Shown here: in pieces, positions 1 through 64,000 of the stretch | Layout: the number at the start of each line of letters is the position of its first letter | Position numbering within the stretch: position 1 is the stretch's first letter | Origin: Rhodoferax sp. | GTDB lineage: Bacteria > Pseudomonadota > Gammaproteobacteria > Burkholderiales > Burkholderiaceae_C | Assembly (NCBI RefSeq): GCF_039922535.1 | Contig: NZ_JBDTEM010000147.1 | Span: forward strand, 523 to 64,522 | Reading direction: 5' to 3' | Length of the DNA: 64,000 nt | Notes under the pieces: generated by a model | The model's input: the letters and a program-made list of their open reading frames with translations, nothing else | Told to the model about the DNA's origin: nothing | Database searches by the model: none | Program-made: the position numbers and the translations under genes

Positions 1-308
1 CGCTGGTTTTGCAGCCAGGCATCGCGAAAGTTCTGCGTGGTGCTGGCCGTCTCGGACCGGGCGTTGACCAGCTTGGGCGCGCGCAGCTTGCCGTCCGATG
101 CCGATTTGACCCAGTGCGGCACCAGGCCCCACTGGGCGGGGGTAAGTGCGCGGGTGGCTGGCGCATCGCCCTCGGCGGCCACGGGCCGGATGCAAAACCC
201 CGGCTTGCGCGGCCACATGTCGCGCTCGCCCAGGGCGCTGGGCGGCTCCACATTGAAGCTATCGGGGTACGCGGCGGGCAGTTGCAGGGATTCGTAGTGG
301 GTGGTCAT
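1..308 (-). CDS. SOS response-associated peptidase (SRAP/YedK/HMCES) family protein; N-terminal part only, runs off the window start
   Basis: Not in the ORF track. Manual translation from ATG at 308 gives MTTHYESLQLP...DMWPRKPGFCIR...QWGLVPHWVKS...LVNARSETAS...FRDAWLQNQR. WGLVPxW, NARSET and FRxAW..QR are SRAP hallmarks. Confidence 0.85.
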   Translation of the reverse strand, partial: MTTHYESLQLPAAYPDSFNVEPPSALGERDMWPRKPGFCIRPVAAEGDAPATRALTPAQWGLVPHWVKSASDGKLRAPKLVNARSETASTTQNFRDAWLQNQ

Positions 309-345
309 GCGGGGATGGTAGCGCGCTGGGGCGCAGGCTGCAAAG

Positions 346-409
346 TTACAAGCTTTTTAGGCCTCCAGCGCAATATTCACCTACGGTAGAAGCTACTTTT
401 TATATAGCA
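346..409 (+). repeat. Copy of dispersed bipartite palindromic repeat (box A TGCCTCCAGCGC...; box B GCTAY-N7-ATAGC)
   Basis: TTACAAGCTTTTTAGGCCTCCAGCGC...AGAAGCTACTTTTTATATAGCA aligns without gaps to the copy at 14664-14727. Confidence 0.8.
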
Positions 410-610
410 AATACAGACGGCAGATCCGGAACCGTCACGGGGTAGTCTGGGCCGCCCACCGCAGCAAAACCGGGTGCAAGGTCAACCGCAACCGGCTTTC
501 CGGCGTTAAAAACCTATCCCCAAGGGATTTGTGGGGTCTGGAAACACCTTTTTCACAAACCCGCATACAGTTTCTTCATCTGCCAACACGGCAACCTACA
601 GCCAAACACC

Positions 611-1228
611 ATGAACACACCTACCGACTCCGTTTCAAAGCCCCGCCTGCACCCCATGGTCATCGCCGCCTGCTCGGCCGTGGTGCTGGTCTGCGCCGTG
701 GGTACGGCGGCCATCATGGGCTGGATTCCCACCTCCACGGCCCGCAACACGGAGACCAGCAGCTTGGCGCAACCGGCGCCAGTAACCGCTCCGGTTGAAG
801 CACCCGTCAAGGCCCCCGTAAAGGCCCCACAAATGGCGGCAGCGCCCGTGCACAACACCACCCACACCGAGCCACGCCCAGTGGCTGCCATTTGCAGCAA
901 TTGCGGCGTGGTGGAATCTACCCGTGAAATCACCAACGCCGCCAAGGGCAGCGGTGTGGGTGCCGTTGGTGGCGCGGTGGTAGGTGGCGTACTGGGCCAC
1001 CAGGTCGGCGGTGGCCGGGGCCGCGACGTGGCGACCGTGCTGGGAGCCCTGGGCGGCGCCTTTGCCGGTAACCATATCGAAGGCCAAGTGAAGGCCACGC
1101 ACAGCTATGAAATCACTGTGCGCCTGGACGACGGTTCCACCCGCACCCTGCAACAGTCCGAGCAGCCCGGCTGGCAAGCAGGTGACCGGGTGAAGATCGT
1201 CAACGGCGCACTGCGCTCCATCGGCTAA
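611..1228 (+). CDS. Glycine-zipper 2TM domain outer-membrane protein (SlyB/Pcp-like)
   Basis: N-terminal TM segment, Pro/Ala linker, CxxCGVVES motif, GAVGGAVVGGVLGHQVGGGRGR glycine zipper, C-terminal YEITVRLDDG...GDRVKI. Confidence 0.85.
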   Translation: MNTPTDSVSKPRLHPMVIAACSAVVLVCAVGTAAIMGWIPTSTARNTETSSLAQPAPVTAPVEAPVKAPVKAPQMAAAPVHNTTHTEPRPVAAICSNCGVVESTREITNAAKGSGVGAVGGAVVGGVLGHQVGGGRGRDVATVLGALGGAFAGNHIEGQVKATHSYEITVRLDDGSTRTLQQSEQPGWQAGDRVKIVNGALRSIG

Positions 1229-1242
1229 TTTGCCGCATTTCT

Positions 1243-2658
1243 TCAAGCGGTGGCCATCAGGCGCCGCACTGCTGCACGGGCGGTATGGCGTAGCTCGGCC
1301 ACGTCCAGCCCCTGCAGCACGTCGTCGCGCACCACCTGCTGCCCGGCCACAAACAGCGCCTTGAGCCGGGGCCGCCCGCCGCTGACCACTGGGCCCAGCG
1401 CCACGTCGTGCAGGCCAAAGTAGCGAGGGTCGTCCAGCGCATAAATTGCCAGATCCGCCGCCATGCCGGGGGCCAGCGTGCCCACATCGCCCAGGCCCAG
1501 CACGGTGGCACCGCCCGAGGTACCCCAGGCGACCACATCGTCGGCACTCACTGCCACACGCTCGCCCTCCCCGACCCCGCCCCGGAATACCGGCTGGCTC
1601 TTGTCGCCCTGCGCGGCGCGCTGCATCAGCCAGGCGGCGTGCACTTCCGACACCATGTCGGCGGCTTCGTTGGAGGCTGCGCCGTCCACCCCAATCGAGA
1701 TCGGCACGCCCGCGGCCTGCAAGGCCATCACCGGCGCGGTGCCGCTGCCCAGGCGGCCATTGCTTTGCGGGCAATGGGCAATGCCGGTGCGGGTGCTGCC
1801 CAGCAGGGCAATTTCTTCGGCATCCAGCTTGACCAGATGGGCGAACCACACGTCCGACCCCAGCCATTCGTGCTCGGCCACAAAGCGCACCGGCGACAGG
1901 CCGTGCATGGCGTGCACGCTGTCCTGGTAGCCCACGGTTTCCGACAAATGCGAGTGCAGGCGGATGCCGAGTCGGCGGGCGGTGCGGGCGCATTCCCGCA
2001 GCTCGGCCGGGGCCAGCGAGTAAGGAGGCGTGGTGGGGGCCATGACGACGCGGCGCATCGCATCCGGCGCGGGGTCGTGGTAGCGGGCGGTGAGGCGCTC
2101 CACATCGGCCAGGTAGGCATCCAGCGACTCGGGCCGCATGGCCTGGGGCAGTTCGGCCTCCAACTGGCGGGTGCGGGTGGCACCACCGCGGCACAACACA
2201 AAGCGCAAGCCCATGCGCTCGGCCTCCTCGAACAAAATCGCCGAGCCGTCGAACGGCATGCCGGGGTAGTACAGGTAGTTGTGGTCGGCCACTGTGCCGC
2301 AGCCGGATAAGGCCAGCTCCAGCAGACCGATGCGCGCCGCGGTGCGGAACAAGTCCTCGTCAAACGCCGCCCGGAAGCGGTACGGCGTGGCCGCCAGCCA
2401 GGCCGTCAGTGGCAGGTCGATACCGCCCGCATCCCCCTTGAGCAGCGACTGGAACAGGTGGTGGTGGGTGTTGACCCAGCTGGGGTAGATGACGCAGTCG
2501 GTCGCGTCGATCACCGTCTCGCCCGGCAGCGGGGTCAGCGGGCCGATGGCCTCGATGCGCTTGCCGCGCAGGCGGATGTCGGGGCCCGCAATCCGCGAAG
2601 CGGCACCGGGTTGGCCGCTGAGGATGGCGGCTGCATTGCGTATCAAAGTGGTGCTCAT
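1243..2658 (-). CDS. Metal-dependent amidohydrolase, 8-oxoguanine/isoxanthopterin deaminase-like (AtzB clade)
   Basis: NTHHHLFQS, LHSHLSET, HCPQSN and DGAASN motifs. True start MSTTLIRNA at 2658 overlaps the permease stop (ATGA). Confidence 0.85.
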   Translation of the reverse strand: MSTTLIRNAAAILSGQPGAASRIAGPDIRLRGKRIEAIGPLTPLPGETVIDATDCVIYPSWVNTHHHLFQSLLKGDAGGIDLPLTAWLAATPYRFRAAFDEDLFRTAARIGLLELALSGCGTVADHNYLYYPGMPFDGSAILFEEAERMGLRFVLCRGGATRTRQLEAELPQAMRPESLDAYLADVERLTARYHDPAPDAMRRVVMAPTTPPYSLAPAELRECARTARRLGIRLHSHLSETVGYQDSVHAMHGLSPVRFVAEHEWLGSDVWFAHLVKLDAEEIALLGSTRTGIAHCPQSNGRLGSGTAPVMALQAAGVPISIGVDGAASNEAADMVSEVHAAWLMQRAAQGDKSQPVFRGGVGEGERVAVSADDVVAWGTSGGATVLGLGDVGTLAPGMAADLAIYALDDPRYFGLHDVALGPVVSGGRPRLKALFVAGQQVVRDDVLQGLDVAELRHTARAAVRRLMATA

Positions 2659-3446
2659 GTTGCGCTTTCGTGCCAGTGGCCCAGGGCCTTTTTGGATAAC
2701 CAAACCATGCTGATAAACAGCAATACACCGGTCACCGAAATCAACACCAGCGCGGCGAACAGGCGTGGGATGTTGATCTGGAAACCGGCCTGCAAAATTT
2801 CGTATGCCAGGCCCGCGCCGGTGCCGCCCGTACCGGCCACAAACTCGGCCACCACCGCGCCGATCAAGGCCAGCCCGCTGGAGATGCGCAGGCCGCCAAA
2901 GAAGAACGGCAGCGCACTCGGGATGCGCAGCCGCACCAGGGTTTGCCAGCGGCTGGCGCCGTTCAGCTTGAACAGATTCAGCAGCCCAGGATTCACGCTG
3001 CGAAGCCCCAGCACGGTGTTCGACAAAATGGGGAATAGCGTCACCAAAGTGGCGCACAGCACCAGCGCGAAGGTCGGGTTCTTCACCCAGATGATGATCA
3101 ACGGCGCAATCGCCACCACCGGCGTTACCTGCAGCAGGATGGCGTAGGGGAACAGGCTGGCCTCGATGAAGCGGTTCTGCACAAACAAGAAGGCGCCGGC
3201 CACACCCAGTAGCACCGCCAGCGCAAACGCCAGCACCGTGACCTTCAGCGTTACGCCCAGCGCACGCAGCAGCGAGGGGCCGTCAGTGAGCAGGGTTTGG
3301 AAGATGTCGCTGGGCTTAGGCACCAGGTACACCGGCACCTGCCAGGCCGTGCACAGCGCCTGCCAAATCAGCAGCAACACGATGCCGAAGCTGATCGGCG
3401 CCAGCCAGTTGAGAACGCCGGGGCGTTGCAGCAAAGGGGTTGTCAT
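2655..3446 (-). CDS. ABC transporter permease, NitT/TauT family
   Basis: Six hydrophobic segments and an EAA-like loop (LFKLNGASRWQTLVRLRIPSALP). AAGGAG RBS upstream of ATG 3446. Confidence 0.9.
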   Translation of the reverse strand: MTTPLLQRPGVLNWLAPISFGIVLLLIWQALCTAWQVPVYLVPKPSDIFQTLLTDGPSLLRALGVTLKVTVLAFALAVLLGVAGAFLFVQNRFIEASLFPYAILLQVTPVVAIAPLIIIWVKNPTFALVLCATLVTLFPILSNTVLGLRSVNPGLLNLFKLNGASRWQTLVRLRIPSALPFFFGGLRISSGLALIGAVVAEFVAGTGGTGAGLAYEILQAGFQINIPRLFAALVLISVTGVLLFISMVWLSKKALGHWHESAT

Positions 3447-3459
3447 GGTCATCACTCCT

Positions 3460-4269
3460 TCAATGGGCCGACATCAGCAGGGCGGAGAGTTCGCGGCAGT
3501 GGTCGGCGAACGCGGGGGACAGGCGGTAGGTCTCGGAGCGGTCCGGCTCGTCCAGCGGCACATCGGCCATCAGCCGGCCCGGCCGGGCCGCCATCATCAC
3601 CACGCGGCTGGACAAGAACACCGCCTCGTAAATGCTGTGCGTGACGAACACCACCGTCAGGCCCCGCGCCGCCCAGAGCGCGCGCAGGTCGGCATCGAGC
3701 TTGTTGCGGGTGAACTCGTCCAGCGCACCAAAGGGCTCGTCCATCAGCAGCACATCTGGCTCGGTGACCAAGGCACGGGCAATGGACGCACGCATCTGCA
3801 TGCCGCCCGACAGCTCGCGCGGATACGACTTGCCGAACGCTGCCAAGCCCACCTGCGCCAGTGCCGTGGCCACGCGGGCATCGGCCTCTGCGCGCGGCAC
3901 GCCGTGCAGGTCCAGCGGCAGGCGCACGTTGGCAGCGACCGTGGTCCAGGGCATTAGCGTGGCCTCCTGGAACACCATGGCCGTTTTCAGACCCGACTTG
4001 GCCGGGCTGTCTTGCCCGGCCCAGCGCACATGGCCATGCGAGGGCGACTCCAACCCGGCAAACATCTTCAGCAGCGTGCTCTTGCCGCAGCCGGAGGGGC
4101 CAAGCAGCGAGACAAAGTCACCGCGCTGGATGCGCAGGCTCAGGCGCGACAAGGCATGGGTGCCGTTGCCGTAGGTCTTCTCCACCTGGTTGGCGTGGAG
4201 CACGGTGTCGGCATCGGGCGGTAAAGACTGCACCGTGGGCACAGGAATAGGCAGGGCTTGCATCAGCAT
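3460..4269 (-). CDS. ABC transporter ATP-binding protein, NitT/TauT family
   Basis: Walker A GPSGCGKST, LSGGMQMR signature, Walker B LLMDEPF. Confidence 0.95.
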   Translation of the reverse strand: MLMQALPIPVPTVQSLPPDADTVLHANQVEKTYGNGTHALSRLSLRIQRGDFVSLLGPSGCGKSTLLKMFAGLESPSHGHVRWAGQDSPAKSGLKTAMVFQEATLMPWTTVAANVRLPLDLHGVPRAEADARVATALAQVGLAAFGKSYPRELSGGMQMRASIARALVTEPDVLLMDEPFGALDEFTRNKLDADLRALWAARGLTVVFVTHSIYEAVFLSSRVVMMAARPGRLMADVPLDEPDRSETYRLSPAFADHCRELSALLMSAH

Positions 4270-4281
4270 GGTGCGTACTCC

Positions 4282-5334
4282 TTAGGCCGCCACAGGGTGG
4301 ATGGGAATGCGCCGGTTGCCCCGGTGCACCTCTTCCTCGCCATGGGCTTTGAGCAGATCGAGCAATTGCTTGCGGATCATCAGGCCGGGGCGGTCGCTGG
4401 GCATGTGGAATTCTTGCCGGCGCGTGGTGTCGATGCAGGCATCGAAATCGGTGGCTTCCAGGATGTCGCGGTCTTCGGCGGTGATGGCTGCGTCCCAGTC
4501 AATCAGCTCCTGCGTGCTGCACTGCTCTTCGCTGTCGTTGCGGTACAGCCACTGCACCAGCATCAGGCGGTCGTCGCTGATCGGCGTCGCGCAGTTGTAG
4601 ATGATGTGGTCGATGCCGCTGTCCGGGTACTGGCAGCCAAAGCGGCGCGAAAACGGCAGGTAGTAGCGGTTCGTCAAATGCCGCTGCGTCATCGGCGTGG
4701 TGGTGCCGGTGACGCGGTGGCCAGCCGGCGGGTTCTTGATCGGCACCAGGGTCTCGGCCTGGAAGCCGTAGTCGGTGTCATGGATCTCGTACTTTTGCGG
4801 CACCGGTTGATCGATGTCGCCAAAGTTGGCCTTGTGCACGAAGCTGAAGTGCGAGTTGTCGAAGGCGTTTTCCATCACCCGCACCGGGCTGGTTTTCCAC
4901 TCTTCATAAAACTGGAAGATGCGGCGGTAGCCGGGCGCACCGTCTTCGGGGAAGTGCGGAATATCGCGCAGCGGGTCTTCCAGCGCCACCCACACGTAGC
5001 CATATTTCTCCTGGCAGTGGAAGGACGGCACCTTGGCTCCGGCGGGGATATTGCCATCGGGATTTTGCGGAATGCGCACGCAGCTGCCGCCGCAGTCATA
5101 GGTCCAGCCGTGGTAGCCGCAGACGATGTGGTCGCCCTCGACAAAGCCTTTGGACAGCTTGGCCGTGCGGTGGCAGCAGCGGTCGCGCAGGGCAGCGGGC
5201 GTGCCGTCCTGCTTCTTCCACAGCACTAAATTTTCGCCTAGCAAGGTGAAGGGTTGCGGGCCATCGTCCAGCTGGTGAATGGGCATCAGCGCGTACCAGA
5301 AGCGGCGCAGAACGGGTTGTTGGGTTACTAGCAT
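4282..5334 (-). CDS. Rieske non-heme iron oxygenase alpha subunit (VanA/NdmA-like demethylase/hydroxylase group)
   Basis: Rieske motif RCCHR...CGYHGW and mononuclear-Fe motif ENAFDNSHFSFVH. Likely start MLVTQQP at 5334. Confidence 0.9.
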   Translation of the reverse strand: MLVTQQPVLRRFWYALMPIHQLDDGPQPFTLLGENLVLWKKQDGTPAALRDRCCHRTAKLSKGFVEGDHIVCGYHGWTYDCGGSCVRIPQNPDGNIPAGAKVPSFHCQEKYGYVWVALEDPLRDIPHFPEDGAPGYRRIFQFYEEWKTSPVRVMENAFDNSHFSFVHKANFGDIDQPVPQKYEIHDTDYGFQAETLVPIKNPPAGHRVTGTTTPMTQRHLTNRYYLPFSRRFGCQYPDSGIDHIIYNCATPISDDRLMLVQWLYRNDSEEQCSTQELIDWDAAITAEDRDILEATDFDACIDTTRRQEFHMPSDRPGLMIRKQLLDLLKAHGEEEVHRGNRRIPIHPVAA

Positions 5335-5434
5335 GTCATCTCTCCTCCATCGGCGCAGAGCCTGCATTGCGCGGGCTCTGCGCCACCGGCCGGCGCGCCA
5401 AAATGGTCGCCTTCGCCGATAAATGCTTACTTTG

Positions 5435-6442
5435 TTACGGCATGACCTTCAGGTCTTTCACAAACTGCGTCGTGTAGGCCTTTTTCCAGTCCACACCGGG
5501 CTTGAGCAGACCAGCGGAGAGCATGAACTTGTAGGTTTGCTCCCAGCGCGCGTCGGTCATCACGCCCACGCCCTGGGTAGCGGCATCACCGCCGTCCACG
5601 GCCTTGACTTCCTTCATGCGTTTCACGGCGAAGGCGATCAGGTCGTCTTCCATCTTCGGGTTGTCTTTTTTAATCAGCGCGTTGCCGGGTGCGGGGTCGG
5701 CCAGATAGCTTTTCCAGCCTTCCATCGAAGCGCGGACAAAGCGGGCCACCACATCCGGTTTCTCGGCCACCATCTTTTGCTGCGTGACGATAGTGGTGCC
5801 ATACGGCGGATAGCCCTGGTCGCCCAGCAGGAAGAAGTTGGCTGGCACATTGCTCTTCATGGCCATGAACGGCTCGGACGACAGGTAGGCGCTTTGGGCC
5901 ACGTTCTTGTCGACGATGAAGGGCTGCAGATTGAAGGTGTAGGGCCGCACCTGGTCCATGCTGTAGCCGTACTTGCCCAGCAGCCAGGGCAGCCAACTGG
6001 TCTGGGCGGAGGTGTTGGCCAGGATGGTCTTGCCCTTCAGGTCGGCCAGGCTCTTCACATCGTCGTGCGCCATGATGCCTTGCAGGTCTTTCTGGAACGA
6101 GGCCGCCACCGTTACCACCGGCAGGCCTTTTTCCACTGCGTTCAGGGTCTGGATGTCGTAGCCCATGATGAAGTCGGCCTGGCCCGCCGCCAGCAGCTGG
6201 ATGCCGTTGACCTGCGGGCCACCCATCTTGATGGTTACGTCCAGCCCGTACTTTTTGTACAAGCCGGTGGCCACCGCCTGGTAGAAGCCGCCGTGCTCGG
6301 CCTGGGCGTACCAGGATGTGAGCATGGTCACCTTGTCCTGCGCCCAGGCGGCGCTGGTGAGGGTGGTGGCAGCCAGGGTGGTGGCTGTCAGGGCCAGGCG
6401 GGAAAACCACCGGCGATAGAGAGGTTGGGGTTGGCGATGCAT
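5435..6442 (-). CDS. ABC substrate-binding protein, NMT1/THI5-like
   Basis: Signal peptide (...AAWA-QD); TSWYAQAEHGGFYQAVATGLYKKYGLDV and GGPQVNG are typical of NMT1/THI5-like SBPs. Confidence 0.9.
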   Translation of the reverse strand: MHRQPQPLYRRWFSRLALTATTLAATTLTSAAWAQDKVTMLTSWYAQAEHGGFYQAVATGLYKKYGLDVTIKMGGPQVNGIQLLAAGQADFIMGYDIQTLNAVEKGLPVVTVAASFQKDLQGIMAHDDVKSLADLKGKTILANTSAQTSWLPWLLGKYGYSMDQVRPYTFNLQPFIVDKNVAQSAYLSSEPFMAMKSNVPANFFLLGDQGYPPYGTTIVTQQKMVAEKPDVVARFVRASMEGWKSYLADPAPGNALIKKDNPKMEDDLIAFAVKRMKEVKAVDGGDAATQGVGVMTDARWEQTYKFMLSAGLLKPGVDWKKAYTTQFVKDLKVMP

Positions 6443-6615
6443 GGCTATCCGTCCTAAAGCTAAATTGCTGTGGAAAGACGAAAGCACCGCGCAGAGACAG
6501 GCCCAGAACACCGCACCAGGGCGCGGATGGCCAACAGCTGTTCTCCGTGGCGTTCACACATGAACACCAATGCACGCGCCGGGCGGCGTGTGCATGCGAC
6601 GGCACTTCCGTCACC

Positions 6616-6672
6616 GGAGCAATGACCGACAACCGACACCTGTAAGGGCGGGTTGCTGACAGCTTCTACTCC
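6616..6672 (-). ncRNA. Xanthine riboswitch (NMT1 motif RNA)
   Basis: Minus strand reads GGAGTAGAAGCTGTCAGC-AACC..GGTT-GTCGGTCATTGCTCC. This matches the NMT1/xanthine aptamer architecture as I recall it (GGAGUAGAAGC..CAGC-stem-..AUUGCUCC), with the P1 GGAG/CUCC pairing. It sits upstream of an NMT1-like SBP and a Rieske oxygenase. Confidence 0.8.
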
Positions 6673-6683
6673 ACGTACGGCCA

Positions 6684-6699
6684 TGCAAATGGTGTGCCA
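6684..6699 (-). promoter_or_regulatory. Sigma54 -24/-12 promoter
   Basis: TGGCAC-ACCAT-TTGCA on the minus strand is a perfect consensus. The predicted +1 falls at the first nucleotides of the riboswitch. Confidence 0.8.
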
Positions 6700-6706
6700 G
6701 ATGGAT

Positions 6707-6723
6707 TGCACGGCTTTGGTGCG
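6707..6723. promoter_or_regulatory. Possible NtrC-like binding site
   Basis: TGCACGG-CTT-TGGTGCG versus consensus TGCACCA-N3-TGGTGCA (11/14). It is unusually close to the -24 element. Confidence 0.35.
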
Positions 6724-6767
6724 GGGTGGCTAGCACGCCGGTTAGCGCCATCCCGGACAATACCCGC

Positions 6768-7721
6768 ATGCCCACCCCCACCCATTTGCTGATTCCCCTG
6801 GCCGCCAGCGCGTCTGACGGCTGCCGCCAGGCGCTGGCCACGCTGCGCCTACCGAACCTGGAGCGCCTGCTCCAGCGCCTCACCGCCACCGCCCACGATA
6901 GCGGTGAAGACACCAGCCTGTCGCCCCCGCACGAACGCGCCCTGGCCCGGCACTACGGCCTGCCGGTGGCCGACGGCCAAATCCCCTGGGCGGCACATGA
7001 GGTGGCACAAGTGGCAGCGCAAGACGGTGCCTGGGCCTACATCACCCCCTGCCACTGGCAGGTGATGACCGACCACATCGTGATGGCCCCGCCCGACACG
7101 CTGGGGCTGGAAGAAGCCGAATCCCGCGCCGTGCTCGCCGCCGTGCGGCCCTTTTTTGAAGAAGACGGCATCACACTCACCTACGCCAGCCCCACCCGCT
7201 GGCTGGCGCAAGGCGAAATTTTTCGCGGTCTGGCCACGGCCTCGCTGGACCGCGTGGTCAGCGGCGTGGGCGCACGCAATGTGGATGAATGGATGCCCCC
7301 CACGGCCCAGGGCGGCCCGCTGCGGCGGCTGCAGAGCGAGATGCAGATGCTGCTCTACACCCATGCCGTCAGCGATGCCCGTAACGAACGCGGCCTGTTC
7401 CCGATCAACTCGTTCTGGGTCAGCGGCAGCGGAGCCTTGGCAGCGCCACCCGCGCCACAACCCGCCCCCAGCATGCCGCTGACCCTGCTGCACGCCGCGC
7501 AGATGGAGGACTGGGCAGCCTGGACCGCCGCCTGGCAGCACATCGACACCACCGCCTGCGCCGAACTGCTGACTGCGCTGGACCAGGGCCAAGCCGTGCA
7601 ACTCACGCTGTGCGGTGAAAGCAACGCGCAAAGCTTCGAGGTAGTGCCGCGCAACTTCTTCCAGAAAATTTCAAGCCTTTTAAGCCCCCAGCGCTTATCT
7701 AACTTGCTGGAGAAGCTATGA
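6768..7721 (+). CDS. Conserved hypothetical protein upstream of recJ (often annotated phosphoglycerate mutase-like/RpfE-type)
   Basis: ITPCHWQV, LQSEMQMLLY and INSFWVSGSG motifs; ATGA overlap with recJ. Confidence 0.7.
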   Translation: MPTPTHLLIPLAASASDGCRQALATLRLPNLERLLQRLTATAHDSGEDTSLSPPHERALARHYGLPVADGQIPWAAHEVAQVAAQDGAWAYITPCHWQVMTDHIVMAPPDTLGLEEAESRAVLAAVRPFFEEDGITLTYASPTRWLAQGEIFRGLATASLDRVVSGVGARNVDEWMPPTAQGGPLRRLQSEMQMLLYTHAVSDARNERGLFPINSFWVSGSGALAAPPAPQPAPSMPLTLLHAAQMEDWAAWTAAWQHIDTTACAELLTALDQGQAVQLTLCGESNAQSFEVVPRNFFQKISSLLSPQRLSNLLEKL

Positions 7722-7732
7722 AAATTACAGCA
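7669..7732 (+). repeat. Repeat copy spanning the upstream gene's C-terminus and the recJ start codon
   Basis: TTTCAAGCCTTTTAAGCCCCCAGCGC...AGAAGCTATGAAAATTACAGCA is colinear with the copies at 346 and 14664. Confidence 0.7.
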
Positions 7733-9442
7733 CGCGACATTCCGCCCCGCGCCGTCTGGGCGCTGGAGCAAGCCGGGGTCCACCCCCTGCTGGCGCGCTT
7801 GTTCGCCGCCCGTGGCGTGGCCGACAAAGACGCGCTGGACGACGGCCTGGGCAAGCTGCTGTCGCCCGCCAGCATGCTGGGCACGCAAGCCGCCGCCGTG
7901 CTGCTGGCCGACGCCATTGCCGCCGACAAAAAGCTCTGCATCGTGGCCGACTACGACTGCGACGGTGCCACCGCCTGCGCCGTCGGCCTGCGCGGCCTGC
8001 GCCTGCTGGGCGCCAAGCACGCCGACTACATCGTGCCCGACCGCGTGACCGACGGCTACGGCCTGACGCCCAGCATCGCCCGCCGCGTGAAAGACAGCGG
8101 CGCCGACATGCTGGTCACCGTGGACAACGGCATCGCCAGCCTGGAAGGCGTGGCCGAGGCCAAGGCCCTGGGCTTGCAGGTGCTGGTAACCGACCACCAT
8201 TTGCCGGCACTGAAAGACGGCCAGATCGTGCTGCCGGATGCCGACGTGCTAGTGAACCCCAACCAGCCGGGCTGCGGCTTCGAGAGCAAATCGATTGCCG
8301 GTGTTGGAGTCATGTTCTACGTGCTGCTGGCATTGCGTGCCGAGCTGCGCAGCAGGGGTGTATTCACGGCAGAGAACCAGCCCAAGTTGGACCCGCTGCT
8401 GACGCTCGTTGCCCTGGGCACCGTGGCCGATGTGGTTAAGCTGGATGCGAACAACCGCCGCCTTGTAGCCCAAGGGTTAAAACGGCTTCGCGCGCAGGCG
8501 CAACCTGCGGGACTAGCTGCGTTATTTGTAGCAGCCGGGCGCCAGGCCAAGGTCGCCACGACCTTCGATTTCGGCTTTGCCCTCGGCCCGCGCATCAATG
8601 CCGCAGGCCGCCTGGCCGACATGACGCTGGGGATAGAGTGCCTGCTGACCGACGACCCGGCGCGCGCTACCGAATTGGCCACCACCCTGGACAAAATCAA
8701 CCGCGAACGCCGCGAGATCGAAGGCGGCATGCGCGACCAGGCGATGCTGGTGGCCGAGTCGCTGTTCGACGAATCCGAGGAGCCGCCGCCAGCGGTCTGC
8801 GTGTTCGACCCGGACTTCCACGAAGGCGTGGTCGGCATCGTCGCCAGCCGCCTGAAAGACAAGCTGCACCGCCCCATCTTCGTCTTCGCTGCCAGCAAGG
8901 CGCCGGGCAAAGAGCATGAACTCAAGGGCTCGGGCCGCTCCATCCCCGGCTTCCATCTGCGCGACGCACTCGACCTGGTGGCCAAGCGCCACCCTGGCGT
9001 GCTGCTGCGCTTTGGCGGCCACGCCATGGCAGCGGGCTGCACCGTGCATGAAGACAACTTTGCGCAGTTTGAACAGGGCCTGCAACAGGTGGCGCTGGAA
9101 TGGCTGGACGCCGCCACGCTGACGCGCCGCCTGGAGACCGACGGCCCGCTGGCACCCGAATACCGCCGCGCCGAGCTGGTCGATGTGCTGCACAAAGAGG
9201 TCTGGGGCCAGGGCTTTGCGCCACCCACGTTCAGCGAAGAAGTCGAAGTGGTGTCGCAGCGCCTGGTGGGCGAAAAGCATTTGTCGCTGAAACTCAAGCA
9301 CCAGGGCCAGCCGGTGGACGGCATCTGGTTTGGCCACACCGAGAGCTTGCCGCCCCGGGTCACGCTGGCGTTTCGGCTGGATGTGAACGAGTGGCAGGGC
9401 CAGCGGCGCGTGCAGTTTCTGGTGGAAGCCGCAGAGGAATAA
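7718..9442 (+). CDS. recJ: Single-stranded-DNA-specific exonuclease RecJ
   Basis: DYDCDG, TVDNG, TDHH, GPRINAAGRL and GSGRS...FGGHAMAAG motifs. Confidence 0.97.
   Translation: MKITARDIPPRAVWALEQAGVHPLLARLFAARGVADKDALDDGLGKLLSPASMLGTQAAAVLLADAIAADKKLCIVADYDCDGATACAVGLRGLRLLGAKHADYIVPDRVTDGYGLTPSIARRVKDSGADMLVTVDNGIASLEGVAEAKALGLQVLVTDHHLPALKDGQIVLPDADVLVNPNQPGCGFESKSIAGVGVMFYVLLALRAELRSRGVFTAENQPKLDPLLTLVALGTVADVVKLDANNRRLVAQGLKRLRAQAQPAGLAALFVAAGRQAKVATTFDFGFALGPRINAAGRLADMTLGIECLLTDDPARATELATTLDKINRERREIEGGMRDQAMLVAESLFDESEEPPPAVCVFDPDFHEGVVGIVASRLKDKLHRPIFVFAASKAPGKEHELKGSGRSIPGFHLRDALDLVAKRHPGVLLRFGGHAMAAGCTVHEDNFAQFEQGLQQVALEWLDAATLTRRLETDGPLAPEYRRAELVDVLHKEVWGQGFAPPTFSEEVEVVSQRLVGEKHLSLKLKHQGQPVDGIWFGHTESLPPRVTLAFRLDVNEWQGQRRVQFLVEAAEE
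8479..8532 (+). repeat. Degenerate repeat-like segment inside recJ
   Basis: 32/54 ungapped identity to the copy at 39310-39363, in a patch of rare codons (TTA, CTA, GTA, CTT). Confidence 0.45.
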
Positions 9443-9553
9443 GAAGCTGTTGTTCTGAGGCTGGCGTCTTTGGCTAAGCCAAAGCTTGGGCGCACAAAAA
9501 TGTGCGGCATGGACGATTCGCTCCATGCACCAACCACAGACCCAAGGAACACC

Positions 9554-10015
9554 ATGCAACTCCGTCAATTATTTATGTGCGCAGGGCTTGCCTGCGCCGT
9601 CTTGTCCAGCGGCTGCACGTCGATCATGAGCGAAGTCATAGCTGCCAAACAAAATGGCAGCGAAGGCCTGGCGGTGGAATACCCGGTCACGGAAAACCAG
9701 GCCTGGGACATCGCCAAAACCGTGCTGCGTGAAGCCGGTGCGCAGGCCATAGAAGAGCACCGCGCCGAAAACTACATGCTGACCACCAGCCCCAACACCC
9801 TCGGTGTATCCGGCGCGCTGGTGGGTGTGTGGATCAGCAAGGGCGGCGTGTCTACAAGCACGGTGACGGTGATCACCAAACGCCAGATCAAATCCGCCCT
9901 GTTCGTTGCGCCTACCGAAGCCAAACTGCAAAGCCAGTTTGCACAAGCGGTTGCGCAACTGCACAAGAACGTCACCTACATGCTGGTGCCGCCCGACGCA
10001 AAACCCCAAAGCTGA
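9554..10015 (+). CDS. Hypothetical lipoprotein
   Basis: GGAAC RBS, hydrophobic signal and lipobox LSSG-C; no family recognised. Confidence 0.7.
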   Translation: MQLRQLFMCAGLACAVLSSGCTSIMSEVIAAKQNGSEGLAVEYPVTENQAWDIAKTVLREAGAQAIEEHRAENYMLTTSPNTLGVSGALVGVWISKGGVSTSTVTVITKRQIKSALFVAPTEAKLQSQFAQAVAQLHKNVTYMLVPPDAKPQS

Positions 10016-10043
10016 CACGCCCCAGCTCTCGCACAATAACGCC

Positions 10044-10700
10044 ATGCATATTCTGTTGATCGAGGACGATCTGGACCTGGGCCGGGCGCTGCACTCCAGC
10101 TTGCAGCTGGAAGGCTTCAGCGTGCAGTGGCTGCGCCGTGCCGCCGACGCACCGCACCAGCTGGACGATGGCGTGCTGGGCTGCGTACTGCTGGATTTAT
10201 CCCTGCCCGACGGTGATGGCATGGCCCTTCTGGCCCGCTGGCGAAAACAAGGCCATGTGACGCCCGTGATCGTCATCACCGCACGCGCGGCCTTGCCCGA
10301 CCGGCTGAACGGGCTGGACAACGGTGCCGATGATTTTCTGGTCAAACCCTTCGCCATCTCTGAACTCGTGGCCCGCATCCGTGCCGTGCTGCGCCGCTAT
10401 GCCAAGCAGGCCAGCGAGGTCTGGACCATCGGTGGGTTGTCGCTGGAGCCCAAGCGCCACCTCTGCAGCCTGCATGGCGAAGCGCTGGACTTGTCGCCAC
10501 GCGAATTCCAGCTGCTGCTGGAACTGGCGCGCGAGCCGGGCGTGGTCATCGCCAAAGGCCAGCTGGCCCAACGCCTGGAGCCACTCGGCGACGCCGTGGA
10601 ATTCAGCGCGCTGGAGGTGCATATGTCCAACCTGCGCCGCAAGATTGGCGCCGAGCGCATCCGCACGGTGCGCGGCGTTGGCTACCTGCTGGAGGCTTAG
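10044..10700 (+). CDS. OmpR/QseB-like response regulator
   Basis: MHILLIEDD, LLDLSLPDGDG, GADDFLVKPF and winged-helix C-terminus IRTVRGVGY. Confidence 0.93.
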   Translation: MHILLIEDDLDLGRALHSSLQLEGFSVQWLRRAADAPHQLDDGVLGCVLLDLSLPDGDGMALLARWRKQGHVTPVIVITARAALPDRLNGLDNGADDFLVKPFAISELVARIRAVLRRYAKQASEVWTIGGLSLEPKRHLCSLHGEALDLSPREFQLLLELAREPGVVIAKGQLAQRLEPLGDAVEFSALEVHMSNLRRKIGAERIRTVRGVGYLLEA

Positions 10701-10701
10701 G

Positions 10702-12081
10702 ATGCCAAGCTGGCATTGGCGCAAAACCCTGGTGGCACGCGTCGTGGCCGTGGTCGTGCTGGCCGTCGCGCTGGCCGGTGTAGCCGTCGCGCTGCTGAAC
10801 TACTGGCAGTTCAAGCAGGCGATGGCCACGGAATCGGGGCTGCAGCACCTGGGCCGCTACCTGACTCCAGCATTGGCAGACATCCGCAACCCGCAAGATG
10901 CCATCACCACGGTGGTGGCGCTGGAGAGCGTAGTGAATGCATCCCGGCGCGAAGCTGCAGCACAGGGTTTGACTCTGGCCCCCTGCCTTTTTCAGCTGCG
11001 GGACGATAAAAACCAGCTGCTGTACTCCAGTGCCCAGCTCGGCCCCCAGACGCTGTTAGCCCTTGGCCCAAAGGTGAGCGAACAGACTATTGCCGGGAAA
11101 CTCTACCGGGTGGTGCAAACCGATCTGCCACGCTGGTCGGTACGCATCGCAGAGCCCAAGCTTGCAGACACCACGGTATTGCAGGTCATCGCGAACGACC
11201 TGCTGCCCGCACTGCTGCTGGCATTACCGGTCGCTCTACTTCCCATCTGGCTGGCCGTGCGCCAGGGGCTCAAGCCGCTGCAACGCTTGTCCACACAACT
11301 GCAGGCGCGCTCGCCCAACGATTTGTGCGCCGTGAGCTCGGATTTGAAATATGCCGAGCTCAACGCCGTTGCCAATGCATTCAACGCCGTGCTCGGGCAG
11401 TTGCGCGACAAGATGCAACGCGAGCATGCGTTTGTGCAAGATGCCGCCCACGAGCTGCGCACCCCCATGGCCGTCATCAGCGCCCAGGCGCATCTGCTGG
11501 TCCAGGCGGCCACCGACCCACAACGCCAGCAGGCCCAGGCCGGGCTGGAGCAGGCGATCCAGCGCGCCTCGCACCTGGCCCACCAGTTGCTGGCCCTGGC
11601 CGCTCTGGACCAGCCCGGCCCCACACCTGCGCAACGCACCGACGTGGCCGCCCTGCTGCGCAACACACTGGCCGCGCTGGCCCCTGCCGCCATGGCGCGG
11701 AATATGGACATCTCGCTGGAGGCCCCCGACCAGCTTTTCTGCACGCTGGATGCCGCAGCCCTGCAATCCATCGTGCAAAACCTACTGGACAATGCCGTGC
11801 GCTACGGGCACGACGGCGGGCGCATAGCGATGAGCCTACATGCCGACGGCGACGGCCGGCAGCTGCGGCTGCAGGTGGCCGATGACGGCCCGGGCATCCC
11901 CGACGCCGAGCAGGCACACATCTTTGAGCGCTTTGTGCGTGGCAGCCAGCAGCAGGCCGCCGGCTCCGGCCTAGGGCTAGCCATCGCGCGGCAGGCCGCC
12001 CTGGCGCTGCACGGTCAGATCACGCTGGGGCCCGGGCTGGACGGCAACGGGGCCACATTTACGCTCACCGCCCGCATCTAG
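10702..12081 (+). CDS. QseC-like sensor histidine kinase
   Basis: Two TM segments; H-box DAAHELRTP; NLLDNAVRY, DDGPGI, FERF and GSGLGLAI boxes. Confidence 0.93.
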   Translation: MPSWHWRKTLVARVVAVVVLAVALAGVAVALLNYWQFKQAMATESGLQHLGRYLTPALADIRNPQDAITTVVALESVVNASRREAAAQGLTLAPCLFQLRDDKNQLLYSSAQLGPQTLLALGPKVSEQTIAGKLYRVVQTDLPRWSVRIAEPKLADTTVLQVIANDLLPALLLALPVALLPIWLAVRQGLKPLQRLSTQLQARSPNDLCAVSSDLKYAELNAVANAFNAVLGQLRDKMQREHAFVQDAAHELRTPMAVISAQAHLLVQAATDPQRQQAQAGLEQAIQRASHLAHQLLALAALDQPGPTPAQRTDVAALLRNTLAALAPAAMARNMDISLEAPDQLFCTLDAAALQSIVQNLLDNAVRYGHDGGRIAMSLHADGDGRQLRLQVADDGPGIPDAEQAHIFERFVRGSQQQAAGSGLGLAIARQAALALHGQITLGPGLDGNGATFTLTARI

Positions 12082-12099
12082 AACTAGCTGCGAGCGGAG

Positions 12100-13242
12100 T
12101 TACTTGGCCTGCATGGCGGGCAGTATCTGCACCACCTGCTGCTTGCCTTGGTCCACGCGGATCAGAAAGCTCTCGCGGTCCAGGTCGCCGTTGTTGTCGA
12201 AGGCCACGTCCATCAGCACGCCGGGGTTTTGCGCGGCAAAAATCTTGGCACCGTGCAGCGACTCGGCCAGCAGCTTGCTGTCGAACTTGCCGAGCTTTTC
12301 GGTCATGGCCTTGACCACGTAGACGCTGATGTAGCCCTTCATGCCGTTGTGCTCGCTCTTGTACTTGTACTCCGCCTGGAAGCGGGCATCAAAGGCCTTG
12401 ATGCGCGGCTCCGGCGCGTCCACGGTCAGGCCCACGTGGCCCAGCATGCCGTTGGCCGCCTCACCTGCCAGCTCAATGGTCTTTTGGCTCACAGCGGTAG
12501 TCTCGCCCACGATGGGCTTGGCATAGCCCTGCTTGCGCAATTCGCGCAGCGCGCGGGCCGACTCTTCCTCTAGCGTGTACAGAAACAGCGCGTCGGCACC
12601 CGACTGCTTGACCTTCAGCACGGCGACCGAGAAGTCGATCTGCTGCGGGTCGGTGGGCACGTCCACCGCCACCTTGATGCCCTGCGCCTCCAGCGCCTTC
12701 AGCATCGCGTCGTGGCCGCCCTTGCCGTAGTCGTTGTTGGTGTAGACCACGGCCACGCTGCTGGCCTTTACCGTGTCTTTGATGTAGCGGGCCACCTTGG
12801 GCATGGAGATTAGTTGGGTGAACGACGAGCGGAATACGTACGGGTTGCCCTGCTGGGTGATGCCCGCCGCTTCGCCGCCGGTGAAGTTGGTCACCGCCGC
12901 GCGCTGGGTCTCCGACATGGTCACCAGCATGGAGCCGGAATGCACCGGGCCGAGCACCACGTAGGCACCGCCGTCAATCGCCTTTTGCGCCAGCGCCTTG
13001 GCCACGGCGGGGTTGGTTTGCGAGTCGGCGGGCTGGTAGTCGATCTGGCGCCCGAGGATGCCGCCAGCGGCGTTGATTTCCTTCACCGCCAGCTTCACGC
13101 CGTTGTTGAAATTGGTGCCCGGCGTAGCGCCGCTGCCTGACAGCTCCATGATGCCCGCGAACTTGACGGGGGTGGTTTGGGCCGTGGCGGCGCAGGCGGC
13201 GCTGACCAGCAGAGCGGTGAGTGCGTGGTGGATGGTTTTCAT
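12100..13242 (-). CDS. Leu/Ile/Val-binding-protein-family ABC substrate-binding protein (no cognate permeases adjacent)
   Basis: Signal peptide, ELSGSGA, EINAAGGILGRQI, NDYGKGG. Start MKTIHH at 13242 with GAGGAG RBS. Confidence 0.88.
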   Translation of the reverse strand: MKTIHHALTALLVSAACAATAQTTPVKFAGIMELSGSGATPGTNFNNGVKLAVKEINAAGGILGRQIDYQPADSQTNPAVAKALAQKAIDGGAYVVLGPVHSGSMLVTMSETQRAAVTNFTGGEAAGITQQGNPYVFRSSFTQLISMPKVARYIKDTVKASSVAVVYTNNDYGKGGHDAMLKALEAQGIKVAVDVPTDPQQIDFSVAVLKVKQSGADALFLYTLEEESARALRELRKQGYAKPIVGETTAVSQKTIELAGEAANGMLGHVGLTVDAPEPRIKAFDARFQAEYKYKSEHNGMKGYISVYVVKAMTEKLGKFDSKLLAESLHGAKIFAAQNPGVLMDVAFDNNGDLDRESFLIRVDQGKQQVVQILPAMQAK

Positions 13243-13277
13243 GGTTTTTGTCTCCTCGGTCGAATAGAAATGAACAG

Positions 13278-13721
13278 TTACTGCGCGGCCAATGCATCGG
13301 CCACGGCGCGCACGGCCAGCAGGTAGCCGCCCACGCCCAGTCCGCAAATCACGCCCTGCGCCACCAGCGACACCAGCGAGTGCTGGTACTGCGCCGTGCG
13401 CTGGTGGATGTTGGAGATGTGCACCTCGATCAATGGCTTGCGCAGCAGCTTCAGCGCGTCCAGCACCGGGATGGAATGGAACGAAAAACCGGCCGGGTTG
13501 ATGACGACGGCGGCATCTTTCTCGTACGCCTCCTGGATCCAGTCGACCAGCACGCCCTCGTGGTTGGTCTGGCGGAAATCGCAGTCCAGGCCCAGCTTGG
13601 CGGCCAGGTCGACGGTGCGGGTTTGTACCTCGGCCAGGGTGGTGGTGCCGTACAGGTGCGGCTCGCGCTTGCCCAGCATGTTGAGGTTGGAGCCGTTGAG
13701 AATAAACAGGGGATGGGCCAT
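13278..13721 (-). CDS. aroQ: Type II 3-dehydroquinate dehydratase (divergent, probably catabolic paralog)
   Basis: LNGSNLNMLGKREPHLYG, QTNHEG, INPAG and EVHISNIHQR. Confidence 0.85.
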   Translation of the reverse strand: MAHPLFILNGSNLNMLGKREPHLYGTTTLAEVQTRTVDLAAKLGLDCDFRQTNHEGVLVDWIQEAYEKDAAVVINPAGFSFHSIPVLDALKLLRKPLIEVHISNIHQRTAQYQHSLVSLVAQGVICGLGVGGYLLAVRAVADALAAQ

Positions 13722-13828
13722 ACAGGGTTTCCTTGCAAAAAGTGGTGTGCGTGGACGGCCATTGGAATAGGCTTGCGTCAAGCCGCATCTTCGAACCAGC
13801 GGAAACCCGGCGTTCTAAACCGGAATCT

Positions 13829-13846
13829 ATTTCTACAATATGAAAT
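13829..13846. promoter_or_regulatory. Possible IclR operator (short inverted repeat)
   Basis: ATTTC-TACAATAT-GAAAT in the AT-rich divergent aroQ/IclR intergenic region. Confidence 0.3.
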
Positions 13847-13861
13847 TTTGTAACCCAACCT

Positions 13862-14656
13862 ATGACCGCTGCACTTGACCGGGGACTAGACCTGCTGGAA
13901 CACCTCGCCAGCCATCCCGAAGGCTTGCCTCTGGCGCTGATTGCCGACTCGGCGAACATGCCCAAGAGCAGCTGCCACCGGGTGCTGCTGGCGCTGGTGG
14001 CGCGCGGCTACGTGAAGCAGCTGCACGCCCAGGGCGACTACGTGCTGACTACCAAGGTGGCGGCGCTGGGGCTGGGGTTTCTGAGTGGCTCCGGCATCGT
14101 CGACATCGCCCAGCCCTTGATTGAGCGCCTGGCCGAGGCCTCGGGCGAGTTGGCACGCCTGTCCATCGTGGACGAAGACCGCCTGACCTGGGTGGCCAAG
14201 GCCGAGGGTGGGCGCAAGGGCTTCCGCTACGACCCCGACATGGGCATGGATGCCCGCCTGTCCTGCACCTCGTCTGGCCACGCCTGGATGCTGACCCTGA
14301 GCGACGAGCGCGCGGTGGCGCTGGTGTCCAAGCAGGGCTTTGGCTTGCCGAAGGAATACGGCCCCAAAGCCCCCACCACGGTGAAGGCGCTGCTGGGCTT
14401 TTTACATGCAGCCCGGGTGCGCGGCTACGCGATGATCGACGAGGTGTTTGCCCCCGGCATGGCGGCGGTGGCCGCACCGGTACAGCGCCGGGGACGGCCT
14501 GCAATGGCAGTGATCAGCATCGCCGGGCCGCGGCAAAGGTTGACCACCGCGCGCATCCAGGCGCTGGCTCCCGCGCTGCTGGCAGCCACCGAAGAACTGG
14601 CGGCGGAGAGCAGTGCCTCGGGTTTATTCTCGAAAACTCCGCTAGGCAAAGGCTGA
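13862..14656 (+). CDS. IclR family transcriptional regulator
   Basis: LDRGLDLLEHL HTH, PKSSCHRVL, and CTSSGHAWM effector domain. Confidence 0.92.
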   Translation: MTAALDRGLDLLEHLASHPEGLPLALIADSANMPKSSCHRVLLALVARGYVKQLHAQGDYVLTTKVAALGLGFLSGSGIVDIAQPLIERLAEASGELARLSIVDEDRLTWVAKAEGGRKGFRYDPDMGMDARLSCTSSGHAWMLTLSDERAVALVSKQGFGLPKEYGPKAPTTVKALLGFLHAARVRGYAMIDEVFAPGMAAVAAPVQRRGRPAMAVISIAGPRQRLTTARIQALAPALLAATEELAAESSASGLFSKTPLGKG

Positions 14657-14663
14657 ACCAGAT

Positions 14664-14727
14664 TTACAAGCTTTTTAGGCTTCCAGCGCAGGTGGCACCT
14701 GCACTGGAAGCTATTAAATAAATAGCA
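14664..14727 (+). repeat. Repeat copy between convergent IclR and MCP genes
   Basis: TTACAAGCTTTTTAGGCTTCCAGCGCAGGTGGCACCTGCACTGGAAGCTATTAAATAAATAGCA. Confidence 0.85.
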
Positions 14728-14734
14728 TCTGGCT

Positions 14735-16558
14735 TTAGAAGCTTTCCCAGTCGCCCTCACCGCCTTGGGGCGCTGCAGGCCGCGCCAACGCGGGCTTGGC
14801 GGTGATGGCCACCGGGCGGCGCTGCGCTGGTACAGGCTTGGCAGGCTGTGGGGTACGGGCCAGGGCTTTCACCGGGGGCTTGGACTGGTGTTGGATGGCG
14901 GGTTTGCTGGGCAAGGCCTTTGCCACGGGCGGCCTGGCCGCGATGGCCGGGCGCATGGGCGCGGCGATGGTGCGCGGCACGGGAGCCGCTAACCGGTGTG
15001 TGTGGGCCGTGTGGCCGCCAACGTTGAACACCGACACCACTTCGGCCAGGCGTTGGGACTGGTCGCGCAGACCGGTAGCGGCAGCGGCAGATTGCTCGAC
15101 CAGGGCGGCGTTTTGCTGGGTCATCTGGTCCAGGTGGTTCACCGCCTGGTTGACCTGCGCAATGCCGTCGCGCTGCTCAGAGGATGCGGCGCTGATCTCG
15201 CCAATCAGGTCGCTGACGCGGCTCACGCTGCTGACGATTTCGCCCATGGTTTCACCCGCCTGGGTGACCTGCTGGGTACCCGCTTCGACGGTTTGCACCG
15301 AGGCACCGATCAGGGTCTTGATCTCTTTGGCGGCATCGGCGCTGCGCTGCGCCAGGCTGCGCACTTCGCTGGCCACCACGGCAAAACCCCGACCCTGTTC
15401 ACCGGCCCGTGCGGCTTCCACCGCGGCATTCAACGCCAAGATATTGGTTTGAAACGCAATGCCGTCGATGGTGCCGATGATGTCGGCGATGCGCTTGGAC
15501 GAGGTGCTGATGTGCTGCATGGTGGTAATCACCTGCGCCACCACTTCGCCGCCGCGGGTGGCGGCCTGGGCGGCGGTGGAGGCCAACTGGTTGGCCTGGC
15601 GGGCGGTGTCCGCAGCTTGGGACACGGTACTGGTCAGCTCTTCCATGCTGGCGGCGGCCTGCTGCAAATTGGACGCGGTTTGCTCGGTCCGCGCCGACAG
15701 GTCGTTGTTGCCGATTGCAATTTCATTGGAGGCGGTGGACACCGAATCCACACCGGTGCGCACCTCGGCGACCACGCCGCGCAACTTGGCGACCATGCCA
15801 CCCAGCGAGCGCAGCAAATGGCCGAATTCGTCTTTGCGTGGGTCCTGGATGTCCAGCGTCAGATCGCCCGCCGCGATGGCATCGGTGACGGCCACCGCAC
15901 GCTCCAGCGGCAGGGTGATGGAGCGCACCAACCACTGCGACAGCAGCACGCCCAACGCAAACACCAGCACCACGCTGACCAAGGCCACCACCGCCACGTG
16001 GCTGCCGGCATCTTGCGCAGCCAGCTTGGCGGCATCGCGCTGCTGGACCTGCAGGGCCAGGTATTTGTCGATCGCGTCCAGGTACACCACGGCGCGGGGC
16101 TTGTAGTCTTTGTCCATGAAGGCCTGGCTGGCCTCGGCATCGTGGGCCTCCTTCAACTGGTTGACCTTGTCGCTCAGGCCGCGGATGTCGGCGCGGGTGC
16201 TGGTGATCAGGTCCAGGGCCGCCTTGTCCGCTGGTGCGGTGGCGGCTTTGTTCATACGCTCCTGGATCGGATTGATCTTGGCGGTGAGCTCGGCTGCGCG
16301 TTCCTGGAACACCTTGGCCTGGGCCTCGTCGTTGGTGAGCACGCCGTAGATGTTCATGCTGACCGCCATCTCCACCATGCCGCGCCAGCCGGTGACGGTG
16401 GTGATGGCATCCTCGTACTGCGCCACCTGGCTCTCGGTGGCATCGGCCACCTGGCGGGTGCGCAGCTGGGTCCACAACGTGACCAGCAACATCGCCAGCA
16501 GCAAACCCAAAATCGTGCCCCACAGCTTGTGGGACACGCGCATATCATTGAATTTCAT
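14735..16558 (-). CDS. Methyl-accepting chemotaxis protein (4HB sensor, HAMP, Pro-rich tail, GDWESF pentapeptide)
   Basis: [41 protein letters not shown] hairpin and C-terminal DWESF. Confidence 0.96.
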
Positions 16559-16660
16559 GGTGTGTCTCTTGGTTCATCACGGATATCTTTGGCCAGAGGC
16601 GGCCAAAAAGTAACCGAATGCTACATCCAAACACCACCGTGCCCGCAGCGGGCACAGCAT

Positions 16661-17992
16661 TCAATGCAACTTGACGTGCGATTCGGTGCGCCTGGTAATG
16701 GCGCGTGTCAGGGTTTCCAGCGTGACCTTGGTGACACCGTGCAGGGCCAGTTCGTGCATTTTGTAGAGCGAGGTGTACATCACCCGCGCCACCAGCCCGT
16801 CGATGAACAGGCTGCCTTCCATGATCCCGCCCATGAGACTGCCTACGGCGCTGTAGTCGCCCAGCGACACCAGCGAGCCGAAGTCGCGGTAGCGGTAGGG
16901 CTCCAGCGGCTTGCCGTCCAAGCGGCGCTTGATTTGCTTGACCAGATGCGATGCCTGCTGGTTGGCGGCCTGGGCGCGTGGTGGCACAAAGCCGTTTTTC
17001 TCCGGCCAGGGGCAGGCAGAGCAGTCGCCCAGGGCAAAAATATTGTCGTCGCGCGTGGTCAGCAGGTTTTGGTGCACCGCCAACTGGTTGATGCGGTTGG
17101 TTTCCAGGCCGTCGATGTCTTTCAAAAAGCCCGGTGCCTTGATGCCCGCCGCCCAGACCACCAGCTCGGCCGGAATGACCTCGCCACTGGCGAGTTGTAC
17201 GCTGTCAGCTCCCACGCCCGACACGCGGGCCGAGGTGTGCACCTTTATGCCCAGGCTGTCGAGCAGGTCGTGGGCCCCTTTGGACAGGCGCGGCGACAAC
17301 GCGGGCAGGATGCGGTCAGCGGCCTCGATCAAATGCAGCTTGATATCGCGCTCGGGGTCGATGCGGTCCAGGCCAAAGGCCACAACTTCGCGGGTAGTGC
17401 GGTGCAGCTGGGCCACCAGTTCCACCCCGGTGGCACCCGCGCCAATCACCGCCACCTGCAACTGCTCCGGCTGGAGCGGACCGGTCTGCGCATGGGCGCG
17501 CATGCAGGCATCCAGCATACGGCGGTGGAAGCGCTCGGCATCGGCCAGGGTCTCTAGTTTCAGCGCATGCTGGTCCACGCCGGGCGTACCGAAGTCGTTG
17601 CTGCGGCTGCCCACGGCAATTACCAAGGTGTCGTAGGAAAAACTTTGCTGGCTGGTCACAGCCACTCCATCTTCGTCGATGAACGGTGCCACATGCACCA
17701 GCTTGTTGGCGCGGTCTAGGCCGTTCATCTCGCCCAGCCGGTAGTGGAAATGGTGCCAGTGCGCCTGCGCCAGATAGTTGAGCTCGTGGCGGCCTACGTC
17801 CATGCTGCCTGCAGCGATTTCATGCAGCTTGGGCTTCCAGATGTGGGTGCGGGCCTTGTCGATCAGGGTGATGCCCGCCAAGCCCTTGCGGCCCAGAGAA
17901 TTACCCAAGCCGGTGGCCAGCACCAGGCCCGCGGCCCCACCTCCAACGATGACGATGCGGTGGGCCGAGGGGTTGGGTGTGGGGGTGCGCAT
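16661..17992 (-). CDS. ndh: Type II NADH:quinone oxidoreductase
   Basis: IVIVGGGAAG, WKPKLHEIAAG, VIGAGATGVEL, FALGDC and PPRAQAA motifs. Confidence 0.9.
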   Translation of the reverse strand: MRTPTPNPSAHRIVIVGGGAAGLVLATGLGNSLGRKGLAGITLIDKARTHIWKPKLHEIAAGSMDVGRHELNYLAQAHWHHFHYRLGEMNGLDRANKLVHVAPFIDEDGVAVTSQQSFSYDTLVIAVGSRSNDFGTPGVDQHALKLETLADAERFHRRMLDACMRAHAQTGPLQPEQLQVAVIGAGATGVELVAQLHRTTREVVAFGLDRIDPERDIKLHLIEAADRILPALSPRLSKGAHDLLDSLGIKVHTSARVSGVGADSVQLASGEVIPAELVVWAAGIKAPGFLKDIDGLETNRINQLAVHQNLLTTRDDNIFALGDCSACPWPEKNGFVPPRAQAANQQASHLVKQIKRRLDGKPLEPYRYRDFGSLVSLGDYSAVGSLMGGIMEGSLFIDGLVARVMYTSLYKMHELALHGVTKVTLETLTRAITRRTESHVKLH

Positions 17993-18095
17993 GCAGAAAT
18001 TCTACGGCGCAGCTTCCCGCCGCCAATACGTATTCACCGATATTGCGCTTCTGGCGGACCCACAGTGCAGCCACTTGTTTCATTTAGGCGAAAAA

Positions 18096-18252
18096 GCAGT
18101 CCAGCGCACTGGCCAGGCCAAAAAAATTTGTACCAGATTTGCGCTTCGGGTACGCCCAAGGTACGAAGTTGCTGCTTCACGTCGCGCAGGAAGAGCTTAG
18201 GGCCTAAAAAGTAAGCATCCACATCTTTGGAGGCAGCCAGCCATCGGGCCAG
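18096..18252 (-). pseudogene. Decayed duplicate of the flavohaemoglobin (hmp) 3' end
   Basis: Translates LARWLAASKDVDAYFLGPKLFLRDVKQQLRTLGVPEAQIWYKFF[+1 T]GLASALD(TGC). This is 37/51 aa identical to the C-terminus encoded at 35904-36059, with a frameshift and TGA changed to TGC. Confidence 0.88.
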
Positions 18253-18262
18253 ATCTGCCGCG

Positions 18263-19204
18263 CTATGTCTCCAGCGAGTGCTCTACCAACATATCCACAC
18301 TGCCATCGTGCGCAAAGCCCAGGGCTTGGGCCAATGGCGTATGCAAGGGTGGGTAGGCGGCAAACAGGCGTTCAATCTGTGCATCCGGTGCATAGTGCAC
18401 CAACCCCCTGCGGTCGGCACCAAAGCGCGCGGCCAGTGCGTCCACCACCTCGGCCACGGCCAGGTGCAGCGCCGGCATTTGGTAGACGCGGCGCGCATCC
18501 AGCCGGGCCGGGTCTATGCAGGCGGCATGCAACAGGTTGTCCACGCAGGCACTCACGGAAATCCACCAGGCCTGGCCCGGGGCGGATACCGGCACCGTGA
18601 TGGACTGGCCGGCCCGCAGGCGCCAGAACAGCTGGCTCATGAAGGCCGACAACAGGCCTGCGCCCTCCCCTGGCCGCGCCACCACGCCGGGCACACGCAG
18701 CGAGCAGCCCTGCACCCAGCCCAGGCGGGTGGCATCGGCCACCAGGGCCTCGCCCATGAGCTTGTGGGTGCCGTAGCTCAGCGCGGGTGCGGGCTGTGTG
18801 GCTTCGTCCACCACCGCGGGCAAATTGGCGCCGTACACCGCCACGCTGCTGGCAAATACAAACCGGGGTGGCCGGGGTTGGGCACGCAGGTCTTCCAGCA
18901 GGCCCAGGGTCGCGTCCAGGTTGATGCTGCGGCCCAAGGCATAGTTTTTTTCCGCCAGCCCGCCGGGGCAACTGGCCAGATGGAACACCACGTCCACCGG
19001 GTCGGCGAATGCCTGGGCACGCAGGGCCGGGTCGGCAATGCTGCCCGCGAAATGGGTCACCCGGGCATCGCTGGGCGGCTGGGCAAACGCCAGGTCCATC
19101 AAGAGTAATTGGTCCACCGGCTGGCCTGCCAGGCCGTGTATCAACAGCTGCTGGACCAGCGCATGGCCCACAAAACCGGCGGCGCCGGTGACGACAATAC
19201 GCAT
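18263..19204 (-). CDS. NAD-dependent epimerase/dehydratase (FdeJ-like)
   Basis: VVTGAAGFVG, FHLAS, FASSVAVYG and SYGTHK (YxxxK). Confidence 0.88.
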   Translation of the reverse strand: MRIVVTGAAGFVGHALVQQLLIHGLAGQPVDQLLLMDLAFAQPPSDARVTHFAGSIADPALRAQAFADPVDVVFHLASCPGGLAEKNYALGRSINLDATLGLLEDLRAQPRPPRFVFASSVAVYGANLPAVVDEATQPAPALSYGTHKLMGEALVADATRLGWVQGCSLRVPGVVARPGEGAGLLSAFMSQLFWRLRAGQSITVPVSAPGQAWWISVSACVDNLLHAACIDPARLDARRVYQMPALHLAVAEVVDALAARFGADRRGLVHYAPDAQIERLFAAYPPLHTPLAQALGFAHDGSVDMLVEHSLET

Positions 19205-20202
19205 CAGCCGCCCCTGCCAGCGGCCAGCGGCACGACCTGCTGGTCGATGCTGCCGAACGGCCCGGCGCTGCCGTCTTCAAATAGCGCCTGCATGCGCACC
19301 CGCTCGCCGAAGCGCATGAAGGGCGTACTGGCCGCGCCCTGGTCAATCATCTCGATCACGCGGCGTTCCGCCAGGCAGGCCGAACCCGCAGAGCGCGCCG
19401 CGTTCGACACGGTGCCCGAACCCACGATACAGCCCGCCGTGAGCCGCCGGGTGCGCGCCGCATGGGCCACCAGCTCGCCAAAGCCGAAGCCCATCTCGCG
19501 GCCATGTGGTTCGCCGAACCGCTCGCCGTTGCGCTCCACTTTCAGATGCATGTGCACGCGGCCGTTGTGCCAGGCGGCACCAAGCTCGTCGGGCGTCACG
19601 GCCACGGGAGCGAAGGCGGTAGACGGCTTGGCCTGCAGAAAGCCGAAGCCGGTTTGCATCTCGTGCGGCCCCAGCGCGCGCAGGCTCCAGTCGTTGATCT
19701 GCACAACCAGGCGCACGGCGGCCAAGGCCTCAGCGGGCGTTGCGGCCATGGGCACGGGGCCGACGACCACGCCAAACTCGCCTTCGAAGTCGATGCCGTC
19801 GGCCTCGCTGGGCAGCGGCACGTCTGCATGCGGCCCCAGAAAATCATCGCTGGCACCCTGGTACATCACTGGCACGGTGTCGCCCTTGGGCATGGGCGGT
19901 GTGTTGAACGCGCGCTCCATCAGCTGCATATGGTTCAAAAAGGCCGAGCCGTCCAACCATTGCGGGCTGCGCGGCAAGGGCGCCAGGCACTGCTGTGGAT
20001 CGAAGACGAAGGCGTCGGCAGCCTGCCCGGTGTTGAGCGCATCGCTGCGCGCCTGCAGGGCCAGTGCGACGGTGTCCCAGCGCTGCAGGGCATCCAACAG
20101 GCTGGGGGCGATGTCGTGTGCGTCGCAGGCCAGGTGCTGGTCGTACGAGACGATGACGAGGCGGCCGTCGAGGTGGCCGTTGGCGAGTGTGGCGAATTTC
20201 AT
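19204..20202 (-). CDS. Fumarylacetoacetate hydrolase family protein (FdeI-like)
   Basis: WLDGSAF, MYQGASD, IDFEGEFGV, INDWSLR and QAKPSTAF. Confidence 0.92.
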   Translation of the reverse strand: MKFATLANGHLDGRLVIVSYDQHLACDAHDIAPSLLDALQRWDTVALALQARSDALNTGQAADAFVFDPQQCLAPLPRSPQWLDGSAFLNHMQLMERAFNTPPMPKGDTVPVMYQGASDDFLGPHADVPLPSEADGIDFEGEFGVVVGPVPMAATPAEALAAVRLVVQINDWSLRALGPHEMQTGFGFLQAKPSTAFAPVAVTPDELGAAWHNGRVHMHLKVERNGERFGEPHGREMGFGFGELVAHAARTRRLTAGCIVGSGTVSNAARSAGSACLAERRVIEMIDQGAASTPFMRFGERVRMQALFEDGSAGPFGSIDQQVVPLAAGRGG

Positions 20203-20213
20203 GGGTGTCCTGT

Positions 20214-21023
20214 TCAGCGGGGCAAGGCCATGAGGCCGTCGTCAAAAATCGCCACGGCCCGCGTCCAGCCAGCCGAGCCACGCCGCACCTTGTGCGGAAA
20301 GCAACTGATGAAGAAGCCGTGGCCGGGCAAGGCTTCCAGGTTGTGCAGTTTTTCCAGGTGGCAGTAGCCGATGTCGCGGCCCGCCTTGTGGCCTTCCCAG
20401 ATCAGCGCTTTGTTGCCGGTTTCGGCAATCTTTTTAGCGGTGTAGGAGAACGGAGCGTCCCAGCTCCAGGCGTCGGTACCGGTCAGACGCACACCTCGTT
20501 CCAGTAAATACATGGTGGCCTCGTAGCCCATGCCGCAACCGGCGGACACAAAGTCGTTGTGGCCATAGCGCGATCCGGCGCGGGTGTTGACCACCACAAT
20601 GTCCAGCGGCGCCAGCGTGTGGCCTATGCGCGCCAGCTCGGCCTCTACATCGGCTGCCGTCGCCACATAACCGTCTGGGAAGTGGCGGAAGTCGAGCTTC
20701 ACACCAGGCTGAAAGCACCACTCCAGCGGCACCTCATCGATGGTGATGGACGGTTTTTTCTCCCCGTTCTTGGCGTCCATGGTCGAATGGAAATGGTAGG
20801 GCGCGTCCAGGTGGGTGCCGCTGTGCGTGGTCATGGTCACCCACTCGGCGGCAGCGGCCTCGCCGTCCGGGTAGTCCTCCACCGTGGTGCCGGGAATCAT
20901 GGCCATGAACTCGGGCAAGGTGTCCTGGTGCTTCTGGTAAGTGATCTTAGGAGCCAAAGGTGGCGGGTCAGAGAGGACCTCGTTTTCCAGGAAGATCGAA
21001 AGGTCAATGAATTGGCGTGGCAT
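20214..21023 (-). CDS. Cyclase family metal-dependent hydrolase (kynurenine formamidase-like; FdeG-like)
   Basis: THSGTHLDAPYH (HxGTHxDAPxH), GTDAWSWD and HLEKLHNL. Start MPRQFIDLS at 21023. Confidence 0.92.
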   Translation of the reverse strand: MPRQFIDLSIFLENEVLSDPPPLAPKITYQKHQDTLPEFMAMIPGTTVEDYPDGEAAAAEWVTMTTHSGTHLDAPYHFHSTMDAKNGEKKPSITIDEVPLEWCFQPGVKLDFRHFPDGYVATAADVEAELARIGHTLAPLDIVVVNTRAGSRYGHNDFVSAGCGMGYEATMYLLERGVRLTGTDAWSWDAPFSYTAKKIAETGNKALIWEGHKAGRDIGYCHLEKLHNLEALPGHGFFISCFPHKVRRGSAGWTRAVAIFDDGLMALPR

Positions 21024-21034
21024 GTAGGGAATCC

Positions 21035-21826
21035 TCAATTTCCATCTGTTATCAAAGTGCCGCCGTCCACCACCAGGTTCTGCCCGGTGATGAAGGCACC
21101 GGCCGGGCTGGCCAGCATTACGGCTACGCCCGCCACCTCGTGGGGTTCGCCCACCCGGCGCAAGGGTGTAAGCGCCAGACGGCGCTGCATGAAGTCTGCG
21201 TTGCCCATCAAGCCGGTAGACAAAGGCGAGCGGATCAGGCCTGGCGATATGGCATTGACGCGGACCTGCTGTGGCCCCCACTCCACAGCCAGGTTGCGGG
21301 CCAGCTGTGCTAACGCAGCCTTGCTCAATCCGTACAAGCCGATAGAGGTGTTGCCGCGTAGACCGGCGATGCTGGACATCAGCACCACGCTGCCGCCGCC
21401 GCGATGGGCCATGCTGGGTATCACCCCCAGCGCCAAGCGCGCAGCGCCGCGCAGGTTGATGTCCCACACACGCTGCCAATCGGCATCACTGGCCTGCGCC
21501 AAGGGGCCAGCTGGCCCCTGCACACCCGCATTGCACACCAGTGCGTCAATGTGGCCGCGCCAGGCGCTGGCTTCGTGCACCAGCCGCGCTACCTGGGCCG
21601 CGTCCGCCATGTCGCAGCCCAGCGCCAGAGCCTCATGGCCCTGGGCTCGCAGCACGGCAACAGCCTCTTCGCAGGCCCCTGTCTGGATATCGGCCAACAC
21701 CACCGCTGCACCGTGGGCTGCCATGGCCTGTGCAATAGCCCAGCCCAGGCCTTGGGCGGCCCCGGTGACCAGGGCCACCTGGCCGGTCAGCCGGAACATT
21801 TCTGTAACGTGGGACAGGGCCACCAT
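21035..21826 (-). CDS. Short-chain dehydrogenase/reductase
   Basis: VTGAAQGLG, CNAG, SSIAG, YGLSK and RVNAISPG. Confidence 0.92.
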   Translation of the reverse strand: MVALSHVTEMFRLTGQVALVTGAAQGLGWAIAQAMAAHGAAVVLADIQTGACEEAVAVLRAQGHEALALGCDMADAAQVARLVHEASAWRGHIDALVCNAGVQGPAGPLAQASDADWQRVWDINLRGAARLALGVIPSMAHRGGGSVVLMSSIAGLRGNTSIGLYGLSKAALAQLARNLAVEWGPQQVRVNAISPGLIRSPLSTGLMGNADFMQRRLALTPLRRVGEPHEVAGVAVMLASPAGAFITGQNLVVDGGTLITDGN

Positions 21827-21827
21827 G

Positions 21828-22424
21828 TCAGTGACCCACCTCCGAGGCGCGGGCCTGCAGAGCCTCACGCAGCGCCGGCGTATAGGCTCCGTCCACCAGC
21901 ACAAAAAGCATGCGGCACATGCGGCCCGAGCGGTTGGCCCAGGCGTGGTTGGTGCCGCGTTGCACCACCACATCACCCTGGCGCAGCAGGGTGGCGCTGT
22001 CGTCCAGCACCAGGGTCATTTCGCCGTCTAGCACCACGCCGTAGTCCACCGACTCGGTGCGGTGCATCAGCGGATGCGGGGAATCGACGCGCACAGTGGA
22101 CGCACTGGCATCGCCAATCTGCGTGAAGGCGTCGTGCATCGCAGCGGCACCGTGGGCCAGGAAGTCTTCGGTATCGGGCGGGATGTCCACGACACGTATG
22201 CGGGTGCCCGCCTGCGGCGGTGGCAAGACCAGCGCGCCCAGGGTCGGGTCCGCGCCGTTGTCTATCTGTGCGGGCGTGCTCTGGGTGGACCATATCTCGT
22301 GGAACACGGTGCCCGGAATTTTCTCGATCGCCACCACCTTGGGCAGCAGACCGGCCTCGCTGACGATGGCTTTGCCTTGGGCGTCATGCCCGGTGACGAT
22401 GCGGCGGATGGGATGAAATGCCAT
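21828..22424 (-). CDS. Cupin domain protein (FdeH-like)
   Basis: IRRIVTGHDAQGKA, MHRTESVDYGVVLDGE and QRGTNHAWAN. Confidence 0.9.
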   Translation of the reverse strand: MAFHPIRRIVTGHDAQGKAIVSEAGLLPKVVAIEKIPGTVFHEIWSTQSTPAQIDNGADPTLGALVLPPPQAGTRIRVVDIPPDTEDFLAHGAAAMHDAFTQIGDASASTVRVDSPHPLMHRTESVDYGVVLDGEMTLVLDDSATLLRQGDVVVQRGTNHAWANRSGRMCRMLFVLVDGAYTPALREALQARASEVGH

Positions 22425-22438
22425 GCTGTTTGCCACCG

Positions 22439-23566
22439 TCAAATGGGCGCGGCCAGGGCCATCAGCGTCTCGCGCATGATGCGGCCGTGCTCGGCCTTGT
22501 CGCCACCAGTGATCTCGATCTCGCCCAGGCGCACGGAGTTCTCTACCACCATGCGGCAACGCTCCCAGCGCCGCACCTGGAAGCGCTCCAACGCCGACTG
22601 CAAGCCGCCGTCCGTATTCAGCTCGTCGGCCAACACGATCGCATCCTCGATGCCAATGCAGGCGCCAGACGCCATATGCGGCGTGGTGGCGTGGACCGTA
22701 TCGCCAATCAGCACAACCCGGTTTTGGTACCAGGGCTGGGGCATGAGCAGGCTTTCCAGCGGGCGGAAGACGATTTGCGCGTCTGCGTTGATCTGGGCTC
22801 GCACGCTTTGCATCAGCGGGGCGGAAAATGGCGCCAACAGGTCGGCCAGCATCTGCGGAAACCGCTGCGGGTCCACGCGGTCATTGTTCGCCCGGTCTTC
22901 GGTCACGAACAGGTACATCTCCTCTTGCGACACGGCGTTCACACCGGTCTTGACCTTGGGGCCCAGCCACATCATGGTGCGCTGCACCTCGGCAGGCCGG
23001 GGCAGCACCGCCCGCCACACGCACTGGCCGCTGTAGGCTGGCTGAGGGGCATCCGGGAACAAAGCCTTACGCACCTGGGAATACAGGCCATCGGCGCCTA
23101 TCACCAGGTCATAGCGCTGCTGGCTGCCATCGGTGAATTCCACGTCCACACCATCGGCATCCTGGCGCATAGAGGTGAAGCTGCAGCCCAGCCGCACCTG
23201 GGCACCCGATGCGCGGGTGGCATCGGCCAGTATCTTGGCCAGCACCGGCCGCATGATGCCGCCGCCGCCGGGCACGTCCGGCCCCGCGATGCGCGGCGTG
23301 GGCAGGCTGCCGATCTGATGGCCGGTAGGGGTGAACAAGTCCACCCCATCGGCTGCGAAGCCCTGGGCCAAAAACGCATCCAGCACGCCCAGCGTGCGAA
23401 AGGCGCGCAAGGTAGCGCCGCCCAGGCTGATGCCCGCGCCGTAGGAGCGCCAGCCCGAATCGATCTCAACCACATCCACCGCGCAGCCCTGCTTGCGCAA
23501 CTGTATGGCTGCCGCCATGCCCGAGAACCCCCCACCAATGATCAAAATCTTGTGTGCTGCTGTCAT
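22439..23566 (-). CDS. FAD-dependent monooxygenase (FdeE-like aromatic A-ring hydroxylase)
   Basis: IIGGGFSG, IGADGLYS and LIGDTVHATTPHMASGACIGIEDA. Confidence 0.9.
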   Translation of the reverse strand: MTAAHKILIIGGGFSGMAAAIQLRKQGCAVDVVEIDSGWRSYGAGISLGGATLRAFRTLGVLDAFLAQGFAADGVDLFTPTGHQIGSLPTPRIAGPDVPGGGGIMRPVLAKILADATRASGAQVRLGCSFTSMRQDADGVDVEFTDGSQQRYDLVIGADGLYSQVRKALFPDAPQPAYSGQCVWRAVLPRPAEVQRTMMWLGPKVKTGVNAVSQEEMYLFVTEDRANNDRVDPQRFPQMLADLLAPFSAPLMQSVRAQINADAQIVFRPLESLLMPQPWYQNRVVLIGDTVHATTPHMASGACIGIEDAIVLADELNTDGGLQSALERFQVRRWERCRMVVENSVRLGEIEITGGDKAEHGRIMRETLMALAAPI

Positions 23567-23640
23567 TCTTCTATCTCCGTTGTATCTGTTAAGACTTGCG
23601 CAGTGCCCGATTGGCGGGCCTGTCGCCCTTCTGTTGCCCT

Positions 23641-23991
23641 TCAGTCGGCCGCTGCGTAAGTCGTGTCTATCAATCTCACATAACCCTGGACGTCTATCGC
23701 GTGGGCAACGGCCTGCAGCGACTGGCCCAAACACGGCCCCAGCGTGCAGGCCCCGGTATCCACATCAAACAGCGCACCGTGGGCAAAGCACACGATGGCA
23801 TCGCCCGCGTGGTTCAGGTACGCATCCTTGCGCCAGGCCATGGGGCTGTTGGCGTGCGGGCAGTTGTCACGGTACACCCGCAGCCCATCACCACAGCGCA
23901 CCGCAAACAGTGTGTCCCGGCCCGCCTGCCCGGGGTCAAAGCCGCGCGACGTGCCCGGAGGCACATCGTCCAGATGGCACAGCAGCGTCAT
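23641..23991 (-). CDS. Rieske 2Fe-2S ferredoxin (FdeD-like)
   Basis: CPH...CFAHGALF...G.C..GPC. Confidence 0.9.
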   Translation of the reverse strand: MTLLCHLDDVPPGTSRGFDPGQAGRDTLFAVRCGDGLRVYRDNCPHANSPMAWRKDAYLNHAGDAIVCFAHGALFDVDTGACTLGPCLGQSLQAVAHAIDVQGYVRLIDTTYAAAD

Positions 23992-24003
23992 CAGACTGCG
24001 CCT

Positions 24004-24948
24004 TCAGCGCGCCGCACCGGGTGGTGGGCCACCGGATGGCGCCCACTTGTCGCGCTGCTGGAACAAGAATAGCTGCGACGCGTCCGCGCCCATGGGTGCC
24101 TCGCGGGCCAGCCATTCGGCGTCGTGCAGGTCCATGTCGGCGTCGTACTCCACATGGCAGCCCAGCGGGCTGTTGAAGTACCAAAACCAGTTGGAGCCAA
24201 AAAGATGGCGCCCCGGTCCCCAGAAGGACTGGTAACCCTTGTTGACGAAGCGGGTGCCGGCCAGCATCACCTCGGTAGGCCCGCCCATGTGGAAGGTGAA
24301 GTGCTCGCACCCCTTCATGAAAGGTGGCGTCTGGATCATGAACAGCGTGTGGTGGTCGGCCGTGCCGGCCGGGCGCAGAAACGGGCCCACACCGGTAAAG
24401 CGGTCGGTGCACACAAAGCCCAGGCGCTGGTAGAAGGCTTCGGCCTTGGCCGCGTCGGGCACGAAATACACCACGTGCGATAGGGAGCGCGGCAAGGCCT
24501 GCATGGCCGGCGTGACAGCCACCTGGTTGGCCGGACGCTGCGGCGCGGCGCCTGGTGCGTTGATGGTTTCAGCGGGCAGCTGGATAGACCGGCGCACAGT
24601 GAGCTGAAAGGCCAACGCAAAGCCCATGTCATCCACGGCCAGCACGCGGCCCTGGGCATCGCGGCGCACCTCGCGGTCGCGGCCCAGCTCGGCGGCAATT
24701 GCGTCCAGCGTCGCTGCGTCGGCCACGCCGTACACGGTCTCGCGCAGCATGCTGGCCGTGCCCATGGCAGGCGGCAGGCGGGGGTCGTCCTTATGGCGGA
24801 CTTCCACGGCCGTGCCGTCCAGCGCCTCGAAACGGCCACCTTCGGCGGTGACGCCCACCGGCGTCAGGCCGTAATCGGTCAGGTACTGGATACAGGCGGC
24901 CACGTCGTCCACGCCAAAGACCAGTGCATCGGGTCCAATAATGTTCAT
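24004..24948 (-). CDS. VOC-family extradiol ring-cleavage dioxygenase (FdeC-like)
   Basis: Two-domain VOC with metal ligands in LSHVV, DHHTLF/EHFTF, GPGRH and HVEYDAD. Confidence 0.85.
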   Translation of the reverse strand: MNIIGPDALVFGVDDVAACIQYLTDYGLTPVGVTAEGGRFEALDGTAVEVRHKDDPRLPPAMGTASMLRETVYGVADAATLDAIAAELGRDREVRRDAQGRVLAVDDMGFALAFQLTVRRSIQLPAETINAPGAAPQRPANQVAVTPAMQALPRSLSHVVYFVPDAAKAEAFYQRLGFVCTDRFTGVGPFLRPAGTADHHTLFMIQTPPFMKGCEHFTFHMGGPTEVMLAGTRFVNKGYQSFWGPGRHLFGSNWFWYFNSPLGCHVEYDADMDLHDAEWLAREAPMGADASQLFLFQQRDKWAPSGGPPPGAAR

Positions 24949-25004
24949 AGCTTGTTGCTCAGTTCAAAAGTAAGAAAAAGGTCGGCATGCCAGAGCGCGG
25001 TGCA

Positions 25005-25835
25005 TCAGCCCTGCCCGGCATACAGCACCGCTTCCGTCGCCAGCAGGCCAAAGTGGCCCGATGCGGTAGCCAGGCCCTTGGCCACCAGCGTGTCGCGCAC
25101 CCAGGTCTGCCATTGCGTCCACAGGCTACGGGCGGCGGCCTCGTCGTCCAGCCAGAATTCATCGATGCCATCCAGCGGGGCCGTCGTGCCGGGTTTGGCC
25201 ATGGCATCGTTTTGCACATAGCGGCGCAACTTGGCGGCTACAGGCCAGGCCTGCAGCGCGGCGGCGCCTTGCTGCCAGGCGGCGCGGAATGCTTCGGGAT
25301 CGGCATCCGGTGCGCGCTGGATGCAGAAGAACAGCTTGCAGGCGCCCGCCAGCGGGGCGCGCTGGGCGACCACCTCCCGCTCGCGCACGGTAAGCGGCAC
25401 CACCGTGCTCTGGTCCACAAAGTTGTCTTCATCGCCCTTCAGGTTCTGCAGGTAGAACGGCGTTTGCAACGAACGACCCAGCGCGCCAAAGTCCGGGAAC
25501 CAGATCTGGGTGACGAAATCGCGGTTCAACGCAAATGGGTCGCTGCCCGGTGCGGAGCTGCGGTACTGCCCGTCGAACACCGCGTTCTGCACATAACGGC
25601 GCGGGGCATTCTGCGGGTCGGTGGCGATGTAGCGCAACACCATTTCGCCATGCACATTGCGGATGTGCTGGCGGTGTTCCACCATGCTGGTGCCGGGTCG
25701 GCGGCGGCCCAAGATCATCAGCTTCAAATCAAACGGCCCCGGGACCTGCGGCGCCGACTGGGCATAGTCCGAGGGTGCCGCACCCAGCGCCAGGGAAGCC
25801 AGCAGCAGGTGCCGCCGGTGGATCATTGTGTTCAT
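25005..25835 (-). CDS. Tandem EthD-like (dimeric alpha/beta barrel) protein with possible Tat signal
   Basis: Two repeats of K-L..RxP...F/H...RRYVQN...; N-terminus MNTMIHRRHLLLASLALGAA. Confidence 0.7.
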   Translation of the reverse strand: MNTMIHRRHLLLASLALGAAPSDYAQSAPQVPGPFDLKLMILGRRRPGTSMVEHRQHIRNVHGEMVLRYIATDPQNAPRRYVQNAVFDGQYRSSAPGSDPFALNRDFVTQIWFPDFGALGRSLQTPFYLQNLKGDEDNFVDQSTVVPLTVREREVVAQRAPLAGACKLFFCIQRAPDADPEAFRAAWQQGAAALQAWPVAAKLRRYVQNDAMAKPGTTAPLDGIDEFWLDDEAAARSLWTQWQTWVRDTLVAKGLATASGHFGLLATEAVLYAGQG

Positions 25836-25840
25836 CTAAA

Positions 25841-25885
25841 TACTCCTATTTTTATAGCTGCTTGCGCACGTATTACCTGCGCCAT
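25841..25885 (-). repeat. Repeat copy inside the island that supplies the EthD gene RBS
   Basis: Minus strand TGGCGCAGGTAATACGTGCGCAAGCAGCTATAAAAATAGGAGTA, followed by TTTAG-ATG. Confidence 0.7.
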
Positions 25886-27042
25886 TAGGCAGTTCGACCA
25901 CCTAATGTTTCGGCCACCCAGTCGGCGATGTAGGCACCGGCATTGGCGCTGTTGTCGAAGCTGCTGTGCTGCACCCCGCCCTCGCGGTCGGTGAAGATCT
26001 TCAGCTCGCGTTTCGGGCTGTTGACCAACTGCTCATAGGTGGCATGCGCCCACTTCAGCGGGATCTGAGAATCCTTTTCGCCATGGGTCACCAGGAACGG
26101 CACCTTGATGCGGTCCAGGATGCCGTCCAGATGCACGTCCTGCGCAATGCGCATGAAGTCGTCGATGTTCTTGGCGCCCCAGACCCAGCAAACGTGCGCC
26201 CAGTAGTGCGGAACAGGAAGATTGCCTTCCTTGGCCAATCGTTTAGCCTGCACGTCGCGCCAGTCGTGGTTGGCACCCCAGACCACACCCATGGCAAAGC
26301 GCGGCTCGAAGGCCACGGCGCGCGGGCAGTAGTAGCCGCCGAGCGATACGCCTTCCATGCCGATGCGCTTGGGGTCCACATCGGCGCGGGTTTCCAGCCA
26401 GTCCACTACGCGGCTGGCCCAGTGTTCGCTGTCAAAGCGCGCAGTCAGCCCGCGCAGACGCAGCGCATCGCCGGTGCCCGGCTGGTCGATGATCAGCGAT
26501 GAAACGCCCCGCTTGGCCAGCCAGCCCGGCAGGCCCACCAGGTACTTCATCTCCTTGGTCGAATCCAGGCCGTTGACCTGCAGCAGCAGGGGTGCCGGTC
26601 CCGAAGTGCCTTCGGCGTGCACCAGCAGGCCCGAGAGAAAGCTGTCGCCGTAGGGGATCTGCACCCGCTCGCAGTTGTCGCGGGCCAGCGCAATGCCCTT
26701 GGAGAATAGTTCCTCGAAACGCTGGTACAGCGCGATCCGCCCGGGCGCGCCGTGGGCCTGCAGGCGTTCGCAGGTCAGCAGGTAGTTGGCCGCGCGTTTG
26801 TATTTTTCACCGGCAGACAGCAGGCGGCCTGCGGCCTCGTCTTCTTCGGCCAGGCCGCACAGCTTCTCGGCCATGTGTTGCCAGGTTTCGCGGAAGGCGG
26901 CGGTGCCTGCGGCATCGGGCTGTTTGGCAGCCTCTTGTAGTGGCTTGCACATGACCTCGATTTCACCGATGCGCGCGCCCATCTCCAGGGCCAGGTTGAC
27001 GGACAGGTCCCAGACGTAATTGGTGGGGAAGTAACGGAACAT
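25885..27042 (-). CDS. Alpha/beta hydrolase, 2,6-dihydropseudooxynicotine hydrolase-like C-C/ester hydrolase (FdeB-like)
   Basis: NGLDSTKE, DQPGTG, GVSLGGYY nucleophile elbow, HGEKD and GGVQH. Confidence 0.88.
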   Translation of the reverse strand: MFRYFPTNYVWDLSVNLALEMGARIGEIEVMCKPLQEAAKQPDAAGTAAFRETWQHMAEKLCGLAEEDEAAGRLLSAGEKYKRAANYLLTCERLQAHGAPGRIALYQRFEELFSKGIALARDNCERVQIPYGDSFLSGLLVHAEGTSGPAPLLLQVNGLDSTKEMKYLVGLPGWLAKRGVSSLIIDQPGTGDALRLRGLTARFDSEHWASRVVDWLETRADVDPKRIGMEGVSLGGYYCPRAVAFEPRFAMGVVWGANHDWRDVQAKRLAKEGNLPVPHYWAHVCWVWGAKNIDDFMRIAQDVHLDGILDRIKVPFLVTHGEKDSQIPLKWAHATYEQLVNSPKRELKIFTDREGGVQHSSFDNSANAGAYIADWVAETLGGRTA

Positions 27043-27064
27043 AACTGCTTTCTCAGGGTAAAAA

Positions 27065-28252
27065 TCAATGGGCTACAGCGGGTGCGGACGCGGCCTGCAC
27101 CACACCGGGCGAAAGATGCGCAGCGCGGCGATAACACAGCCAGGACACGGCGCAGACCAGTACCGCGGCCAAGCCGATGGATGGCGTGCCAAAGCCCGCC
27201 ACCAGCACGCCGCCCACCACCGGACCAATCGCAGCCCCGCTCATCAGCATGGCGGGTGTCAGCGCCACCGCGCGGCCACTGGCGTCGTTACGCGACAGCC
27301 AGCCGAAGACAAAGGTATGGGTGAAGATCATTGGCGTCACGAACAATGCGGTAGCCACCGCATACATCGCGAATCCGCTACCCCAGGCCAGAGCCACGGC
27401 CAGTCCGGCCTGCACCAGCACGCCGCCTGCGGCTGCGCTGAAAGCAGGCCAACGCCGCTCGGTCAGCGCAGCCAGCACCGGCGGCAAGAGGTTGATAAAA
27501 CCCAGCACTACCAGCACTACCAGCACCACCAGCACCCGGTCGCCAAAGCCGCGCTCGGTACCGATGCGCTCGGCAAAGCTGAACACCATGGACTGGGTGA
27601 CGGCCATCAGCGTCAGGCCGGCAATTGCCCACCAAACCGGTGCGGCAATCGGCTGCACCTCGCGCGGTACCGGCTTGGCGCTGCCATCCACCGCCGTGGG
27701 TCGGGGGAAAGCCAGCGCTGTACCCAAGGTAGCACAGGCCATCAGCGCGGCAAACATGGCGAATAAAGCCACGCCGCCGTGCTGCGTCACCATGCTCTGG
27801 GCCACGCCGATGAACACGATGCCGGACACGCCCAGGCCAATGCTGACAATGGCAAACAGGCGGTGTGGCCGGGCACTACGGCCTATGGTGCCGTGCACGA
27901 ACGACAAGCCGGTTCCCGCACCCAACCCGGCCACCGCGTGCAACACCGTCATGGCGCCCACGTGGGTGGTCTGGGTCATTGCAGCAAAGGCGATAAAGGC
28001 CAGCGCATAGCCCAGTGGCGCCGCGCGCCAGGGCGCATACCGGTGAAAGCGTGGCGCAAACACCAGGCTGGCCAGCACGGCCGCCGCCAGATAGGCTGTG
28101 ACCATGGCACCGGCCTGCGGCGGGCTGAGATGGTATTGGCCTATCAAGGCGGAGCCCACCCAGACGGGCAGCGCCACCAGGTCCACCATGCCGGCCACAT
28201 GGGCCAATAGCAGGATGGCGCGGCCCTGCCAATGCTCGGTATCTGTTTTCAT
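27065..28252 (-). CDS. MFS transporter
   Basis: About 12 hydrophobic helices with MFS-like spacing. Confidence 0.85.
   Translation of the reverse strand: MKTDTEHWQGRAILLLAHVAGMVDLVALPVWVGSALIGQYHLSPPQAGAMVTAYLAAAVLASLVFAPRFHRYAPWRAAPLGYALAFIAFAAMTQTTHVGAMTVLHAVAGLGAGTGLSFVHGTIGRSARPHRLFAIVSIGLGVSGIVFIGVAQSMVTQHGGVALFAMFAALMACATLGTALAFPRPTAVDGSAKPVPREVQPIAAPVWWAIAGLTLMAVTQSMVFSFAERIGTERGFGDRVLVVLVVLVVLGFINLLPPVLAALTERRWPAFSAAAGGVLVQAGLAVALAWGSGFAMYAVATALFVTPMIFTHTFVFGWLSRNDASGRAVALTPAMLMSGAAIGPVVGGVLVAGFGTPSIGLAAVLVCAVSWLCYRRAAHLSPGVVQAASAPAVAH
27502..27536. repeat. 9-bp tandem repeat (CCAGCACYA x ~4) within the MFS gene
   Basis: CCAGCACTA CCAGCACTA CCAGCACCA CCAGCACC encodes VLVVLVVLVVL. 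Confidence 0.8.
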
Positions 28253-30639
28253 GCTGTTGTCTCCGTGGCGGCCGTCTGCGCGGCGGGTTTGAGTAGGAAG
28301 TGGGCCAACGCGGGCAGCAGGATCAATGCACCCAGCATGTTCCAGAGGAACATGAAGGCCAGCAGCAAACCCATGTCGGCCTGGAACTTGATAGGGCTGG
28401 CCACCCAGGTGATGACGCCAATCGCCAGCGTCACGCCGGTCAGCATCACCACCTTGCCGGTGAACAGCAGCGCCCGGTAATACGCCTGCGACAGGCTAGC
28501 CCCGGCACGCAGCTGCGCCAGGGTGACGCTGAGGATGTACAGCGCGTAATCCACGCCTATGCCCACACCTAGCGCAATCACCGGCAGCGTCGCCACCTTG
28601 ACGCCCATGCCGAAGGCCACCATCAGCGCCTCTGCCAAAAACGATGTCAGCACCAGTGGCAGCACCGCCACCACCACCGCGCGCCAGGAGCGGAAGGTAA
28701 TGAAGCACAGCAGCACCACCGCGCCATACACCATCAGCAGCATCTGGTGCCAGGCATGTTTGACGACGATATTGGTGGCCGCCTCGATACCGGCATTGCC
28801 CGCCGCCAGCAGAAACTGCACGTCCGCTGTGTCGTTTTCTTTGGCGAAGGCTTCCACATGCTCAACCACGCGGGTCAGGGTGTCGGCCTTGTGGTCGCGC
28901 AGGTAGACGTACAGCGTCAGCAGGCCGCAGCTGTCGTTGTACAGCCCACGCGGTGCGCCAGCGGTCACGGTGTTGAGCATGTCCTGGTTGTTCAGGAACT
29001 CGTACCACTTGGGGTTGCCCTCGCTCAGGCCCGTCAGCACGCGGCGGTTCAGCAGTGCCAGAGTGTTGGTGGACTCCACGCCGTCGAGCTGGCGCAGCTG
29101 CCACTCCAGCGCATCCACCTTGTTCAGCGTCTCGTACTGGGAGCACTGGCCTTCGGGCGTCTTGACCATCACGGCCAGCACGTCACTGCCCGCGCCATAG
29201 GCGCTGTTGATGAAGGCCACGTCGCGGTTGTAGCGGCTGTCGGCGCGCAGCTCGGGAGCGCCCGGGTCCAGGTCGCCAATCTTCAGCTGCGACGCCACCA
29301 GCGCACCGGCCACGCCCAGCAGCACGCCACCGGCCACGGCCGCTGTCGCCCAGCGGCGCTGGGTAAAGCGGTCCAGCCAGGCCCACAGCGGGCTGCGCGC
29401 CGCGCCGCTGGCATCGCCCGCCTCGGCCCGTAGGCTGCGCTGCGCGGCAGCGGGGCTGACGCCGGTGTAGCTGAGCAAAATCGGCAGCAGGATCAGGTTG
29501 GTGAAGATCAGCGCCGCCACGCCCAGGCTGGCCGCCAGGGCCAGCTCACGGATGGCCTGGATGTCGATCACCAGCAGCACCGCAAAGCCCACGGCATCGG
29601 CCAGCAGCGCCGTCAGCCCGGCCAAAAACAGGCGGCGAAAGGTAAAGCGTGCCGCCACCAGGCTGGGCATGCCACGGCCTATGTCCTGCATGATGCCGTT
29701 CATCTTCTGCGCGCCGTGGCTCATGCCGATGGCAAACACCAGGAACGGCACCAGGATGGAATACGGGTCGAGCTGCTGGCCCAGCAAGGGCAGCAGGCCC
29801 AGTTGCCACACCACCGCCACCATGGACGCCGCCACCACCAGCACGGTGGAACGCACACAGCGGGTGTAGGCAAACACCATCACGCTGGCAATCGCCACCG
29901 CCAGCGCAAAGAACACCAGCACCGCCTGCACGCCGTCGATCAGGTCGCCCACGATCTTGGCAAAGCCGGTGATGTGCACCGACACCCCTTGTGCGCTGTA
30001 CTTGGCACGCAGCAGCTCCAGGCGTTGCGACAATGCGCGGTAGTCCATCGCATTGCCCTGGGCATCGCGGGTCAGCAGCGGCACAAACAGCACGCTGGAG
30101 CGCCGGTCCAACGCCACGGTCTGGCCGATCTCGCCCGAGCGTTCGATATTCGCTGCCAGTTGCTGCAGGCTGGCTGCGCCGCCGTCGTAGCCCTCCGGGA
30201 TCACCGGGCCTCCTTCCAGCCCATCCTCGGTCACACCGACCCAGCGGGTCGATGGCGTCCAAAGCGACTTCATGCCCACGCGGTCCACGCCGGGTACCAG
30301 GAACACTTCGTCGCTGATCTTGCGCAGGGTCTCCAGATAGCTCGCGTCGTAAATACTGCCTTTGGGGTTGGCCACCGCAATGCGCAAAGCATTGCCCAGG
30401 CCGCGCAGCTCGCTTTGGTGCTGCAGGTAGTTCTGGATATAGGGATGGTGGCCGGGGATGGTCTTCTCGAAACTCGCATTCAAGTCCAGACGGGTCGCCT
30501 GCCAGCCCAGCAGCAGCGTGACCAGCGCGCAGATGCAGACCACCCACAGGCGGTGGTTGAACAGCAAGCGCTCCACCACCGAGCCAGATTGTGTATTGAA
30601 TGCCGCTGCTGGGGGCATGGGTGATGTTGCCGCCATCAT
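28249..30639 (-). CDS. RND/MMPL-family exporter-like protein (partner of DUF1302/DUF1329/YCF48)
   Basis: Two TM clusters, AIGMSHGAQKMNG and GIGVDYALY. Confidence 0.9.
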   Translation of the reverse strand: MMAATSPMPPAAAFNTQSGSVVERLLFNHRLWVVCICALVTLLLGWQATRLDLNASFEKTIPGHHPYIQNYLQHQSELRGLGNALRIAVANPKGSIYDASYLETLRKISDEVFLVPGVDRVGMKSLWTPSTRWVGVTEDGLEGGPVIPEGYDGGAASLQQLAANIERSGEIGQTVALDRRSSVLFVPLLTRDAQGNAMDYRALSQRLELLRAKYSAQGVSVHITGFAKIVGDLIDGVQAVLVFFALAVAIASVMVFAYTRCVRSTVLVVAASMVAVVWQLGLLPLLGQQLDPYSILVPFLVFAIGMSHGAQKMNGIMQDIGRGMPSLVAARFTFRRLFLAGLTALLADAVGFAVLLVIDIQAIRELALAASLGVAALIFTNLILLPILLSYTGVSPAAAQRSLRAEAGDASGAARSPLWAWLDRFTQRRWATAAVAGGVLLGVAGALVASQLKIGDLDPGAPELRADSRYNRDVAFINSAYGAGSDVLAVMVKTPEGQCSQYETLNKVDALEWQLRQLDGVESTNTLALLNRRVLTGLSEGNPKWYEFLNNQDMLNTVTAGAPRGLYNDSCGLLTLYVYLRDHKADTLTRVVEHVEAFAKENDTADVQFLLAAGNAGIEAATNIVVKHAWHQMLLMVYGAVVLLCFITFRSWRAVVVAVLPLVLTSFLAEALMVAFGMGVKVATLPVIALGVGIGVDYALYILSVTLAQLRAGASLSQAYYRALLFTGKVVMLTGVTLAIGVITWVASPIKFQADMGLLLAFMFLWNMLGALILLPALAHFLLKPAAQTAATETTA

Positions 30640-31709
30640 GGTGCCGTCCCCAATGGCACGGCGATCGCACCGCGTACCGTCAGCGCCAGCAGCCGTCCAT
30701 CGGTCAACGGCAAAACGCCAGCGGGCGAAGGCAGCGCTGCGCCAGGCAGCAAGCTCAGAGTACCGTCACGCAGGGCAAACAACTGCCCGCCCTGGTTGGC
30801 CAGCACAGCCCCCTGCCCCGCGCGCAATGCCGACGCGGTGAATGAAATCGGCGCAGCCGCCGCAATGGCCAACCAGGTGGTGCCTGCATCGGTGGAGCGC
30901 CATGCATTACCGCGCAGACCGGCCAGCACGATCTCGCCATGGGCGGGCAGTTCGGCCGTAAAAAAGCTGCCCTGGTAGGGCGTGGTCAGCCGGGTGAAGT
31001 GTTGGCCAGCGTCTTGCGATTGCAGCACCAGACCCTGCTCGCCAGCGATCACCACGGTGTTGCCCTGGGCGCGCACGGTGTACAGGTGCAAGGCCTTGGG
31101 GTTGTCCAGATGCTGGCCCCAGGGCTTCCAGCTGTGGCCGCCGTCTTCGGTCATGAATGCCAGGTTGTACGCACCCACCACGATACCGTGCTGGGCGTCA
31201 AAGAAATGCAGGTCCAGCAAAGGCTTGTCGGCACCGTCGGCCACCAGGCGCTGGGCGTTCTTCACCGCGGCGGCGTCACCGCGGGCCTGGGCCTCGTCCA
31301 ACACCAACTGGGCAGCGGCCTTGCCTTCCAGTTGGCGCACCCAGGTCTCGCCACCGTCCACCGTGGCCAGCACCACGCCGCTGTGGCCCGTGGCCCAGCC
31401 ATGCTGGGCATCCACAAAGCGCACGGCGGTCAGCGTCACGCTGGTGGGCACCTGGGCCTGGCGCCAGTGGGCCGCCGCATCGTCTGACAGCAGCACAATG
31501 CCGCGCTCGCCTACCGCTACCACACGCGACCCTGCCAGGGCCGCGCCCAACAACACCGCCTGGGCGGCTTGCGGGCTGACCAAGGCAGGGCGGTCCAGCG
31601 CACTACCCACTGGTGCAGCCCATGCTGCGGGCAGTGCCAGCGCAGCGGCGCACACCAGCAGGGCACGCAGTCGGCCCGTTTCCGGTGGCTTCAAGGAAAT
31701 CAGAAGCAT
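30636..31709 (-). CDS. YCF48-related beta-propeller (BNR repeat) protein
   Basis: VGERGIVLLSDD, TVDGGETW, TEDGGHSW and STDAGTTW Asp-box repeats. Confidence 0.9.
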   Translation of the reverse strand: MLLISLKPPETGRLRALLVCAAALALPAAWAAPVGSALDRPALVSPQAAQAVLLGAALAGSRVVAVGERGIVLLSDDAAAHWRQAQVPTSVTLTAVRFVDAQHGWATGHSGVVLATVDGGETWVRQLEGKAAAQLVLDEAQARGDAAAVKNAQRLVADGADKPLLDLHFFDAQHGIVVGAYNLAFMTEDGGHSWKPWGQHLDNPKALHLYTVRAQGNTVVIAGEQGLVLQSQDAGQHFTRLTTPYQGSFFTAELPAHGEIVLAGLRGNAWRSTDAGTTWLAIAAAAPISFTASALRAGQGAVLANQGGQLFALRDGTLSLLPGAALPSPAGVLPLTDGRLLALTVRGAIAVPLGTAP

Positions 31710-31722
31710 GTTGTCCTACGCC

Positions 31723-33087
31723 TCAGCGAACGCTGTCGCCAGCCATGGCATCGGGCGAGAAAGTGGAGTCGGCGTAGCGTGGCTGCAGCGTGTATTGCGC
31801 CGACTTGCTGTTGTACAGGTCACCCACATAGGCGGTGCCCGACAGCAGGTCGTTGAAGCCGAAAGCTCCGGTTACCGTGCCTGGCAGATCGGGCGCCACA
31901 AAGGTGGCGGTCCAGATGGACTTCCAGAGCTGGCCGTTGGAATCCCAGCGGTCGGCCAGCACACAGGCCCAGGTGTCTTCGTCGCAGTAATAGCGGCTCT
32001 TGGCGGCAGGGTGGCGTTGACCGGCCCGCAGGCTGGCATTCACCACCCAGACCCGGTGCAGCTCCCAGCGCATGAAGTCGGGATTCACGCCGTTCTTGCC
32101 CAATACCTCGGCATCGGTCTTGGCTTGTAGCAGGCGGTTGCCGTTGTAGGGGATGAACATCTCCTTCTTGCCTGCCAGCTTGAAGTCGAAGCGGTCCAGC
32201 TTGCCGGACCAGGTCTGCACCTCGTCAAAGCTCATCAGCCCGGCGGTCACTGGCGACGGCGTATCGCAGCAAGGGTTGGGCAGCTTGCGCACACGGCGCT
32301 GGCCGGTCAGGTAGACCCAGGACTGGGTCTTGGCCGGGTCGATCTGGTCGCGGCCGGTGATGGCTTCGCCCGCGCGTATCGGAGGGCCCACGTTGACCAG
32401 GCGGATCAGTTGGGTCTCGGGTGCCTTGGCAAAAGACTCCAGCGTGACGTCGGGGTAGTAGTACGGAATCTGGAAGTCGATGACGCCGTCGGTGGTCATC
32501 ACCGGCTTGCCGTCTGCCGTGATCTGGTACTGGGTGACCTTGGACTGGAAGGAAGTACCGCGCCAGCGCAGCATGTGGTTCCATATCACTTCGGCGCCCA
32601 CTTTGGGCAGGGGGAAAGGAATACCGCCCACCACATCGATCGGCACATCGCCCTGCAGCTTGCCACGGGTAGCGTTTTTCTGCGTGTTGTCGTAAACCCA
32701 CTGCGGCGCGGCGGCGGTGCGGTGCGTCTTGTACACATCTACCCGGTAGTCGGGGTATTTCTTCAGCAAAGCCATCACGCCGTCGCTGAGCTTGTCGGCG
32801 TATTGGTCGGCGTTCTTGCCGGTGATGCTGGTCAGCGGCTTTTCGTCCTTGAACGGGTCGCCGCGGCGGCCGCCGGCGTTGTCGCCAGCAATCGCGGTGG
32901 TCAGGCCGCCGGTCCAGGTGGGAATGCTGCCGTCTTTGTTGGCGGCTTTTTCAGCACCCAGCGGTGTCAGCTCGGTCTTCAGTTTCGCGGCCTCTTCCGC
33001 GCTGACGGCGGCCCAGCTTGGCAGGCTGGTGGCAGCGCCCATCAGCAGCCCGCAGGCCGCCAGCAGGGTATGGTGGTTTTTTTTCAT
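31723..33087 (-). CDS. DUF1329 periplasmic protein
   Basis: AVSAEEAAKLKTELTPLGAEKA, YKTHRTAA, GQRRVRKLP and WELHRVWVV. Confidence 0.92.
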   Translation of the reverse strand: MKKNHHTLLAACGLLMGAATSLPSWAAVSAEEAAKLKTELTPLGAEKAANKDGSIPTWTGGLTTAIAGDNAGGRRGDPFKDEKPLTSITGKNADQYADKLSDGVMALLKKYPDYRVDVYKTHRTAAAPQWVYDNTQKNATRGKLQGDVPIDVVGGIPFPLPKVGAEVIWNHMLRWRGTSFQSKVTQYQITADGKPVMTTDGVIDFQIPYYYPDVTLESFAKAPETQLIRLVNVGPPIRAGEAITGRDQIDPAKTQSWVYLTGQRRVRKLPNPCCDTPSPVTAGLMSFDEVQTWSGKLDRFDFKLAGKKEMFIPYNGNRLLQAKTDAEVLGKNGVNPDFMRWELHRVWVVNASLRAGQRHPAAKSRYYCDEDTWACVLADRWDSNGQLWKSIWTATFVAPDLPGTVTGAFGFNDLLSGTAYVGDLYNSKSAQYTLQPRYADSTFSPDAMAGDSVR

Positions 33088-33130
33088 GGTGTCTCCGGTA
33101 ATTCCAAATGGGTAGGGGTTAGCGGGGGGG

Positions 33131-34843
33131 TCAGAACGTGCGACGCAGGTTCAATGAGATGAAGTTGCGGTCGCCCAGCGGGTTGCCGTCGCTGAACTGC
33201 CCTGTGCTGTAGTCGTTAAAGGGCTTGCTGGTGCCGATGTAGCGGGTGTAGTTCAGCCCGAATTGCCAGGTATTGCGGAAGTTGCCTTCAATGCCAATGT
33301 TGGCGCTGCCCGTGCCCTTTGGGCCCCAGGCGGTGACGCTGGAACGACCCGACAGGGTGTAGCGCAGGCCCACAGGCACGTTGATGTCCACACCGTCAAA
33401 CACCTGCCGGTAGGTCGGGGTGTAGACAAACTGCACGATGCTGGCGTCGCGGGTGCGGCCCTGGTCGATCTCGTTGTCCGGGTCGTTTTTATGCAGCACG
33501 CGGTTCCAGGCCAGCTCGGCCGCCAGGCCGCTTTCCTTGGCCAAGAAGTTCGGGCCAAAGCTGGCAATGGTGGACAGGTTGATGTGCGCGGTGCGTCCAG
33601 TCGGATACGCCGGCCGGGCCGTACCATTGGGGCCGAAATACACAGCGTTGTTCACATTCAGCGGCATGTTGTCGCGCAGCGAGGCTTCGGCGGACACATT
33701 GAAGTCACCCACCGAACGCGACACGCTGGCGCCTGCCACATCGATGTCGCTGCCGAATACATAGAACCAGCTGCTGTCCGTAGCGGGTGCACCGGGGTTC
33801 AGCCGGGAATAGAGCTGGCCAGTCTTATCGTGGTAACGCGCGTAGTAAAAACCCAGGTCGGTCTCGTCCAACCGCCATTTCGCCTGCAGGCCAAATTGGC
33901 CGCTGTTGCGTGGCTTGTCGTCTGCGCCTGGCTGGGCCACATAGTTGCCACCAATGCCGGGAATGGATGCCGGAATGCCGACAAACTCCGGCCCGGTAGC
34001 CCCCCAAGGCACATTGGCGGTGGAGAAATAGCTGCCGGCTGCAGGCACACGACTCTCCTTCCACTGGAATTGCACATAGCCCCCCAGGCTGAAGTTGGGC
34101 GCCACCTGCCACTGGCCCGACAGCTGCGGCACCGGAATGGCGATTTCCTTGAACTGCGCGTTCGGTGACGACAGCAGCTTGGACACGTCCGTCGGCCCCT
34201 GCGCAGCGGCAATGCCGTTGTCGCCAAAGAACAGGCTTTCGCCGTACAGCAAGCTGTGCTGGCCCAGCCGACCGCTGAGCTTGCCACCGTTGGCCAAGGT
34301 GGTGCTGCCAAACACGAATGCATCCATCAGCTCTGCCTTGCGGCCCGACTCCTCCTGGGTGTGGTCGGCGAACTGGTTGTAGGGTGACTGGCCGTTGGTC
34401 GGGTCGTTGGGCGCATCGGTGCCGCGCTGGTAGGCCCGGTCGTACCAGCCAGCGGCGCTGATCCGCAGGCCAAACCGGCCTTGGTACACCGCATCGAACT
34501 CGGACAACAGATCCAGCCGCTCCGACACAAAACCGCGCTGGCTGAAGTTCTGGTCGCCCGCATTGAAGTTGATGGCCTGCGGCGCACCCTGGGCGCTGAA
34601 AGACTGTGTCAGCGCCGGGTCCGCATTGCGCAGCCGGTACATGGTGCTGGCCTTGACCGTGTTGTCGAAGCGCAGGCTCAGGTCCGGGTTGCCGCTGTCC
34701 AGCTCCATGGACTGGGCGCCTTGCACGGCCCCCAGCGCCGCGCAGGCCATGGCGGTACGCGTCATCAGCTGAACGCGGGAATAAGGGGAATAGGGGCGCG
34801 GAGCCCGGGCGGACGGGGTCCGCTTCCATAAACGTGGGTGCAT
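33131..34843 (-). CDS. DUF1302 outer-membrane beta-barrel uptake channel (FdeA-like)
   Basis: LSLRFDNTVK, NAGDQNF, WGESLFF-like LYGESLFF and C-terminal ISLNLRRTF. GGAGA RBS before ATG 34843. Confidence 0.9.
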   Translation of the reverse strand: MHPRLWKRTPSARAPRPYSPYSRVQLMTRTAMACAALGAVQGAQSMELDSGNPDLSLRFDNTVKASTMYRLRNADPALTQSFSAQGAPQAINFNAGDQNFSQRGFVSERLDLLSEFDAVYQGRFGLRISAAGWYDRAYQRGTDAPNDPTNGQSPYNQFADHTQEESGRKAELMDAFVFGSTTLANGGKLSGRLGQHSLLYGESLFFGDNGIAAAQGPTDVSKLLSSPNAQFKEIAIPVPQLSGQWQVAPNFSLGGYVQFQWKESRVPAAGSYFSTANVPWGATGPEFVGIPASIPGIGGNYVAQPGADDKPRNSGQFGLQAKWRLDETDLGFYYARYHDKTGQLYSRLNPGAPATDSSWFYVFGSDIDVAGASVSRSVGDFNVSAEASLRDNMPLNVNNAVYFGPNGTARPAYPTGRTAHINLSTIASFGPNFLAKESGLAAELAWNRVLHKNDPDNEIDQGRTRDASIVQFVYTPTYRQVFDGVDINVPVGLRYTLSGRSSVTAWGPKGTGSANIGIEGNFRNTWQFGLNYTRYIGTSKPFNDYSTGQFSDGNPLGDRNFISLNLRRTF

Positions 34844-34927
34844 GCTTTGTCTCCGGTTTGTTGTCTTACGGTGGGCTGCAAATTGCGGTTTGCCCCGACC
34901 TGGAAACGGAATGTACGGAGGGGTAAA

Positions 34928-34976
34928 GCATTCGTAAAATGGATTCTTTCGATTCCACAAATCCACGCCACTAATA
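34928..34976 (-). promoter_or_regulatory. nod-box-like LysR binding site
   Basis: TATTAGTGGCGTGGATTTGTGGAATCGAAAGAATCCATTTTACGAATGC matches the rhizobial nod-box consensus YATCCAYNNYRYRGATGNNNNYNATCNAAACAATCRATTTTACCAATCY at 32 of 41 defined positions with no gaps. Confidence 0.8.
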
Positions 34977-34994
34977 CCAAGGGTTACCCCGAGC

Positions 34995-35903
34995 ATGCGA
35001 TTCAACAAACTCGACCTCAACCTGCTGGTGGCGCTGAACGCCTTGCTGACCGAGCGCAACATCAGCCGCGCGGCTGTGCGCGTGCACCTCAGCCAGCCCG
35101 CCATGAGCAATGCGCTGGCACGCCTGCGGGCTTATTTCGAAGATGAATTGCTGGTGCCATCGGGGCGCCAACTGATCTGGACACCGCGCGCCGAAGCGCT
35201 GGTGGAGCCAGTGCGCGAAGTGCTGATGCGCATCGACAGCACGATTGCCGTGCAGCCCCGCTTTGACCCAGCCACCGCCTCGCGGGCCTTCACCCTGCTG
35301 GTGTCCGACTTCACCACCACGGTCTTCGTACCCGCCCTGCTGGAGCGGCTGTACCACGAGGCGCCGGGCGTACGCATAGACCTGCGCATGCAGTACACCA
35401 ACCCCGCCGAAATTCTGGAACAAGGCGATGCCGACCTGCTGATCATTCCCGCCCAGTACGCCTCACCCGACCACCCGTCACAGCCGCTGTTTGAAGAAAA
35501 CTATATGTGCGTCACCTGGACCGGCAATCGGCATATCCAGGACAGACTGAGCTTTGAGGACTACCTGGCTGCAGGCCATGTGCTGGCCAATTTTTCCGGC
35601 GCTGCGCAGACACCGGCATTCGACGGCTGGTTTCTGGAACGCTTTGGCATCACCCGCCGGGTCGAAGTCACGGCCCCGACCCTGGCCGCCCTACCCAGCC
35701 TGGTCGTGGGCACCGACCGCATCGCCACCGTGCACCGCCGGCTGGCCGAGCGGGTGCGCCACCTGTTGCCCATCCGCATCTGGGAGCCGCCGCTGGAAAT
35801 CCCCAAGCTGGTCCAGATGCTGCAATGGCACAAATACCGCAACAACGACTTGGCCCTAGCCTGGCTGCGCAACTGCGCGCTCGAAGTGGGCGCGCAAATC
35901 TAG
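34995..35903 (+). CDS. NodD/FdeR-like LysR-family transcriptional regulator
   Basis: MRFNKLDLNLLVALNALLTERNISRAA...LSQPAMSNALARLR; divergent from the operon across a nod-box-like site. Confidence 0.92.
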   Translation: MRFNKLDLNLLVALNALLTERNISRAAVRVHLSQPAMSNALARLRAYFEDELLVPSGRQLIWTPRAEALVEPVREVLMRIDSTIAVQPRFDPATASRAFTLLVSDFTTTVFVPALLERLYHEAPGVRIDLRMQYTNPAEILEQGDADLLIIPAQYASPDHPSQPLFEENYMCVTWTGNRHIQDRLSFEDYLAAGHVLANFSGAAQTPAFDGWFLERFGITRRVEVTAPTLAALPSLVVGTDRIATVHRRLAERVRHLLPIRIWEPPLEIPKLVQMLQWHKYRNNDLALAWLRNCALEVGAQI

Positions 35904-37085
35904 TCAGTCCAGCGATGCCGCTGGGCCGAAGAATTCATAGCGGGTTTGCGCCTCGGGCACGCCCAATGCGCGCAACTGCTTTTTCACCTGGCGCATAAAG
36001 GGCTTGGGGCCCAAAAAATACGCGTCCACATCGCGCGAGGCGGGCAGCCACTGGGCCAACTGTTGCGGCTCCAGGTGGCCCACGGCATGCGGTGCGTCTT
36101 CAGAACCGCTGTGCTCGTCATAGGCATAAAAGCGCTGCAACTGCGGGTGCTTGGCCAGGCGCGCCTCGATGGCGTGGCGGAAGGCATGCACATGGCGATT
36201 GCGCGCACAGTGGATGAAGTGCACCGGCCGTGTGCCCTGCAGCGCCGCGTCCAACATCGCCAACGTGGGCGTGATGCCAACGCCGCCGCTGATCAGCACC
36301 ACGGGGCGCTCACCGGCCGCCAGCACGAATTCGCCTGCGGGCGGAAACAGCTCCAGCACATCGCCAACCTGTACCTGGTCATGCAGATGGTTCGACGCCA
36401 GGCCGCCAGCCTCGCGCTTGACGCTGATGCGGTAGTCCACACCATTGGGGGCGGCCGACAGCGAGTAGTTGCGGCGAATCTCCTGGCCGTTCACCATAAG
36501 GCGCAGGCCGATGTACTGGCCCGGCACAAATTCGGCCAGCGCGCCGCCGTCTTGCGGCTGTAGGTAGAACGAGGTGATTTCGCTGCTCTCGACCTCTTTG
36601 CGGGCCACGCGGAAGGCCCGCGCACCGCGCCAGCCGCCCGGGGCGGCAGCGGTATCGGCATAGATTTTTTCTTCGGCCCCGATCAGGATGTCGGCCAACT
36701 GGCCATAGGCCGCGCCCCATGCAGCGATGACTGTATCGGTAGCGATCTCGGCGCCCAGCACTTCGCGGATGGCGCGTAGCAGGCAGGCGCCGACCACGGG
36801 GTAGTGTTCGGGCTGGATCTGCAGCGACACATGCTTCTGGATGATCTGCGTCACCAGGCCGCCCAGCTGCTCCAGCTTATCGATATGCCGGGCGTACATC
36901 AGCACACCATTCGCCAGCGCGCGCGGCTGGTCACCGCTGGCTTGGTTCGCCTGGTTGAAAAACGGCCGTACCTCGGGGTGTTCGGCCAGCAGGATTTTGT
37001 AGAAATGCGTGGTCAGCGCCTCGCCGCCGCTCTCCAGCAGGGGCACGGTGGATTTGACGATGGCGCGTTGTTCAGGGGTCAGCAT
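35904..37085 (-). CDS. hmp: Flavohaemoglobin (NO dioxygenase)
   Basis: Globin domain (FNQANQ, IIQKHVSL, HYPVVG), FAD domain RRNYSLS and NAD domain LISGGVGITP. Confidence 0.96.
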   Translation of the reverse strand: MLTPEQRAIVKSTVPLLESGGEALTTHFYKILLAEHPEVRPFFNQANQASGDQPRALANGVLMYARHIDKLEQLGGLVTQIIQKHVSLQIQPEHYPVVGACLLRAIREVLGAEIATDTVIAAWGAAYGQLADILIGAEEKIYADTAAAPGGWRGARAFRVARKEVESSEITSFYLQPQDGGALAEFVPGQYIGLRLMVNGQEIRRNYSLSAAPNGVDYRISVKREAGGLASNHLHDQVQVGDVLELFPPAGEFVLAAGERPVVLISGGVGITPTLAMLDAALQGTRPVHFIHCARNRHVHAFRHAIEARLAKHPQLQRFYAYDEHSGSEDAPHAVGHLEPQQLAQWLPASRDVDAYFLGPKPFMRQVKKQLRALGVPEAQTRYEFFGPAASLD

Positions 37086-37136
37086 GGATGGGCTTTCAAT
37101 GAGGCTGCAGGGCGACGCTCTGCTGCACCCGGTTTA

Positions 37137-37151
37137 TCAAGATCCATGCCC
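37137..37151 (-). promoter_or_regulatory. Sigma54-like promoter for hmp (-12 variant GA)
   Basis: GG-CATGGATCTT-GA on the minus strand (GG-N10-GA instead of GC), divergent from norR. Confidence 0.5.
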
Positions 37152-37207
37152 GGCCTACGGTCTATACAAATCAAGCACTTACGCTTTTACAGTATCTAAT
37201 GGATGCA

Positions 37208-37234
37208 GTCATAATGATCTTAAAAAATATCAGA

Positions 37235-37239
<5 letters not shown>
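37208..37239. promoter_or_regulatory. Two NorR-type sites (GTCA-N3-TGAC-like)
   Basis: GTCATAATGAT (37208) and ATCAGAATGAC (37229) are 21 bp apart with one mismatch each. The second overlaps the norR ATG. Confidence 0.65.
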
Positions 37240-38785
<1,546 letters not shown>

Positions 38786-38824
38786 CATTGACACCAAACT
38801 TACAACGATTAAAAGAGAACCCCT

Positions 38825-39310
38825 ATGGATTTCCCCCTGCACCAACTCAGCATGACCGTTCTGATGAGCCCGGACATGGCCAATTTCTCCGGCAACGTGC
38901 ACGGCGGCGCGGTGCTCAAGCTGCTGGACCAGGTGGCCTACGCCTGCGCCAGCCGCTACGCCGGGCGCTACGTGGTCACGGTCAGCGTGGACCAGGTGAT
39001 GTTTTTGCAGCCCATCCACGTGGGCGAGCTGGTGACCTTTTTGGCCAGCATCAACCACGCGGGCACCTCGTCGATGGAGGTCGGCATCAAGGTGGTGGCC
39101 GAAGACATCCGCACCCACAGCGTGCGCCATGTGAACAGCTGCTTTTTCACCATGGTGGCCGTGGGCGACGACCGCAAGCCCGCGCCAGTGCCGCCATTGC
39201 TGCCCGCCACGCCCGATGAAAAACGCCGCTTCGAGCAGGCCATTCTGCGCAAAAACCTGCGCCACGAGCTGCGCAACCGGTTCAAGTCGATCAAAGAGAC
39301 TTCTGAATAA
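38825..39310 (+). CDS. HotDog-fold acyl-CoA thioesterase (YciA-like)
   Basis: NFSGNVHGGAVLKLLDQVA, VTVSVD and TSSMEVG. Confidence 0.92.
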   Translation: MDFPLHQLSMTVLMSPDMANFSGNVHGGAVLKLLDQVAYACASRYAGRYVVTVSVDQVMFLQPIHVGELVTFLASINHAGTSSMEVGIKVVAEDIRTHSVRHVNSCFFTMVAVGDDRKPAPVPPLLPATPDEKRRFEQAILRKNLRHELRNRFKSIKETSE

Positions 39311-39364
39311 AAAGTGCCTCCAGCGCAGGTATCACCTGCGCTGGCAGCTATTGTTTCAATAGCA
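39310..39364 (+). repeat. Repeat copy (near-perfect internal hairpin) between convergent genes
   Basis: AAAAGTGCCTCCAGCGCAGGT-ATC-ACCTGCGCTGG-CAGCTATTGTTTCAATAGCA. Confidence 0.9.
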
Positions 39365-39365
39365 C

Positions 39366-39920
39366 CTACCGGTCACGGTCAATGGCGGAGCCCATGTCGT
39401 CCAGCCACAGCACGCGGTCGGCGTAGCACTGCAGGTCGGCCGACAAGGTGCTCTGCGCGCCGTTGAGCCAAACCTCCTTGCGCAGGTCGGACTTAAGGTA
39501 CGAGATGGCATCTTCAAAGTCGCCATCGCCCGCCGACAAAATCACCCGGTCGTAAATGCCCTGCGCGGCCAGCTTGATCATCAGCGTGGCGATCGCCACG
39601 TCCACGCCTTTTTGCACGGTGCGGTCAAACCGCGTGCCGCAGGACGGGCACTGGTTGTGCTGGTCCTTGAGCTTGTACAGCTGCACGCGCATCTGCGGGC
39701 CCTTGGGCGGCGCGGATTTGATCCAGGTGTGGAAGGCGTTTTGCGCCTCTGCATGGGGGTCGCCGGTGGAGTTGAGGTAGTAGCTCTCGTACAGCGGGCC
39801 GCCGTTGGCCTTGACCAGCTCGTTTTTCAGCTTCAGGTAGTCAAAGCCATTGGGACGCGCACGGCCAAAGTTGTACAGGTAGGCGGCATCGACGATCCAG
39901 ACAGTCTTCATGGGGGTCAC
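39366..39920 (-). CDS. NYN domain (LabA/DUF88, PIN-like) protein
   Basis: IVDAAY, QKGVDVAIA and SAGDGDF acidic motifs, plus a CPSC insertion. Confidence 0.85.
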   Translation of the reverse strand: MTPMKTVWIVDAAYLYNFGRARPNGFDYLKLKNELVKANGGPLYESYYLNSTGDPHAEAQNAFHTWIKSAPPKGPQMRVQLYKLKDQHNQCPSCGTRFDRTVQKGVDVAIATLMIKLAAQGIYDRVILSAGDGDFEDAISYLKSDLRKEVWLNGAQSTLSADLQCYADRVLWLDDMGSAIDRDR

Positions 39921-40312
39921 GGGTTGATTTCGTAAAGTTCTAACGGCAGGCCGTCGGGGTCGGCAAAAAAAGTGAAGCGGCGGCCGGTGAATGCATCCAC
40001 CCGCACCGGCTCAACCAATACACCGTCGGCTTGCAGGCTGGCGATGTTGGCATCCAGATCTACCACCGCAAACGCCAAATGCCGCAAACCGCAAGCCTCG
40101 GGCCGGGACGGGCGTGGTGGCGGCACAGGGAACGAAAACAGCTCAATCTGCGAACCATCGGCCAGCGCCAGATCCAGCTTGTAAGACTGGCGCTCAGCCC
40201 GCAGATTCTCGGCGACCACCCGCAAACCCAGGATGCGGGTGTAAAAATCCCTCGACCGGGCGTAGTCCGAGCAGATGATGGCGGCGTGGTGGAGGCGGGC
40301 GAGGTGCAGCAT
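39917..40312 (-). CDS. VOC/glyoxalase family protein (YaeR-like)
   Basis: LHHAAIICSDY, IELFSFP, GLRHLAF and FFADPDGLPLELYE. Confidence 0.9.
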   Translation of the reverse strand: MLHLARLHHAAIICSDYARSRDFYTRILGLRVVAENLRAERQSYKLDLALADGSQIELFSFPVPPPRPSRPEACGLRHLAFAVVDLDANIASLQADGVLVEPVRVDAFTGRRFTFFADPDGLPLELYEINP

Positions 40313-40322
40313 GGGCTGGAGC

Positions 40323-41066
40323 TTACCCCGCCATGGCTTCCCGCACCGCCGCCAGTTGCCGCCGCGACACCATCAGCGGCTCGTCCAGCCCGTGCAGACG
40401 CACCGCCCAGCCTTCACCCTCCTCCGGGTCGAAATGTTTTTCCAGCGCCCGCAAGGCCCGCCGGGACACCAGCGCGTTGCGGTGGATGCGGATGAACACA
40501 CTGGCAAAGCGCTGCTCCAGCTCGCCCAAGGCACCGTCCAGGATGAAGTGCTTGGTGGCGGTGCGCACGGTGATGTATTTCAGCTCGGCCTTCAGGTACA
40601 GCACGCCCGACAGCGGCACACGCTCGGTGCGGCCCCGGTCGTGGATCACCAGCGATTCTTCAGCCAAATCGGGCTCTGGCGCAGTACGCACCTGCGCAGA
40701 GCGCTCTACTTTTTGTAGTGCCTGCTGCAAACGCTGCAGCCGTACCGGTTTGGTCAAATAGTCCAGTGCCTCCAGGTCAAACGCCTGTAGCGCGTGGCCC
40801 GCGTGCGCGGTAACGAACACCACGGCGGGGCCGCCGCCCTGGGCCCGCAGCTGCTGCGCCAGTTGCACGCCGTCCATGCCGGGCATGTGGATGTCGAGCA
40901 GCAGCAGGTCGAAGGGCTGGGTCGGCAGCAGCGCCAGGGCTTCTGCAGCGGTGCTGGCCTCAGCCGCCACCTCGGCCGCAGGCGCGGTGCAGTCGCCCAG
41001 CAAGGTGCGCAGGCGGGCCCGGGCCAGGGTTTCGTCGTCCACCAATAAAACGCGCAAGGCCTTCAT
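40323..41066 (-). CDS. algR: LytTR-family response regulator (AlgR-like)
   Basis: LLVDDETLAR, LLDIHMPG, FVTAH, DYLTKP and FIRIHRNALV. Confidence 0.85.
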   Translation of the reverse strand: MKALRVLLVDDETLARARLRTLLGDCTAPAAEVAAEASTAAEALALLPTQPFDLLLLDIHMPGMDGVQLAQQLRAQGGGPAVVFVTAHAGHALQAFDLEALDYLTKPVRLQRLQQALQKVERSAQVRTAPEPDLAEESLVIHDRGRTERVPLSGVLYLKAELKYITVRTATKHFILDGALGELEQRFASVFIRIHRNALVSRRALRALEKHFDPEEGEGWAVRLHGLDEPLMVSRRQLAAVREAMAG

Positions 41067-42097
41067 GCTGGAATCTCGATGCGGACGAGGTAGAGGCCGT
41101 CTTTCAGGCCCGCCTGGAACTGGCCTTGCATGTCGTGCAGCAGGTTCAGGCGGTCGCGCACGTTGTCCAGCGCCAAGCCATGGCCCGGGATGCCTTGGCC
41201 GCCCGGGACGGTGTTGGTGATTTTGATGACCACCGTGCCGCCCCGGCGCTCGGTGGAGATGCGCACGTCCGCGCCGCTGGCGCTGGGCTCCACGCCGTGC
41301 TTCACCGCGTTTTCTACCAGCGGCTGTAACAGCAGCGGCGGCAGCTGGGCTCCGGCAGCGCGCGGGTCCAGCGCCCAATGGATGCGCAGGCGTTCGCCAA
41401 AACGCACCTGCTCAATGGACAAATAGCGCTCGGCCAGCAGAGTCTCCGCCGCCAGCGTGACGGATTCGCCCTGGTCCACCAGCGCGTGGCGGAACAGGTC
41501 GCTCAGGTCTTCCAGCAAGGCCTCGGCCTTGGCCGGTTCGGCGCGCACCAGGGCAATGGCGCTGTTCAGCGTGTTGAACAAAAAATGCGGGCGGATGCGG
41601 GCCTGCAGCTCACCCAGCCGCGCCGTGGTGGCCGCCGGGGTGCGGGCGCGGGCGCGCAGCACCAGGCCCGCCACCACCAGCGCCGACAGCCAGGCCCCGG
41701 CCCCCGCACTGGCCAGCCAGGGCACGGGGTCCAGCAGGCCGATCAAGGCCAGCATGCCGCAGCCATACAGCCCAGCCAGCGCGCCCAGCACCACGCCGCC
41801 CAGGTTTTGCGCGTGCTGCGGCAAGCGCGCCAGCGGGCGCTTCAGGCTGCAGGCCGCCAGCAACCACACCAGCACGGCGGGCAGCGCACCGCCGGTCCAC
41901 AGCGCCAGCCGCGTCAACCAGTCCCAGGCGTTCTGCGCACCAAACACGGCCGCCACCGCCACCGCCACCTCCACAAACAGCACCGCGCGCAGGATCACCC
42001 CCGCCTGGCAGGCATCAAACACCAGCGCCGAACGGGGCGGCGGTGCGGCGGCCGCGGCCAGCGGCTGGAAGCCCGATAAAATTTGCGGTTCTTGCAT
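41063..42097 (-). CDS. LytS-type sensor kinase (AlgZ/FimS-like)
   Basis: LQARIRPHFLFNTLNS, YLSIEQVRFGERL and LQPLVENAVKHG. Confidence 0.9.
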   Translation of the reverse strand: MQEPQILSGFQPLAAAAAPPPRSALVFDACQAGVILRAVLFVEVAVAVAAVFGAQNAWDWLTRLALWTGGALPAVLVWLLAACSLKRPLARLPQHAQNLGGVVLGALAGLYGCGMLALIGLLDPVPWLASAGAGAWLSALVVAGLVLRARARTPAATTARLGELQARIRPHFLFNTLNSAIALVRAEPAKAEALLEDLSDLFRHALVDQGESVTLAAETLLAERYLSIEQVRFGERLRIHWALDPRAAGAQLPPLLLQPLVENAVKHGVEPSASGADVRISTERRGGTVVIKITNTVPGGQGIPGHGLALDNVRDRLNLLHDMQGQFQAGLKDGLYLVRIEIPA

Positions 42098-42164
42098 ACC
42101 AGCCGATTATTGGGGAAGTTGATCCCTTGCTGGTAGGCCATCTCTTCCCATTTGGTAATCCTCC

Positions 42165-43568
<1,404 letters not shown>

Positions 43569-43586
43569 AAAGCCTTACCAGACAAT

Positions 43587-43642
43587 TGCTATTAAATATA
43601 GAGCCGCTGGCGCAGGTAGATACTGCGCCAGCGGCCTTTTTT
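43587..43642 (-). repeat. Repeat copy downstream of argH (also a terminator-like hairpin)
   Basis: GCTATTAAATATAGA-GCCGCTGGCGCAG-GTAGATA-CTGCGCCAGCGGC-CTTTTTT. Confidence 0.85.
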
Positions 43643-43749
43643 ACGTGAATTTTCAGGCCCGCGAACGCCCTTGCGGTACATCAAAGGCAGCCTGCCCCGG
43701 TAGGCCGCACAATGGGGTTTCTTCAACCCGCTTTGCGCAAAGGCTCCCC

Positions 43750-44187
43750 ATGCTGAAACACATCTTGCTCGCCACCGACGGCTCGGCCGCCTCCGACCAT
43801 GCGGCCGCCATGGCGGTGGATTTGGCCCGTAACTTCGGTGCCAAATTGACGGCTCTGTATGCGGTAGACCCGTATCCGTATCTGGGTTTGGGCGAAGTCA
43901 ATTCCGAAGGGCTCAACTACTACAAGCAGGCGGCGCAAGAAGAGGCCGCATCGGCCCACGCCAAGGTCGCCGCGCTGTGCCAGCAGGGCACGCCGGTCGC
44001 CTTCACCCCCGTGGTGGTGGAAGAGAGCGACGTGGCCACCGGCATTGTGGAATACAGCCAGGCCGAAAAGGCCGACATGATCGTCTTGGGCTCGCACGGC
44101 CGCACCGGCATTGCCCGCCTGGTATTGGGCAGCATTGCCACCAAGGTCTTGGCCGCGTCCACGCTGCCGGTGCTGGTCGCCCGCTGA
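43750..44187 (+). CDS. Universal stress protein
   Basis: HILLATDGS and DMIVLGSHGRTGIARLVLGS. Confidence 0.95.
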   Translation: MLKHILLATDGSAASDHAAAMAVDLARNFGAKLTALYAVDPYPYLGLGEVNSEGLNYYKQAAQEEAASAHAKVAALCQQGTPVAFTPVVVEESDVATGIVEYSQAEKADMIVLGSHGRTGIARLVLGSIATKVLAASTLPVLVAR

Positions 44188-44229
44188 TTTAAGTTAGGCC
44201 TAAGCCCGCTTGCGCATACTGCCCACACT

Positions 44230-44889
44230 ATGCGCCTGCTGTTGGTAGAAGACGACCCCATGATCGGTGAAACCGTGCTCGACGTACTGCGCGCCGAGCA
44301 CTTTGCCGTGGACTGGGTGAAAGACGGTGCCATGGCCGACACCGCCTTGCGCACCGAGCACTACGACCTGGTGCTGCTCGACCTGGGCCTGCCCCTGCGC
44401 GACGGGCTGGACGTGCTCAAAGCCCTGCGCCAGCGCAAAGACAGCACGCCCGTGTTGGTGGTGACCGCCCGCGACGCGGTGGCCGACCGCATCAAAGGCC
44501 TGGATGCCGGGGCCGACGACTACGTACTCAAACCCTATGACATCGACGAGCTGCTGGCCCGCATCCGCGCACTGACCCGGCGCAGCACGGGCCGCGCTGA
44601 GCCGGTGCTGGAAGCCCACGGCCTGCGCCTGAACCCCGCCACCCACGAAGCCACCCGCGACGGCCAGCCCGTCACCCTGTCCAACCGCGAATGGGCCGTG
44701 CTGGAAGCGCTGATGGCCCGCCCCGGCGTGGTGTTCTCGCGCGCGCAGCTGGAAGAAAAGCTCTACAGCTGGAAAGACGACGTGAGCAGCAACGCGGTCG
44801 AGGTCTACATCCACGGCCTGCGCAAAAAGCTGGGCGCAGAGCTGATCCAGAACGTGCGCGGCCTGGGCTATGTCATGCCCAAACCATGA
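44230..44889 (+). CDS. OmpR/QseB-like response regulator
   Basis: MRLLLVEDD, LLDLGLP, GADDYVLKP and VYIHGLRKKLG. Confidence 0.94.
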   Translation: MRLLLVEDDPMIGETVLDVLRAEHFAVDWVKDGAMADTALRTEHYDLVLLDLGLPLRDGLDVLKALRQRKDSTPVLVVTARDAVADRIKGLDAGADDYVLKPYDIDELLARIRALTRRSTGRAEPVLEAHGLRLNPATHEATRDGQPVTLSNREWAVLEALMARPGVVFSRAQLEEKLYSWKDDVSSNAVEVYIHGLRKKLGAELIQNVRGLGYVMPKP

Positions 44890-46205
44890 ATTCCATCCGC
44901 CGCCGCCTGCTGGGTTCGGTGATGACGGCCATCCTGGTGGCCGCGCTGTTCCAGGCCGCATCCGCTTACCGCGGGGCCTTGCAGCAGGCCGATGAAATGT
45001 TCGACTACCACCTGCAGCAAATGGCCTTTGCGCTGCGCAACGGCGCACCCAGCCACAGCGCGCCCAAAGACCCATACGACCCGGAAGACCCCGACGATGC
45101 CGAGTACGAGGTGCAAATCTGGAGCCCTAACGGCGTGCAGCTGTTCCAGTCGCACCGCAACCGCCTGCCACCGCAGGCGGTACTGGGCTTTTCGGACGTG
45201 GAGCAAAACGGCACGCACTACCGCGTCTATTCCATCCAGACCCCGTTGCAAACCATCCAGATCGCCCAGGACCTGAGCGCCCGCCAAGCCCGCGCCCGCG
45301 CCCTGGCGGTGCGCGCGATGCTGCCCATGGCGATCATGGCCCCGCTGCTGATGGCCGCGCTGTGGTGGGCCATACGCCACGCCCTCCAGCCGCTGGAGCG
45401 CACCCGCCAGCAGGTGGCGGCCCGCGCGGTGGACGACCTGTCGCCGCTGCCCGAAGGCGACCTGCCCGACGAGGTGCTGCCGCTGGTGCGCGAGCTGAAC
45501 CTGCTGTTTGGCCGCGTGCACGCTGCCTTCCATGCCCAAAAATCCTTTGTGGCGAATGCCGCGCACGAACTGCGCAGTCCACTCACCGCCCTCAAATTGC
45601 AAGCCCAGGCGCTGGACCGCGCCCCCGACGCGCCCACGCGCAGTGTCGCCATCGCCCGTCTGCACCAGGGCATCGACCGCGCGGTGCGCCTGATGAACCA
45701 GCTGCTGGTGCTGGCCCGCCAGGAATCTGCCGCCGACACACCCGCCGAGCGCTTAAACCTGCAAGACCTGGTGCAGCTCGCGGTGGAAGAAGCACTGCCG
45801 CAAGCCCAGGCCCGCCACATCGACTTGGGGGTAGCCCCGAGCCAGCCCACCGAGGTGGCCTGGGTGATGGGCCACCCCGACGCACTGCGCATCTTGCTGC
45901 GCAACCTGCTGGACAACGCACTCAAATACACGCCCGAACAGGGCCGGGTAGATGTAGCCATCACCCGTGAGAACGGCGCACCCGTGCTGACCGTGGAAGA
46001 CTCCGGCCCCGGCATTGCGCCCGCCGATCTGGAAAAGGTGTTTGACCGCTTTTACCGCAGCGCCGAAGCCACCGCGGGCGGCAGCGGGCTGGGTCTGGCG
46101 ATTGCGCAGGCGATTGCCCAGGCGCACGGCGCGAAACTGCGGCTGGACGCATCGCCCACGCTGGGCGGGCTGCGGGTGGCGCTGGTGTTGCCAGCGCTTC
46201 CCTAG
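44886..46205 (+). CDS. QseC-like sensor histidine kinase
   Basis: NAAHELRSP, NLLDNALKY, DSGPGI and GSGLGLAI; ATGA coupling to the response regulator. Confidence 0.94.
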   Translation: MNSIRRRLLGSVMTAILVAALFQAASAYRGALQQADEMFDYHLQQMAFALRNGAPSHSAPKDPYDPEDPDDAEYEVQIWSPNGVQLFQSHRNRLPPQAVLGFSDVEQNGTHYRVYSIQTPLQTIQIAQDLSARQARARALAVRAMLPMAIMAPLLMAALWWAIRHALQPLERTRQQVAARAVDDLSPLPEGDLPDEVLPLVRELNLLFGRVHAAFHAQKSFVANAAHELRSPLTALKLQAQALDRAPDAPTRSVAIARLHQGIDRAVRLMNQLLVLARQESAADTPAERLNLQDLVQLAVEEALPQAQARHIDLGVAPSQPTEVAWVMGHPDALRILLRNLLDNALKYTPEQGRVDVAITRENGAPVLTVEDSGPGIAPADLEKVFDRFYRSAEATAGGSGLGLAIAQAIAQAHGAKLRLDASPTLGGLRVALVLPALP

Positions 46206-46225
46206 CGCTGGCAAAAAACTGGGCA

Positions 46226-46280
46226 GCTATTTAATTTATAGCTGCCTGCGCAGGCGGAATATGCGCTGGCGCCCTATTTC
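46226..46280 (-). repeat. Repeat copy between convergent genes
   Basis: GCTATTTAATTTATAGCTGCCTGCGCAGGCGGAATATGCGCTGGCGCCCTATTTC. Confidence 0.75.
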
Positions 46281-47385
46281 ACCAATTAAATCCATCCAAA
46301 TCCATGTCCCGCTGCCGGGCCTTGGCTTCGCGGCGGTAGTCCTTGACGAACTCTTTGATGCCCAGCGGATACTTGAGCCACAGGGCATCTTCCTGGAGAT
46401 TCTGGAGCTGGGCGCGCAGGCCCTTCAGGTCGCGATTCAGCACCCGGATCAGGCCCACAGGTGTCAACCTCTCAAACGGCGACACGCCACATTGCATGCG
46501 CAAGCCCATTTCGATGTCGTCGGTTTCGGCGTTCAGCTCGGCCAGTTGCTCTTTCAGCACCCGGTTGTAGTGCTTGAGCCGGTCTTCGGACAGGCCCGCC
46601 ATGGTGCTGGCGTCGATGTGCTCCAGCTCCAGTTGCAGTTCCAGCAGTTGCAGCAGGTCTTTTTTGACGTAGGCCTGGTTGACCCGCTGCATCAACTCGG
46701 TTTTGCGCGTGCGCTCGGCGACATCAGGCTCGCGGTCGGGGTGCAGGGCGCTGGCCAGTTTGCGGTAGACCTCGCGGATGGATAGACTGGTTTGCGCATC
46801 CTCCAGCTTTTGCTGCGCCTCCAGTGCTTGTTGCTTGGCGCTGGGTTTTTTGGTACGCGGGGGCGCAGTATCGGCCTGCTGGCCCAACAGTTTCGCCAGC
46901 AATTCTTCGGGTGACTGCGACGGGTTCTCGGCAAACACGTCCGGCCCGTAAACGTCTTCCATCGCCTTGTCAAAGTGGGCATCCAGTTCGGCTTCTTCGG
47001 CCAACTCGGCATCCCAGTCGGTGGGGCTGTGCTGGTTGTAAAGCGCTTTCATCGCCTCATCGCCGGTACTCTCCAGCACGTTGCGGGCGATCTCGCAGAT
47101 CACTTCCGCGGCCGTTTTGCGGTCGGCCTTGGTCAGGCCGGGCTGGCCCAGGGCCTTGTCCAACCCGTTCGCAAAAGCCACCTGCGCCGCGCGGTACTGC
47201 GCCTGCAGCGGGGCGTAGTCGCTGGCCACTTTGTGCCGGTAGCTATCGGCAGCGGTTTGCCATTGCAGCAGCAGGTCGCGCTGCTTGGCGATCTTGGCCA
47301 CCAGGGTGTTGAAGGCTTTTTGGCCCGGGCTCAGCGTGGACTGGGCTTGCGGGGGAACGATGCGAATCTGTCGGGGTGCCGTCAC
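46279..47385 (-). CDS. Coiled-coil protein with internal J-domain-like HPD motif
   Basis: IREVYRKLASALHPDRE...ELMQRVNQAY; GTG start. Confidence 0.8.
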   Translation of the reverse strand: MTAPRQIRIVPPQAQSTLSPGQKAFNTLVAKIAKQRDLLLQWQTAADSYRHKVASDYAPLQAQYRAAQVAFANGLDKALGQPGLTKADRKTAAEVICEIARNVLESTGDEAMKALYNQHSPTDWDAELAEEAELDAHFDKAMEDVYGPDVFAENPSQSPEELLAKLLGQQADTAPPRTKKPSAKQQALEAQQKLEDAQTSLSIREVYRKLASALHPDREPDVAERTRKTELMQRVNQAYVKKDLLQLLELQLELEHIDASTMAGLSEDRLKHYNRVLKEQLAELNAETDDIEMGLRMQCGVSPFERLTPVGLIRVLNRDLKGLRAQLQNLQEDALWLKYPLGIKEFVKDYRREAKARQRDMDLDGFNW

Positions 47386-47388
47386 GGG

Positions 47389-48636
47389 TCAAACTTTAGA
47401 AGCCAGGCCATTCAACAAGTCCGCAAATGCCTGCGAACGGCCTTGGCGCGACGCGTTTTTAACCGCCGCGGGGTCGGGCAGGCGCACGGCCTGGGCCCGC
47501 ACGGCGGCCACAAACTGCGGCAGCAGTTCGGCAATTTCGTCCACCGAGTCGATGCGCGCCATGGCCTCCAGCCCGGCACCGCGCAGCACACCCGCGGTGT
47601 CGCCCACCGGGTCGGTCAGCCCGAGTACAGGGCGGCCGGCACGCAGATATTCGTAAATCTTGGCGGGAATCTGGGCGTTGCAGTTGCTGGCCTGCATGAC
47701 CAGCAAGGCATCGACCGACAGCATTTCGGCCAAGGCCTCGCGGTAGGGCACAGCGGGGCTAAGCTCGATGAAATCTTGCACGCCGTACTGGCTGGCCAGC
47801 TGGGTCAGCATGTCATCATGGGCCGAGGCACGGAAGCGAATTTGCAGTTGCCGGGCCGTCAAACCACCGCTGGCCTTGAGGCGCTGCAGGGCCTGGAACA
47901 GCTGGGTCGGGTCGCGCTCCGACGGGTAGACGATGCCGCTGTGCAGCAGCACCACGGGCTGGTCGTCCGTCAACACCCGCACAGGGGCATGAGGCGCGTT
48001 GGCAAAGCTTTCTTCGTCATAGCCGTTTTCCAGCACGGTGATGCGGCTGGCGGCCTGGGGGTAGCGCTCGCGGTACATCTGCGCCGCACCGGGGGTGGTG
48101 AAAACGCTGCGGCTGGCCTGCTCGACCGCTTCCTGCTCAATGCGCTGGTAGCTGCGCCAGGTGATGGGGTCGGCGGGGTAGCCGTCTTGCGCCATCGGGT
48201 CGCGGAAGTCGGCAATCCAGGGCAGGCCGGTCTTCTGGTGCAACTGCTGGGCAATCACGTGGGCGGTGGCAATCGGGTAGGTAGACCAGATCGCGTCGGG
48301 CTTGAATTCTTTGATGAGCTGCAGGCCCTGGCGCACCGCGTCAAAGCGCCAGCTGATCCAGCGGTCGGGCCGGGCCATCCAGCCCATGTAGCGGCCCTGG
48401 ATGTTCAGGTGCCGCGCGGTGTCGAGGGCGAAGGCGCGGCGCACCACCGTGCCGTCGGGCACGTCGCGCATCAAATCCGGGCTGGTCCGCTCGTAGGCGC
48501 GCGGGTCGGCGGTCAGCACCACCGGCTTCCAGCCCAGGGCGGGCAGGTGCTGCACGAAGCGCAGCGTGCGCTGGATGCCGCTGCTACCCGCCAAAGGCGG
48601 AAAATGGTATGCAATCATCAAGACGGTTTTCATCAT
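47389..48636 (-). CDS. GT-B glycosyltransferase (GT4-like)
   Basis: VLMIAYHFPP, ADFRDPM, LENGYD and IPAKIYEYLRAGRPVL. Confidence 0.88.
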   Translation of the reverse strand: MMKTVLMIAYHFPPLAGSSGIQRTLRFVQHLPALGWKPVVLTADPRAYERTSPDLMRDVPDGTVVRRAFALDTARHLNIQGRYMGWMARPDRWISWRFDAVRQGLQLIKEFKPDAIWSTYPIATAHVIAQQLHQKTGLPWIADFRDPMAQDGYPADPITWRSYQRIEQEAVEQASRSVFTTPGAAQMYRERYPQAASRITVLENGYDEESFANAPHAPVRVLTDDQPVVLLHSGIVYPSERDPTQLFQALQRLKASGGLTARQLQIRFRASAHDDMLTQLASQYGVQDFIELSPAVPYREALAEMLSVDALLVMQASNCNAQIPAKIYEYLRAGRPVLGLTDPVGDTAGVLRGAGLEAMARIDSVDEIAELLPQFVAAVRAQAVRLPDPAAVKNASRQGRSQAFADLLNGLASKV

Positions 48637-48674
48637 ATGGATGATAAAGGACGGCTCTGACAAAATGCCCAGCC

Positions 48675-49820
48675 ATGCCCATCTCCCGCCGTCCTCTCCT
48701 TGCCCTGCCCTGGCTACTCGGTCTATGGTGCCTGCCCACGCACGCGGCAGTGGCGGGCAACACCTTGCAAGTCGGCCCCACGCGGACTATCAAAACAATA
48801 GCTGCCGCCGCACGATTGGCGGGCGCTGACACCACAATTGAAGTAGATGCGGGCGATTACGTGGGCGACGTGGCGGTGTGGACCCAACCCAACCTGAACC
48901 TGCGTGCCGTGGGCGGCCGGGTCCGCCTGCGGGCCAACGGCATGGCGGCCGAGGACAAAGGCATATGGGTGGTGCGCAGCCCCAAGCTCACGGTGGAAGG
49001 CTTTGACTTTGAAGGTGCGCAGGTGCCGGGCCGCAACGGTGCGGGCATCCGCTTTGAATCCGGCTGGCTGGTGGTGCGCAATTGCAGCTTCACGCACAAC
49101 GAAATGGGCCTGCTCACCAGCAACGACAACACCGCCGTGCTGGAGGTCGAAAACAGCGAATTCGCCTACAACATGCGCCCCGACGGGCACAACCACAACC
49201 TCTACATCGGCCAGATTGCCCGCGCCACGGTGACCGGCAGCTACCTGCACCACGCCCGCACCGGCCACCTGCTGAAAAGCCGCGCCGCCATCAGCCACAT
49301 CCTGTACAACCGCCTGACCGACGACGGCGGCAGCGCCAGCTACGAGCTGGAGTTTCCCAACGGCGGCGTGGCCGTGGTGGTGGGCAACATCATCCAGCAA
49401 GGCCCGCTGACCGAAAACCCGGTGCTCATTGCCTTCGGGGCCGAGGGCTACACCTGGCCCTTCAACCAGCTCAGCCTGGCCTACAACACCCTGGTGGACG
49501 ACCTGCCCAGCGGCGGCAGCTGGCTGAAGGTCAAACCCGGTGCCGATGCCGTGCTGGCCGTCAACAACCTGCTGGTCGGCACAGCACCGCTACAGGCCAT
49601 CCCATCGGGCGACTTCCGCAATAACTTCAACACCGACCGCAGCAGCCTCGCCCCCGGCGGCAGCTACCGGCTGCGCGCAGGCTCGCCGCTGCTGGGCAAA
49701 GCCATCGCACTGGACCCCAACCTGCAAGCCCAGCGTGAATATAGTCACACGGCCAAGAGCATTGCGCTCAACATTGCCCCGCATAATCCCGGAGCGATGC
49801 AGCGCCCGCTGGCGCGCTAG
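48675..49820 (+). CDS. Secreted right-handed beta-helix (pectin lyase-like) protein
   Basis: RR-containing signal, GRNGAGIRF, HNLYIG, GHLLKSRA and Asn/Gly ladder repeats. Confidence 0.8.
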   Translation: MPISRRPLLALPWLLGLWCLPTHAAVAGNTLQVGPTRTIKTIAAAARLAGADTTIEVDAGDYVGDVAVWTQPNLNLRAVGGRVRLRANGMAAEDKGIWVVRSPKLTVEGFDFEGAQVPGRNGAGIRFESGWLVVRNCSFTHNEMGLLTSNDNTAVLEVENSEFAYNMRPDGHNHNLYIGQIARATVTGSYLHHARTGHLLKSRAAISHILYNRLTDDGGSASYELEFPNGGVAVVVGNIIQQGPLTENPVLIAFGAEGYTWPFNQLSLAYNTLVDDLPSGGSWLKVKPGADAVLAVNNLLVGTAPLQAIPSGDFRNNFNTDRSSLAPGGSYRLRAGSPLLGKAIALDPNLQAQREYSHTAKSIALNIAPHNPGAMQRPLAR

Positions 49821-49850
49821 CCTCGATATTTTTGCCTTTTACGCCCTAAT

Positions 49851-51539
49851 ATGTCCTCAAACACCCCCTCCCTGGCATCCCTGGTACTGGGCAGCCCCCG
49901 CTTTAGCGATGCCCGTCTGGCGGCGCTGGCCAGCACCGACGGCCCGTTGGCCGCCTGGCAAGCCGCCTGCGCGGCCGATGCCAGCAGCGCCGCACTGCAG
50001 GCCACGGGCGACTTTGCGGTGGGGCTGCAAGAGCCCTCGGGCCGCACCTTTCTGGCGGTGGACCGCTTTGCCATCCGCAGCCTGTGCTACCGGGTGGTGG
50101 ACGGGCAGATCCGCTTCGCAGGCCGTGCCGATGAATTGGCCGACGGTGCCGACATCGACCCGCAGGCCATCTTCGACTACCTGTACTTCCACGCCATCCC
50201 CTCGCCACGCACCATCTTCAAAGGTGTTTTTCGCCTGCCGCCGGGGCACTACGCGCTGTTTGAGCACGGCCAACTCACCGTAGCACCCTACTGGGTGCCC
50301 ACCTTCATCGAGCCGCGCAGCGCGTCGTTCAGCAGCCTGCGCGAAGAGTTCCGGGGCCTGGTGCGCAACGCCGTCAACACCCAGCTCGACGGCGGCAAGG
50401 CCGCCTGCTTTTTGAGCGGCGGTACCGACAGCTCCACCGTGGCCGGCATGCTCAGCGAAATCGGCGGCAAGCAGGGGCCAAAGGCCGCCACCTACTCCAT
50501 CGGCTTCGATGCCGAGGGCTACGACGAAATGGAATACGCCCGGCTGGCCTCGCGCCACTTTGGCACCGAGCACCACGAGTACTACGTCACCCCCGACGAC
50601 CTGGTGCGCAGCATTGCCGACGTGGCCCGCTCGTACGACCAGCCCTTCGGCAACTCCTCCGCCCTGCCCTCGTACTACTGCGCGCTCAAAGCCAAAGACG
50701 ACGGTGTGACCAAAATCCTGGCCGGAGATGGCGGCGACGAGCTCTTTGGCGGCAACAGCCGCTACGCCAAGCAGCGCGTGTTTGGCTGGTACGACAGGGT
50801 GCCCAGCGGCATCCGCAGCGGCCTGATGGAGCCGATGCTGGCCAAAACGGCTGAAAGCAGCATCTCGCTGCTCAGCAAAGCCTCCAGCTACGTCGAGCAA
50901 GCCAAAGTCCCCCTGCCCGACCGCCTGCAGATGTACAACCTGCTGCTGCGCCTGGGTGTGAACGATGTGCTGACCCCGGCCTTCCTCAGCCAGGTCAACA
51001 TCCAAGGCCCGGCCGAGCAGCAGCGCGGCATCTGGAGCTTGCCCACCACCGGCAGCCAGCTCAACCGCATGCTGGCCTTCGACTGGCGCTACACCCTGGC
51101 CGAAAGCGACCTGCCCAAGGTCTGCGGCACCACCCGGCTGGCGGGCCTGGGCGTGGGCTTTCCGATGCTGAACGAGGCACTGTTGGACTTCTCGCTCAAG
51201 CTGCCGCTGGAATACAAGCTCAAGGGCCTGAAGCTGCGCTGGTTCTTCAAGGAAGCCCTGCGCGGCTTCCTGCCGGACGAGATTTTGACCAAGAAGAAAC
51301 AAGGCTTCGGCCTGCCCTTCGGCGTCTGGGCCACCCGCCACGACGGCCTCAGAGCCGTCGCCACCGACTCCCTGAACAGCCTGGCCACCCGCAACATCGT
51401 GCGCCCCGAATTCATCCGCAGCCTGCTCACCGAGCGGCTGCAGGAGCACCCTGGCTACTTTGGCGAAATGGTGTGGATTCTGATGATGTTGGAGCAGTGG
51501 CTGCAGGCGCACGCGCCTGGGTACAAGATGCCCGCCTAA
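49851..51539 (+). CDS. Asparagine synthetase-like amide ligase with degenerate glutaminase domain
   Basis: LSGGTDSS PP-loop, YDQPFGNSS, GDGGDELFGG and KKQGFGLP; no N-terminal Cys. Confidence 0.85.
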   Translation: MSSNTPSLASLVLGSPRFSDARLAALASTDGPLAAWQAACAADASSAALQATGDFAVGLQEPSGRTFLAVDRFAIRSLCYRVVDGQIRFAGRADELADGADIDPQAIFDYLYFHAIPSPRTIFKGVFRLPPGHYALFEHGQLTVAPYWVPTFIEPRSASFSSLREEFRGLVRNAVNTQLDGGKAACFLSGGTDSSTVAGMLSEIGGKQGPKAATYSIGFDAEGYDEMEYARLASRHFGTEHHEYYVTPDDLVRSIADVARSYDQPFGNSSALPSYYCALKAKDDGVTKILAGDGGDELFGGNSRYAKQRVFGWYDRVPSGIRSGLMEPMLAKTAESSISLLSKASSYVEQAKVPLPDRLQMYNLLLRLGVNDVLTPAFLSQVNIQGPAEQQRGIWSLPTTGSQLNRMLAFDWRYTLAESDLPKVCGTTRLAGLGVGFPMLNEALLDFSLKLPLEYKLKGLKLRWFFKEALRGFLPDEILTKKKQGFGLPFGVWATRHDGLRAVATDSLNSLATRNIVRPEFIRSLLTERLQEHPGYFGEMVWILMMLEQWLQAHAPGYKMPA

Positions 51540-51567
51540 GGCACACTCTCTTTTTTGACGTCAAAAT

Positions 51568-51610
51568 AAATAGCGGCTGGCGCAGGTAGTACCTGCGCCA
51601 GCCGCTATTT
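51568..51610. repeat. Perfect 21-bp inverted repeat (repeat-family derived; likely bidirectional terminator)
   Basis: AAATAGCGGCTGGCGCAGGTA-G-TACCTGCGCCAGCCGCTATTT between the convergent asnB-like gene and hisD. Confidence 0.9.
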
Positions 51611-51629
51611 TTATGCCTGAAAAATGGGC

Positions 51630-52952
51630 TTAAATCGGGTCTAAACGCATTTCCGCCGCCCGCGCATGGGCCTGCAGGCCTTCGCCATAGGCCAGCTCGG
51701 CGGCGATGCGGCCCAGGGGCTGGGCACCGGCCTGGCTGACTTCGATGAGGCTGCTGCGCTTTTGGAAGTCGTAGACCCCCAGCGGGCTGGAAAAGCGGGC
51801 CGTGCCGCTGGTCGGCAGCACGTGGTTGGGTCCGGCGCAGTAGTCGCCCAGGCTTTCGCTGGTGTAGGCACCCAAAAAGATGGCTCCGGCATGTTTGAGC
51901 AGCGGTTCCCAACGGTGCGGGTCGGTGCTGCTGACTTCCAAATGCTCGGGGGCGATGCGGTTGCTGATCTCGCAGGCCTCTTCCATGCTGCGGGTGTGGA
52001 TCAGCGCGCCACGGCCGGTGAGCGACTTGGCGATGATCTCGGCGCGGGGCATCTCGTTCAGCAGGCGGTCGATGCTGGCCTGCACCTGGGCTATGTACGC
52101 CGCATCCGGGCACAGCAAGATGCTTTGCGCCAGCTCGTCGTGTTCGGCTTGGCTGAACAGGTCCATCGCCACCCAATCGGGCGGGGTTGTGCCGTCGGCC
52201 AGCACCAGGATTTCGCTGGGGCCGGCAATCATGTCGATGCCCACGGTGCCGAAAACGCGGCGCTTGGCCGCTGCCACGTAGGCGTTGCCGGGGCCGGTGA
52301 TCTTGTGGACGTTGGGGATAGTGGCCGTGCCATAGGCCAGCGCGGCCACGGCCTGCGCGCCGCCGATGGTGTAGGCGCGGGTGACACCGGCCACATAGGC
52401 CGCAGCCAGCACCAGCGCGTTCTTTTCGCCACGGGGCGTAGGCACCACCATGATGATCTCGCCGACACCGGCCACGTGCGCGGGGATGGCGTTCATCAGC
52501 ACGCTGCTGGGGTAGGCGGCCTTGCCACCGGGCACGTAGATGCCCACGCGGTCCAGCGGCGTGACCTTTTGGCCTAAAAGCGTGCCGTCGGCATCGCGGT
52601 AGCTCCAGCTCTCGCCCGAGGCCTTTTTCTGCGCCTCGTGGTAGGTGCGGACTCGGGCGGCTGCGGCCTGAAGAGCTTCGCGCTGGGCTGCGGGAATGGT
52701 GTCGAAGGCGGCTTTGAGCTCGGCCTGGGTCAGTTCCAGTTCGGCCAGGGTGCTGGCTTGCAAACCGTCAAAGCGATTCGTGTACTCCAGCACCGCCGCG
52801 TCGCCGCGCTGCTGCACGTCGGCGAGGATGTCGGCAACGACCTTTTCAATCGCCGTGTCCGCCTCGGCAGACCAGTGCAGGCGGGCTTTGAATTCAGCCT
52901 CAAAAGTGCTGCTAGCACTGGATAGACGTGCGGGAGTAGCTACGAAATTCAT
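51630..52952 (-). CDS. hisD: Histidinol dehydrogenase
   Basis: [34 protein letters not shown] and [11 protein letters not shown]. Confidence 0.98.
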
Positions 52953-52955
52953 AGT
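52902..52955 (-). repeat. Repeat-like segment overlapping the hisD start
   Basis: ACTATGAATTTCGTAGC (box B) followed by 27/42 ungapped identity to the reverse complement of the 39310 copy; AT-ending codons. Confidence 0.5.
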
Positions 52956-52957
52956 AT

Positions 52958-53608
52958 TCAGGCGTTAGATCGTTCGGCCACCGCTGCGGCGAAGGCATCG
53001 ATCATGGCGCGGATGGGGGCCTGCTTGAGCTTGAGCGCGGCTTGGTTGACGACCAGACGCGAGCTGATGTCCATGATGCGTTCCACCTCTTTCAGGTGGT
53101 TAGCCCGCAGCGTGTTGCCGGTGGACACCAGATCAACGATGGCATCGGCCAGCCCGGTCAGCGGGGCCAGTTCCATGCTGCCGTAGAGCTTGATCATGTC
53201 CACGTGCACGCCCTTGGTGGCAAAAAATTCGCGCGCAATTGCTACATATTTGGTCGCTACCCGCAGGCGCGAACCCTGCTTGACGGCACGTTCGTAGTCA
53301 AAGTCGTTGCGCACCGCCACGCTGATGCGGCATTTGGCGATTTGCAGGTCCAGCGGCTGGTACAGACCCTGGCCGCCGTGTTCGATCAGCGTGTCTTTGC
53401 CGGTAATGCCCAGATCGGCACCACCGTTTTCCACATAGGTGGGCACGTCGGAGGCGCGCACGATCAGCACGCGCACGCCGGGTTGGTTGGTGTCCAGAAT
53501 CAGCTTGCGGGATTTTTCGGGGTCGTCCAGCACCTCGATACCGGCGGCGCGCAACAGCGGCAGCGTGTCGTCAAAGATGCGGCCTTTGGACAGGGCTAAG
53601 GTGATCAT
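52958..53608 (-). CDS. hisG: ATP phosphoribosyltransferase, short form
   Basis: [30 protein letters not shown] and [12 protein letters not shown]. Confidence 0.97.
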
Positions 53609-54885
53609 GCTTTCACTCGCTCAATGTCTGCACCGATGCCGCGCAGCTTGGCTTCCATTTGGTCGTAGCCCCGGTCCAGGTGGTAGATGCGGTCCACCAC
53701 GGTTTCGCCCTCGGCCACAAGGCCGGCGATCACTAGGCTGGCGGAGGCGCGCAGGTCGGTGGCCATGACGGTCGCGCCCGAGAGCTTGGCAATGCCTTCG
53801 ATGACGGCCACTTTGCCGTCGATCTGGATGTGCGCGCCCAGGCGCACCAACTCGTTGACGTGCATGAAGCGATTTTCAAAAATCGTCTCGGTGACCTTGC
53901 TGGGGCCCTGGGCCACACAATTCAGGACCATGAACTGGGCTTGCATATCGGTGGGGAAACCGGGGTATTCGGTGGTGCGAAAGCTCTGTGCCTTGAGGTG
54001 CGTGTGGGCCGGGCCAGCCGACTGCACGCGGATGCCGTCGGCCTCGGGGGTCACGGTGACACCGGCGGTGCGCAGCTTGTCGATCACCGCGTCCAGATGG
54101 TCGGCGCGGCCTTGCTGCAGCAGCACGTCGCCACCGGTGGCGGCCACGGCGCACAGAAAAGTGCCGGTCTCGATGCGGTCGGCGACGACCTGGTGGGTGC
54201 AGCCGTGCAGCTTGTCTACGCCCTGGATGCGGATGCGGTGGGTGCCGTGGCCTTCGATCTTGGCGCCCATCTTGATCAGCATTTCGGCCAAATCGCTGAT
54301 TTCCGGCTCTTGCGCGGCGTTTTCCAGAATGGTTTCGCCTTCGGCCAGGGTGGCGGCCATGAGGAAGTTCTCGGTGCCGGTCACGGTGACCATGTCGGTG
54401 GTGATGTGGCAGCCCTTGAGGCGGGTGCGGCCCGCAGGCAGCTTGGCGATCATGTAGCCGTGCTCGACCACGATCTCGGCCCCCATGGCCTGCATGCCCA
54501 GAATGTGCTGGTCCACCGGGCGCGAGCCAATCGCGCAGCCGCCGGGCAGGGACACGGTGGCCTCGCCAAAGCGGGCCAGCAGCGGGCCCAGCGCCAGCAC
54601 CGAGGCGCGCATGGTTTTGACCAGCTCGTACGGGGCTTCGGGCGACGACAGGTCGCTGGCGTTGAGGGTTACGGAGCCCTCCTCGCTGCGCTCAGCCGTG
54701 ACACCCATGTTGCGGATCAGCGTGAGCATGGTGGACACGTCTTGCAGGCGTGGCACGTTGGTGAGGGTGACCGGCTCTGCCGTCAACAAAGCGGCGCAAA
54801 GTTCGGGCAAGGCGGCGTTTTTGGCACCGGAGATGCGCACCGAACCATGCAGGCTGCGGCCACCGCGGATGAGGAGTTTGTCCAT
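53605..54885 (-). CDS. murA: UDP-N-acetylglucosamine 1-carboxyvinyltransferase
   Basis: [33 protein letters not shown] and DLRASASL. Confidence 0.98.
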
Positions 54886-54905
54886 GGAAATCGTTCTAAA
54901 AAACT

Positions 54906-55148
54906 TTATTGGGGCAAGGCTGCCCATTCAGCGGGGGTGTAGGTCTTCATCGACAGCGCATGCACCTCGTCGGTGTGCATCTTGGCACCCAGCGTGGCGT
55001 AGACCCGCTGGTGGCGCTGGATGGCACGCCGGCCTTCGAATTCAGCCGAGACGATGGTGGCGTACCAGTGGCGGCCATCGCCTTCCAGGGCGATGTGCTC
55101 ACAGGGCAGGTGCGCCTGGATGATGGTTTGGAGTTCTTCAGCAGTCAT
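54906..55148 (-). CDS. BolA/IbaG family protein
   Basis: GDGRHW, FEG...QRHQRVY and VHALSMKT. Confidence 0.93.
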
Positions 55149-55155
55149 TTTTTTG

Positions 55156-55911
55156 TTATCCGCGGATTTTGTAGCCGATGCGCAAGAGGTTCACCGTGAT
55201 GGCGCTCACCACCACCAGGGCCGAGCCGACGATGCCCAGGCTGAGCCAGGGCGACACGTCGCTCACGCCAAAGAAGCCGTAGCGGAAGCCGTCGATCATG
55301 TAGAAAAACGGGTTCAGGTGGCTCACGGTTTGCCAGAAAGGCGGCAGGGAATGGATGGAATAGAACACGCCGCTCAAAAAGGTCATGGGCATGATCACGA
55401 AGTTCAGGAACGCCGCCATCTGGTCAAATTTTTCAGCCCACAGCCCGGCAACAATACCCAGCGTGCCCAGCAAAGCCGCACCCAGCACCGCAAACACGAT
55501 GATCCACACGGGAGCCACAAAGCTGGCACCGGTGAAGATGGCCGTAACGGCAAACACGCCCGCGCCTACCAGCAGGCCACGCGCCACCGCCGAGCCCACG
55601 TAGGCCCAGAACCAGTCCCAGTGCGACAGGGGAGAGAGCAGCACAAACACCAGGCTGCCCATGATCTTGCTTTGGATCAGCGACGACGAGCTGTTGGCAA
55701 AGGCGTTTTGCAGCACGCTCATCATCACCAAGCCGGGCACTAAAAAGGCGGTGTAGTTGACCGTGCCGTAGACCAGGGCCTTGCCTTCGAGCACGTGGCC
55801 GAAGATCAACAGGTACAGCACGGCGGTCAGCACCGGCGCGCCCACAGTCTGGAAGCCGACCTTCCAGAAGCGCAACGATTCTTTGTATAAAAGGGTTTGC
55901 CAGCCGGTCAT
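55156..55911 (-). CDS. ABC-2 type permease (YadH-like)
   Basis: KESLRFWK, AFLVPGL, NAFANSSSS and NPFFYMIDGFRYG. Confidence 0.93.
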   Translation of the reverse strand: MTGWQTLLYKESLRFWKVGFQTVGAPVLTAVLYLLIFGHVLEGKALVYGTVNYTAFLVPGLVMMSVLQNAFANSSSSLIQSKIMGSLVFVLLSPLSHWDWFWAYVGSAVARGLLVGAGVFAVTAIFTGASFVAPVWIIVFAVLGAALLGTLGIVAGLWAEKFDQMAAFLNFVIMPMTFLSGVFYSIHSLPPFWQTVSHLNPFFYMIDGFRYGFFGVSDVSPWLSLGIVGSALVVVSAITVNLLRIGYKIRG

Positions 55912-56846
55912 GCTTGTGCCTCAGTGGCGGTGTAGCCGTTGGTCATCACATCTAAAAATACGTCTTCGAGGTCGGCCTTGCGGATCTCCACGTCTTCGGC
56001 AGTCAAACCGGCTTCGCGCACGGCCGCCAGATAGCGTTCGATCTCGGCAGCGTTGTGTGCGGGGAACTGCACGATGCGGCCTGTAATGCGGGCCTGCTGC
56101 GCCAGAGCACTAGGTAGTTCGCTATCCACTTTGAAGCGCAGCACATTGCTGGAGGCATTTTTCAACAACTCGCTGGTGCGGTCCAGCGCGACGATGCGGC
56201 CTTTTTTCAGCATGGCGATGCGCGAGCACAGAGCCTCAGCCTCTTCCAGGTAATGGGTAGTGAGCAGCACCGTGTGGCCTTGCTTGTTGAGTTTGGCGAT
56301 GAACTGCCACAGGGTCTGGCGCAGTTCCACGTCCACCCCGGCGGTGGGCTCGTCCAGCACAATGACCGGCGGCTTGTGCACCAAGGCCTGGGCCACCAGC
56401 ACGCGGCGCTTCATGCCGCCGGAGAGCTGGCGCATGTTGGCGTTGGCTTTGTCGGCCAGGCCCAGGCTTTCCAGCAGCTCGTCGATCCAGGCATCGTTGT
56501 TCTTCACGCCAAAGTAGCCGGACTGGATGCGCAACGCCTCGCGGACGTTGAAAAACGGGTCGAACACCAGCTCTTGCGGCACCACGCCGAGCTGGCGGCG
56601 GGCCAGGGCGTAGTCCTTGGCCACGTCGTGTCCGTGCACCATCACCTTGCCACCGGTGGCGCGGTTCAAGCCCGCCAGAATACTGATCAGCGTGGTTTTA
56701 CCCGCGCCATTGGGGCCAAGCAGGCCAAAAAACTCCCCCTGCGCGATGTCGAAGCTGACGCTGTCGAGGGCAGTGAGAGAGGGTTTTTGGGAGCCGCGGG
56801 GGCTGGGGTAGGTCTTGGAGACCTTCTGGAAGGATATGGCGGGCAT
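55908..56846 (-). CDS. ABC ATP-binding protein (YadG-like)
   Basis: GPNGAGKTT, LSGGMKRR, LDEPTAGVD and TTHYLEEAE. Confidence 0.95.
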   Translation of the reverse strand: MPAISFQKVSKTYPSPRGSQKPSLTALDSVSFDIAQGEFFGLLGPNGAGKTTLISILAGLNRATGGKVMVHGHDVAKDYALARRQLGVVPQELVFDPFFNVREALRIQSGYFGVKNNDAWIDELLESLGLADKANANMRQLSGGMKRRVLVAQALVHKPPVIVLDEPTAGVDVELRQTLWQFIAKLNKQGHTVLLTTHYLEEAEALCSRIAMLKKGRIVALDRTSELLKNASSNVLRFKVDSELPSALAQQARITGRIVQFPAHNAAEIERYLAAVREAGLTAEDVEIRKADLEDVFLDVMTNGYTATEAQA

Positions 56847-56894
56847 GGGGCAGTGATTTTAACGGTTGGCCCCGGCACCACCCCCGCAAGGGAT

Positions 56895-57065
56895 TTAGGC
56901 CCGGATCCGGTCCAAAGCCCGCTGCAGATGCTGCACCGTACGCGCCACCTTGTGCAGTTTCTCCAAGCCAAACATGCCTATACGAAAGCTTTGGAACGCT
57001 GTCCCTTTGTCGCACTGCAGTGGCACCCTGGCGGCGGTTTGCAGGCCCTGGCCGATGAACTTGTG
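56895..57065 (-). pseudogene. Remnant C-terminus of a class V (serine/alanine-glyoxylate) aminotransferase
   Basis: KFIGQGLQTAARVPLQCDKGTAFQSFRIGMFGLEKLHKVARTVQHLQRALDRI resembles the GLQxAAGVPLxCDE..FRIGLFGLDKL C-terminus that I recall for this family. Confidence 0.62.
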
Positions 57066-57145
57066 GGCGACTGGATACCAAACCAGCTGGATTTGCCAGC
57101 CGCTCGGTGGACATTGATTACTTGTGAGGGCCCTTGCCCGCGCCA

Positions 57146-57415
57146 TCAGGCGGCGGGCAAAAGCTCGGCCACGCCGTACAAACCCGCCAAGGCGGCCAGC
57201 CGCTGGGGCAAGCCACGCACCGCAAACGAACGGCCCAGGCTGGCGCTCTCACGGCGGCATGCCAGCAAAACGGCCAGGGCCGACGAATCAAACCGGGACA
57301 GCGCAGTCGCGTCCACTACCACCGCCGTGCCGGTCTGAGAGCGCAAGCCCTGCACCAGCGTGCGCAGCGAGGCGGTGGCCTGGGCGTGGGTCAGCTCGGC
57401 GGGCAGAACAAGCAT
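57146..57415 (-). CDS. mlaB: STAS-domain protein MlaB
   Basis: DATALSRFDSSALAVLL; position in the mla operon. Confidence 0.85.
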   Translation of the reverse strand: MLVLPAELTHAQATASLRTLVQGLRSQTGTAVVVDATALSRFDSSALAVLLACRRESASLGRSFAVRGLPQRLAALAGLYGVAELLPAA

Positions 57416-57416
57416 G

Positions 57417-58055
57417 TTATTTTTTAGCGTTGGCTTGGTTGCGCGCGGCCAGACTGGCGATCAGGCCGTCCACGCCCTTGGCGTTGATCTCGCTGGCGAA
57501 CTGGCTGCGGTAGGTTTCTACCAGCCACACGCCCAGCACGTTCAGGTTGAAGATCTTCCAGCCCGCGCCGTCTCCGGGAGTTTTCTCCAGCCGGTAGTCG
57601 AGCTGAACCGGGTCACCACGGCCTTTGACTTCGGTGCGCACCAATACTTCTTTGTCGTCTGGCGACGCGCGGAAGGGCTTCATGCTGATTTCCTGGTCAC
57701 TGGTGACCTGGGCCAGAGCGCCAGAATAGGTGCGGACCAGCAGGGTCTTGAACTCGTCTTGCAGCTTCTTTTGCTGCTCAGGCGTGGCCTGGCGCCAGCC
57801 GGGGCCGACTGCCGAGGCCGTCATGCGCTGGAAGTTCACGTTCGGCATGATCTTGGTGTCCACCAAAACCATGATCTTGCTGACATTACCCTGCTGCAGG
57901 GTTTTGTCGGCCTTGATGGTGTCCAGCACCTCGGTGGAGATGCGCTTGACCAGCGCGTCGGGCGCTTCGTCGGCAGCCATGGCCCCCATCGACGTGACAG
58001 CCGCCACAGTAAACAGCAAACCGGCGGCCAACTGGCCTAATAAACGACGTTTCAT
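57417..58055 (-). CDS. mlaC: Periplasmic phospholipid-binding protein MlaC/Ttg2D
   Basis: FQRMTASAVG, LLVRTYSGAL and WKIFNLNVLGVWLVETYRSQF. Confidence 0.92.
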   Translation of the reverse strand: MKRRLLGQLAAGLLFTVAAVTSMGAMAADEAPDALVKRISTEVLDTIKADKTLQQGNVSKIMVLVDTKIMPNVNFQRMTASAVGPGWRQATPEQQKKLQDEFKTLLVRTYSGALAQVTSDQEISMKPFRASPDDKEVLVRTEVKGRGDPVQLDYRLEKTPGDGAGWKIFNLNVLGVWLVETYRSQFASEINAKGVDGLIASLAARNQANAKK

Positions 58056-58181
58056 ACACACTTTCTCGGCGGGAATCCCGCATTGCAATAATGGAAATGG
58101 CCACCTACAGGTTGACGCAAAGGCGGCGGTTACAAGCCCGCTTTGCACAGTGCTTACACAGCAGCGTGCGAACCTGGGGGC

Positions 58182-58907
58182 TTATTTGGCTGCATCAGGT
58201 ACGGGCAGATCGGGCGGGTTGCCGTCGTACACCTCGCTGCGGCGCACCTGCAGGTAGAAGTCGCGGGTAAAGCTGTATTTGTCCAATGCGGCCTCGTCCA
58301 GCACCGCGCCTGCGCGCAGCAGATTGGCACGGATGTTGATCAGGTTCAGGCCCGTCAAACGGTCGCGGTCGCCCGAGTGGGGCACGGCGTTGAGCGCGTT
58401 ACCCTGCATGTCGACGGGCAGCGCAGCCGTATCGCGCACGGTCGATGGCCCCAGCAGCGGCAGCACCAGGTACGGCCCCGACGGCACGCCCCACACGCCC
58501 AGCGTCTGGCCGAAATCTTCTTTATGGCGCTCCAGCCCCATATCGGTGGCCAGGTCAAAAACGCCGCCTATGCCAAACACGGTGTTAATACTGAAGCGCA
58601 TCCAGCTTTCCGCCGCCGCCCGGCCCTTGAACTGCAAGGCGTTGTTGGCGGTGCTCCAAACATCCCCCAGGTTGGAGAAGAAATTGGTCACCCCCTGGCG
58701 CACCAGCGACGGCGTGACATAGGTGTAGGCCTTGGCCACGGGCTTGACCACGGCGTTGTCCACCACCTCGTTGAAGCCGAAGATCTGGCGGTTCATGGGC
58801 TCCAGCGGATCACGCGGATTGGCCTGGGGGCCGGTCGCGCAACCAGAAATAAGGACAAAAATGCCTGCAGCGGAGGTAAGGGTTGCGTATCTAGCTATAT
58901 TTTTCAT
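58182..58907 (-). CDS. mlaA: VacJ/MlaA lipoprotein
   Basis: Lipobox ISG-C, DPLEPMNR, EDFGQTLG and GPYLVLPLLGPST. Confidence 0.94.
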   Translation of the reverse strand: MKNIARYATLTSAAGIFVLISGCATGPQANPRDPLEPMNRQIFGFNEVVDNAVVKPVAKAYTYVTPSLVRQGVTNFFSNLGDVWSTANNALQFKGRAAAESWMRFSINTVFGIGGVFDLATDMGLERHKEDFGQTLGVWGVPSGPYLVLPLLGPSTVRDTAALPVDMQGNALNAVPHSGDRDRLTGLNLINIRANLLRAGAVLDEAALDKYSFTRDFYLQVRRSEVYDGNPPDLPVPDAAK

Positions 58908-58910
58908 AGT
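58858..58910 (-). repeat. Repeat copy forming the mlaA start codon and signal-peptide codons
   Basis: ACTATGAAAAATATAGCTAGATACGCAACCCTTACCTCCGCTGCAGGCATTTT is 35/53 identical, ungapped, to the reverse complement of the 39310 copy. Confidence 0.65.
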
Positions 58911-58933
58911 ATTTAATGGAGTGGACTCCACCG

Positions 58934-59425
58934 TCATTTTTTAGCGGGTGCAGCAGCGGAGGCATCTGGGCCATCGGCGGCCTTGCTGTATAAAAACTGG
59001 CTGATCAAATTCTCGAGTACCACCGCCGACTGCGTGGCCGAAATCGTATCGCCCGCCACCAGATTCTTCGCGTCAGCACCGGCTTCGATGCCCACATACT
59101 GCTCACCCAGCAAACCACTGGTCAGAATCTTCAGCGAACTGTCTTTGGGGAAAGCGTAGCGTGGGTCCATGGACAACGCCACCCGGGCCTGGAAGCTTTT
59201 GTCATCAAAAGTGATGTTATCCACACGGCCCACCACCACCCCGGCGCTTTTCACCGCGGCTTTGGGTTTCAGACCACCGATGTTGTCGAACTTGGCGCTG
59301 ACGGTGTAGCCGGTTTGGAAGTTCAGAGACAGTAAGTTAGCCGACTGCAGGGCCAGGAACAGCAGGGCTGCTGCGCCCAGCAGTACAAACAAACCCACCC
59401 AGATATCGTTTTTGGAACGTTGCAT
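58934..59425 (-). CDS. mlaD: MCE-domain protein MlaD
   Basis: FDNIGGLK, AGVVVGRV and TSGLLGEQY. Confidence 0.95.
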   Translation of the reverse strand: MQRSKNDIWVGLFVLLGAAALLFLALQSANLLSLNFQTGYTVSAKFDNIGGLKPKAAVKSAGVVVGRVDNITFDDKSFQARVALSMDPRYAFPKDSSLKILTSGLLGEQYVGIEAGADAKNLVAGDTISATQSAVVLENLISQFLYSKAADGPDASAAAPAKK

Positions 59426-59434
59426 AGAACTGCC

Positions 59435-60217
59435 TTAAATAGAGAACATCGTGGCGGTGAGCAAGAAGTCCAACGCCAGCACCGCCAGCGAAGCCACTAC
59501 CACCGTGCGCGTGGTCGCGCGGGACACACCTTCGGGCGTGGGCTGGGCTTCATAGCCCTGCAGCAGCGCCACAAAGCTGACGGTAATGCCGAACACCACA
59601 CTTTTCACCACGCCGTTGCCCACATCCTTCCAGACATCGACACCACCCTGCATCTGGCTCCAGAACGAGCCAGAGTCGATGCCGATCATCACCACGCCGA
59701 CCACGTAGCCGCCCAGAATGCCCACTGCACTGAACAGTGCCGCCAGCAAAGGTAGCGTAATCACGCCGGCCCAAAAACGCGGGGCCAAAATGCGGCGCAC
59801 CGGATCTACCGCCATGATTTCCATGGCGCTAAGCTGCTCGCCCGCCTTCATCAAACCAATGCCCGCCGTGAGCGAGGTCCCGGCCCGCCCGGCAAACAGC
59901 AACGCGGTGACGACCGGACCCAATTCGCGTACCAGGCTCAAGGCCACCAGCAAACCTAGCGCCTCCGCCGAACCGTAGCGCTGCAGGGTGTAATAGCCTT
60001 GCAGACCCAGCACAAAGCCAACGAACAGGCCCGACACGCTGATCAACGCGAGTGAATAATTGCCCAAAAAGTGGATCTGGTCGCGTACCAAACCAAAACG
60101 GCGCATCGTCGGCCCAAACAACCCTACCAGCCGTACAAACAGCCGCGTGGCAGCACCCACATCGGCCAGCTTGGAGCGCAGCGCAAAACCTACGTCGGAC
60201 GGCTTGTACCAACTCAT
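59435..60217 (-). CDS. mlaE: MlaE permease
   Basis: [21 protein letters not shown] and PEGVSRATT. Confidence 0.95.
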
Positions 60218-61047
60218 GGCCGACCTCCGGGCACCGGCAGGCCCGCGCCAAAATCCTGCTCCACCGTGGGGCCAGGGTAGTGGAAGCGCACAGGGCCATC
60301 GGGCAGCGCGTGGATGAATTGGTGCACCAGCGGGTCGGTGCTGTTGCGCACTTCGTCTGGCGTGCCTTGGGCGGCGATTTTGCCGTTGGCCAAAATCACC
60401 ACCTTGTCGGCAATATGGAAGGTTTCGTCCAGGTCGTGCGACACGACGATGCTGGTCAGGCCCATGGTGTCGTTCAGTTCGCGGATCAGCCGAGCGGCGG
60501 TGCCCAGTGCGATCGGGTCCAGCCCGGCAAAGGGTTCGTCGTACATCACCAACTCCGGGTCCAGCGCGATGGTGCGGGCCAGGGCTACGCGCCGGGCCAT
60601 GCCGCCCGAGACCTCGCTGGGCATCAGGTCGCGCGCGCCGCGCAGGCCGACCGCACCCAGCTTCATCAGCACGATGTCGCGCACCAGCGCCTCGGACAAA
60701 TCGGTGTGTTCGCGCAGCGGAAACGCCACGTTGTCAAACACCGACATGTCGGTAAACAGAGCCCCAAACTGGAACAGCATGCCCATGCGACGGCGCGCGG
60801 CGTACCAGCCCGCCTGGTCGAACTGGGCTACGTTTTGGCCGTCCAGCAGCAACTCGCCTTTTTGCGGCGTGATCTGCCCGCCAATCAGCCGCAGTACCGT
60901 GGTCTTGCCGCCGCCCGAAGCCCCCATCAATGCCGTGACCTTACCGCGCGGAATGCTCAGCGTGATGCCGTCCAGCACCGGACGCTCTCCGTACCCGAAG
61001 GTGAGCTGGCGGATGTCAACAAGGTTGTCAGAAGCAGAGGAGGTCAT
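60214..61047 (-). CDS. mlaF: MlaF ATP-binding protein
   Basis: [25 protein letters not shown] and [10 protein letters not shown]. Confidence 0.95.
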
Positions 61048-61130
61048 AAAAAAACAAAAGCCGGAACGCTTCCGGCTTTTGCATGATAAAGGATAGTCTC
61101 GCTATTTACCCTTACTGTGTCGCAAAATAC

Positions 61131-61152
61131 AAACATACTTGCATGTATGTTT
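61131..61152. promoter_or_regulatory. 8-bp inverted repeat upstream of mlaF; candidate operator
   Basis: AAACATAC-TTGCAT-GTATGTTT. Confidence 0.45.
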
Positions 61153-61174
61153 AAAAGCACCCACCCAATTTTCA

Positions 61175-61232
61175 TGCTATTTATTTAAGAGCCTCTTATG
61201 CAAGCTCAATATGCGCTAGCGGCCAAAAAAGC
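61175..61232 (-). repeat. Degenerate repeat copy
   Basis: TGCTATTTATTTAAGAGCCTCTTATGCAAGCTCAATATGCGCTAGCGGCCAAAAAAGC. Confidence 0.6.
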
Positions 61233-61311
61233 ATCCAACTTCCACCATGCCACCTCTTCCAGAACAGCGCAGAACTGGCTCCGCCAGGCTGCTGCTGTTG
61301 CTCCCTGCTTG

Positions 61312-61338
61312 TCATATCGGTTTTTCAAACCGATATGA
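61312..61338. terminator. 12-bp perfect hairpin downstream of gltD
   Basis: TCATATCGGTTT-TTC-AAACCGATATGA; no clear U-tract. Confidence 0.45.
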
Positions 61339-61379
61339 GGGGGGTTGGCGAAAGAAGCGAAGCTCTGCAGACTGGGGGT

Positions 61380-62858
<1,479 letters not shown>

Positions 62859-62889
62859 GATTCGTTCCTATTCTTTACTTCGCTTGGCC

Positions 62890-64000
62890 TTACTTGGCAG
62901 GCACGGCTTCATTTTTAATAGCTGCTTGTGCAGATGCTGCCTGCGCTAGAGCCACTTTTCGTGCATGCATTTCGCCCAGGGCACGTTGGTACTCCAGCGG
63001 GAACACCTTGACGAACTTGCCACGGGCTTCGGCCCAGGTGTCGAGCAGGTCACGGGCGCGCTTGCTACCGGTCCAGCGGTTGTGGTCTTCCAGCAGCTTC
63101 TTGAGCTGGGCTTCGTCGGTCTGGCCGTTGTGCCATTGGTCGGCCACGCCCAGGCCTTGTTGCTCGCCCGAGGGCAGCACGCGCTCCAGCGACACCATGG
63201 CCATGTTGCAGCGCTTGGCGAAATGGCCGTCTTCGTCGTACACGTAGGCGATACCGCCGCTCATGCCCGCCGCAAAGTTACGGCCGGTCTTGCCCAAAAT
63301 CAGCGCCGTGCCGCCGGTCATGTACTCGCAACCGTGGTCGCCCGTGCCTTCCACCACCGTGGTGGCACCCGACAGGCGCACTGCAAAGCGCTCGCCGGCC
63401 ACGCCGCTGAAGAAGGATTCGCCGCTGGTCGCGCCGTACATCACCGTGTTGCCGACGATGGTGTTCTGCGTAGCCACGCCACGGAAGTCGATGCTGGGGC
63501 GCACCACGATACGGCCACCGCTCAGGCCCTTGCCGGTGTAGTCGTTGGCATCGCCAATCAGGTACAGCGTGATGCCGTTGGCCAGGAAGGCGCCAAACGA
63601 CTGGCCGCCCGTGCCTTCGAGCTGGATGCGGATGGTGTCGTCCGGCAGGCCTTCGGGGCGCACCTTGGTCAGCGCACCCGAGAGCATGGCCCCCAGCGAA
63701 CGGTTGACGTTGCGCGCCACTTCCATGAACTTAACCTTTTCGCCGCGCAGGATGGCGGGCTGCGATTTCTCGATCAGCACGTTGTCCAGCGATTTTTCCA
63801 GGCCGTGCTCTTGGTTTTGCACGTGGTAGCGCGGCACATCGGCGGGCACATTGGGCTGGGCGAACAGACGGTTGAAGTCCAGGCCGCTGGCCTTCCAGTG
63901 GGCAATGCCCTTGCGGGTGTCCAGCAGGTCGGCACGGCCAATCAGGTCGTCGAACTTGCGGATGCCCAGCTGGGCCATGATCTGGCGCACTTCTTCGGCG
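62890..64000 (-). CDS. gltB: Glutamate synthase large subunit, C-terminal part (runs off the window end)
   Basis: [39 protein letters not shown] and [11 protein letters not shown]. Confidence 0.98.
62906..62959 (-). repeat. Repeat copy encoding the GltB C-terminal tail
   Basis: AAAAGTGGCTCTAGCGCAGGCAGCATCTGCACAAGCAGCTATTAAAAATGAAGC is 38/54 identical, ungapped, to 39310-39363 and encodes [18 protein letters not shown]. Confidence 0.75.

Follow-up and report, generated by a model that had tools for sequence, protein, structure and literature searches.

Integrase-mediated genomic islands and integrative elements can lie in the 3' ends of tRNA or protein genes (Campbell model). In the 64,000-nt stretch of Rhodoferax DNA analysed here (the window), a 17.6-kb gene cluster lies between hmp and ndh and is bracketed by two copies of the hmp 3' end, which the initial annotation had read as the scar of such an integration, made by a circle with its attachment site in hmp. 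How the cluster reached this place, and whether hmp served as an attachment site, is the question raised by this locus.

Gene content of the island

The island extends from a LysR gene through an epimerase gene and is tightly packed, with catabolic, transport and regulatory genes throughout. Its first gene, encoding a LysR-family regulator (34995..35903, plus strand; Pfam), is divergent from the DUF1302 gene and 98% identical to that of L003 at the amino acid level. On the minus strand, the transport half (28249..34843; Pfam and gene calls on L161) encodes DUF1302 (33131-34843), DUF1329 (31723-33087), BNR/Ycf48-like (30636-31709) and MMPL/RND (28249-30639) proteins. It is an AmeABCD-like four-gene module; for Castellaniella AmeABCD, DUF1302/DUF1329 paired with an RND transporter have been described (PMC6394551).

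Genes of the catabolic half (18263..28243, minus strand) were identified with Pfam, NCBIfam and the gene calls on an identical contig (L081), and their order is repeated in many metagenome contigs. They encode an MFS transporter (27065-28243), an S9/FrsA-like hydrolase (25885-27042), EthD (25005-25835), an extradiol-dioxygenase-like protein (24004-24948), a Rieske protein (23641-23991), an FAD monooxygenase (22439-23566), a cupin (21828-22424), an SDR (21035-21826), a cyclase family protein (20214-21023), an FAA-hydrolase family protein (19204-20202) and the epimerase/dehydrogenase (18263-19204). Neither an integrase, whose absence had been reported initially, nor another mobility gene was found among the island genes (Pfam, gene calls). 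No tRNA genes, terminal inverted repeats or GC shift were found at the island.

Backbone and empty site

The flanking genes were compared with relatives of clade A, to which the window itself belongs, and of clade B, a different Rhodoferax clade. The type II NADH dehydrogenase-like gene ndh (16661..17992, minus strand; Pyr_redox_2 in Pfam), the ancestral downstream neighbour of hmp, is 96% (amino acids) and 91.5% (nucleotides) identical to its homolog in L004, and 91% and 87% identical to clade B (L001, 87% nucleotides). On the other side, norR (37199..38785, plus strand; GAF, sigma-54 activator and HTH_8 in Pfam), which is divergent from hmp, groups with clade A at 100%, both as a whole gene and for nt 1-600. 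Its informative sites number 60 for A and 13 for B; B-like patches occur toward the 3' end, and the part around 38100-38450 is closer to B. The backbone is thus of clade A to both sides of the island. An ancestral order norR/hmp-ndh had been postulated, with a comparison of relatives as its test, and is borne out by an empty site, norR-hmp-ndh-MCP, in five of them (L001, L004, L005, L008 and L010).

Duplication of the hmp tail

The intact hmp gene (35904..37085, minus strand) encodes 393 AA with the Pfam domains Globin, FAD_binding_6 and NAD_binding_1. When hmp was searched against the whole window, nt 1028-1181 matched positions 18251-18097 with 72.3% identity over 155 nt (blastn, E 1.1e-17) and residues 343-388 matched the same copy with 34 of 46 identical (tblastn, E 4.8e-17). 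This was the single secondary match in the window, the runners-up having e-values of at least 0.018 (nucleotide) and at least 1.1 (protein). The copy has the orientation of hmp, and the direct repeat brackets the 17.6-kb cluster. In comparison with a clade A hmp, the homology could be followed up to 18258, which leaves about 5 nt to the epimerase stop codon (18263-18265). The copy (18097..18258, minus strand) is a pseudogene fragment of the resident clade A hmp comprising codons ~339/343 to the end, with a +1 frameshift near the 3' end caused by an extra T and a stop codon destroyed by a 1-nt deletion. The initial description of this repeat (37/51 AA identical, one frameshift, lost stop, beginning some 10 bp behind the last gene of the island) was essentially right.

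The junctions were checked in independent Logan assemblies of four rhizosphere metagenome runs, for which contigs only were used. Contigs span 17500-29710 and 29695-37300 and cross both junctions; word depth is even across the region (about 17x, 15x and 12x in three runs). Both island junctions are genuine and an assembly artefact is excluded.

A direct repeat of a gene 3' end around an island, with the target gene intact, is the classical picture of islands in tRNA and other gene ends, and would be expected of an integrative element with the hmp 3' end as its att site, whose circle, with some 155 nt of the hmp tail on it, integrated site-specifically and replaced the resident tail. The absence of mobility genes speaks against this, as does the repeat itself, which is 72% identical with an exact match of at most 10 nt between intact tail and remnant; no island-skipping joint was seen in the contigs of the four metagenome runs.

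Origin of the remnant

The two tails had been supposed to derive from different lineages, to be verified by separate trees, and the trees agree: the remnant falls into the clade A group with 95.5% bootstrap, and the intact tail (hmp nt 1028-1182) groups with clade B at 88%. Six informative sites of the remnant support A and one supports B. Its identity is 81% to the L004 tail, as against 72% to the intact tail of the window and 68-70% to clade B. Remnant, spacer and the start of ndh are colinear with L004 (11021-11328) at 85%. The hmp-ndh intergenic spacer (17993..18096, minus strand) is native and has kept its position behind the remnant; it aligns colinearly with that of L004 (88%) and has no counterpart in clade B, in which the hmp-ndh spacer is just 38-45 nt long. 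Further, L004 3510-11182 corresponds to window 43562-35904 and L004 11021-17164 to window 18258-12099; since these L004 segments overlap, both hmp copies of the window correspond to one and the same 162-bp segment of L004. Because of this colinearity with a clade A hmp tail plus spacer and the 95% bootstrap with A, the remnant is the native clade A hmp tail, stranded as initially proposed and still in its original position beside ndh. With 81% identity to L004 it has diverged further than its flanks (88-91%), and changes at first and second codon positions have a raised share.

Mosaic structure of the intact hmp gene

The intact gene is a mosaic. Its 3' tract (35904..36257, minus strand; hmp nt ~829-1182) is donor-type, clade-B-like and contiguous with the island. 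In neighbor-joining trees nt 801-1027 group with clade B at 100%, the identity of this part being 82-85% to B and 73-75% to A; informative sites of the 3' tract are 17 B to 2 A in the 5' part and 8 B to 0 A in the 3' part. Upstream of this tract lie the 5' two thirds of hmp (36302..37085, minus strand), of which nt 401-800 are of the resident type and group with A at 89%. The two regions, nt 401-800 and 801-1027, differ in their A/B composition (Fisher's test, p = 0.004). The last run of clade A sites is found at nt 778, 779 and 784 and the B sites of the 3' tract begin at nt 829, so that the switch, taken as the homologous crossover interval, lies at 36258..36301 (minus strand; hmp nt 785-828). 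L153 has the same A-to-B pattern.

At four-fold degenerate sites the 3' tract is about equidistant from clades A and B (66-71%, n about 55). Its B affinity is therefore due mainly to replacement sites, and the donor would be related to the sampled B genomes at a deep level. The first part of the gene, nt 1-400, is again B-like (71% bootstrap with B), with a four-fold-site identity of 81% to L003 and 72% to L004 over nt 1-399, and is either a second donor patch or the product of a separate event. Together with the B-like parts of norR, it indicates that the region received one patchy import or took part in several exchanges.

Foreign hmp sequence starts at nt ~785-829 and so precedes the repeated segment by about 200-240 nt; just the last ~155-161 nt of this tract are matched by the remnant. 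This excludes a single crossover within a 155-bp att site. A later, separate homologous exchange could in principle have produced the B-like tract upstream of the repeat, which is a counterpoint to its import together with the island.

Island borders

At the hmp side, the LysR stop (35903) adjoins the hmp stop (35904) with zero gap, as had been stated. The same zero-gap junction is present in L153 and L161, and in L003 it differs by an 11-nt tandem duplication only; hence the proposal that the new tail had come with the island holds. At the other side, the putative illegitimate joint (18253..18265, minus strand) consists of the epimerase stop and about 6-9 donor-type nt (TAG CGCGGC), followed by resident hmp (...GCAGATCTGGCCCG). 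The epimerase stop is followed by TAGCTCGGCGGGG in L149 and by TAGCGAGGCGGGG in L160, the first 6-9 nt being common to them and the window; at the position of the joint, clade A hmp has AGCAGTGCGGACCTGG or CGCAGCGCCGACCTGG. The sequences may overlap here by about 6-8 GC-rich nt, a value that is approximate because the true donor and the pre-insertion recipient lie outside the sampled genomes.

The hmp/LysR junction and the bases after the epimerase stop are common to L003/L149/L160; thus, the donor lineage already had the block of hmp 3' end and island. This renders two unrelated steps, in which a foreign hmp allele overwrote the resident one and left the remnant, and the island was inserted between them later, very improbable: replacement of the hmp allele is plausible by itself, given the other patches of recombination in the region (3' part of norR, hmp nt 1-400), but the second insertion would have had to hit both borders exactly.

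The joint also bears on a RecA-dependent Campbell insertion, in which a linear donor fragment was circularised and inserted by a single crossover in hmp, the duplicate (from nt ~800) later being trimmed to its last ~160 nt. In E. coli, linear DNA has been documented to circularise and then to integrate through one crossover (PMC3240628), and a crossover near the 5' end of the homology would likewise yield a chimeric hmp and a native-type remnant. However, at least one extra event is needed, namely a deletion with its left end 6-9 nt past the epimerase stop, and no trace is left of remnant nt ~800-1021. Being less parsimonious than a single one-sided event, this course is unlikely.

The island in other genomes

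In L003/L149/L150 and L160 the order is hmp-LysR...epimerase, 40-45 nt, ndh, and no remnant is present; thus, two other lineages (L149/L150 and L160) hold the island between hmp and ndh without the repeat. In other Comamonadaceae (L151, L154 and L156) the cluster lies at unrelated loci and no hmp fragment accompanies it. The locus resembles Campbell-model islands in that a direct repeat of a gene 3' end forms the bracket and the element-borne end keeps the gene intact, but it differs in lacking an integrase and a conserved core, in foreign sequence extending past the repeat, in the missing repeat at the other occurrences and in the unrelated loci of the cluster elsewhere. The integrative element, contradicted in several of its defining features, is therefore hardly credible, and the initially proposed integration of a circle via an hmp 3'-end att site found no support, given the foreign tract beyond the repeat and the remnant-free and unlinked islands. 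The 10-nt maximum exact match, the repeat-less islands and the unrelated cluster loci speak against the hmp 3' end as an attachment site.

L153 is 95.6% identical to the window and has the same junction and mosaic. Since, in addition, the remnant is more diverged from L004 than its flanks, the event is old and was inherited. Alternatively, the island could have been present between hmp and ndh before A and B separated and have been lost several times, with remnant and mosaic produced by later exchanges between island-bearing and island-free relatives. This would fit the uniform nucleotide identity of ~87% between window and L003 from norR through the island. Synonymous-site identity between the two islands (64-81%) is also similar to that of core genes between clades A and B (70-78%). 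Yet at least three precise losses would be needed (L001; L002; the L004/5/8/10 group), an illegitimate event would still be required to put a clade A hmp tail after the epimerase, and the hmp 3' tract groups with B despite an A backbone on either side. We consider this improbable.

Proposed mechanism

The island was probably acquired by one-sided homologous import of the hmp 3' part plus island from a relative, with an illegitimate joint at the far end, of the kind termed homology-facilitated illegitimate recombination (HFIR). The recipient would have been a Rhodoferax/Albidiferax lineage with the clade A backbone norR-hmp-ndh-MCP, and the donor a related clade-B-like lineage in which the LysR-to-epimerase cluster was already located between hmp and ndh (cf. 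L003/L149, L160). A donor fragment reaching from inside hmp, or farther upstream, to a few bases beyond the epimerase stop would have paired through its left part with resident hmp, the crossover being resolved at hmp nt ~785-829. The right end, having no homology, would have been joined illegitimately to resident hmp nt ~1022 (codon ~341) at a short GC-rich microhomology. Resident nt ~830-1021 would have been lost, while the tail (nt ~1022-1182), spacer and ndh were kept in place; the product would be a chimeric, intact hmp ending in donor sequence, then the 17.6 kb of new genes and, behind them, the dead resident tail. The empty site of the relatives, the native remnant, the foreign tract exceeding the repeat, the remnant-free islands and the lack of mobility genes are direct observations; that there was a single event, that it used microhomology at the joint and depended on RecA, and how the DNA came into the cell are what we infer for this import. 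In it, hmp is a stretch of homology for recombination, not a specific attachment site, and the whole has the look of an ordinary exchange among related bacteria and not of a new mobile element docking at hmp.

Comparison with known systems

The mechanism is of a kind already known. Descriptions of HFIR come from natural transformation in Streptococcus pneumoniae, Acinetobacter baylyi and Pseudomonas stutzeri and from E. coli conjugation; its hallmarks are one homologous and one illegitimate end, 3-10 bp of microhomology and insertion coupled with deletion (PMC3240628). In the import proposed here, too, one end recombined homologously, inside hmp, and the other was joined without homology, apparently at a short GC-rich microhomology; insertion is coupled with a loss of about 190-240 nt of recipient hmp, and there is no element-encoded recombinase. 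The hmp case differs in being reconstructed by comparative genomics, whereas HFIR was observed in experiments. The cargo is also of another size, 17.6 kb compared to an average of about 1 kb for laboratory HFIR inserts (PMC3240628), which is a counterpoint to the HFIR reading.

C-terminal displacement is known from polymorphic toxin loci, namely from Rhs genes (Jackson et al. 2009, cited in PMC5361080) and from T6SS effector-immunity modules of Vibrio cholerae (PMC5361080); HFIR was proposed as its mechanism. There, as at hmp, an import sharing the conserved 5' part replaces the 3' end and carries cargo, and the old end is orphaned downstream. Different at hmp are the housekeeping nature of the gene, an NO-detoxifying flavohaemoglobin, the catabolic and transport cluster as cargo, a single orphan instead of an array, and no sign of selection for 3'-end diversification at the locus. 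A further difference from HFIR is that the donor would have supplied its own copy of the 3' end of the anchor gene, which left the gene intact and the resident tail as a remnant that resembles a target duplication.

Locus organization and gene content

The window derives from a Rhodoferax/Albidiferax-like betaproteobacterium, whose nearest Hmp loci are those of R. ferrireducens and of uncultured Albidiferax MAGs. On the minus strand, the gene order is norR (divergent), hmp (35904-37085), LysR (convergent with hmp), DUF1302, DUF1329, BNR, MMPL/RND, MFS, S9 hydrolase, EthD, extradiol-dioxygenase-like, Rieske, FAD monooxygenase, cupin, SDR, cyclase, FAA hydrolase, epimerase, an hmp remnant, ndh and MCP. 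All 16 tightly packed genes from LysR to the epimerase (the island) have catabolic, transport or LysR domains. The cargo comprises an AmeABCD-like DUF1302/DUF1329/BNR/RND module with an MFS transporter, as well as an oxygenase/hydrolase/dehydrogenase operon under the LysR regulator. Matches of the island genes to NCBIfam were below the curated cut-offs, generic families excepted. "Catabolic island" is a reasonable label, though for a gene cluster without integrase and not for a mobile element. The longest ORF for DUF1302 (659 AA; 33131-35110) overlaps the LysR start; in the gene calls on identical contigs the start is at 34843 (570 AA), which leaves a divergent promoter region of 151 nt before LysR.

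Many metagenome contigs from soil and rhizosphere show the same gene order for the catabolic operon. A metagenome scan with the epimerase gave 66 loci, all with ≤ 76% amino acid identity, and no further occupied hmp-ndh site was found among these; the catabolic operon itself is widespread. Gene content differs between carriers. The contig L149 (a further part of the L003 contig from the related clade B) has a SnoaL_2 gene in the place of EthD and an extra TctC gene (L149 1438-1941, 6363-7355). In L151, from another Comamonadaceae genome, an MCP gene is inserted between SDR and cyclase (6370-8091). For the SDR, identity to the window gene is a mere 67% in L149 and 92% in L151.

Duplication of the hmp 3' end

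The duplication reported in the initial annotation was confirmed. The last ~155 nt of hmp occur again at 18097-18251 with 72% nucleotide identity (E = 1e-17) and 34/46 identical amino acids (E = 5e-17), and other matches to hmp within the window were at chance level. The longest exact run common to both copies is 10 nt. In the second copy, termed remnant, the reading frame is shifted by +1 and the stop codon is lost. It starts ~5-10 nt from the epimerase stop, and at the other border the LysR stop directly adjoins that of the intact hmp. A repeat-finding run missed this repeat, owing to the 72% identity of the copies and the indels between them, and returned REP-like palindromes instead. An assembly chimera was ruled out, as contigs from four independent metagenome runs span the two junctions with even depth.

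Empty and occupied sites in related genomes

For the site survey, 80 Hmp loci were fetched from species-representative genomes. Five of these (L001, L004, L005, L008 and L010) have an empty site with the order norR-hmp-ndh-MCP, and one (L003) is occupied with norR-hmp-LysR-DUF1302 and following genes. The genes norR, ndh and MCP place the window with L004, L005, L008 and L010 (clade A; 93-96% amino acid and 88-91.5% nucleotide identity), while L001, L002 and L003 form clade B. A topology test for ndh was uninformative, as both splits are trivially present among seven taxa without outgroup; hence, distances were used. The window and L004 are colinear on both sides of the island, and both alignments overlap on the same 162 bp, which are the end of hmp in L004. 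Thus, the ancestral order was hmp-ndh, as had been proposed from the window alone, and compared to this order the window carries 17.6 kb of extra DNA and a second copy of the hmp tail. A B-like backbone with an imported A-type flank was tried as well and ruled out, since A-type sequence extends over at least 6-8 kb on both sides.

In L149 (with an identical Logan contig, L150) and in L160, which represents a third lineage, the island also lies between hmp and ndh. There, only 40-45 nt separate the epimerase stop from the ndh start and the remnant is absent. In other Comamonadaceae (L151, L154 and L156), the genes next to the LysR or epimerase side of the cluster are unrelated ones, and an hmp fragment is absent. 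The clade B MAG locus L002 (7613-8096) has the MCP gene directly after hmp, without ndh; the region downstream of hmp is, therefore, rearranged in yet another way within the genus.

Origin of the two hmp tails

The remnant, a spacer of 104 nt and the start of ndh align as a single block with L004 (85%), L010 and L008. The remnant is 81% identical to the tail of L004, 68-70% to the clade B tails and 72% to the intact tail of the window. It grouped with clade A in 95.5% of bootstraps, and the intact tail grouped with clade B in 88%. Accordingly, the remnant is the stranded resident tail and the functional tail is foreign, in agreement with what the initial annotation had suggested.

The intact hmp is a mosaic. 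Nucleotides 401-800 group with clade A (89% bootstrap) and nt 801-1027 with clade B (100%). Informative sites are of A type at nt 778, 779 and 784 and of B type from nt 829, with 17 B to 2 A sites up to nt 1027 and 8 B to 0 A sites thereafter. The switch from A to B is located between nt 784 and 829, and the B tract continues directly into the island. This puts the beginning of the donor-type tract ~200-240 nt upstream of the repeat, at hmp nt ~785-829. At four-fold degenerate sites, the distances of the hmp 3' tract to A and B are about the same; identities at such sites are noisy and near saturation, and allow neither a dating of the island against the core genes nor a division of the island into sub-tracts. 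The B affinity of the 3' tract is carried mostly by replacement sites. The donor would be an unsampled, deep relative of the sampled clade B genomes.

Divergence from L004 is higher in the remnant than in its flanks (81% against 88-91% identity), and the remnant has a raised share of first- and second-position changes. The contig L153, of the lineage in ENA ERZ19034607, is 95.6% identical to the window and agrees with it in the left junction and in the hmp mosaic. From both observations we conclude that the event is old and was inherited. Additional clade-B-like patches are present in the clade-A backbone at 38100-38450 (3' part of norR) and at 36686-37085 (hmp nt 1-400), which suggests that norR-hmp underwent either several exchanges or one patchy import.

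Test of an attachment site in hmp

The initial annotation had proposed a Campbell-type integration at the hmp 3' end, i.e., a site-specific integrative island with its attachment site in this part of the gene. With a single crossover inside an attachment site of 155 nt, the intact gene would contain no foreign sequence beyond this stretch, but the foreign tract found is ~200-240 nt longer than the repeat and not confined to it. An identical core is missing, as the repeat is 72% identical with exact runs of ≤ 10 nt. Moreover, the island occupies hmp-ndh without an hmp repeat in L149/L150 and L160, and the cluster resides elsewhere without an hmp fragment in L151, L154 and L156. No integrase was found among the 16 island genes, and the window outside the island is colinear with the island-free L004. 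Searches for tRNA or tmRNA genes and for a GC shift found none. For terminal inverted repeats, only weak matches of chance type were obtained (70-90% complementary), none convincingly pairing the island ends. With regard to excision as a circle that restores the empty site, the four metagenome runs gave even depth and no joint skipping the island, which refers to assembled contigs, in which rare variants are dropped. The proposal was not borne out, and site-specific integration is considered extremely improbable; hmp is not a new attachment site and the island not a new kind of element.

Probable one-sided import by homology-facilitated illegitimate recombination

Homology-facilitated illegitimate recombination (HFIR) has one homologous and one illegitimate end, the latter with 3-10 bp microhomology, combines insertion with deletion and depends on RecA (PMC3240628). 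A single one-sided import of this type is the reading we prefer, because it is the simplest account, and we hold it to be somewhat probable. A clade-A chromosome would have been the recipient, and a relative already carrying hmp-island-ndh the donor of a single fragment. On the left side, homologous recombination would have occurred within hmp with a crossover at nt 785-829. The right end, just past the epimerase, lacked homology and would have been attached illegitimately, through a short microhomology rich in GC, at nt ~1022 of the resident gene, with deletion of resident nt ~830-1021.

Two signs of such an event are present, namely a homologous anchor with a crossover at one border, visible as the A-to-B switch in hmp, and a loss of recipient DNA, from the anchor up to the illegitimate joint, that accompanies the insertion. 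Of the resident hmp only nt ~1022-1182 survive, and nt ~830-1021 are missing from the entire window. The window shares with L003/L149/L160 the junction of the hmp and LysR stops and the first 6-9 nt past the epimerase stop (TAGCGNGGC), after which it enters clade-A hmp at about codon 341. Past the epimerase stop, the donor-type sequence is TAGCGNGGCGGGG (L149, L160), clade A hmp has AGCGCCGAC or AGTGCGGAC, and the window reads TAGCGCGGCAGATCTGG. At this joint an overlap of ~6-8 nt is possible, an approximate value as the true parents are unsampled. At the hmp/LysR junction, L003 (6815-6840, compared to window 35895-35915) has an 11-nt tandem duplication (TCAGACTTCGT TCAGATTTCGG) which parts both stops; these are directly adjacent in the window, in L153 and in L161.

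An ancestral island with several later losses would agree with the synonymous divergence of the island from L003, which is as large as the core divergence between clades A and B, but an illegitimate event would still be needed to place a clade-A tail behind the epimerase. We regard this history as unlikely. Circularisation followed by a single RecA crossover and a later trimming deletion is likewise thought improbable, and a history in two steps very improbable.

The natural counterpart of HFIR is C-terminal displacement as proposed at Rhs and T6SS effector loci, which leaves orphaned 3' ends downstream (PMC5361080). In the window, too, an orphaned resident 3' end lies downstream of an incoming 3' end and its cargo, in the order donor-tailed hmp, island, resident tail. 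Unlike the effector-immunity arrays, the gene concerned encodes a flavohaemoglobin and the cargo is catabolic and transport-related, without a polymorphic toxin/immunity pair. The footprint is of a known kind, in a new example. It is a reasonably clean natural case of a mechanism that is familiar chiefly from transformation in the laboratory; the cargo of ~17.6 kb is far above the laboratory cases, and the anchor gene is kept functional.

A repeated gene 3' end around an island is no proof of a site-specific mobile element, since one-sided homologous recombination gives the same picture. Here, both models were told apart by how far foreign sequence extends in the target gene and by a comparison with the other occurrences of the island. 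It is possible, if rather doubtful, that hmp, a conserved housekeeping gene, serves as a homology anchor by which this integrase-less, operon-scale island is passed between Rhodoferax species through one-sided recombination. If true, HFIR-type events would matter for how Comamonadaceae of soil and rhizosphere spread catabolic islands, and gene tails orphaned beside islands could serve as a genome-wide marker of such events.

Intergenic repeats and strain variation

Families of REP-like palindromic intergenic repeats have a core such as GCTGCCTGCGCAGG...CTGCGCCAGCGGC, with AT-rich ATAGC motifs on its flanks. Copies are located at 341-409, 7664-7732, 14659-14727, 25848-25897, 39296-39364, 43588-43643, 46226-46281, 51564-51613, 61176-61224 and 62906-62954. 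One of these copies separates EthD from the S9 hydrolase in the island; at exactly this place, several metagenome runs have contigs that break off or diverge, leaving loose ends at 25849-25855. Strain-level polymorphism was seen in the source rhizosphere metagenomes, including an in-frame deletion of 9 nt in the MFS gene (27502) in three of four runs. A few SNPs are fixed in these metagenomes compared to the window (24406, 29974, 33320 and 35251).

Follow-up and report, generated by a model that had tools for sequence, protein, structure and literature searches.

A predicted counterpart of the Herbaspirillum fde operon in a Rhodoferax-like bacterium, with an RND cassette in place of the outer-membrane channel

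The window analyzed here, a 64,000-nucleotide stretch of Rhodoferax sp. DNA, carries a 17.6-kb block that, judged from its sequence, truly corresponds to the fde operon by which Herbaspirillum breaks down plant flavonoids, and the host is a rhizosphere Rhodoferax/Albidiferax-like bacterium. Its subtype is common yet undescribed. Such operons carry an RND cassette of four genes in the place of the usual outer-membrane channel, and the block here also includes two optional accessories, a tandem EthD protein with a Tat signal and an SDR. We consider it quite probable that this orthologue of the H. seropedicae operon serves the flavonoid-inducible destruction of the A-ring of flavonoid-type 7-hydroxy-benzopyranones, with the cassette in the place of FdeA, the two accessories, and apparent insertion beside hmp.

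Gene content, orthology and regulation

As shown in Table 1, positions 18263-34843 hold 15 genes, all co-oriented and with tight or overlapping spacing throughout, which are transcribed in the order DUF1302, DUF1329, YCF48/BNR, RND, MFS, alpha/beta hydrolase, EthD, VOC dioxygenase, Rieske, FAD monooxygenase, cupin, SDR, cyclase, FAA hydrolase and epimerase. The interval 18263-35903 also holds a divergent LysR/NodD-like gene, which is missing from the gene list of an earlier note on this DNA.

Table 1. Features of the block and its edges (positions in the window; identities to Fde proteins are from reciprocal BLAST against the H. seropedicae locus).
Feature	Size	Position	Strand	Match or remark
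fdeR-like NodD-type LysR regulator	302 aa	34995..35903	+	Pfam HTH_1 + LysR_substrate; 48% to FdeR; divergent from operon
fdeO-like (nod-box-like) operator, predicted		34925..34982	-	within 151-bp fdeR-operon intergenic region
Promoter, by eye		-35 TTTACG 34938-34933; -10 TACATT 34915-34910	-	17-nt spacer; inferred
DUF1302 outer-membrane protein, AmeA-like	570 aa	33131..34843	-	Pfam DUF1302, E = 1e-111; first operon gene
DUF1329 LolA-like periplasmic protein, AmeB-like	454 aa	31723..33087	-	Pfam DUF1329, E = 2e-116
YCF48/BNR beta-propeller protein, AmeC-like	357 aa	30636..31709	-	Pfam PSII_BNR
RND inner-membrane transporter, MMPL/HAE3-type, AmeD-like	796 aa	28249..30639	-	Pfam MMPL
MFS transporter, FdeF orthologue	395 aa	27065..28252	-	Pfam MFS_1; 49% reciprocal match to FdeF; moved upstream of fdeB
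Alpha/beta hydrolase, FdeB orthologue, predicted retro-Claisen C-C hydrolase	385 aa	25885..27042	-	80% to FdeB
Tandem-EthD protein, Tat-like signal, optional fde accessory	276 aa	25005..25835	-	Pfam EthD x2
VOC extradiol dioxygenase, FdeC orthologue	314 aa	24004..24948	-	80% to FdeC
Rieske [2Fe-2S] ferredoxin-like protein, FdeD orthologue	116 aa	23641..23991	-	Pfam Rieske; 52% to FdeD
Group A FAD monooxygenase, FdeE orthologue (flavonoid 8-hydroxylase type)	375 aa	22439..23566	-	66% over 373 aa to FdeE
Cupin, FdeH orthologue	198 aa	21828..22424	-	Pfam Cupin_2; 73% to FdeH
SDR oxidoreductase, optional accessory	263 aa	21035..21826	-	Pfam adh_short_C2
'Cyclase'-family metal hydrolase, FdeG orthologue	269 aa	20214..21023	-	88% to FdeG
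Fumarylacetoacetate-hydrolase-family (FAH) protein, FdeI orthologue	332 aa	19204..20202	-	70% to FdeI
NAD-dependent epimerase/dehydratase-family protein, FdeJ orthologue	313 aa	18263..19204	-	Pfam Epimerase; 47% to FdeJ; last gene
Decayed duplicate of hmp 3' end (pseudogene fragment), left edge of block	155 nt	18097..18251	-	blastn
Right-hand direct-repeat copy, 3' end of intact flavohaemoglobin gene hmp (35904-37085)		35905..36058	-

A real H. seropedicae fde locus (L174), whose FdeR and the published FdeR agree at 99% identity, was used as reference. Nine genes of the operon, and the regulator too, gave single mutual matches in reciprocal BLAST; the identities were not low (47-88%), and eight other Herbaspirillum loci yielded very similar values. 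In both systems a NodD-like FdeR gene is transcribed divergently and has a conserved operator, each of FdeB to FdeJ has one orthologue in the window, and the predicted chemistry (C8 hydroxylation, extradiol A-ring cleavage and hydrolytic breakdown) is the same. The window differs in lacking FdeA, a Phenol_MetA_deg outer-membrane protein, and having the DUF1302/DUF1329/BNR/RND cassette there instead, in the relocation of the MFS gene ahead of fdeB, in the swapped order of cupin and cyclase, in the addition of a tandem EthD gene between fdeB and fdeC and of an SDR gene after the cupin, and in a regulator that is only 48% identical. The fde-like pathway that the earlier note had proposed is thus strongly supported by one-to-one matches and a conserved operator, and the co-oriented gene families that it listed were all found in place, 15 on the minus strand. 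Its placement in a Comamonadaceae genome also holds, the nearest relative being the MAG of an uncultured Albidiferax (= Rhodoferax), whose locus is collinear, has the same genes at its flanks, and shows 85-89% nucleotide and 89-97% protein identity to that of the window. Around 100% of the sampled words of the window DNA were found in four rhizosphere metagenome runs, with weaker matches in leaf-litter and groundwater runs; none of the RNA runs searched contains the region.

FdeR homologues have the core gene set beside them in 193 species-level genomes and in 190 metagenome stretches; the best 80 of each were analyzed (160 FdeR-anchored loci). Given the same set beside FdeR homologues in well over 100 genomes and metagenome contigs, the clustering is not due to chance.

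The window regulator matches the published H. seropedicae FdeR over its full length, with the N-terminus MRFNKLDLNLLVAL common to both, although at only 48% identity its effector could differ. Naringenin, chrysin and daidzein are compounds to which FdeR responds (PMC10799723). The fdeO-like operator, a conserved predicted site, can be aligned with H. seropedicae PfdeA/fdeO, which faces its operon the same way, and with 10 further intergenic regions linked to FdeR; the core AAAATGGATT...AATAC is conserved. The promoter in Table 1 is only inferred, since its hexamers match 8 of 12 positions and fall under the threshold of the scan tool.

Transport cassette and accessory genes

The start of the DUF1302 gene was set at an ATG with a GGAGA ribosome-binding site, in agreement with a 573-aa orthologue in locus L081; the DUF1329 protein has a signal-like N-terminal sequence, and the RND gene overlaps each neighbor by 4 nt. 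Among the 160 loci, FdeA was found in 57 and the cassette in 45, but both in none, and the two occupy the same position, adjoining fdeR. This pattern is most simply read as functional substitution of the entry channel, and by these sequence comparisons the cassette is an alternative to the FdeA channel, replacing it. The RND protein is 76-83% identical to those of other fde-linked cassettes, and this conservation of around 80% across families suggests dedicated co-evolution with the pathway.

The sole characterized homologue of the cassette is AmeABCD of Castellaniella defragrans, a tetrapartite HAE3-type RND system interpreted as an exporter (PMC6394551). The likeness is one of family and order: DUF1302 outer-membrane protein, DUF1329 LolA-like protein, COG4447/YCF48-like propeller and an RND protein of around 790 aa. 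Both are part of a catabolic island whose substrates are hydrophobic plant metabolites, monoterpenes for AmeABCD and, as predicted, flavonoids for the window, but the window cassette, unlike AmeABCD, lies at the promoter-proximal end of the catabolic operon and stands in for a passive channel. The cassette might still be an efflux or tolerance device, akin to AmeABCD for monoterpenes, that keeps membrane-active flavonoids or intermediates from harming the envelope, with import by the MFS protein alone and passive passage through the outer membrane. Export is the general role of RND proteins, deletion of AmeABCD lowers monoterpene tolerance and raises Nile Red accumulation (PMC6394551), export of an envelope component has been proposed for the cassette from fitness data (bioRxiv 10.1101/072470), and non-degrading Variovorax strains are inhibited by flavonoids (PMC11069340). 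What functional data there are on this type of cassette favor export or tolerance over uptake (PMC6394551; bioRxiv 10.1101/072470). The exclusion between FdeA and the cassette in the one slot, together with the RND conservation, argues against it, and we regard an export role as possible but rather doubtful.

The tandem-EthD protein, with a Tat-like signal (RRHLLLASLALGAA...AQS), belongs to a rare family (134 matches), and its gene lies between those of the hydrolase and the VOC dioxygenase in all seven contexts found elsewhere (six looked up and one in the metagenome set); it is absent from the sister Albidiferax MAG locus. A PDB sequence search with this protein gave no match. Its AF2 model (pLDDT 89) has two ferredoxin-like domains, and the top Foldseek matches (E about 1e-7) were the anthrone-oxidase-like 5f9p and the Eubacterium ramulus chalcone isomerase 3zph/4c9s, which acts on flavonoids. 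These share the tandem ferredoxin-like (Dabb) arrangement of two alpha+beta barrels but not the Tat-like signal, and with TM-scores of only 0.45-0.56 and 10-14% identity the likeness goes no further than the general fold. The SDR had no BLAST match in the H. seropedicae locus; the cupin-SDR adjacency recurs in four loci (L072, L083, L091 and L093), and the SDR is only 67% identical to that of the sister MAG, whereas neighboring genes reach around 90%. In the sister genome the same locus has three slots filled by different accessories, and other small genes stand in for the EthD and SDR ones. On this comparative evidence the two genes are recurrent optional fde accessories.

The earlier note had taken these two genes, the MFS gene and a full uptake module as additions that expand the operon and suggest a different or broader substrate range. 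The comparisons lend this reading no support: the MFS protein is the canonical FdeF, repositioned, the cassette replaces FdeA and has a homologue read as an exporter, and EthD and SDR are met again, identically placed, in other clusters of the fde type.

Predicted pathway, substrate and extent of the block

In the proposed pathway, the FdeR-like regulator on the conserved operator would bind a flavonoid and activate the 15-gene operon, and the cassette and the FdeF-like permease would aid the substrate in crossing the envelope. The FdeE-like monooxygenase would hydroxylate C8 to give a 7,8-catechol, and the FdeC-like dioxygenase, its iron possibly kept reduced by the small Rieske protein, would cleave the A-ring open in extradiol fashion. 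The FdeB-like and FAH-family hydrolases would cut C-C bonds of the ring-fission product, and the remaining pyranone/B-ring fragment would enter central metabolism via the cupin (IfcD-like), the 'cyclase' hydrolase, the SDR and the epimerase-family reductase. The comparisons themselves establish the orthology, the order of the genes, the conservation of the operator and how the modules are distributed among genomes. The 8-hydroxylation, dioxygenation and cupin steps are assigned by analogy with published Fde and Ifc work; the other steps, the Rieske role, which way the transporters work and what the substrate really is are those that we infer.

The monooxygenase scores above the family cut-off for NCBIfam PRK06847, and FdeE is a broad-range flavonoid C8-hydroxylase (PMC11303751). 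The VOC protein has more than 3000 homologues, around 80% identical across orders, and distantly matches 2,3-dihydroxybiphenyl (extradiol) dioxygenases; the ligand motifs CPH...CFAH are visible in the Rieske protein. Among solved structures, the FdeB-like hydrolase is nearest to the C-C hydrolase group of Ayg1-like hydrolases, 2,6-dihydroxypseudooxynicotine hydrolase and AntI, the cyclase falls in the isatin hydrolase family (PDB sequence search), and the FAH-family protein matches PDB 3lzk and diketo-deoxyrhamnonate hydrolase and is kin to a beta-diketone hydrolase.

The ifc cluster of Variovorax sp. V35 also comes from a root-associated Comamonadaceae host and encodes an oxidative A-ring route with FAD monooxygenase, VOC dioxygenase, cupins and alpha/beta hydrolase, clustered with transporters and regulators (PMC11069340), but its hotspot, unlike the block described here, spans about 33 genes. 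There, IfcA, IfcB and IfcD perform 8-hydroxylation, dioxygenation and pyranone conversion, and knockout of the alpha/beta-hydrolase homologue gave no phenotype on daidzein (PMC11069340), making the assignment of the hydrolase step uncertain. IfcA is reportedly isoflavone-specific and only 36% identical to FdeE (PMC11069340); against that figure, the 66% of the window enzyme points to the FdeE type.

The same enzymology could act on different plant or humic compounds of the 7-hydroxy-benzopyranone or resorcinol type, for example coumarins (umbelliferone among them), chromones, xanthones or stilbenoid products. The divergence of the effector-binding regulator would fit this, as would the wide spread of the family, which includes myxobacteria and groundwater and leaf-litter metagenomes, and the accessory genes that differ from genome to genome, one variant having VanA-type O-demethylases in place of the flavin monooxygenase. 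The catalytic core, however, is 66-88% identical to enzymes of an operon whose role in naringenin degradation has been demonstrated by genetics, the substrates of FdeE already include flavanones, flavones, flavonols and isoflavones (PMC11303751), and the organism occurs in rhizosphere metagenomes, so that we find a non-flavonoid substrate improbable.

At the left edge of the block, the decayed hmp duplicate, whose frame is interrupted by stop codons, matches the right-hand copy with 72% identity over 155 nt (blastn, E = 7e-18) in the same orientation, and is absent from the sister Albidiferax MAG. This bracketing suggests that the fde block was inserted, apparently beside hmp. That the block is two separately regulated units, transporter cassette and catabolic operon, is very unlikely: between the Rieske gene and that of the monooxygenase, 73 nt without counterpart in the sister MAG carry promoter-like hexamers, and the cassette lies on the opposite side of fdeR in a few genomes (L030-L032 and L072), but the whole block otherwise runs with 4-nt overlaps or gaps below 60 nt, the cassette-hydrolase-VOC order directly follows the FdeR operator in at least 20 genera, and the hmp repeat brackets everything as one unit. 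The flavonoid-degrading operon is thus the reading that we prefer; if the substrate were instead a non-flavonoid compound, the fde name would be misleading for this aquatic/rhizosphere Rhodoferax lineage.

Orthology of the operon and its regulator to fde

By ORF listing, GC content per codon position and Pfam matches, the block comprises 15 minus-strand genes in an unbroken series, with intergenic gaps below 75 nt and 4-nt overlaps at several junctions. In the order of transcription these genes encode DUF1302, DUF1329, YCF48/BNR, MMPL-type RND, MFS, alpha/beta hydrolase, two-domain EthD, VOC dioxygenase, Rieske, FAD monooxygenase, cupin, SDR, "cyclase", FAA hydrolase and epimerase-family proteins. 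The gene list and coordinates of the earlier note agreed with the ORF and Pfam results, but a LysR regulator lying inside the same interval was missing from that list.

The fde locus of Herbaspirillum seropedicae (L174) was reached from the H. frisingense FdeE orthologue through the named H. seropedicae protein to its contig; H. seropedicae itself was not among the matches of the FdeR scan over one-genome-per-species contigs. The FdeR encoded in L174 is 99% identical to the published protein, and the ten genes downstream of it, coding for a Phenol_MetA_deg outer-membrane protein, alpha/beta hydrolase, VOC, Rieske, FAD monooxygenase, MFS, cyclase, cupin, FAH and epimerase, correspond to fdeA-J. 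BLASTP was run both ways between the window and L174, and every pair listed in the table was a single mutual match. The adjacency of VOC and Rieske genes (FdeC-FdeD) is common to both loci, and the orthologues of FdeB, FdeF, FdeG, FdeH, FdeI and FdeJ are all in the window in a partly rearranged order.

Coordinates of features in the window and in comparison loci, with identity to the H. seropedicae Fde proteins (reciprocal BLASTP against L174)
Feature	Position	Fde counterpart	Identity
15-gene operon, minus strand	34843 to 18263
LysR regulator	34995-35903	FdeR	48%
Alpha/beta hydrolase		FdeB	80%
VOC dioxygenase		FdeC	80%
Rieske protein		FdeD	52%
FAD monooxygenase		FdeE	66% over 373/375 aa
MFS		FdeF	49%
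Cyclase		FdeG	88%
Cupin		FdeH	73%
FAA hydrolase		FdeI	70%
Epimerase		FdeJ	47%
Putative operator	34925-34982
Palindrome upstream of fdeR	34981-34990
Rieske/FAD-monooxygenase spacer	23593-23665
Promoter-like hexamer pairs (two)	23592-23538
Decayed hmp 3' copy	18097-18251
3' end of intact hmp	35905-36058
hmp and sigma-54 activator	35904-38785
Terminator-like site	18116-18101
Promoter-like site	18026-17999
Pyr_redox_2 oxidoreductase	16661-17992
Chemoreceptor (MCP)	14735-16558
Type II dehydroquinase and IclR	13278-14656
VanA/ABC transporter unit	2655-6553
VanA-type Rieske oxygenase	4282-5448
Second FAD monooxygenase, cassette-type loci	~8700-8900
Additional FAD monooxygenases, L085	1-920 and 7553-8770
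Cluster with VanA pair, L093	3694-6770
Two fde-like sets, L012	2200-19400
Myxobacterial fde-like core, L089	5838-17179

The regulator is divergent from the operon and NodD-like, and it is the full-length (302 aa) reciprocal best match of the published FdeR, which was taken, together with the PfdeA sequence, from the plasmid file accompanying PMC10799723. Within the 151-bp intergenic region between fdeR and the operon, one segment aligns with fdeO of H. seropedicae and with ten other FdeR-linked regions, with a conserved core and the same orientation towards the operon as in H. seropedicae, and is a predicted FdeR operator of the nod-box-like fdeO type. FdeR sits on its operator constitutively, and transcription is activated by naringenin, chrysin or daidzein (PMC10799723). 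A palindrome, GGGTTAACCC, is conserved a little upstream of the fdeR start in loci of the type described in the next section; its form in the window is GGGTTACCCC, it stands at the same position in L010, L011, L024, L026, L038 and L050, and it is missing from the Herbaspirillum/Variovorax-type loci of the same alignment.

The earlier note had proposed homology to fde, and this was borne out: the reciprocal identities span 47-88%, which is not the low identity to the Fde enzymes that would count against it, and together with the operator alignment they indicate that the cluster is, as judged from sequence, an fde orthologue. To our knowledge, the genes for aerobic flavonoid breakdown in bacteria have been characterised only for fde and for ifc, the isoflavone cluster of Variovorax V35. 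IfcA is reported to be isoflavone-specific and only 36% identical to FdeE; the similarity of the window monooxygenase to FdeE argues for a group A flavin monooxygenase of the FdeE type, a predicted flavonoid 8-hydroxylase. The terminal peptides of IfcA and IfcB, as deduced from published primers and in this primer-derived form only, were absent from the window and from 88 loci. NCBIfam has no specific model for any Fde protein, and the monooxygenase matches there only a generic "hypothetical" subfamily. The region of the block was not found among the RNA runs searched.

With respect to the chemistry, FdeE carries out C8 hydroxylation of flavanones, flavones, flavonols and isoflavones (PMC11303751), and IfcA and IfcB carry out 8-hydroxylation and dioxygenation of daidzein, the resulting pyranone being converted by the IfcD cupins (PMC11069340). 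The place of the window hydrolase is among the retro-Claisen C-C hydrolases (Ayg1-like proteins, DHPON hydrolase and AntI), relatives of the FAH protein and of the cyclase are, respectively, a beta-diketone hydrolase and isatin hydrolases, and the CPH/CFAH cluster ligands are kept in the Rieske protein; the particular pathway steps of these four proteins are ones that we infer. XylT-type ferredoxins belong to meta-cleavage operons and serve as a model here, and by analogy to them the Rieske protein would re-reduce the iron of the dioxygenase.

A four-gene cassette in the position of FdeA

No FdeA homologue was found anywhere in the window by tblastn (best E = 0.014, spurious). FdeA is a Phenol_MetA_deg protein, and its position as first gene is taken in the window by the four-gene cassette DUF1302/DUF1329/BNR(YCF48)/RND. 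Among 80 genome loci, the best 80 of 193 species with FdeR relatives in a scan of one-genome-per-species contigs, 37 carried FdeA, 28 the cassette and none both; among 80 metagenome loci, the best 80 of 190 stretches retrieved with the window's own regulator as query, FdeA was found in 20, the cassette in 17 and, again, both in none. The FdeA-type loci come mostly from Herbaspirillum, Paraburkholderia, Trinickia, Pandoraea and Ralstonia, and the cassette-type loci mostly from Rubrivivax, Ideonella, Aquabacterium, Piscinibacter, Roseateles, Ramlibacter, Caenimonas, Rhodoferax, Methylibium, Derxia and Duganella. Since the cassette stands in place of FdeA in 45 of these 160 FdeR-linked loci, we treat FdeA as a replaceable transport accessory.

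Many cassette-type loci (among them L010, L011, L017, L019, L024 and L085) have a second, distant FAD monooxygenase between fdeR and DUF1302, 25-31% identical to that of the window, and some a third one after the RND gene. Both are lacking in the window and in the sister MAG (L081), an uncultured Albidiferax with a collinear locus.

The cassette has the same composition and contiguous order as AmeABCD of Castellaniella defragrans, that is, DUF1302, DUF1329, a COG4447/YCF48-like propeller and an HAE3/MMPL-type RND protein, and its Pfam matches and gene order fit the descriptions in PMC6394551 and bioRxiv 10.1101/072470. AmeABCD is a tetrapartite HAE3-type RND transporter within a monoterpene catabolic island, and its deletion lowers monoterpene tolerance; its authors read it as an exporter (PMC6394551). 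In the fitness data of other bacteria the four genes are cofit, and export of an envelope component has been proposed (bioRxiv 10.1101/072470). The earlier note had called these genes a full uptake module; the four genes are indeed present, but the uptake label is unproven because AmeABCD and the fitness data point to export.

The FdeA/cassette exclusivity, on the other side, hints at a role of the cassette in the passage of substrate. Given that the cassette and a passive outer-membrane channel strictly alternate in one and the same place of the operon, the simplest reading is that the cassette offers the substrate another route through the envelope, and for its direction we would rank entry or capture slightly above efflux. 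Improbable, in our estimation, is the wider proposal that an inward-acting or substrate-capturing trans-envelope cassette for poorly soluble flavonoids functionally replaces the passive FdeA and, together with a Tat-signal tandem-EthD protein as a new periplasmic flavonoid-processing enzyme (e.g., an isomerase or oxygenase that needs no cofactor and works ahead of the A-ring attack or in parallel with it), would form an undescribed envelope stage of flavonoid catabolism.

Accessory slots and the tandem-EthD protein

The idea of the earlier note that the pathway is expanded and takes a broader range of substrates was not supported, having in mind that the MFS is canonical, that EthD and SDR are recurrent and that the cassette replaces FdeA. 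The MFS gene, listed there as an addition, is the canonical fdeF relocated upstream, and the tandem EthD and the SDR, likewise listed as additions, both recur at the same positions in other fde clusters, the SDR directly after the cupin also in L072, L083, L091 and L093. The sister MAG departs from the window in three slots: between MFS and hydrolase it carries a SnoaL-like gene that the window lacks, EthD is missing, and the cupin is followed by a TctC gene and a divergent SDR (67% identical). These differences and the recurrence elsewhere indicate that the extras belong to a shared, shuffled pool of fde accessory genes. Some relatives are richer than the window, with second FAD monooxygenases, MBL-fold hydrolases or VanA-type oxygenases. 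No paper on fde clusters with a DUF1302 cassette or a tandem EthD was found in the literature, and the locus belongs to a widespread fde subtype, undescribed as far as found, with the cassette for FdeA and variable accessory slots.

Two other clusters were observed among the comparison loci. The metagenomic L093 carries the cassette and the tandem EthD and lacks an FdeE-type monooxygenase; in its stead stand two VanA-type Rieske oxygenases and one reductase, a set that hints at catechol formation through O-demethylation of methoxylated flavonoids. In L012 (Burkholderia sp. Ax-1719) a single fdeR is flanked by two paralogous fde-like enzyme sets, and the second one, more divergent from the window (monooxygenase 48%, VOC 55% identical), may have a second substrate specificity.

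The tandem-EthD family is small, with 134 matches in 5.8 billion proteins. Its gene was located exactly between the hydrolase and VOC genes of an fde-type cluster in all six contexts looked up (a betaproteobacterial MAG, Methylibium rhizosphaerae, Burkholderia, Derxia lacustris, Aquabacterium sp. J223 and one contig of metagenomic origin), and a seventh case, from the metagenome loci, shows the same placement. The N-terminus of the window protein, MNTMIHRRHLLLASLALGAAPSDYAQS, is a twin-arginine-type signal; a periplasmic location throughout the family was rejected, as around 44 of 105 homologues were called with an RR-signal and 48 without N-terminal extension. An AlphaFold model built from 117 sequences (pLDDT 89) has two ferredoxin-like domains. 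A PDB sequence search gave no match, and the top Foldseek PDB matches were an anthrone-oxidase-like protein, the bacterial chalcone isomerase of Eubacterium ramulus and chlorite-dismutase-like proteins, at TM-scores of 0.45-0.56 and identities of 10-14%, which is a fold-level resemblance only. Action on a flavonoid or polyketide-like ring would thus be a lead from the model and not a functional assignment.

Block edges, neighbouring genes and distribution

Directly after the epimerase stop codon lie 155 nt that repeat the final 155 nt of the flavohaemoglobin gene hmp in decayed form and with a broken frame, in the same orientation and 72% identical over 155 nt (E = 7e-18), and the intact hmp ends one base past the stop codon of the regulator. 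Regulator and operon are therefore enclosed exactly between two direct copies of the hmp 3' end, the pattern expected of a single-crossover (Campbell-type) insertion, and this suggests that the block was inserted in that way at hmp. There is no integrase or transposase inside the block, the hmp 3' fragment is absent from the sister MAG, and hmp next to fdeR was not found in 173 other loci screened. The intact hmp (globin and FAD/NAD reductase domains) and the divergent sigma-54 activator with a GAF domain (NorR-like) beside it are, by their domains, an NO-detoxification pair abutting the block.

At the other end, a terminator-like and a promoter-like site fit the end of the operon before the next gene. 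Terminator-like matches inside the operon were only around 2x the shuffle expectation and within coding sequence, so that the promoter/terminator scan is uninformative there. The spacer of ~73 nt between the Rieske and FAD monooxygenase genes has no counterpart in the sister MAG, where these genes overlap, and with the hexamer pairs from its downstream edge it could be an internal promoter.

The Pyr_redox_2 oxidoreductase and the chemoreceptor follow the operon on the same strand and are both in the sister MAG; there, 40 nt separate the epimerase gene from the start of the oxidoreductase. The oxidoreductase was rejected as the Rieske reductase, being kept only in the sister MAG, with weak family matches and the hmp fragment in between; a pathway link is unsupported for it and for the chemoreceptor as a chemotaxis receptor. 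Further away, a vanillate O-demethylase-like VanA-type oxygenase within an ABC transporter unit (NMT1-like binding protein, ATPase and permease) may serve another function of aromatic or methoxy-aromatic uptake and demethylation, and the dehydroquinase beside a divergent IclR regulator near the block looks like a quinate/shikimate-type catabolic pair. The remaining window is ordinary chromosome (his genes, murA, Mla system, glutamate synthase).

The best named match of the window VOC protein was from an uncultured Albidiferax sp. (93%), a name that resolves to Rhodoferax, Comamonadaceae. The sister MAG has the same locus and the same oxidoreductase and chemoreceptor flanks, at 85-89% nucleotide and 89-97% protein identity. 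In four rhizosphere metagenome runs ~100% of the words sampled from the window DNA were present, and matches in leaf-litter and groundwater runs were weaker. FdeR relatives were present in 193 species-level genomes, and the homologues of FdeC and FdeE number in the thousands. The myxobacterial Archangium minus (L089) has LysR, hydrolase, VOC (80% identical to that of the window), Rieske, cupin and two FAD monooxygenase genes, with amidohydrolase and acetoacetate-decarboxylase-family genes alongside, so the core extends beyond Betaproteobacteria.

For the genome itself, the gain is a function annotated with confidence and not an unexpected find. At plant roots, flavonoids act as key signals and antimicrobials, and the fde core appears as highly conserved and very widespread, with two mutually exclusive envelope versions and variable slots for small accessory genes. 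The tandem-EthD family, restricted to fde in the contexts seen, is a candidate new pathway component. Through the FdeA/cassette swap, a cassette long unexplained acquires a defined substrate class and inducer as well as a natural alternative in function, and its direction of transport thereby becomes open to experiment.

Follow-up and report, generated by a model that had tools for sequence, protein, structure and literature searches.

What does a nod-box-like element do outside the rhizobia, between a LysR-type regulator gene and a catabolic operon? The question arises from a 64-kb stretch of DNA (the window, to which all positions below refer). A sequence-only reading had described a near-canonical nod box there and had taken it as independent support for a flavonoid inducer. 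Four metagenome runs from the rhizosphere contain the window sequence almost in full; a search for RNA runs that cover the region found none. Our analysis points to a flavonoid-degradation switch of the FdeR type at this locus, a reading to which we assign a probability of roughly 80%.

A Nod-Box-Like Operator

The element is 49 bp long (positions 34928–34976, minus strand) and is read 5′ to 3′ toward the catabolic operon. The reverse complement of this interval, TATTAGTGGCGTGGATTTGTGGAATCGAAAGAATCCATTTTACGAATGC, agrees with the nod-box consensus YATCCAYNNYRYRGATGNNNNYNATCNAAACAATCRATTTTACCAATCY at 32 of the 41 defined positions without a gap, exactly as had been claimed. This is the top match among approximately 128,000 positions on both strands of the window; the second-best score (26) comes from the same palindromic operator read on the opposite strand, and the best unrelated score in the 64 kb is 24. 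The exact tail probability of a score of at least 32/41 is 8e-12 per position at the window composition and 2e-10 at 50% GC, and the expected number of such matches in the window is about 1e-6 to 2e-5. We also scored the site with a family PWM derived from 49 related loci. The operator reaches 52.4 bits and the next unrelated site in the window 1.5 bits; the scan of the 64 kb found no second operator, e.g., before the hydrolase or the monooxygenase gene. The 5′ (YATCCA) end of the operator and the LysR start codon (ATG, 34995) are 18 bp apart, and the 3′ end of the operator points toward the minus-strand genes, so the site does face the operon with the LysR gene divergent from it.

The element recurs in about 50 related loci in one 49-bp register, which also aligns the Herbaspirillum seropedicae operator and the nod-box consensus. 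Among relatives whose regulators are 73%–84% identical, a phylogenetic footprint retains only the operator, the −10 hexamer, the ribosome-binding site, and the start codons. The operator is present, statistically significant, and conserved. The description “near-canonical,” however, was too strong. On the same scale, five nod boxes of Sinorhizobium meliloti score 41, 40, 38, 37, and 36 (as a set, those before nodA, nodF, nodL, nodM, and nodH), and the weak box before syrM reaches 31. In the conserved core of the family, AATCCATTT, a cytosine replaces the purine of the nod box. The site is better described as a typical operator of the FdeR family than as a near-canonical nod box.

Half-Sites and a Predicted Promoter

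The operator contains two half-sites, both given here on the minus strand. The distal one, ATTAGTGGCGTGGAT (34961–34975; box positions 2–16), has the form ATT-N9-GAT, includes a T-N11-A motif, and is a candidate recognition site; its counterpart in the nod box is ATC-N9-GAT, and its TATT...GAT columns are kept both in the family PWM and in close relatives. The proximal one, ATCGAAAGAATCCAT (34939–34953; box positions 24–38), has the form ATC-N9-CAT and is a candidate activation site. The stretch GGAATCnAAAGAATCCATTTTACGAATG is nearly invariant across the window and four related loci (L001, L084, L085, and L086) while its flanks diverge, and its columns carry the highest information in the family PWM.

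A predicted −10 hexamer, TACATT (34910–34915, minus strand), begins exactly 12 nt past the operator. The pattern TAnnnT occurs at this offset in 39 of 50 loci and at any other offset from 6 to 19 in at most one locus, and TACAnT is kept in the close relatives. The phase of the operator relative to the −10 hexamer is fixed. Because of this fixed spacing, the predicted −35 hexamer, TTTACG (34933–34938, minus strand), is placed within the operator itself (box positions 39–44), 17 nt from the −10, in agreement with the published LTTR boxes of FdeR, which overlap the −35 of PfdeA (PMC10799723). Given the predicted −10, the operator spans about −73 to −25, with the T-N11-A dyad near −65, the activation site near −35, and a divergent regulator gene adjoining, which is the generic layout of LysR divergent promoters. 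A generic sigma-70 and terminator scan of positions 34700–35150 called nothing; the TACATT promoter escaped it because the hexamers match at only 8 of 12 positions, below the scan threshold. We derived the promoter position from comparative phasing and the phylogenetic footprint instead. The weakness of these hexamers counts against the switch reading.

Two further elements flank the operator. The predicted ribosome-binding site of the first operon gene, GGAGAC (34849–34854, minus strand), precedes the start codon at 34841–34843, and GGAGACA and the ATG are invariant in a five-sequence alignment. Between the operator and the LysR start lies an imperfect palindrome, GGGTTACCC (34981–34989, strand not assigned). 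In 28 of 50 loci, a GGGTT(A)ACCC-like element (by a loose pattern) precedes the operator by approximately 4–10 nt, independently of the distance to the LysR ATG, and GGGTAAAC is kept in close relatives.

The Catabolic Operon

The operator faces 15 minus-strand genes that run from 34843 to 18263 with gaps of at most 75 nt. The first four form an envelope module: a DUF1302 outer-membrane protein (33131–34843; Pfam PF06980, E = 7e-112), found in the same position in L001, L084–L086, and many other loci; a DUF1329 protein (31723–33087; Pfam PF07044, E = 2e-116); a BNR/YCF48-like beta-propeller protein (30636–31709; Pfam PSII_BNR, E = 5e-26); and an RND/MMPL-family membrane transporter (28249–30639; Pfam MMPL) with 75%–83% identity in many related loci. 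None of the four has an assigned biochemical function, and we counted this against the switch reading.

The remaining genes largely have counterparts among the naringenin-degradation (fde) genes of H. seropedicae. They encode an FdeF-like MFS transporter (27065–28252; Pfam MFS_1; 47% identical to FdeF), an alpha/beta hydrolase orthologous to FdeB (25885–27042; 80% over 384 amino acids), an EthD-domain protein (25005–25835; Pfam EthD) also present in L034, L036, and L058, an extradiol dioxygenase of the glyoxalase fold orthologous to FdeC (24004–24948; 80%; Pfam Glyoxalase), a small FdeD-like Rieske protein (23641–23991; 52%), and an FAD-dependent monooxygenase of the flavonoid 8-hydroxylase type orthologous to FdeE (22439–23566; 66% over 373 amino acids). 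These are followed by a cupin orthologous to FdeH (21828–22424; 73%), an SDR oxidoreductase (21035–21826; NCBIfam SDR models), a cyclase-family hydrolase orthologous to FdeG (20214–21023; 88%), a fumarylacetoacetate-hydrolase family protein orthologous to FdeI (19204–20202; 70%), and, as the last tightly packed gene, an FdeJ-like protein of the NAD-dependent epimerase/dehydratase fold (18263–19204; 47%; Pfam Epimerase). These identities show that the operon enzymes are orthologs of the fde enzymes of H. seropedicae. The EthD and SDR genes are extra relative to H. seropedicae, the gene order differs, and no homolog of FdeA (an outer-membrane channel, Phenol_MetA_deg) is found in the 64-kb window; the DUF1302-DUF1329-BNR-RND module stands in its place. 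A tblastn search of the window with S. meliloti NodA, NodB, and NodC likewise gave no match, as expected from the earlier remark that nodABC genes are missing here.

The Regulator and Its Relatives

The divergent gene (34995–35903, plus strand) encodes a 302 amino acid LysR-type regulator of the NodD/FdeR kind (Pfam: HTH_1 and LysR_substrate). Its identity to H. seropedicae FdeR is 48% overall, 75% within the DNA-binding domain, and 40% within the effector domain; these two domains are 68% and 36% identical to those of S. meliloti NodD1. A NodD-like N-terminus had been noticed before, and residues 1–65 are indeed 68%–69% identical to NodD1 and NodD2; the similarity in fact extends over the full length (45% over 297 amino acids to NodD2). 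Identity to the solved effector domain of a rhizobial NodD (PDB 9iib) is 37%. The DNA-binding domains of FdeR, NodD, and the window regulator are 65%–75% identical to one another, versus 18% for an unrelated LysR protein. NCBIfam holds no NodD or FdeR model, and the best match of the regulator there, BsrA, is far below the cutoff; homologs of the regulator carry the JGI label “nod box-dependent transcriptional activator.” On these similarities we place it in the NodD/FdeR superfamily.

Where in this superfamily does it belong? We built a bootstrapped neighbor-joining (NJ) tree of 90 sequences with 60 replicates. The base tree groups the regulator with NodD-like proteins rather than with SyrM or a generic LysR protein, a grouping that recurs in only 35 of 60 replicates. 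It falls in a separate clade (59/60) with L001, L002, L007, L084–L086, and a Massilia/Duganella group. FdeR groups with L042 (60/60) outside this clade, which means that strict orthology to FdeR does not hold. The NodD clade, made up of S. meliloti NodD1–3 and a Bradyrhizobium protein (L064), excludes the regulator (59/60); identity within it is 65%–87%, versus about 43% between the regulator and NodD1–3. The NJ tree does not settle how NodD, the FdeR clade, and the window clade branch relative to one another. In 59 of 60 replicates, rhizobial NodD is nested inside a radiation of catabolism-linked regulators, which fits the earlier suggestion of a catabolic origin of NodD signaling. The cluster mates of the window regulator are named Rhodoferax or Albidiferax.

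The arrangement of regulator and operator recurs in dozens of non-nodulating genera. In Bradyrhizobium sp. SSBR45G, a NodD-clade protein faces an FAD monooxygenase gene behind a 35/41 nod box. In the Massilia/Duganella sub-branch (L003–L006, L008, and L047), fde genes are absent within 8 kb and most loci lack an operator immediately upstream; belonging to the clade is therefore not in itself a predictor of a flavonoid-switch function.

Comparison with Known Systems

The closest known system is FdeR/PfdeA (operator fdeO) of H. seropedicae SmR1 (Marin 2013, 2016; Wassem 2017, all as cited in PMC10799723), in which a NodD-like LysR protein is likewise divergent from a catabolic operon. We fetched the fdeR-fdeA locus (L087) for comparison; the 3′ part of the published cloning primer P3, CTCCGTTGTTGTGCTTGTTC (PMC6548992), matches its intergenic region exactly and so ties it to the published FdeR. 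FdeR protects approximately 60 bp, and its LTTR boxes cover the −35 of PfdeA; it binds with or without naringenin and acts as an activator (PMC10799723); fdeO is described as a 73-bp operator with RS, AS1, and AS2 sites (PMC12809279). The fdeR-fdeA operator is identical to the window operator at 33 of 49 positions, in the same register and orientation and also adjoining the regulator start, and it scores 31/41 against the nod-box consensus, compared with 32/41. Each locus has a TAnnnT hexamer 12 nt past the operator, which reads TAAGCT in H. seropedicae and TACATT in the window, and FdeB–FdeJ are 47%–88% identical to their window counterparts. The two differ on the regulator side: the operator is 18 nt from the regulator start in the window, with no Shine-Dalgarno sequence, and 69 nt in H. 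seropedicae, with GGAGAC.

The rhizobial system, S. meliloti NodD1-nodABC, is more distant. The regulators are homologous (43%–45% overall, 68% in the DNA-binding domain), and so are the bipartite operators, with two half-sites of the ATC-N9-GAT type at the spacing seen in the window. In both, the 5′ end of the operator lies next to a divergently transcribed regulator gene, at 6 nt from nodD1 in S. meliloti and at 18 nt in the window, and the known signal class of rhizobial NodD is flavonoids. FdeR itself, according to work attributed to Wassem et al. from 2017, reportedly binds a rhizobial nod box. The rhizobial box faces nodABC and the window site faces catabolic genes; its score of 32/41 lies below the 36–41 of the five S. 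meliloti boxes, its family-typical core carries a C in place of the nod-box purine, and its regulator lies outside the NodD clade. Unlike the catabolic loci, the S. meliloti nod boxes show no evident −10 phasing downstream.

A third point of reference is the isoflavone (ifc) cluster of the root bacterium Variovorax sp. V35 (bioRxiv 10.1101/2023.08.07.552369), a member of the Comamonadaceae. The host of the window is likewise a rhizosphere Comamonadaceae bacterium, Rhodoferax/Albidiferax-like. The ifc pathway also proceeds by 8-hydroxylation of the A ring and extradiol cleavage, with homologous dioxygenase and hydrolase genes. Its monooxygenase, IfcA, is only 36% identical to FdeE (bioRxiv 10.1101/2023.08.07.552369), whereas the window enzyme is of the FdeE type and not the IfcA type. 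Regulation of ifc by a NodD-like protein is not discussed in that paper, in which “LysR” and “NodD” each occur zero times. Loci with IfcA-like monooxygenases (26%–41% identical) carry NodD-like regulators and the same type of operator.

Discussion

The FdeB–FdeJ orthologs, the homologous fdeR-fdeA operator, and the approximately 50 related loci all point to a NodD/FdeR-like LysR protein and a nod-box-like operator that would drive a flavonoid-catabolic operon, and on this central point the sequence-only reading holds up. Drawing on FdeR and on other regulators of the LysR type, we infer that the window regulator most likely sits as a tetramer on 34928–34976 with or without inducer, with one dimer on the distal ATT-N9-GAT and the other on the proximal ATC-N9-CAT, overlapping the −35 TTTACG. 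Binding of a flavonoid aglycone, most likely of the naringenin/apigenin type, in the effector domain would then shift the proximal dimer and relax a DNA bend. RNA polymerase could then use the promoter formed by TTTACG, a 17-nt spacer, and TACATT, with a predicted transcription start near 34903. The resulting minus-strand transcript of approximately 16.6 kb would encode the envelope module, the MFS transporter, and the FdeB–FdeJ enzymes. Among these, FdeE may add a hydroxyl group at C8 of the flavonoid A ring and FdeC may cleave the ring as an extradiol dioxygenase, and the products would then be processed further.

Could the same architecture respond to another signal, such as an isoflavone, a chalcone, a dihydrochalcone, a ring-cleavage intermediate, or some other plant polyphenol, and the operon serve that substrate? 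The separate clade of the regulator, its effector domain (only 40% identical to that of FdeR and 36% to that of NodD1), the extra EthD, SDR, and DUF1302-module genes, and the use of similar enzymes for isoflavones by the ifc pathway (bioRxiv 10.1101/2023.08.07.552369) would all be in keeping with this. Indeed, with 48% overall identity to FdeR, a separate clade, and an effector domain of about 40% identity, the ligand specificity of FdeR is not confidently transferable to the window regulator. The nod-box match does not help here: it follows from the conserved DNA-binding domain and is not the independent evidence for a flavonoid inducer that it had been taken for. What speaks for flavonoids is the set of fde enzymes. 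A monooxygenase 66% identical to FdeE, when the isoflavone-specific IfcA reaches only 36% (bioRxiv 10.1101/2023.08.07.552369), and FdeB, FdeC, and FdeG orthologs at 80%–88% make a different signal unlikely in our judgment. FdeE accepts flavanones, flavones, isoflavones, and flavonols (PMC11303751), and the substrate class would thus still be flavonoids.

Two other explanations can be set aside. A genuine NodD and nod box, with nodulation genes elsewhere in the genome and the catabolic operon as a further member of the regulon, would account for the 68% identity to NodD1 in the DNA-binding domain and for a score comparable to that of the weak syrM box (31). We rejected it as highly improbable in view of the missing NodA, NodB, and NodC homologs within 64 kb and the exclusion of the regulator from the NodD clade (59/60; 65%–87% identity inside the clade versus 43% to the regulator); the single site in the window, the Comamonadaceae host, and the recurrence of the arrangement in non-nodulating genera tell against it as well. 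Even less credible is a chance or generic LysR-box likeness. The intergenic region is 50% GC versus 64% for the window, and T-N11-A is common to all LysR operators; yet the per-position probability is 2e-10 even at 50% GC, the match covers both half-sites with nod-box spacing, a single register aligns the related loci with the H. seropedicae operator and the consensus, and the DNA-binding domains agree far beyond the 18% of an unrelated LysR protein. The uniqueness of the site in the window, the tail probability, the family PWM, the footprint, and the H. seropedicae operator led us to reject a chance match.

The FdeR-type switch is the reading that we prefer, and the locus is a further copy of this known switch, which is common in soil and root-associated Proteobacteria. 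Its occurrence outside the rhizobia is not new: FdeR and its operator are published and widely used as a naringenin biosensor (PMC10799723, PMC12809279). As a second, divergent FdeR-like sensor/operator pair (48% and 33/49), the locus offers a candidate orthogonal or differently tuned flavonoid biosensor, of modest practical value. It would also tie an uncharacterized envelope module of four genes (DUF1302/DUF1329/BNR/RND) to the catabolism of flavonoids, with a defined promoter in control.

A bolder hypothesis, which we put forward tentatively and at somewhat less than even odds, is that the regulator represents a third NodD/FdeR lineage, distinct from both NodD and FdeR in the strict sense, that keeps an ancestral nod-box-type operator and promoter geometry. 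The sensor, the nod box, and the divergent layout would have been built for flavonoid catabolism and recruited later to nodulation, the lineage might hold flavonoid sensors with ligand ranges unlike that of FdeR, and the DUF1302-DUF1329-BNR-RND module might be a flavonoid uptake system. If this is true, the nesting of NodD and the NodD-clade protein that faces an FAD monooxygenase gene in SSBR45G would place the catabolic assembly first and the recruitment to nodulation later. Both the FdeR system and the idea of a borrowed switch are already in the literature; the operator register shared by about 50 loci, the fixed −10 phase, and the nesting of NodD support this existing idea that nodulation signaling borrowed a catabolic flavonoid switch.

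The operator site

The window holds a 49-bp site at 34928-34976 whose reverse complement, TATTAGTGGCGTGGATTTGTGGAATCGAAAGAATCCATTTTACGAATGC, agrees with the nod-box consensus YATCCAYNNYRYRGATGNNNNYNATCNAAACAATCRATTTTACCAATCY at 32 of 41 defined positions without gaps. When every position on both strands is scored against this consensus, the site ranks first; the second-best score (26) belongs to the same, partly palindromic site on the opposite strand, and the top unrelated position reaches 24. By exact calculation, the probability of a score of at least 32 is 8e-12 per position at the window composition and 2e-10 at 50% GC, which gives 1e-6 to 2e-5 expected matches per whole window. A plus-strand LysR gene (34995-35903) has its ATG 18 bp beyond the 5' end of the site, whose 3' end faces a minus-strand operon. 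This rescoring confirms the match, its orientation toward the operon and the divergent LysR described in a sequence-only reading of this DNA, and the absence of nodABC claimed there also holds: the 64-kb window encodes no homologue of NodA, NodB or NodC. The site does match the nod box, but "near-canonical" was too strong a term, since on the same scale five pSymA nod boxes of S. meliloti reach 41, 40, 38, 37 and 36. The weak S. meliloti nod box upstream of syrM scores 31.

A family of catabolic operators

We surveyed loci encoding relatives of the window regulator, one genome per species (80 loci, here designated by L numbers). In most of them fde-type genes adjoin the regulator, in one of two layouts: hydrolase first (Herbaspirillum, Paraburkholderia, some Variovorax), or, in the layout that the window shares, DUF1302-DUF1329-BNR-RND at the head. 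Upstream of the regulator, 49 of the 80 loci have a nod-box-like element, as a rule no more than about 100 bp away and identically oriented. Without gaps, all these elements fall into a single register that also fits the nod box; their consensus, TATTCAc..caTCgATaC..cGcATggAtacAAtCCATTTtaC.gAt.g, aligns with YATCCAYNNYRYRGATGNNNNYNATCNAAACAATCRATTTTACCAATCY in that register. On the matrix built from this family the window site scores 52.4 bits and the next unrelated window position 1.5. The H. seropedicae operator, TATTGATGCCGTCCATATCATGAATCAAAACAATCCATTTGATCAATAT, matches the nod-box consensus at 31/41 positions and the window site at 33 of 49 bases. The window site is among the more nod-box-like of the catabolic operators, only 4 of the 49 others reaching 32. 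Eight Pseudomonas loci (L052, L054, L056, L057, L069, L070, L075, L076) have a diverged operator, TATCGCGTTTGCCGATAGGTCGCATCCCGACTCGCGATTAGTCA, that keeps ATC-N9-GAT and scores below the family matrix threshold; their layout also differs, with a dioxygenase and an IfcA-like monooxygenase first and the hydrolase across the regulator.

The operon and its H. seropedicae counterpart

Downstream of the operator are 15 tightly packed minus-strand genes (gaps of at most 75 nt). They encode a DUF1302 protein (33131-34843), a DUF1329 protein (31723-33087), a BNR/YCF48-like propeller (30636-31709), an RND/MMPL transporter (28249-30639), an MFS transporter (27065-28252), an alpha/beta hydrolase (25885-27042), an EthD protein (25005-25835), an extradiol dioxygenase (24004-24948), a small Rieske protein (23641-23991), an FAD monooxygenase (22439-23566), a cupin (21828-22424), an SDR (21035-21826), a cyclase-family hydrolase (20214-21023), an FAH-family hydrolase (19204-20202) and an epimerase-fold protein (18263-19204).

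The H. seropedicae locus L087 encodes a 309-aa LysR (P0139) and a divergent operon for a Phenol_MetA_deg channel, hydrolase, glyoxalase-fold dioxygenase, Rieske protein, FAD monooxygenase, MFS transporter, cyclase, cupin, FAH and epimerase. This is the published fdeABCDEFGHIJ order, in which FdeC is the dioxygenase and FdeE the monooxygenase (bioRxiv 10.1101/2023.08.07.552369; PMC11303751). The FdeR cloning primer P3 (PMC6548992 supplement) ends in CTCCGTTGTTGTGCTTGTTC, which is present between the divergent genes of L087, immediately before the regulator, and the MRFNKLD start is also what the published fdeR 5' end, ATGCGTTTCAACAAGCTCGAC, encodes; this identifies L087 as the characterised fde system. 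Identity to the window homologues is 80% for FdeB and FdeC, 52% for FdeD, 66% for FdeE, 47% for FdeF, 88% for FdeG, 73% for FdeH, 70% for FdeI, 47% for FdeJ and 48% for FdeR, while FdeA has no homologue in the window. The window monooxygenase belongs to the FdeE type; IfcA, the isoflavone-specific enzyme of Variovorax, shares only 36% identity with FdeE (bioRxiv 10.1101/2023.08.07.552369).

In FdeA's place the operon is headed by the DUF1302-DUF1329-BNR-RND module (28249-34843, minus strand), as in about 20 related loci (L001, L011, L023, L032, L037, L041, L045, L053, L078, L084-86 and others), which suggests that the module serves flavonoid uptake across the envelope. The EthD and SDR genes are inserted between fde orthologues and have no counterpart in the H. 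seropedicae operon. The EthD protein has, by eye, a signal-peptide-like N-terminus, and the Rhodoferax loci L034, L036 and L058 encode homologues. After the FdeJ-like gene and a 270-nt gap come two more minus-strand genes (14735-17992): a pyridine-nucleotide-disulphide oxidoreductase (16661-17992), possibly the reductase partner of the small Rieske protein, and a methyl-accepting chemotaxis protein (14735-16558). On the other side, a minus-strand flavohaemoglobin gene (35904-37085; globin, FAD_binding_6 and NAD_binding_1) abuts the LysR stop codon, and a divergent 528-aa ORF (37199-38785, plus strand) resembles by eye a NorR-like sigma-54 activator. Together they look like a common NO-detoxification unit with no bearing on the operator and its operon.

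The regulator

The LysR protein (302 aa; HTH_1 and LysR_substrate domains) is 45% identical to S. meliloti NodD2 over 297 residues. Its identity to the effector domain solved as PDB 9iib/9x6w is 37%; with about 80% identity to S. meliloti NodD1/2, that domain is therefore one of a rhizobial NodD. Over residues 1-65, identity reaches 68% with NodD1 and 75% with H. seropedicae FdeR; over residues 92-302 it falls to 36% and 40%, respectively. An unrelated pSymA LysR gives 18% in each part. The N-terminal resemblance to NodD was thus correctly noticed, but the likeness extends over the full length. Database homologues number in the thousands, many from Acidovorax, Massilia, Duganella, Collimonas and other Burkholderiales, and several were already named "LysR family nod box-dependent transcriptional activator" by JGI.

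We built a neighbor-joining tree (Kimura distances, 90 sequences, 304 columns, 60 bootstraps) rooted on an unrelated LysR. S. meliloti NodD1-3 and one Bradyrhizobium protein form a clade (bootstrap 59/60), as do the window regulator, L084-86, L001, L002, L007 and a Massilia/Duganella group (59/60), and FdeR with an H. aquaticum protein (60/60). All catabolism-linked proteins group without NodD in only 1/60 replicates, so NodD is nested among such proteins, given this root. This tree, the LysR phylogeny put forward earlier as a check, does not separate NodD, the FdeR clade and the window clade into a definite branching order. We therefore regard the window regulator as FdeR-like by context and operator, yet not a strict FdeR orthologue.

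In Bradyrhizobium sp. SSBR45G (L064, 7895-8885), a NodD-clade regulator (64.5% identical to S. meliloti NodD1) starts 10 nt from a nod box that scores 35/41, the best among the fetched catabolic-type loci. Instead of nodA or nodY, this box has before it genes for a 536-aa FAD_binding_3 monooxygenase and an alpha/beta hydrolase. This NodD-clade protein may have a catabolic role. The nearest relatives from named genera (L003-L006, L008, L047; Massilia, Duganella, Pseudoduganella; 65-69% identity) lack fde genes within 8 kb and, mostly, a directly upstream operator as well. In L005 the regulator gene comes after one for a LacI-family regulator, on the same strand, and its neighbours encode xylose-isomerase-like TIM-barrel proteins and an MFS transporter; this would be the setting of a different regulon.

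Promoter geometry and proposed mechanism

In 39 of 50 loci a TAnnnT hexamer (frequently TAATCT, TAACCT, TAAGCT or TACAGT) starts exactly 12 nt past the 3' boundary of the 49-bp element, against 0-1 loci at any other offset from 6 to 19. In the window it is TACATT (34915-34910), the predicted -10. A 17-nt spacer puts the predicted -35 at box positions 39-44 (TTTACG in the window, TTTACC in the nod box), so that the operator's activation half would overlap it. This agrees with PfdeA, where the LTTR boxes overlap the -35 and UP element within a footprint of about 60 bp (PMC10799723). Downstream of the S. meliloti nod boxes examined, no such placement of a -10 is evident. Between the window and four close relatives with the same gene layout (L084, L085, L086, L001; metagenomes and one MAG; regulators 73-84% identical), the only conserved intergenic elements are the regulator start, GGGTAAAC, TATT, GATTT, GGAATCnAAAGAATCCATTTTACGAATG, TACAnT, and GGAGACA with the DUF1302 ATG; the 5' leader has freely diverged. 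In this alignment the operator, -10, RBS and start codon stand out as a clean phylogenetic footprint.

A GGGTT(A)ACCC-like palindrome (34981-34989 in the window) lies a few nucleotides (about 4-10) from the operator on the regulator side, and a loose pattern finds it in 28 of 50 loci (L011, L019, L025, L030, L032, L034-36, L040, L049, L058 and others). Its phase follows the operator rather than the regulator ATG (20 to 157 nt off). In the window the ATG follows 5 nt past the palindrome without a Shine-Dalgarno sequence. The palindrome could hence act as the -10 region of the regulator gene itself, which would make the mRNA leaderless, or as one more protein-binding site.

If the regulator acts as FdeR (PMC10799723, PMC12809279) and other LysR-type activators do, it would occupy the operator whether or not ligand is present, a first dimer covering the distal ATT-N9-GAT (34961-34975) and a second the proximal ATC-N9-CAT (34939-34953). 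Flavonoid binding would reposition the proximal dimer and relieve a DNA bend. RNA polymerase would then use TTTACG and TACATT, starting near 34903, and the transcript would supply uptake functions and the FdeE/FdeC route of A-ring hydroxylation and cleavage. What the sequence itself demonstrates is the anatomy, its conservation and the orthology; binding, ligand and start site are predictions.

Biological setting

Members of the regulator's 90% cluster are named Rhodoferax sp. and uncultured Albidiferax sp., and four rhizosphere metagenome runs contain 92-98% of words sampled from 33000-37000. In soybean roots, flavonoids enrich Comamonadaceae (bioRxiv 10.1101/2023.08.07.552369). A flavonoid-catabolic role fits root-zone members of this family.

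The window system would work like FdeR/PfdeA and, in DNA recognition, like NodD/nod box; it departs from the latter in two defining respects, clade membership and, within the 64 kb, control of nodABC. Wassem et al., in 2017 (Environ Microbiol 19:1030), reportedly found that FdeR binds a rhizobial nod box in vitro and activates it in vivo, and are said to have proposed an FdeR binding site conserved in other bacteria. If so, the central point of the sequence-only reading was already published. As to its "possible biosensor part", FdeR is already established in that use. Of the properties of an FdeR switch that sequence can reveal, the window lacks only strict regulator orthology. What is specific to this locus is its regulator from a divergent clade, the DUF1302-DUF1329-BNR-RND module in place of FdeA, the extra EthD and SDR genes, and the very short distance, without a Shine-Dalgarno sequence, from operator to regulator start.
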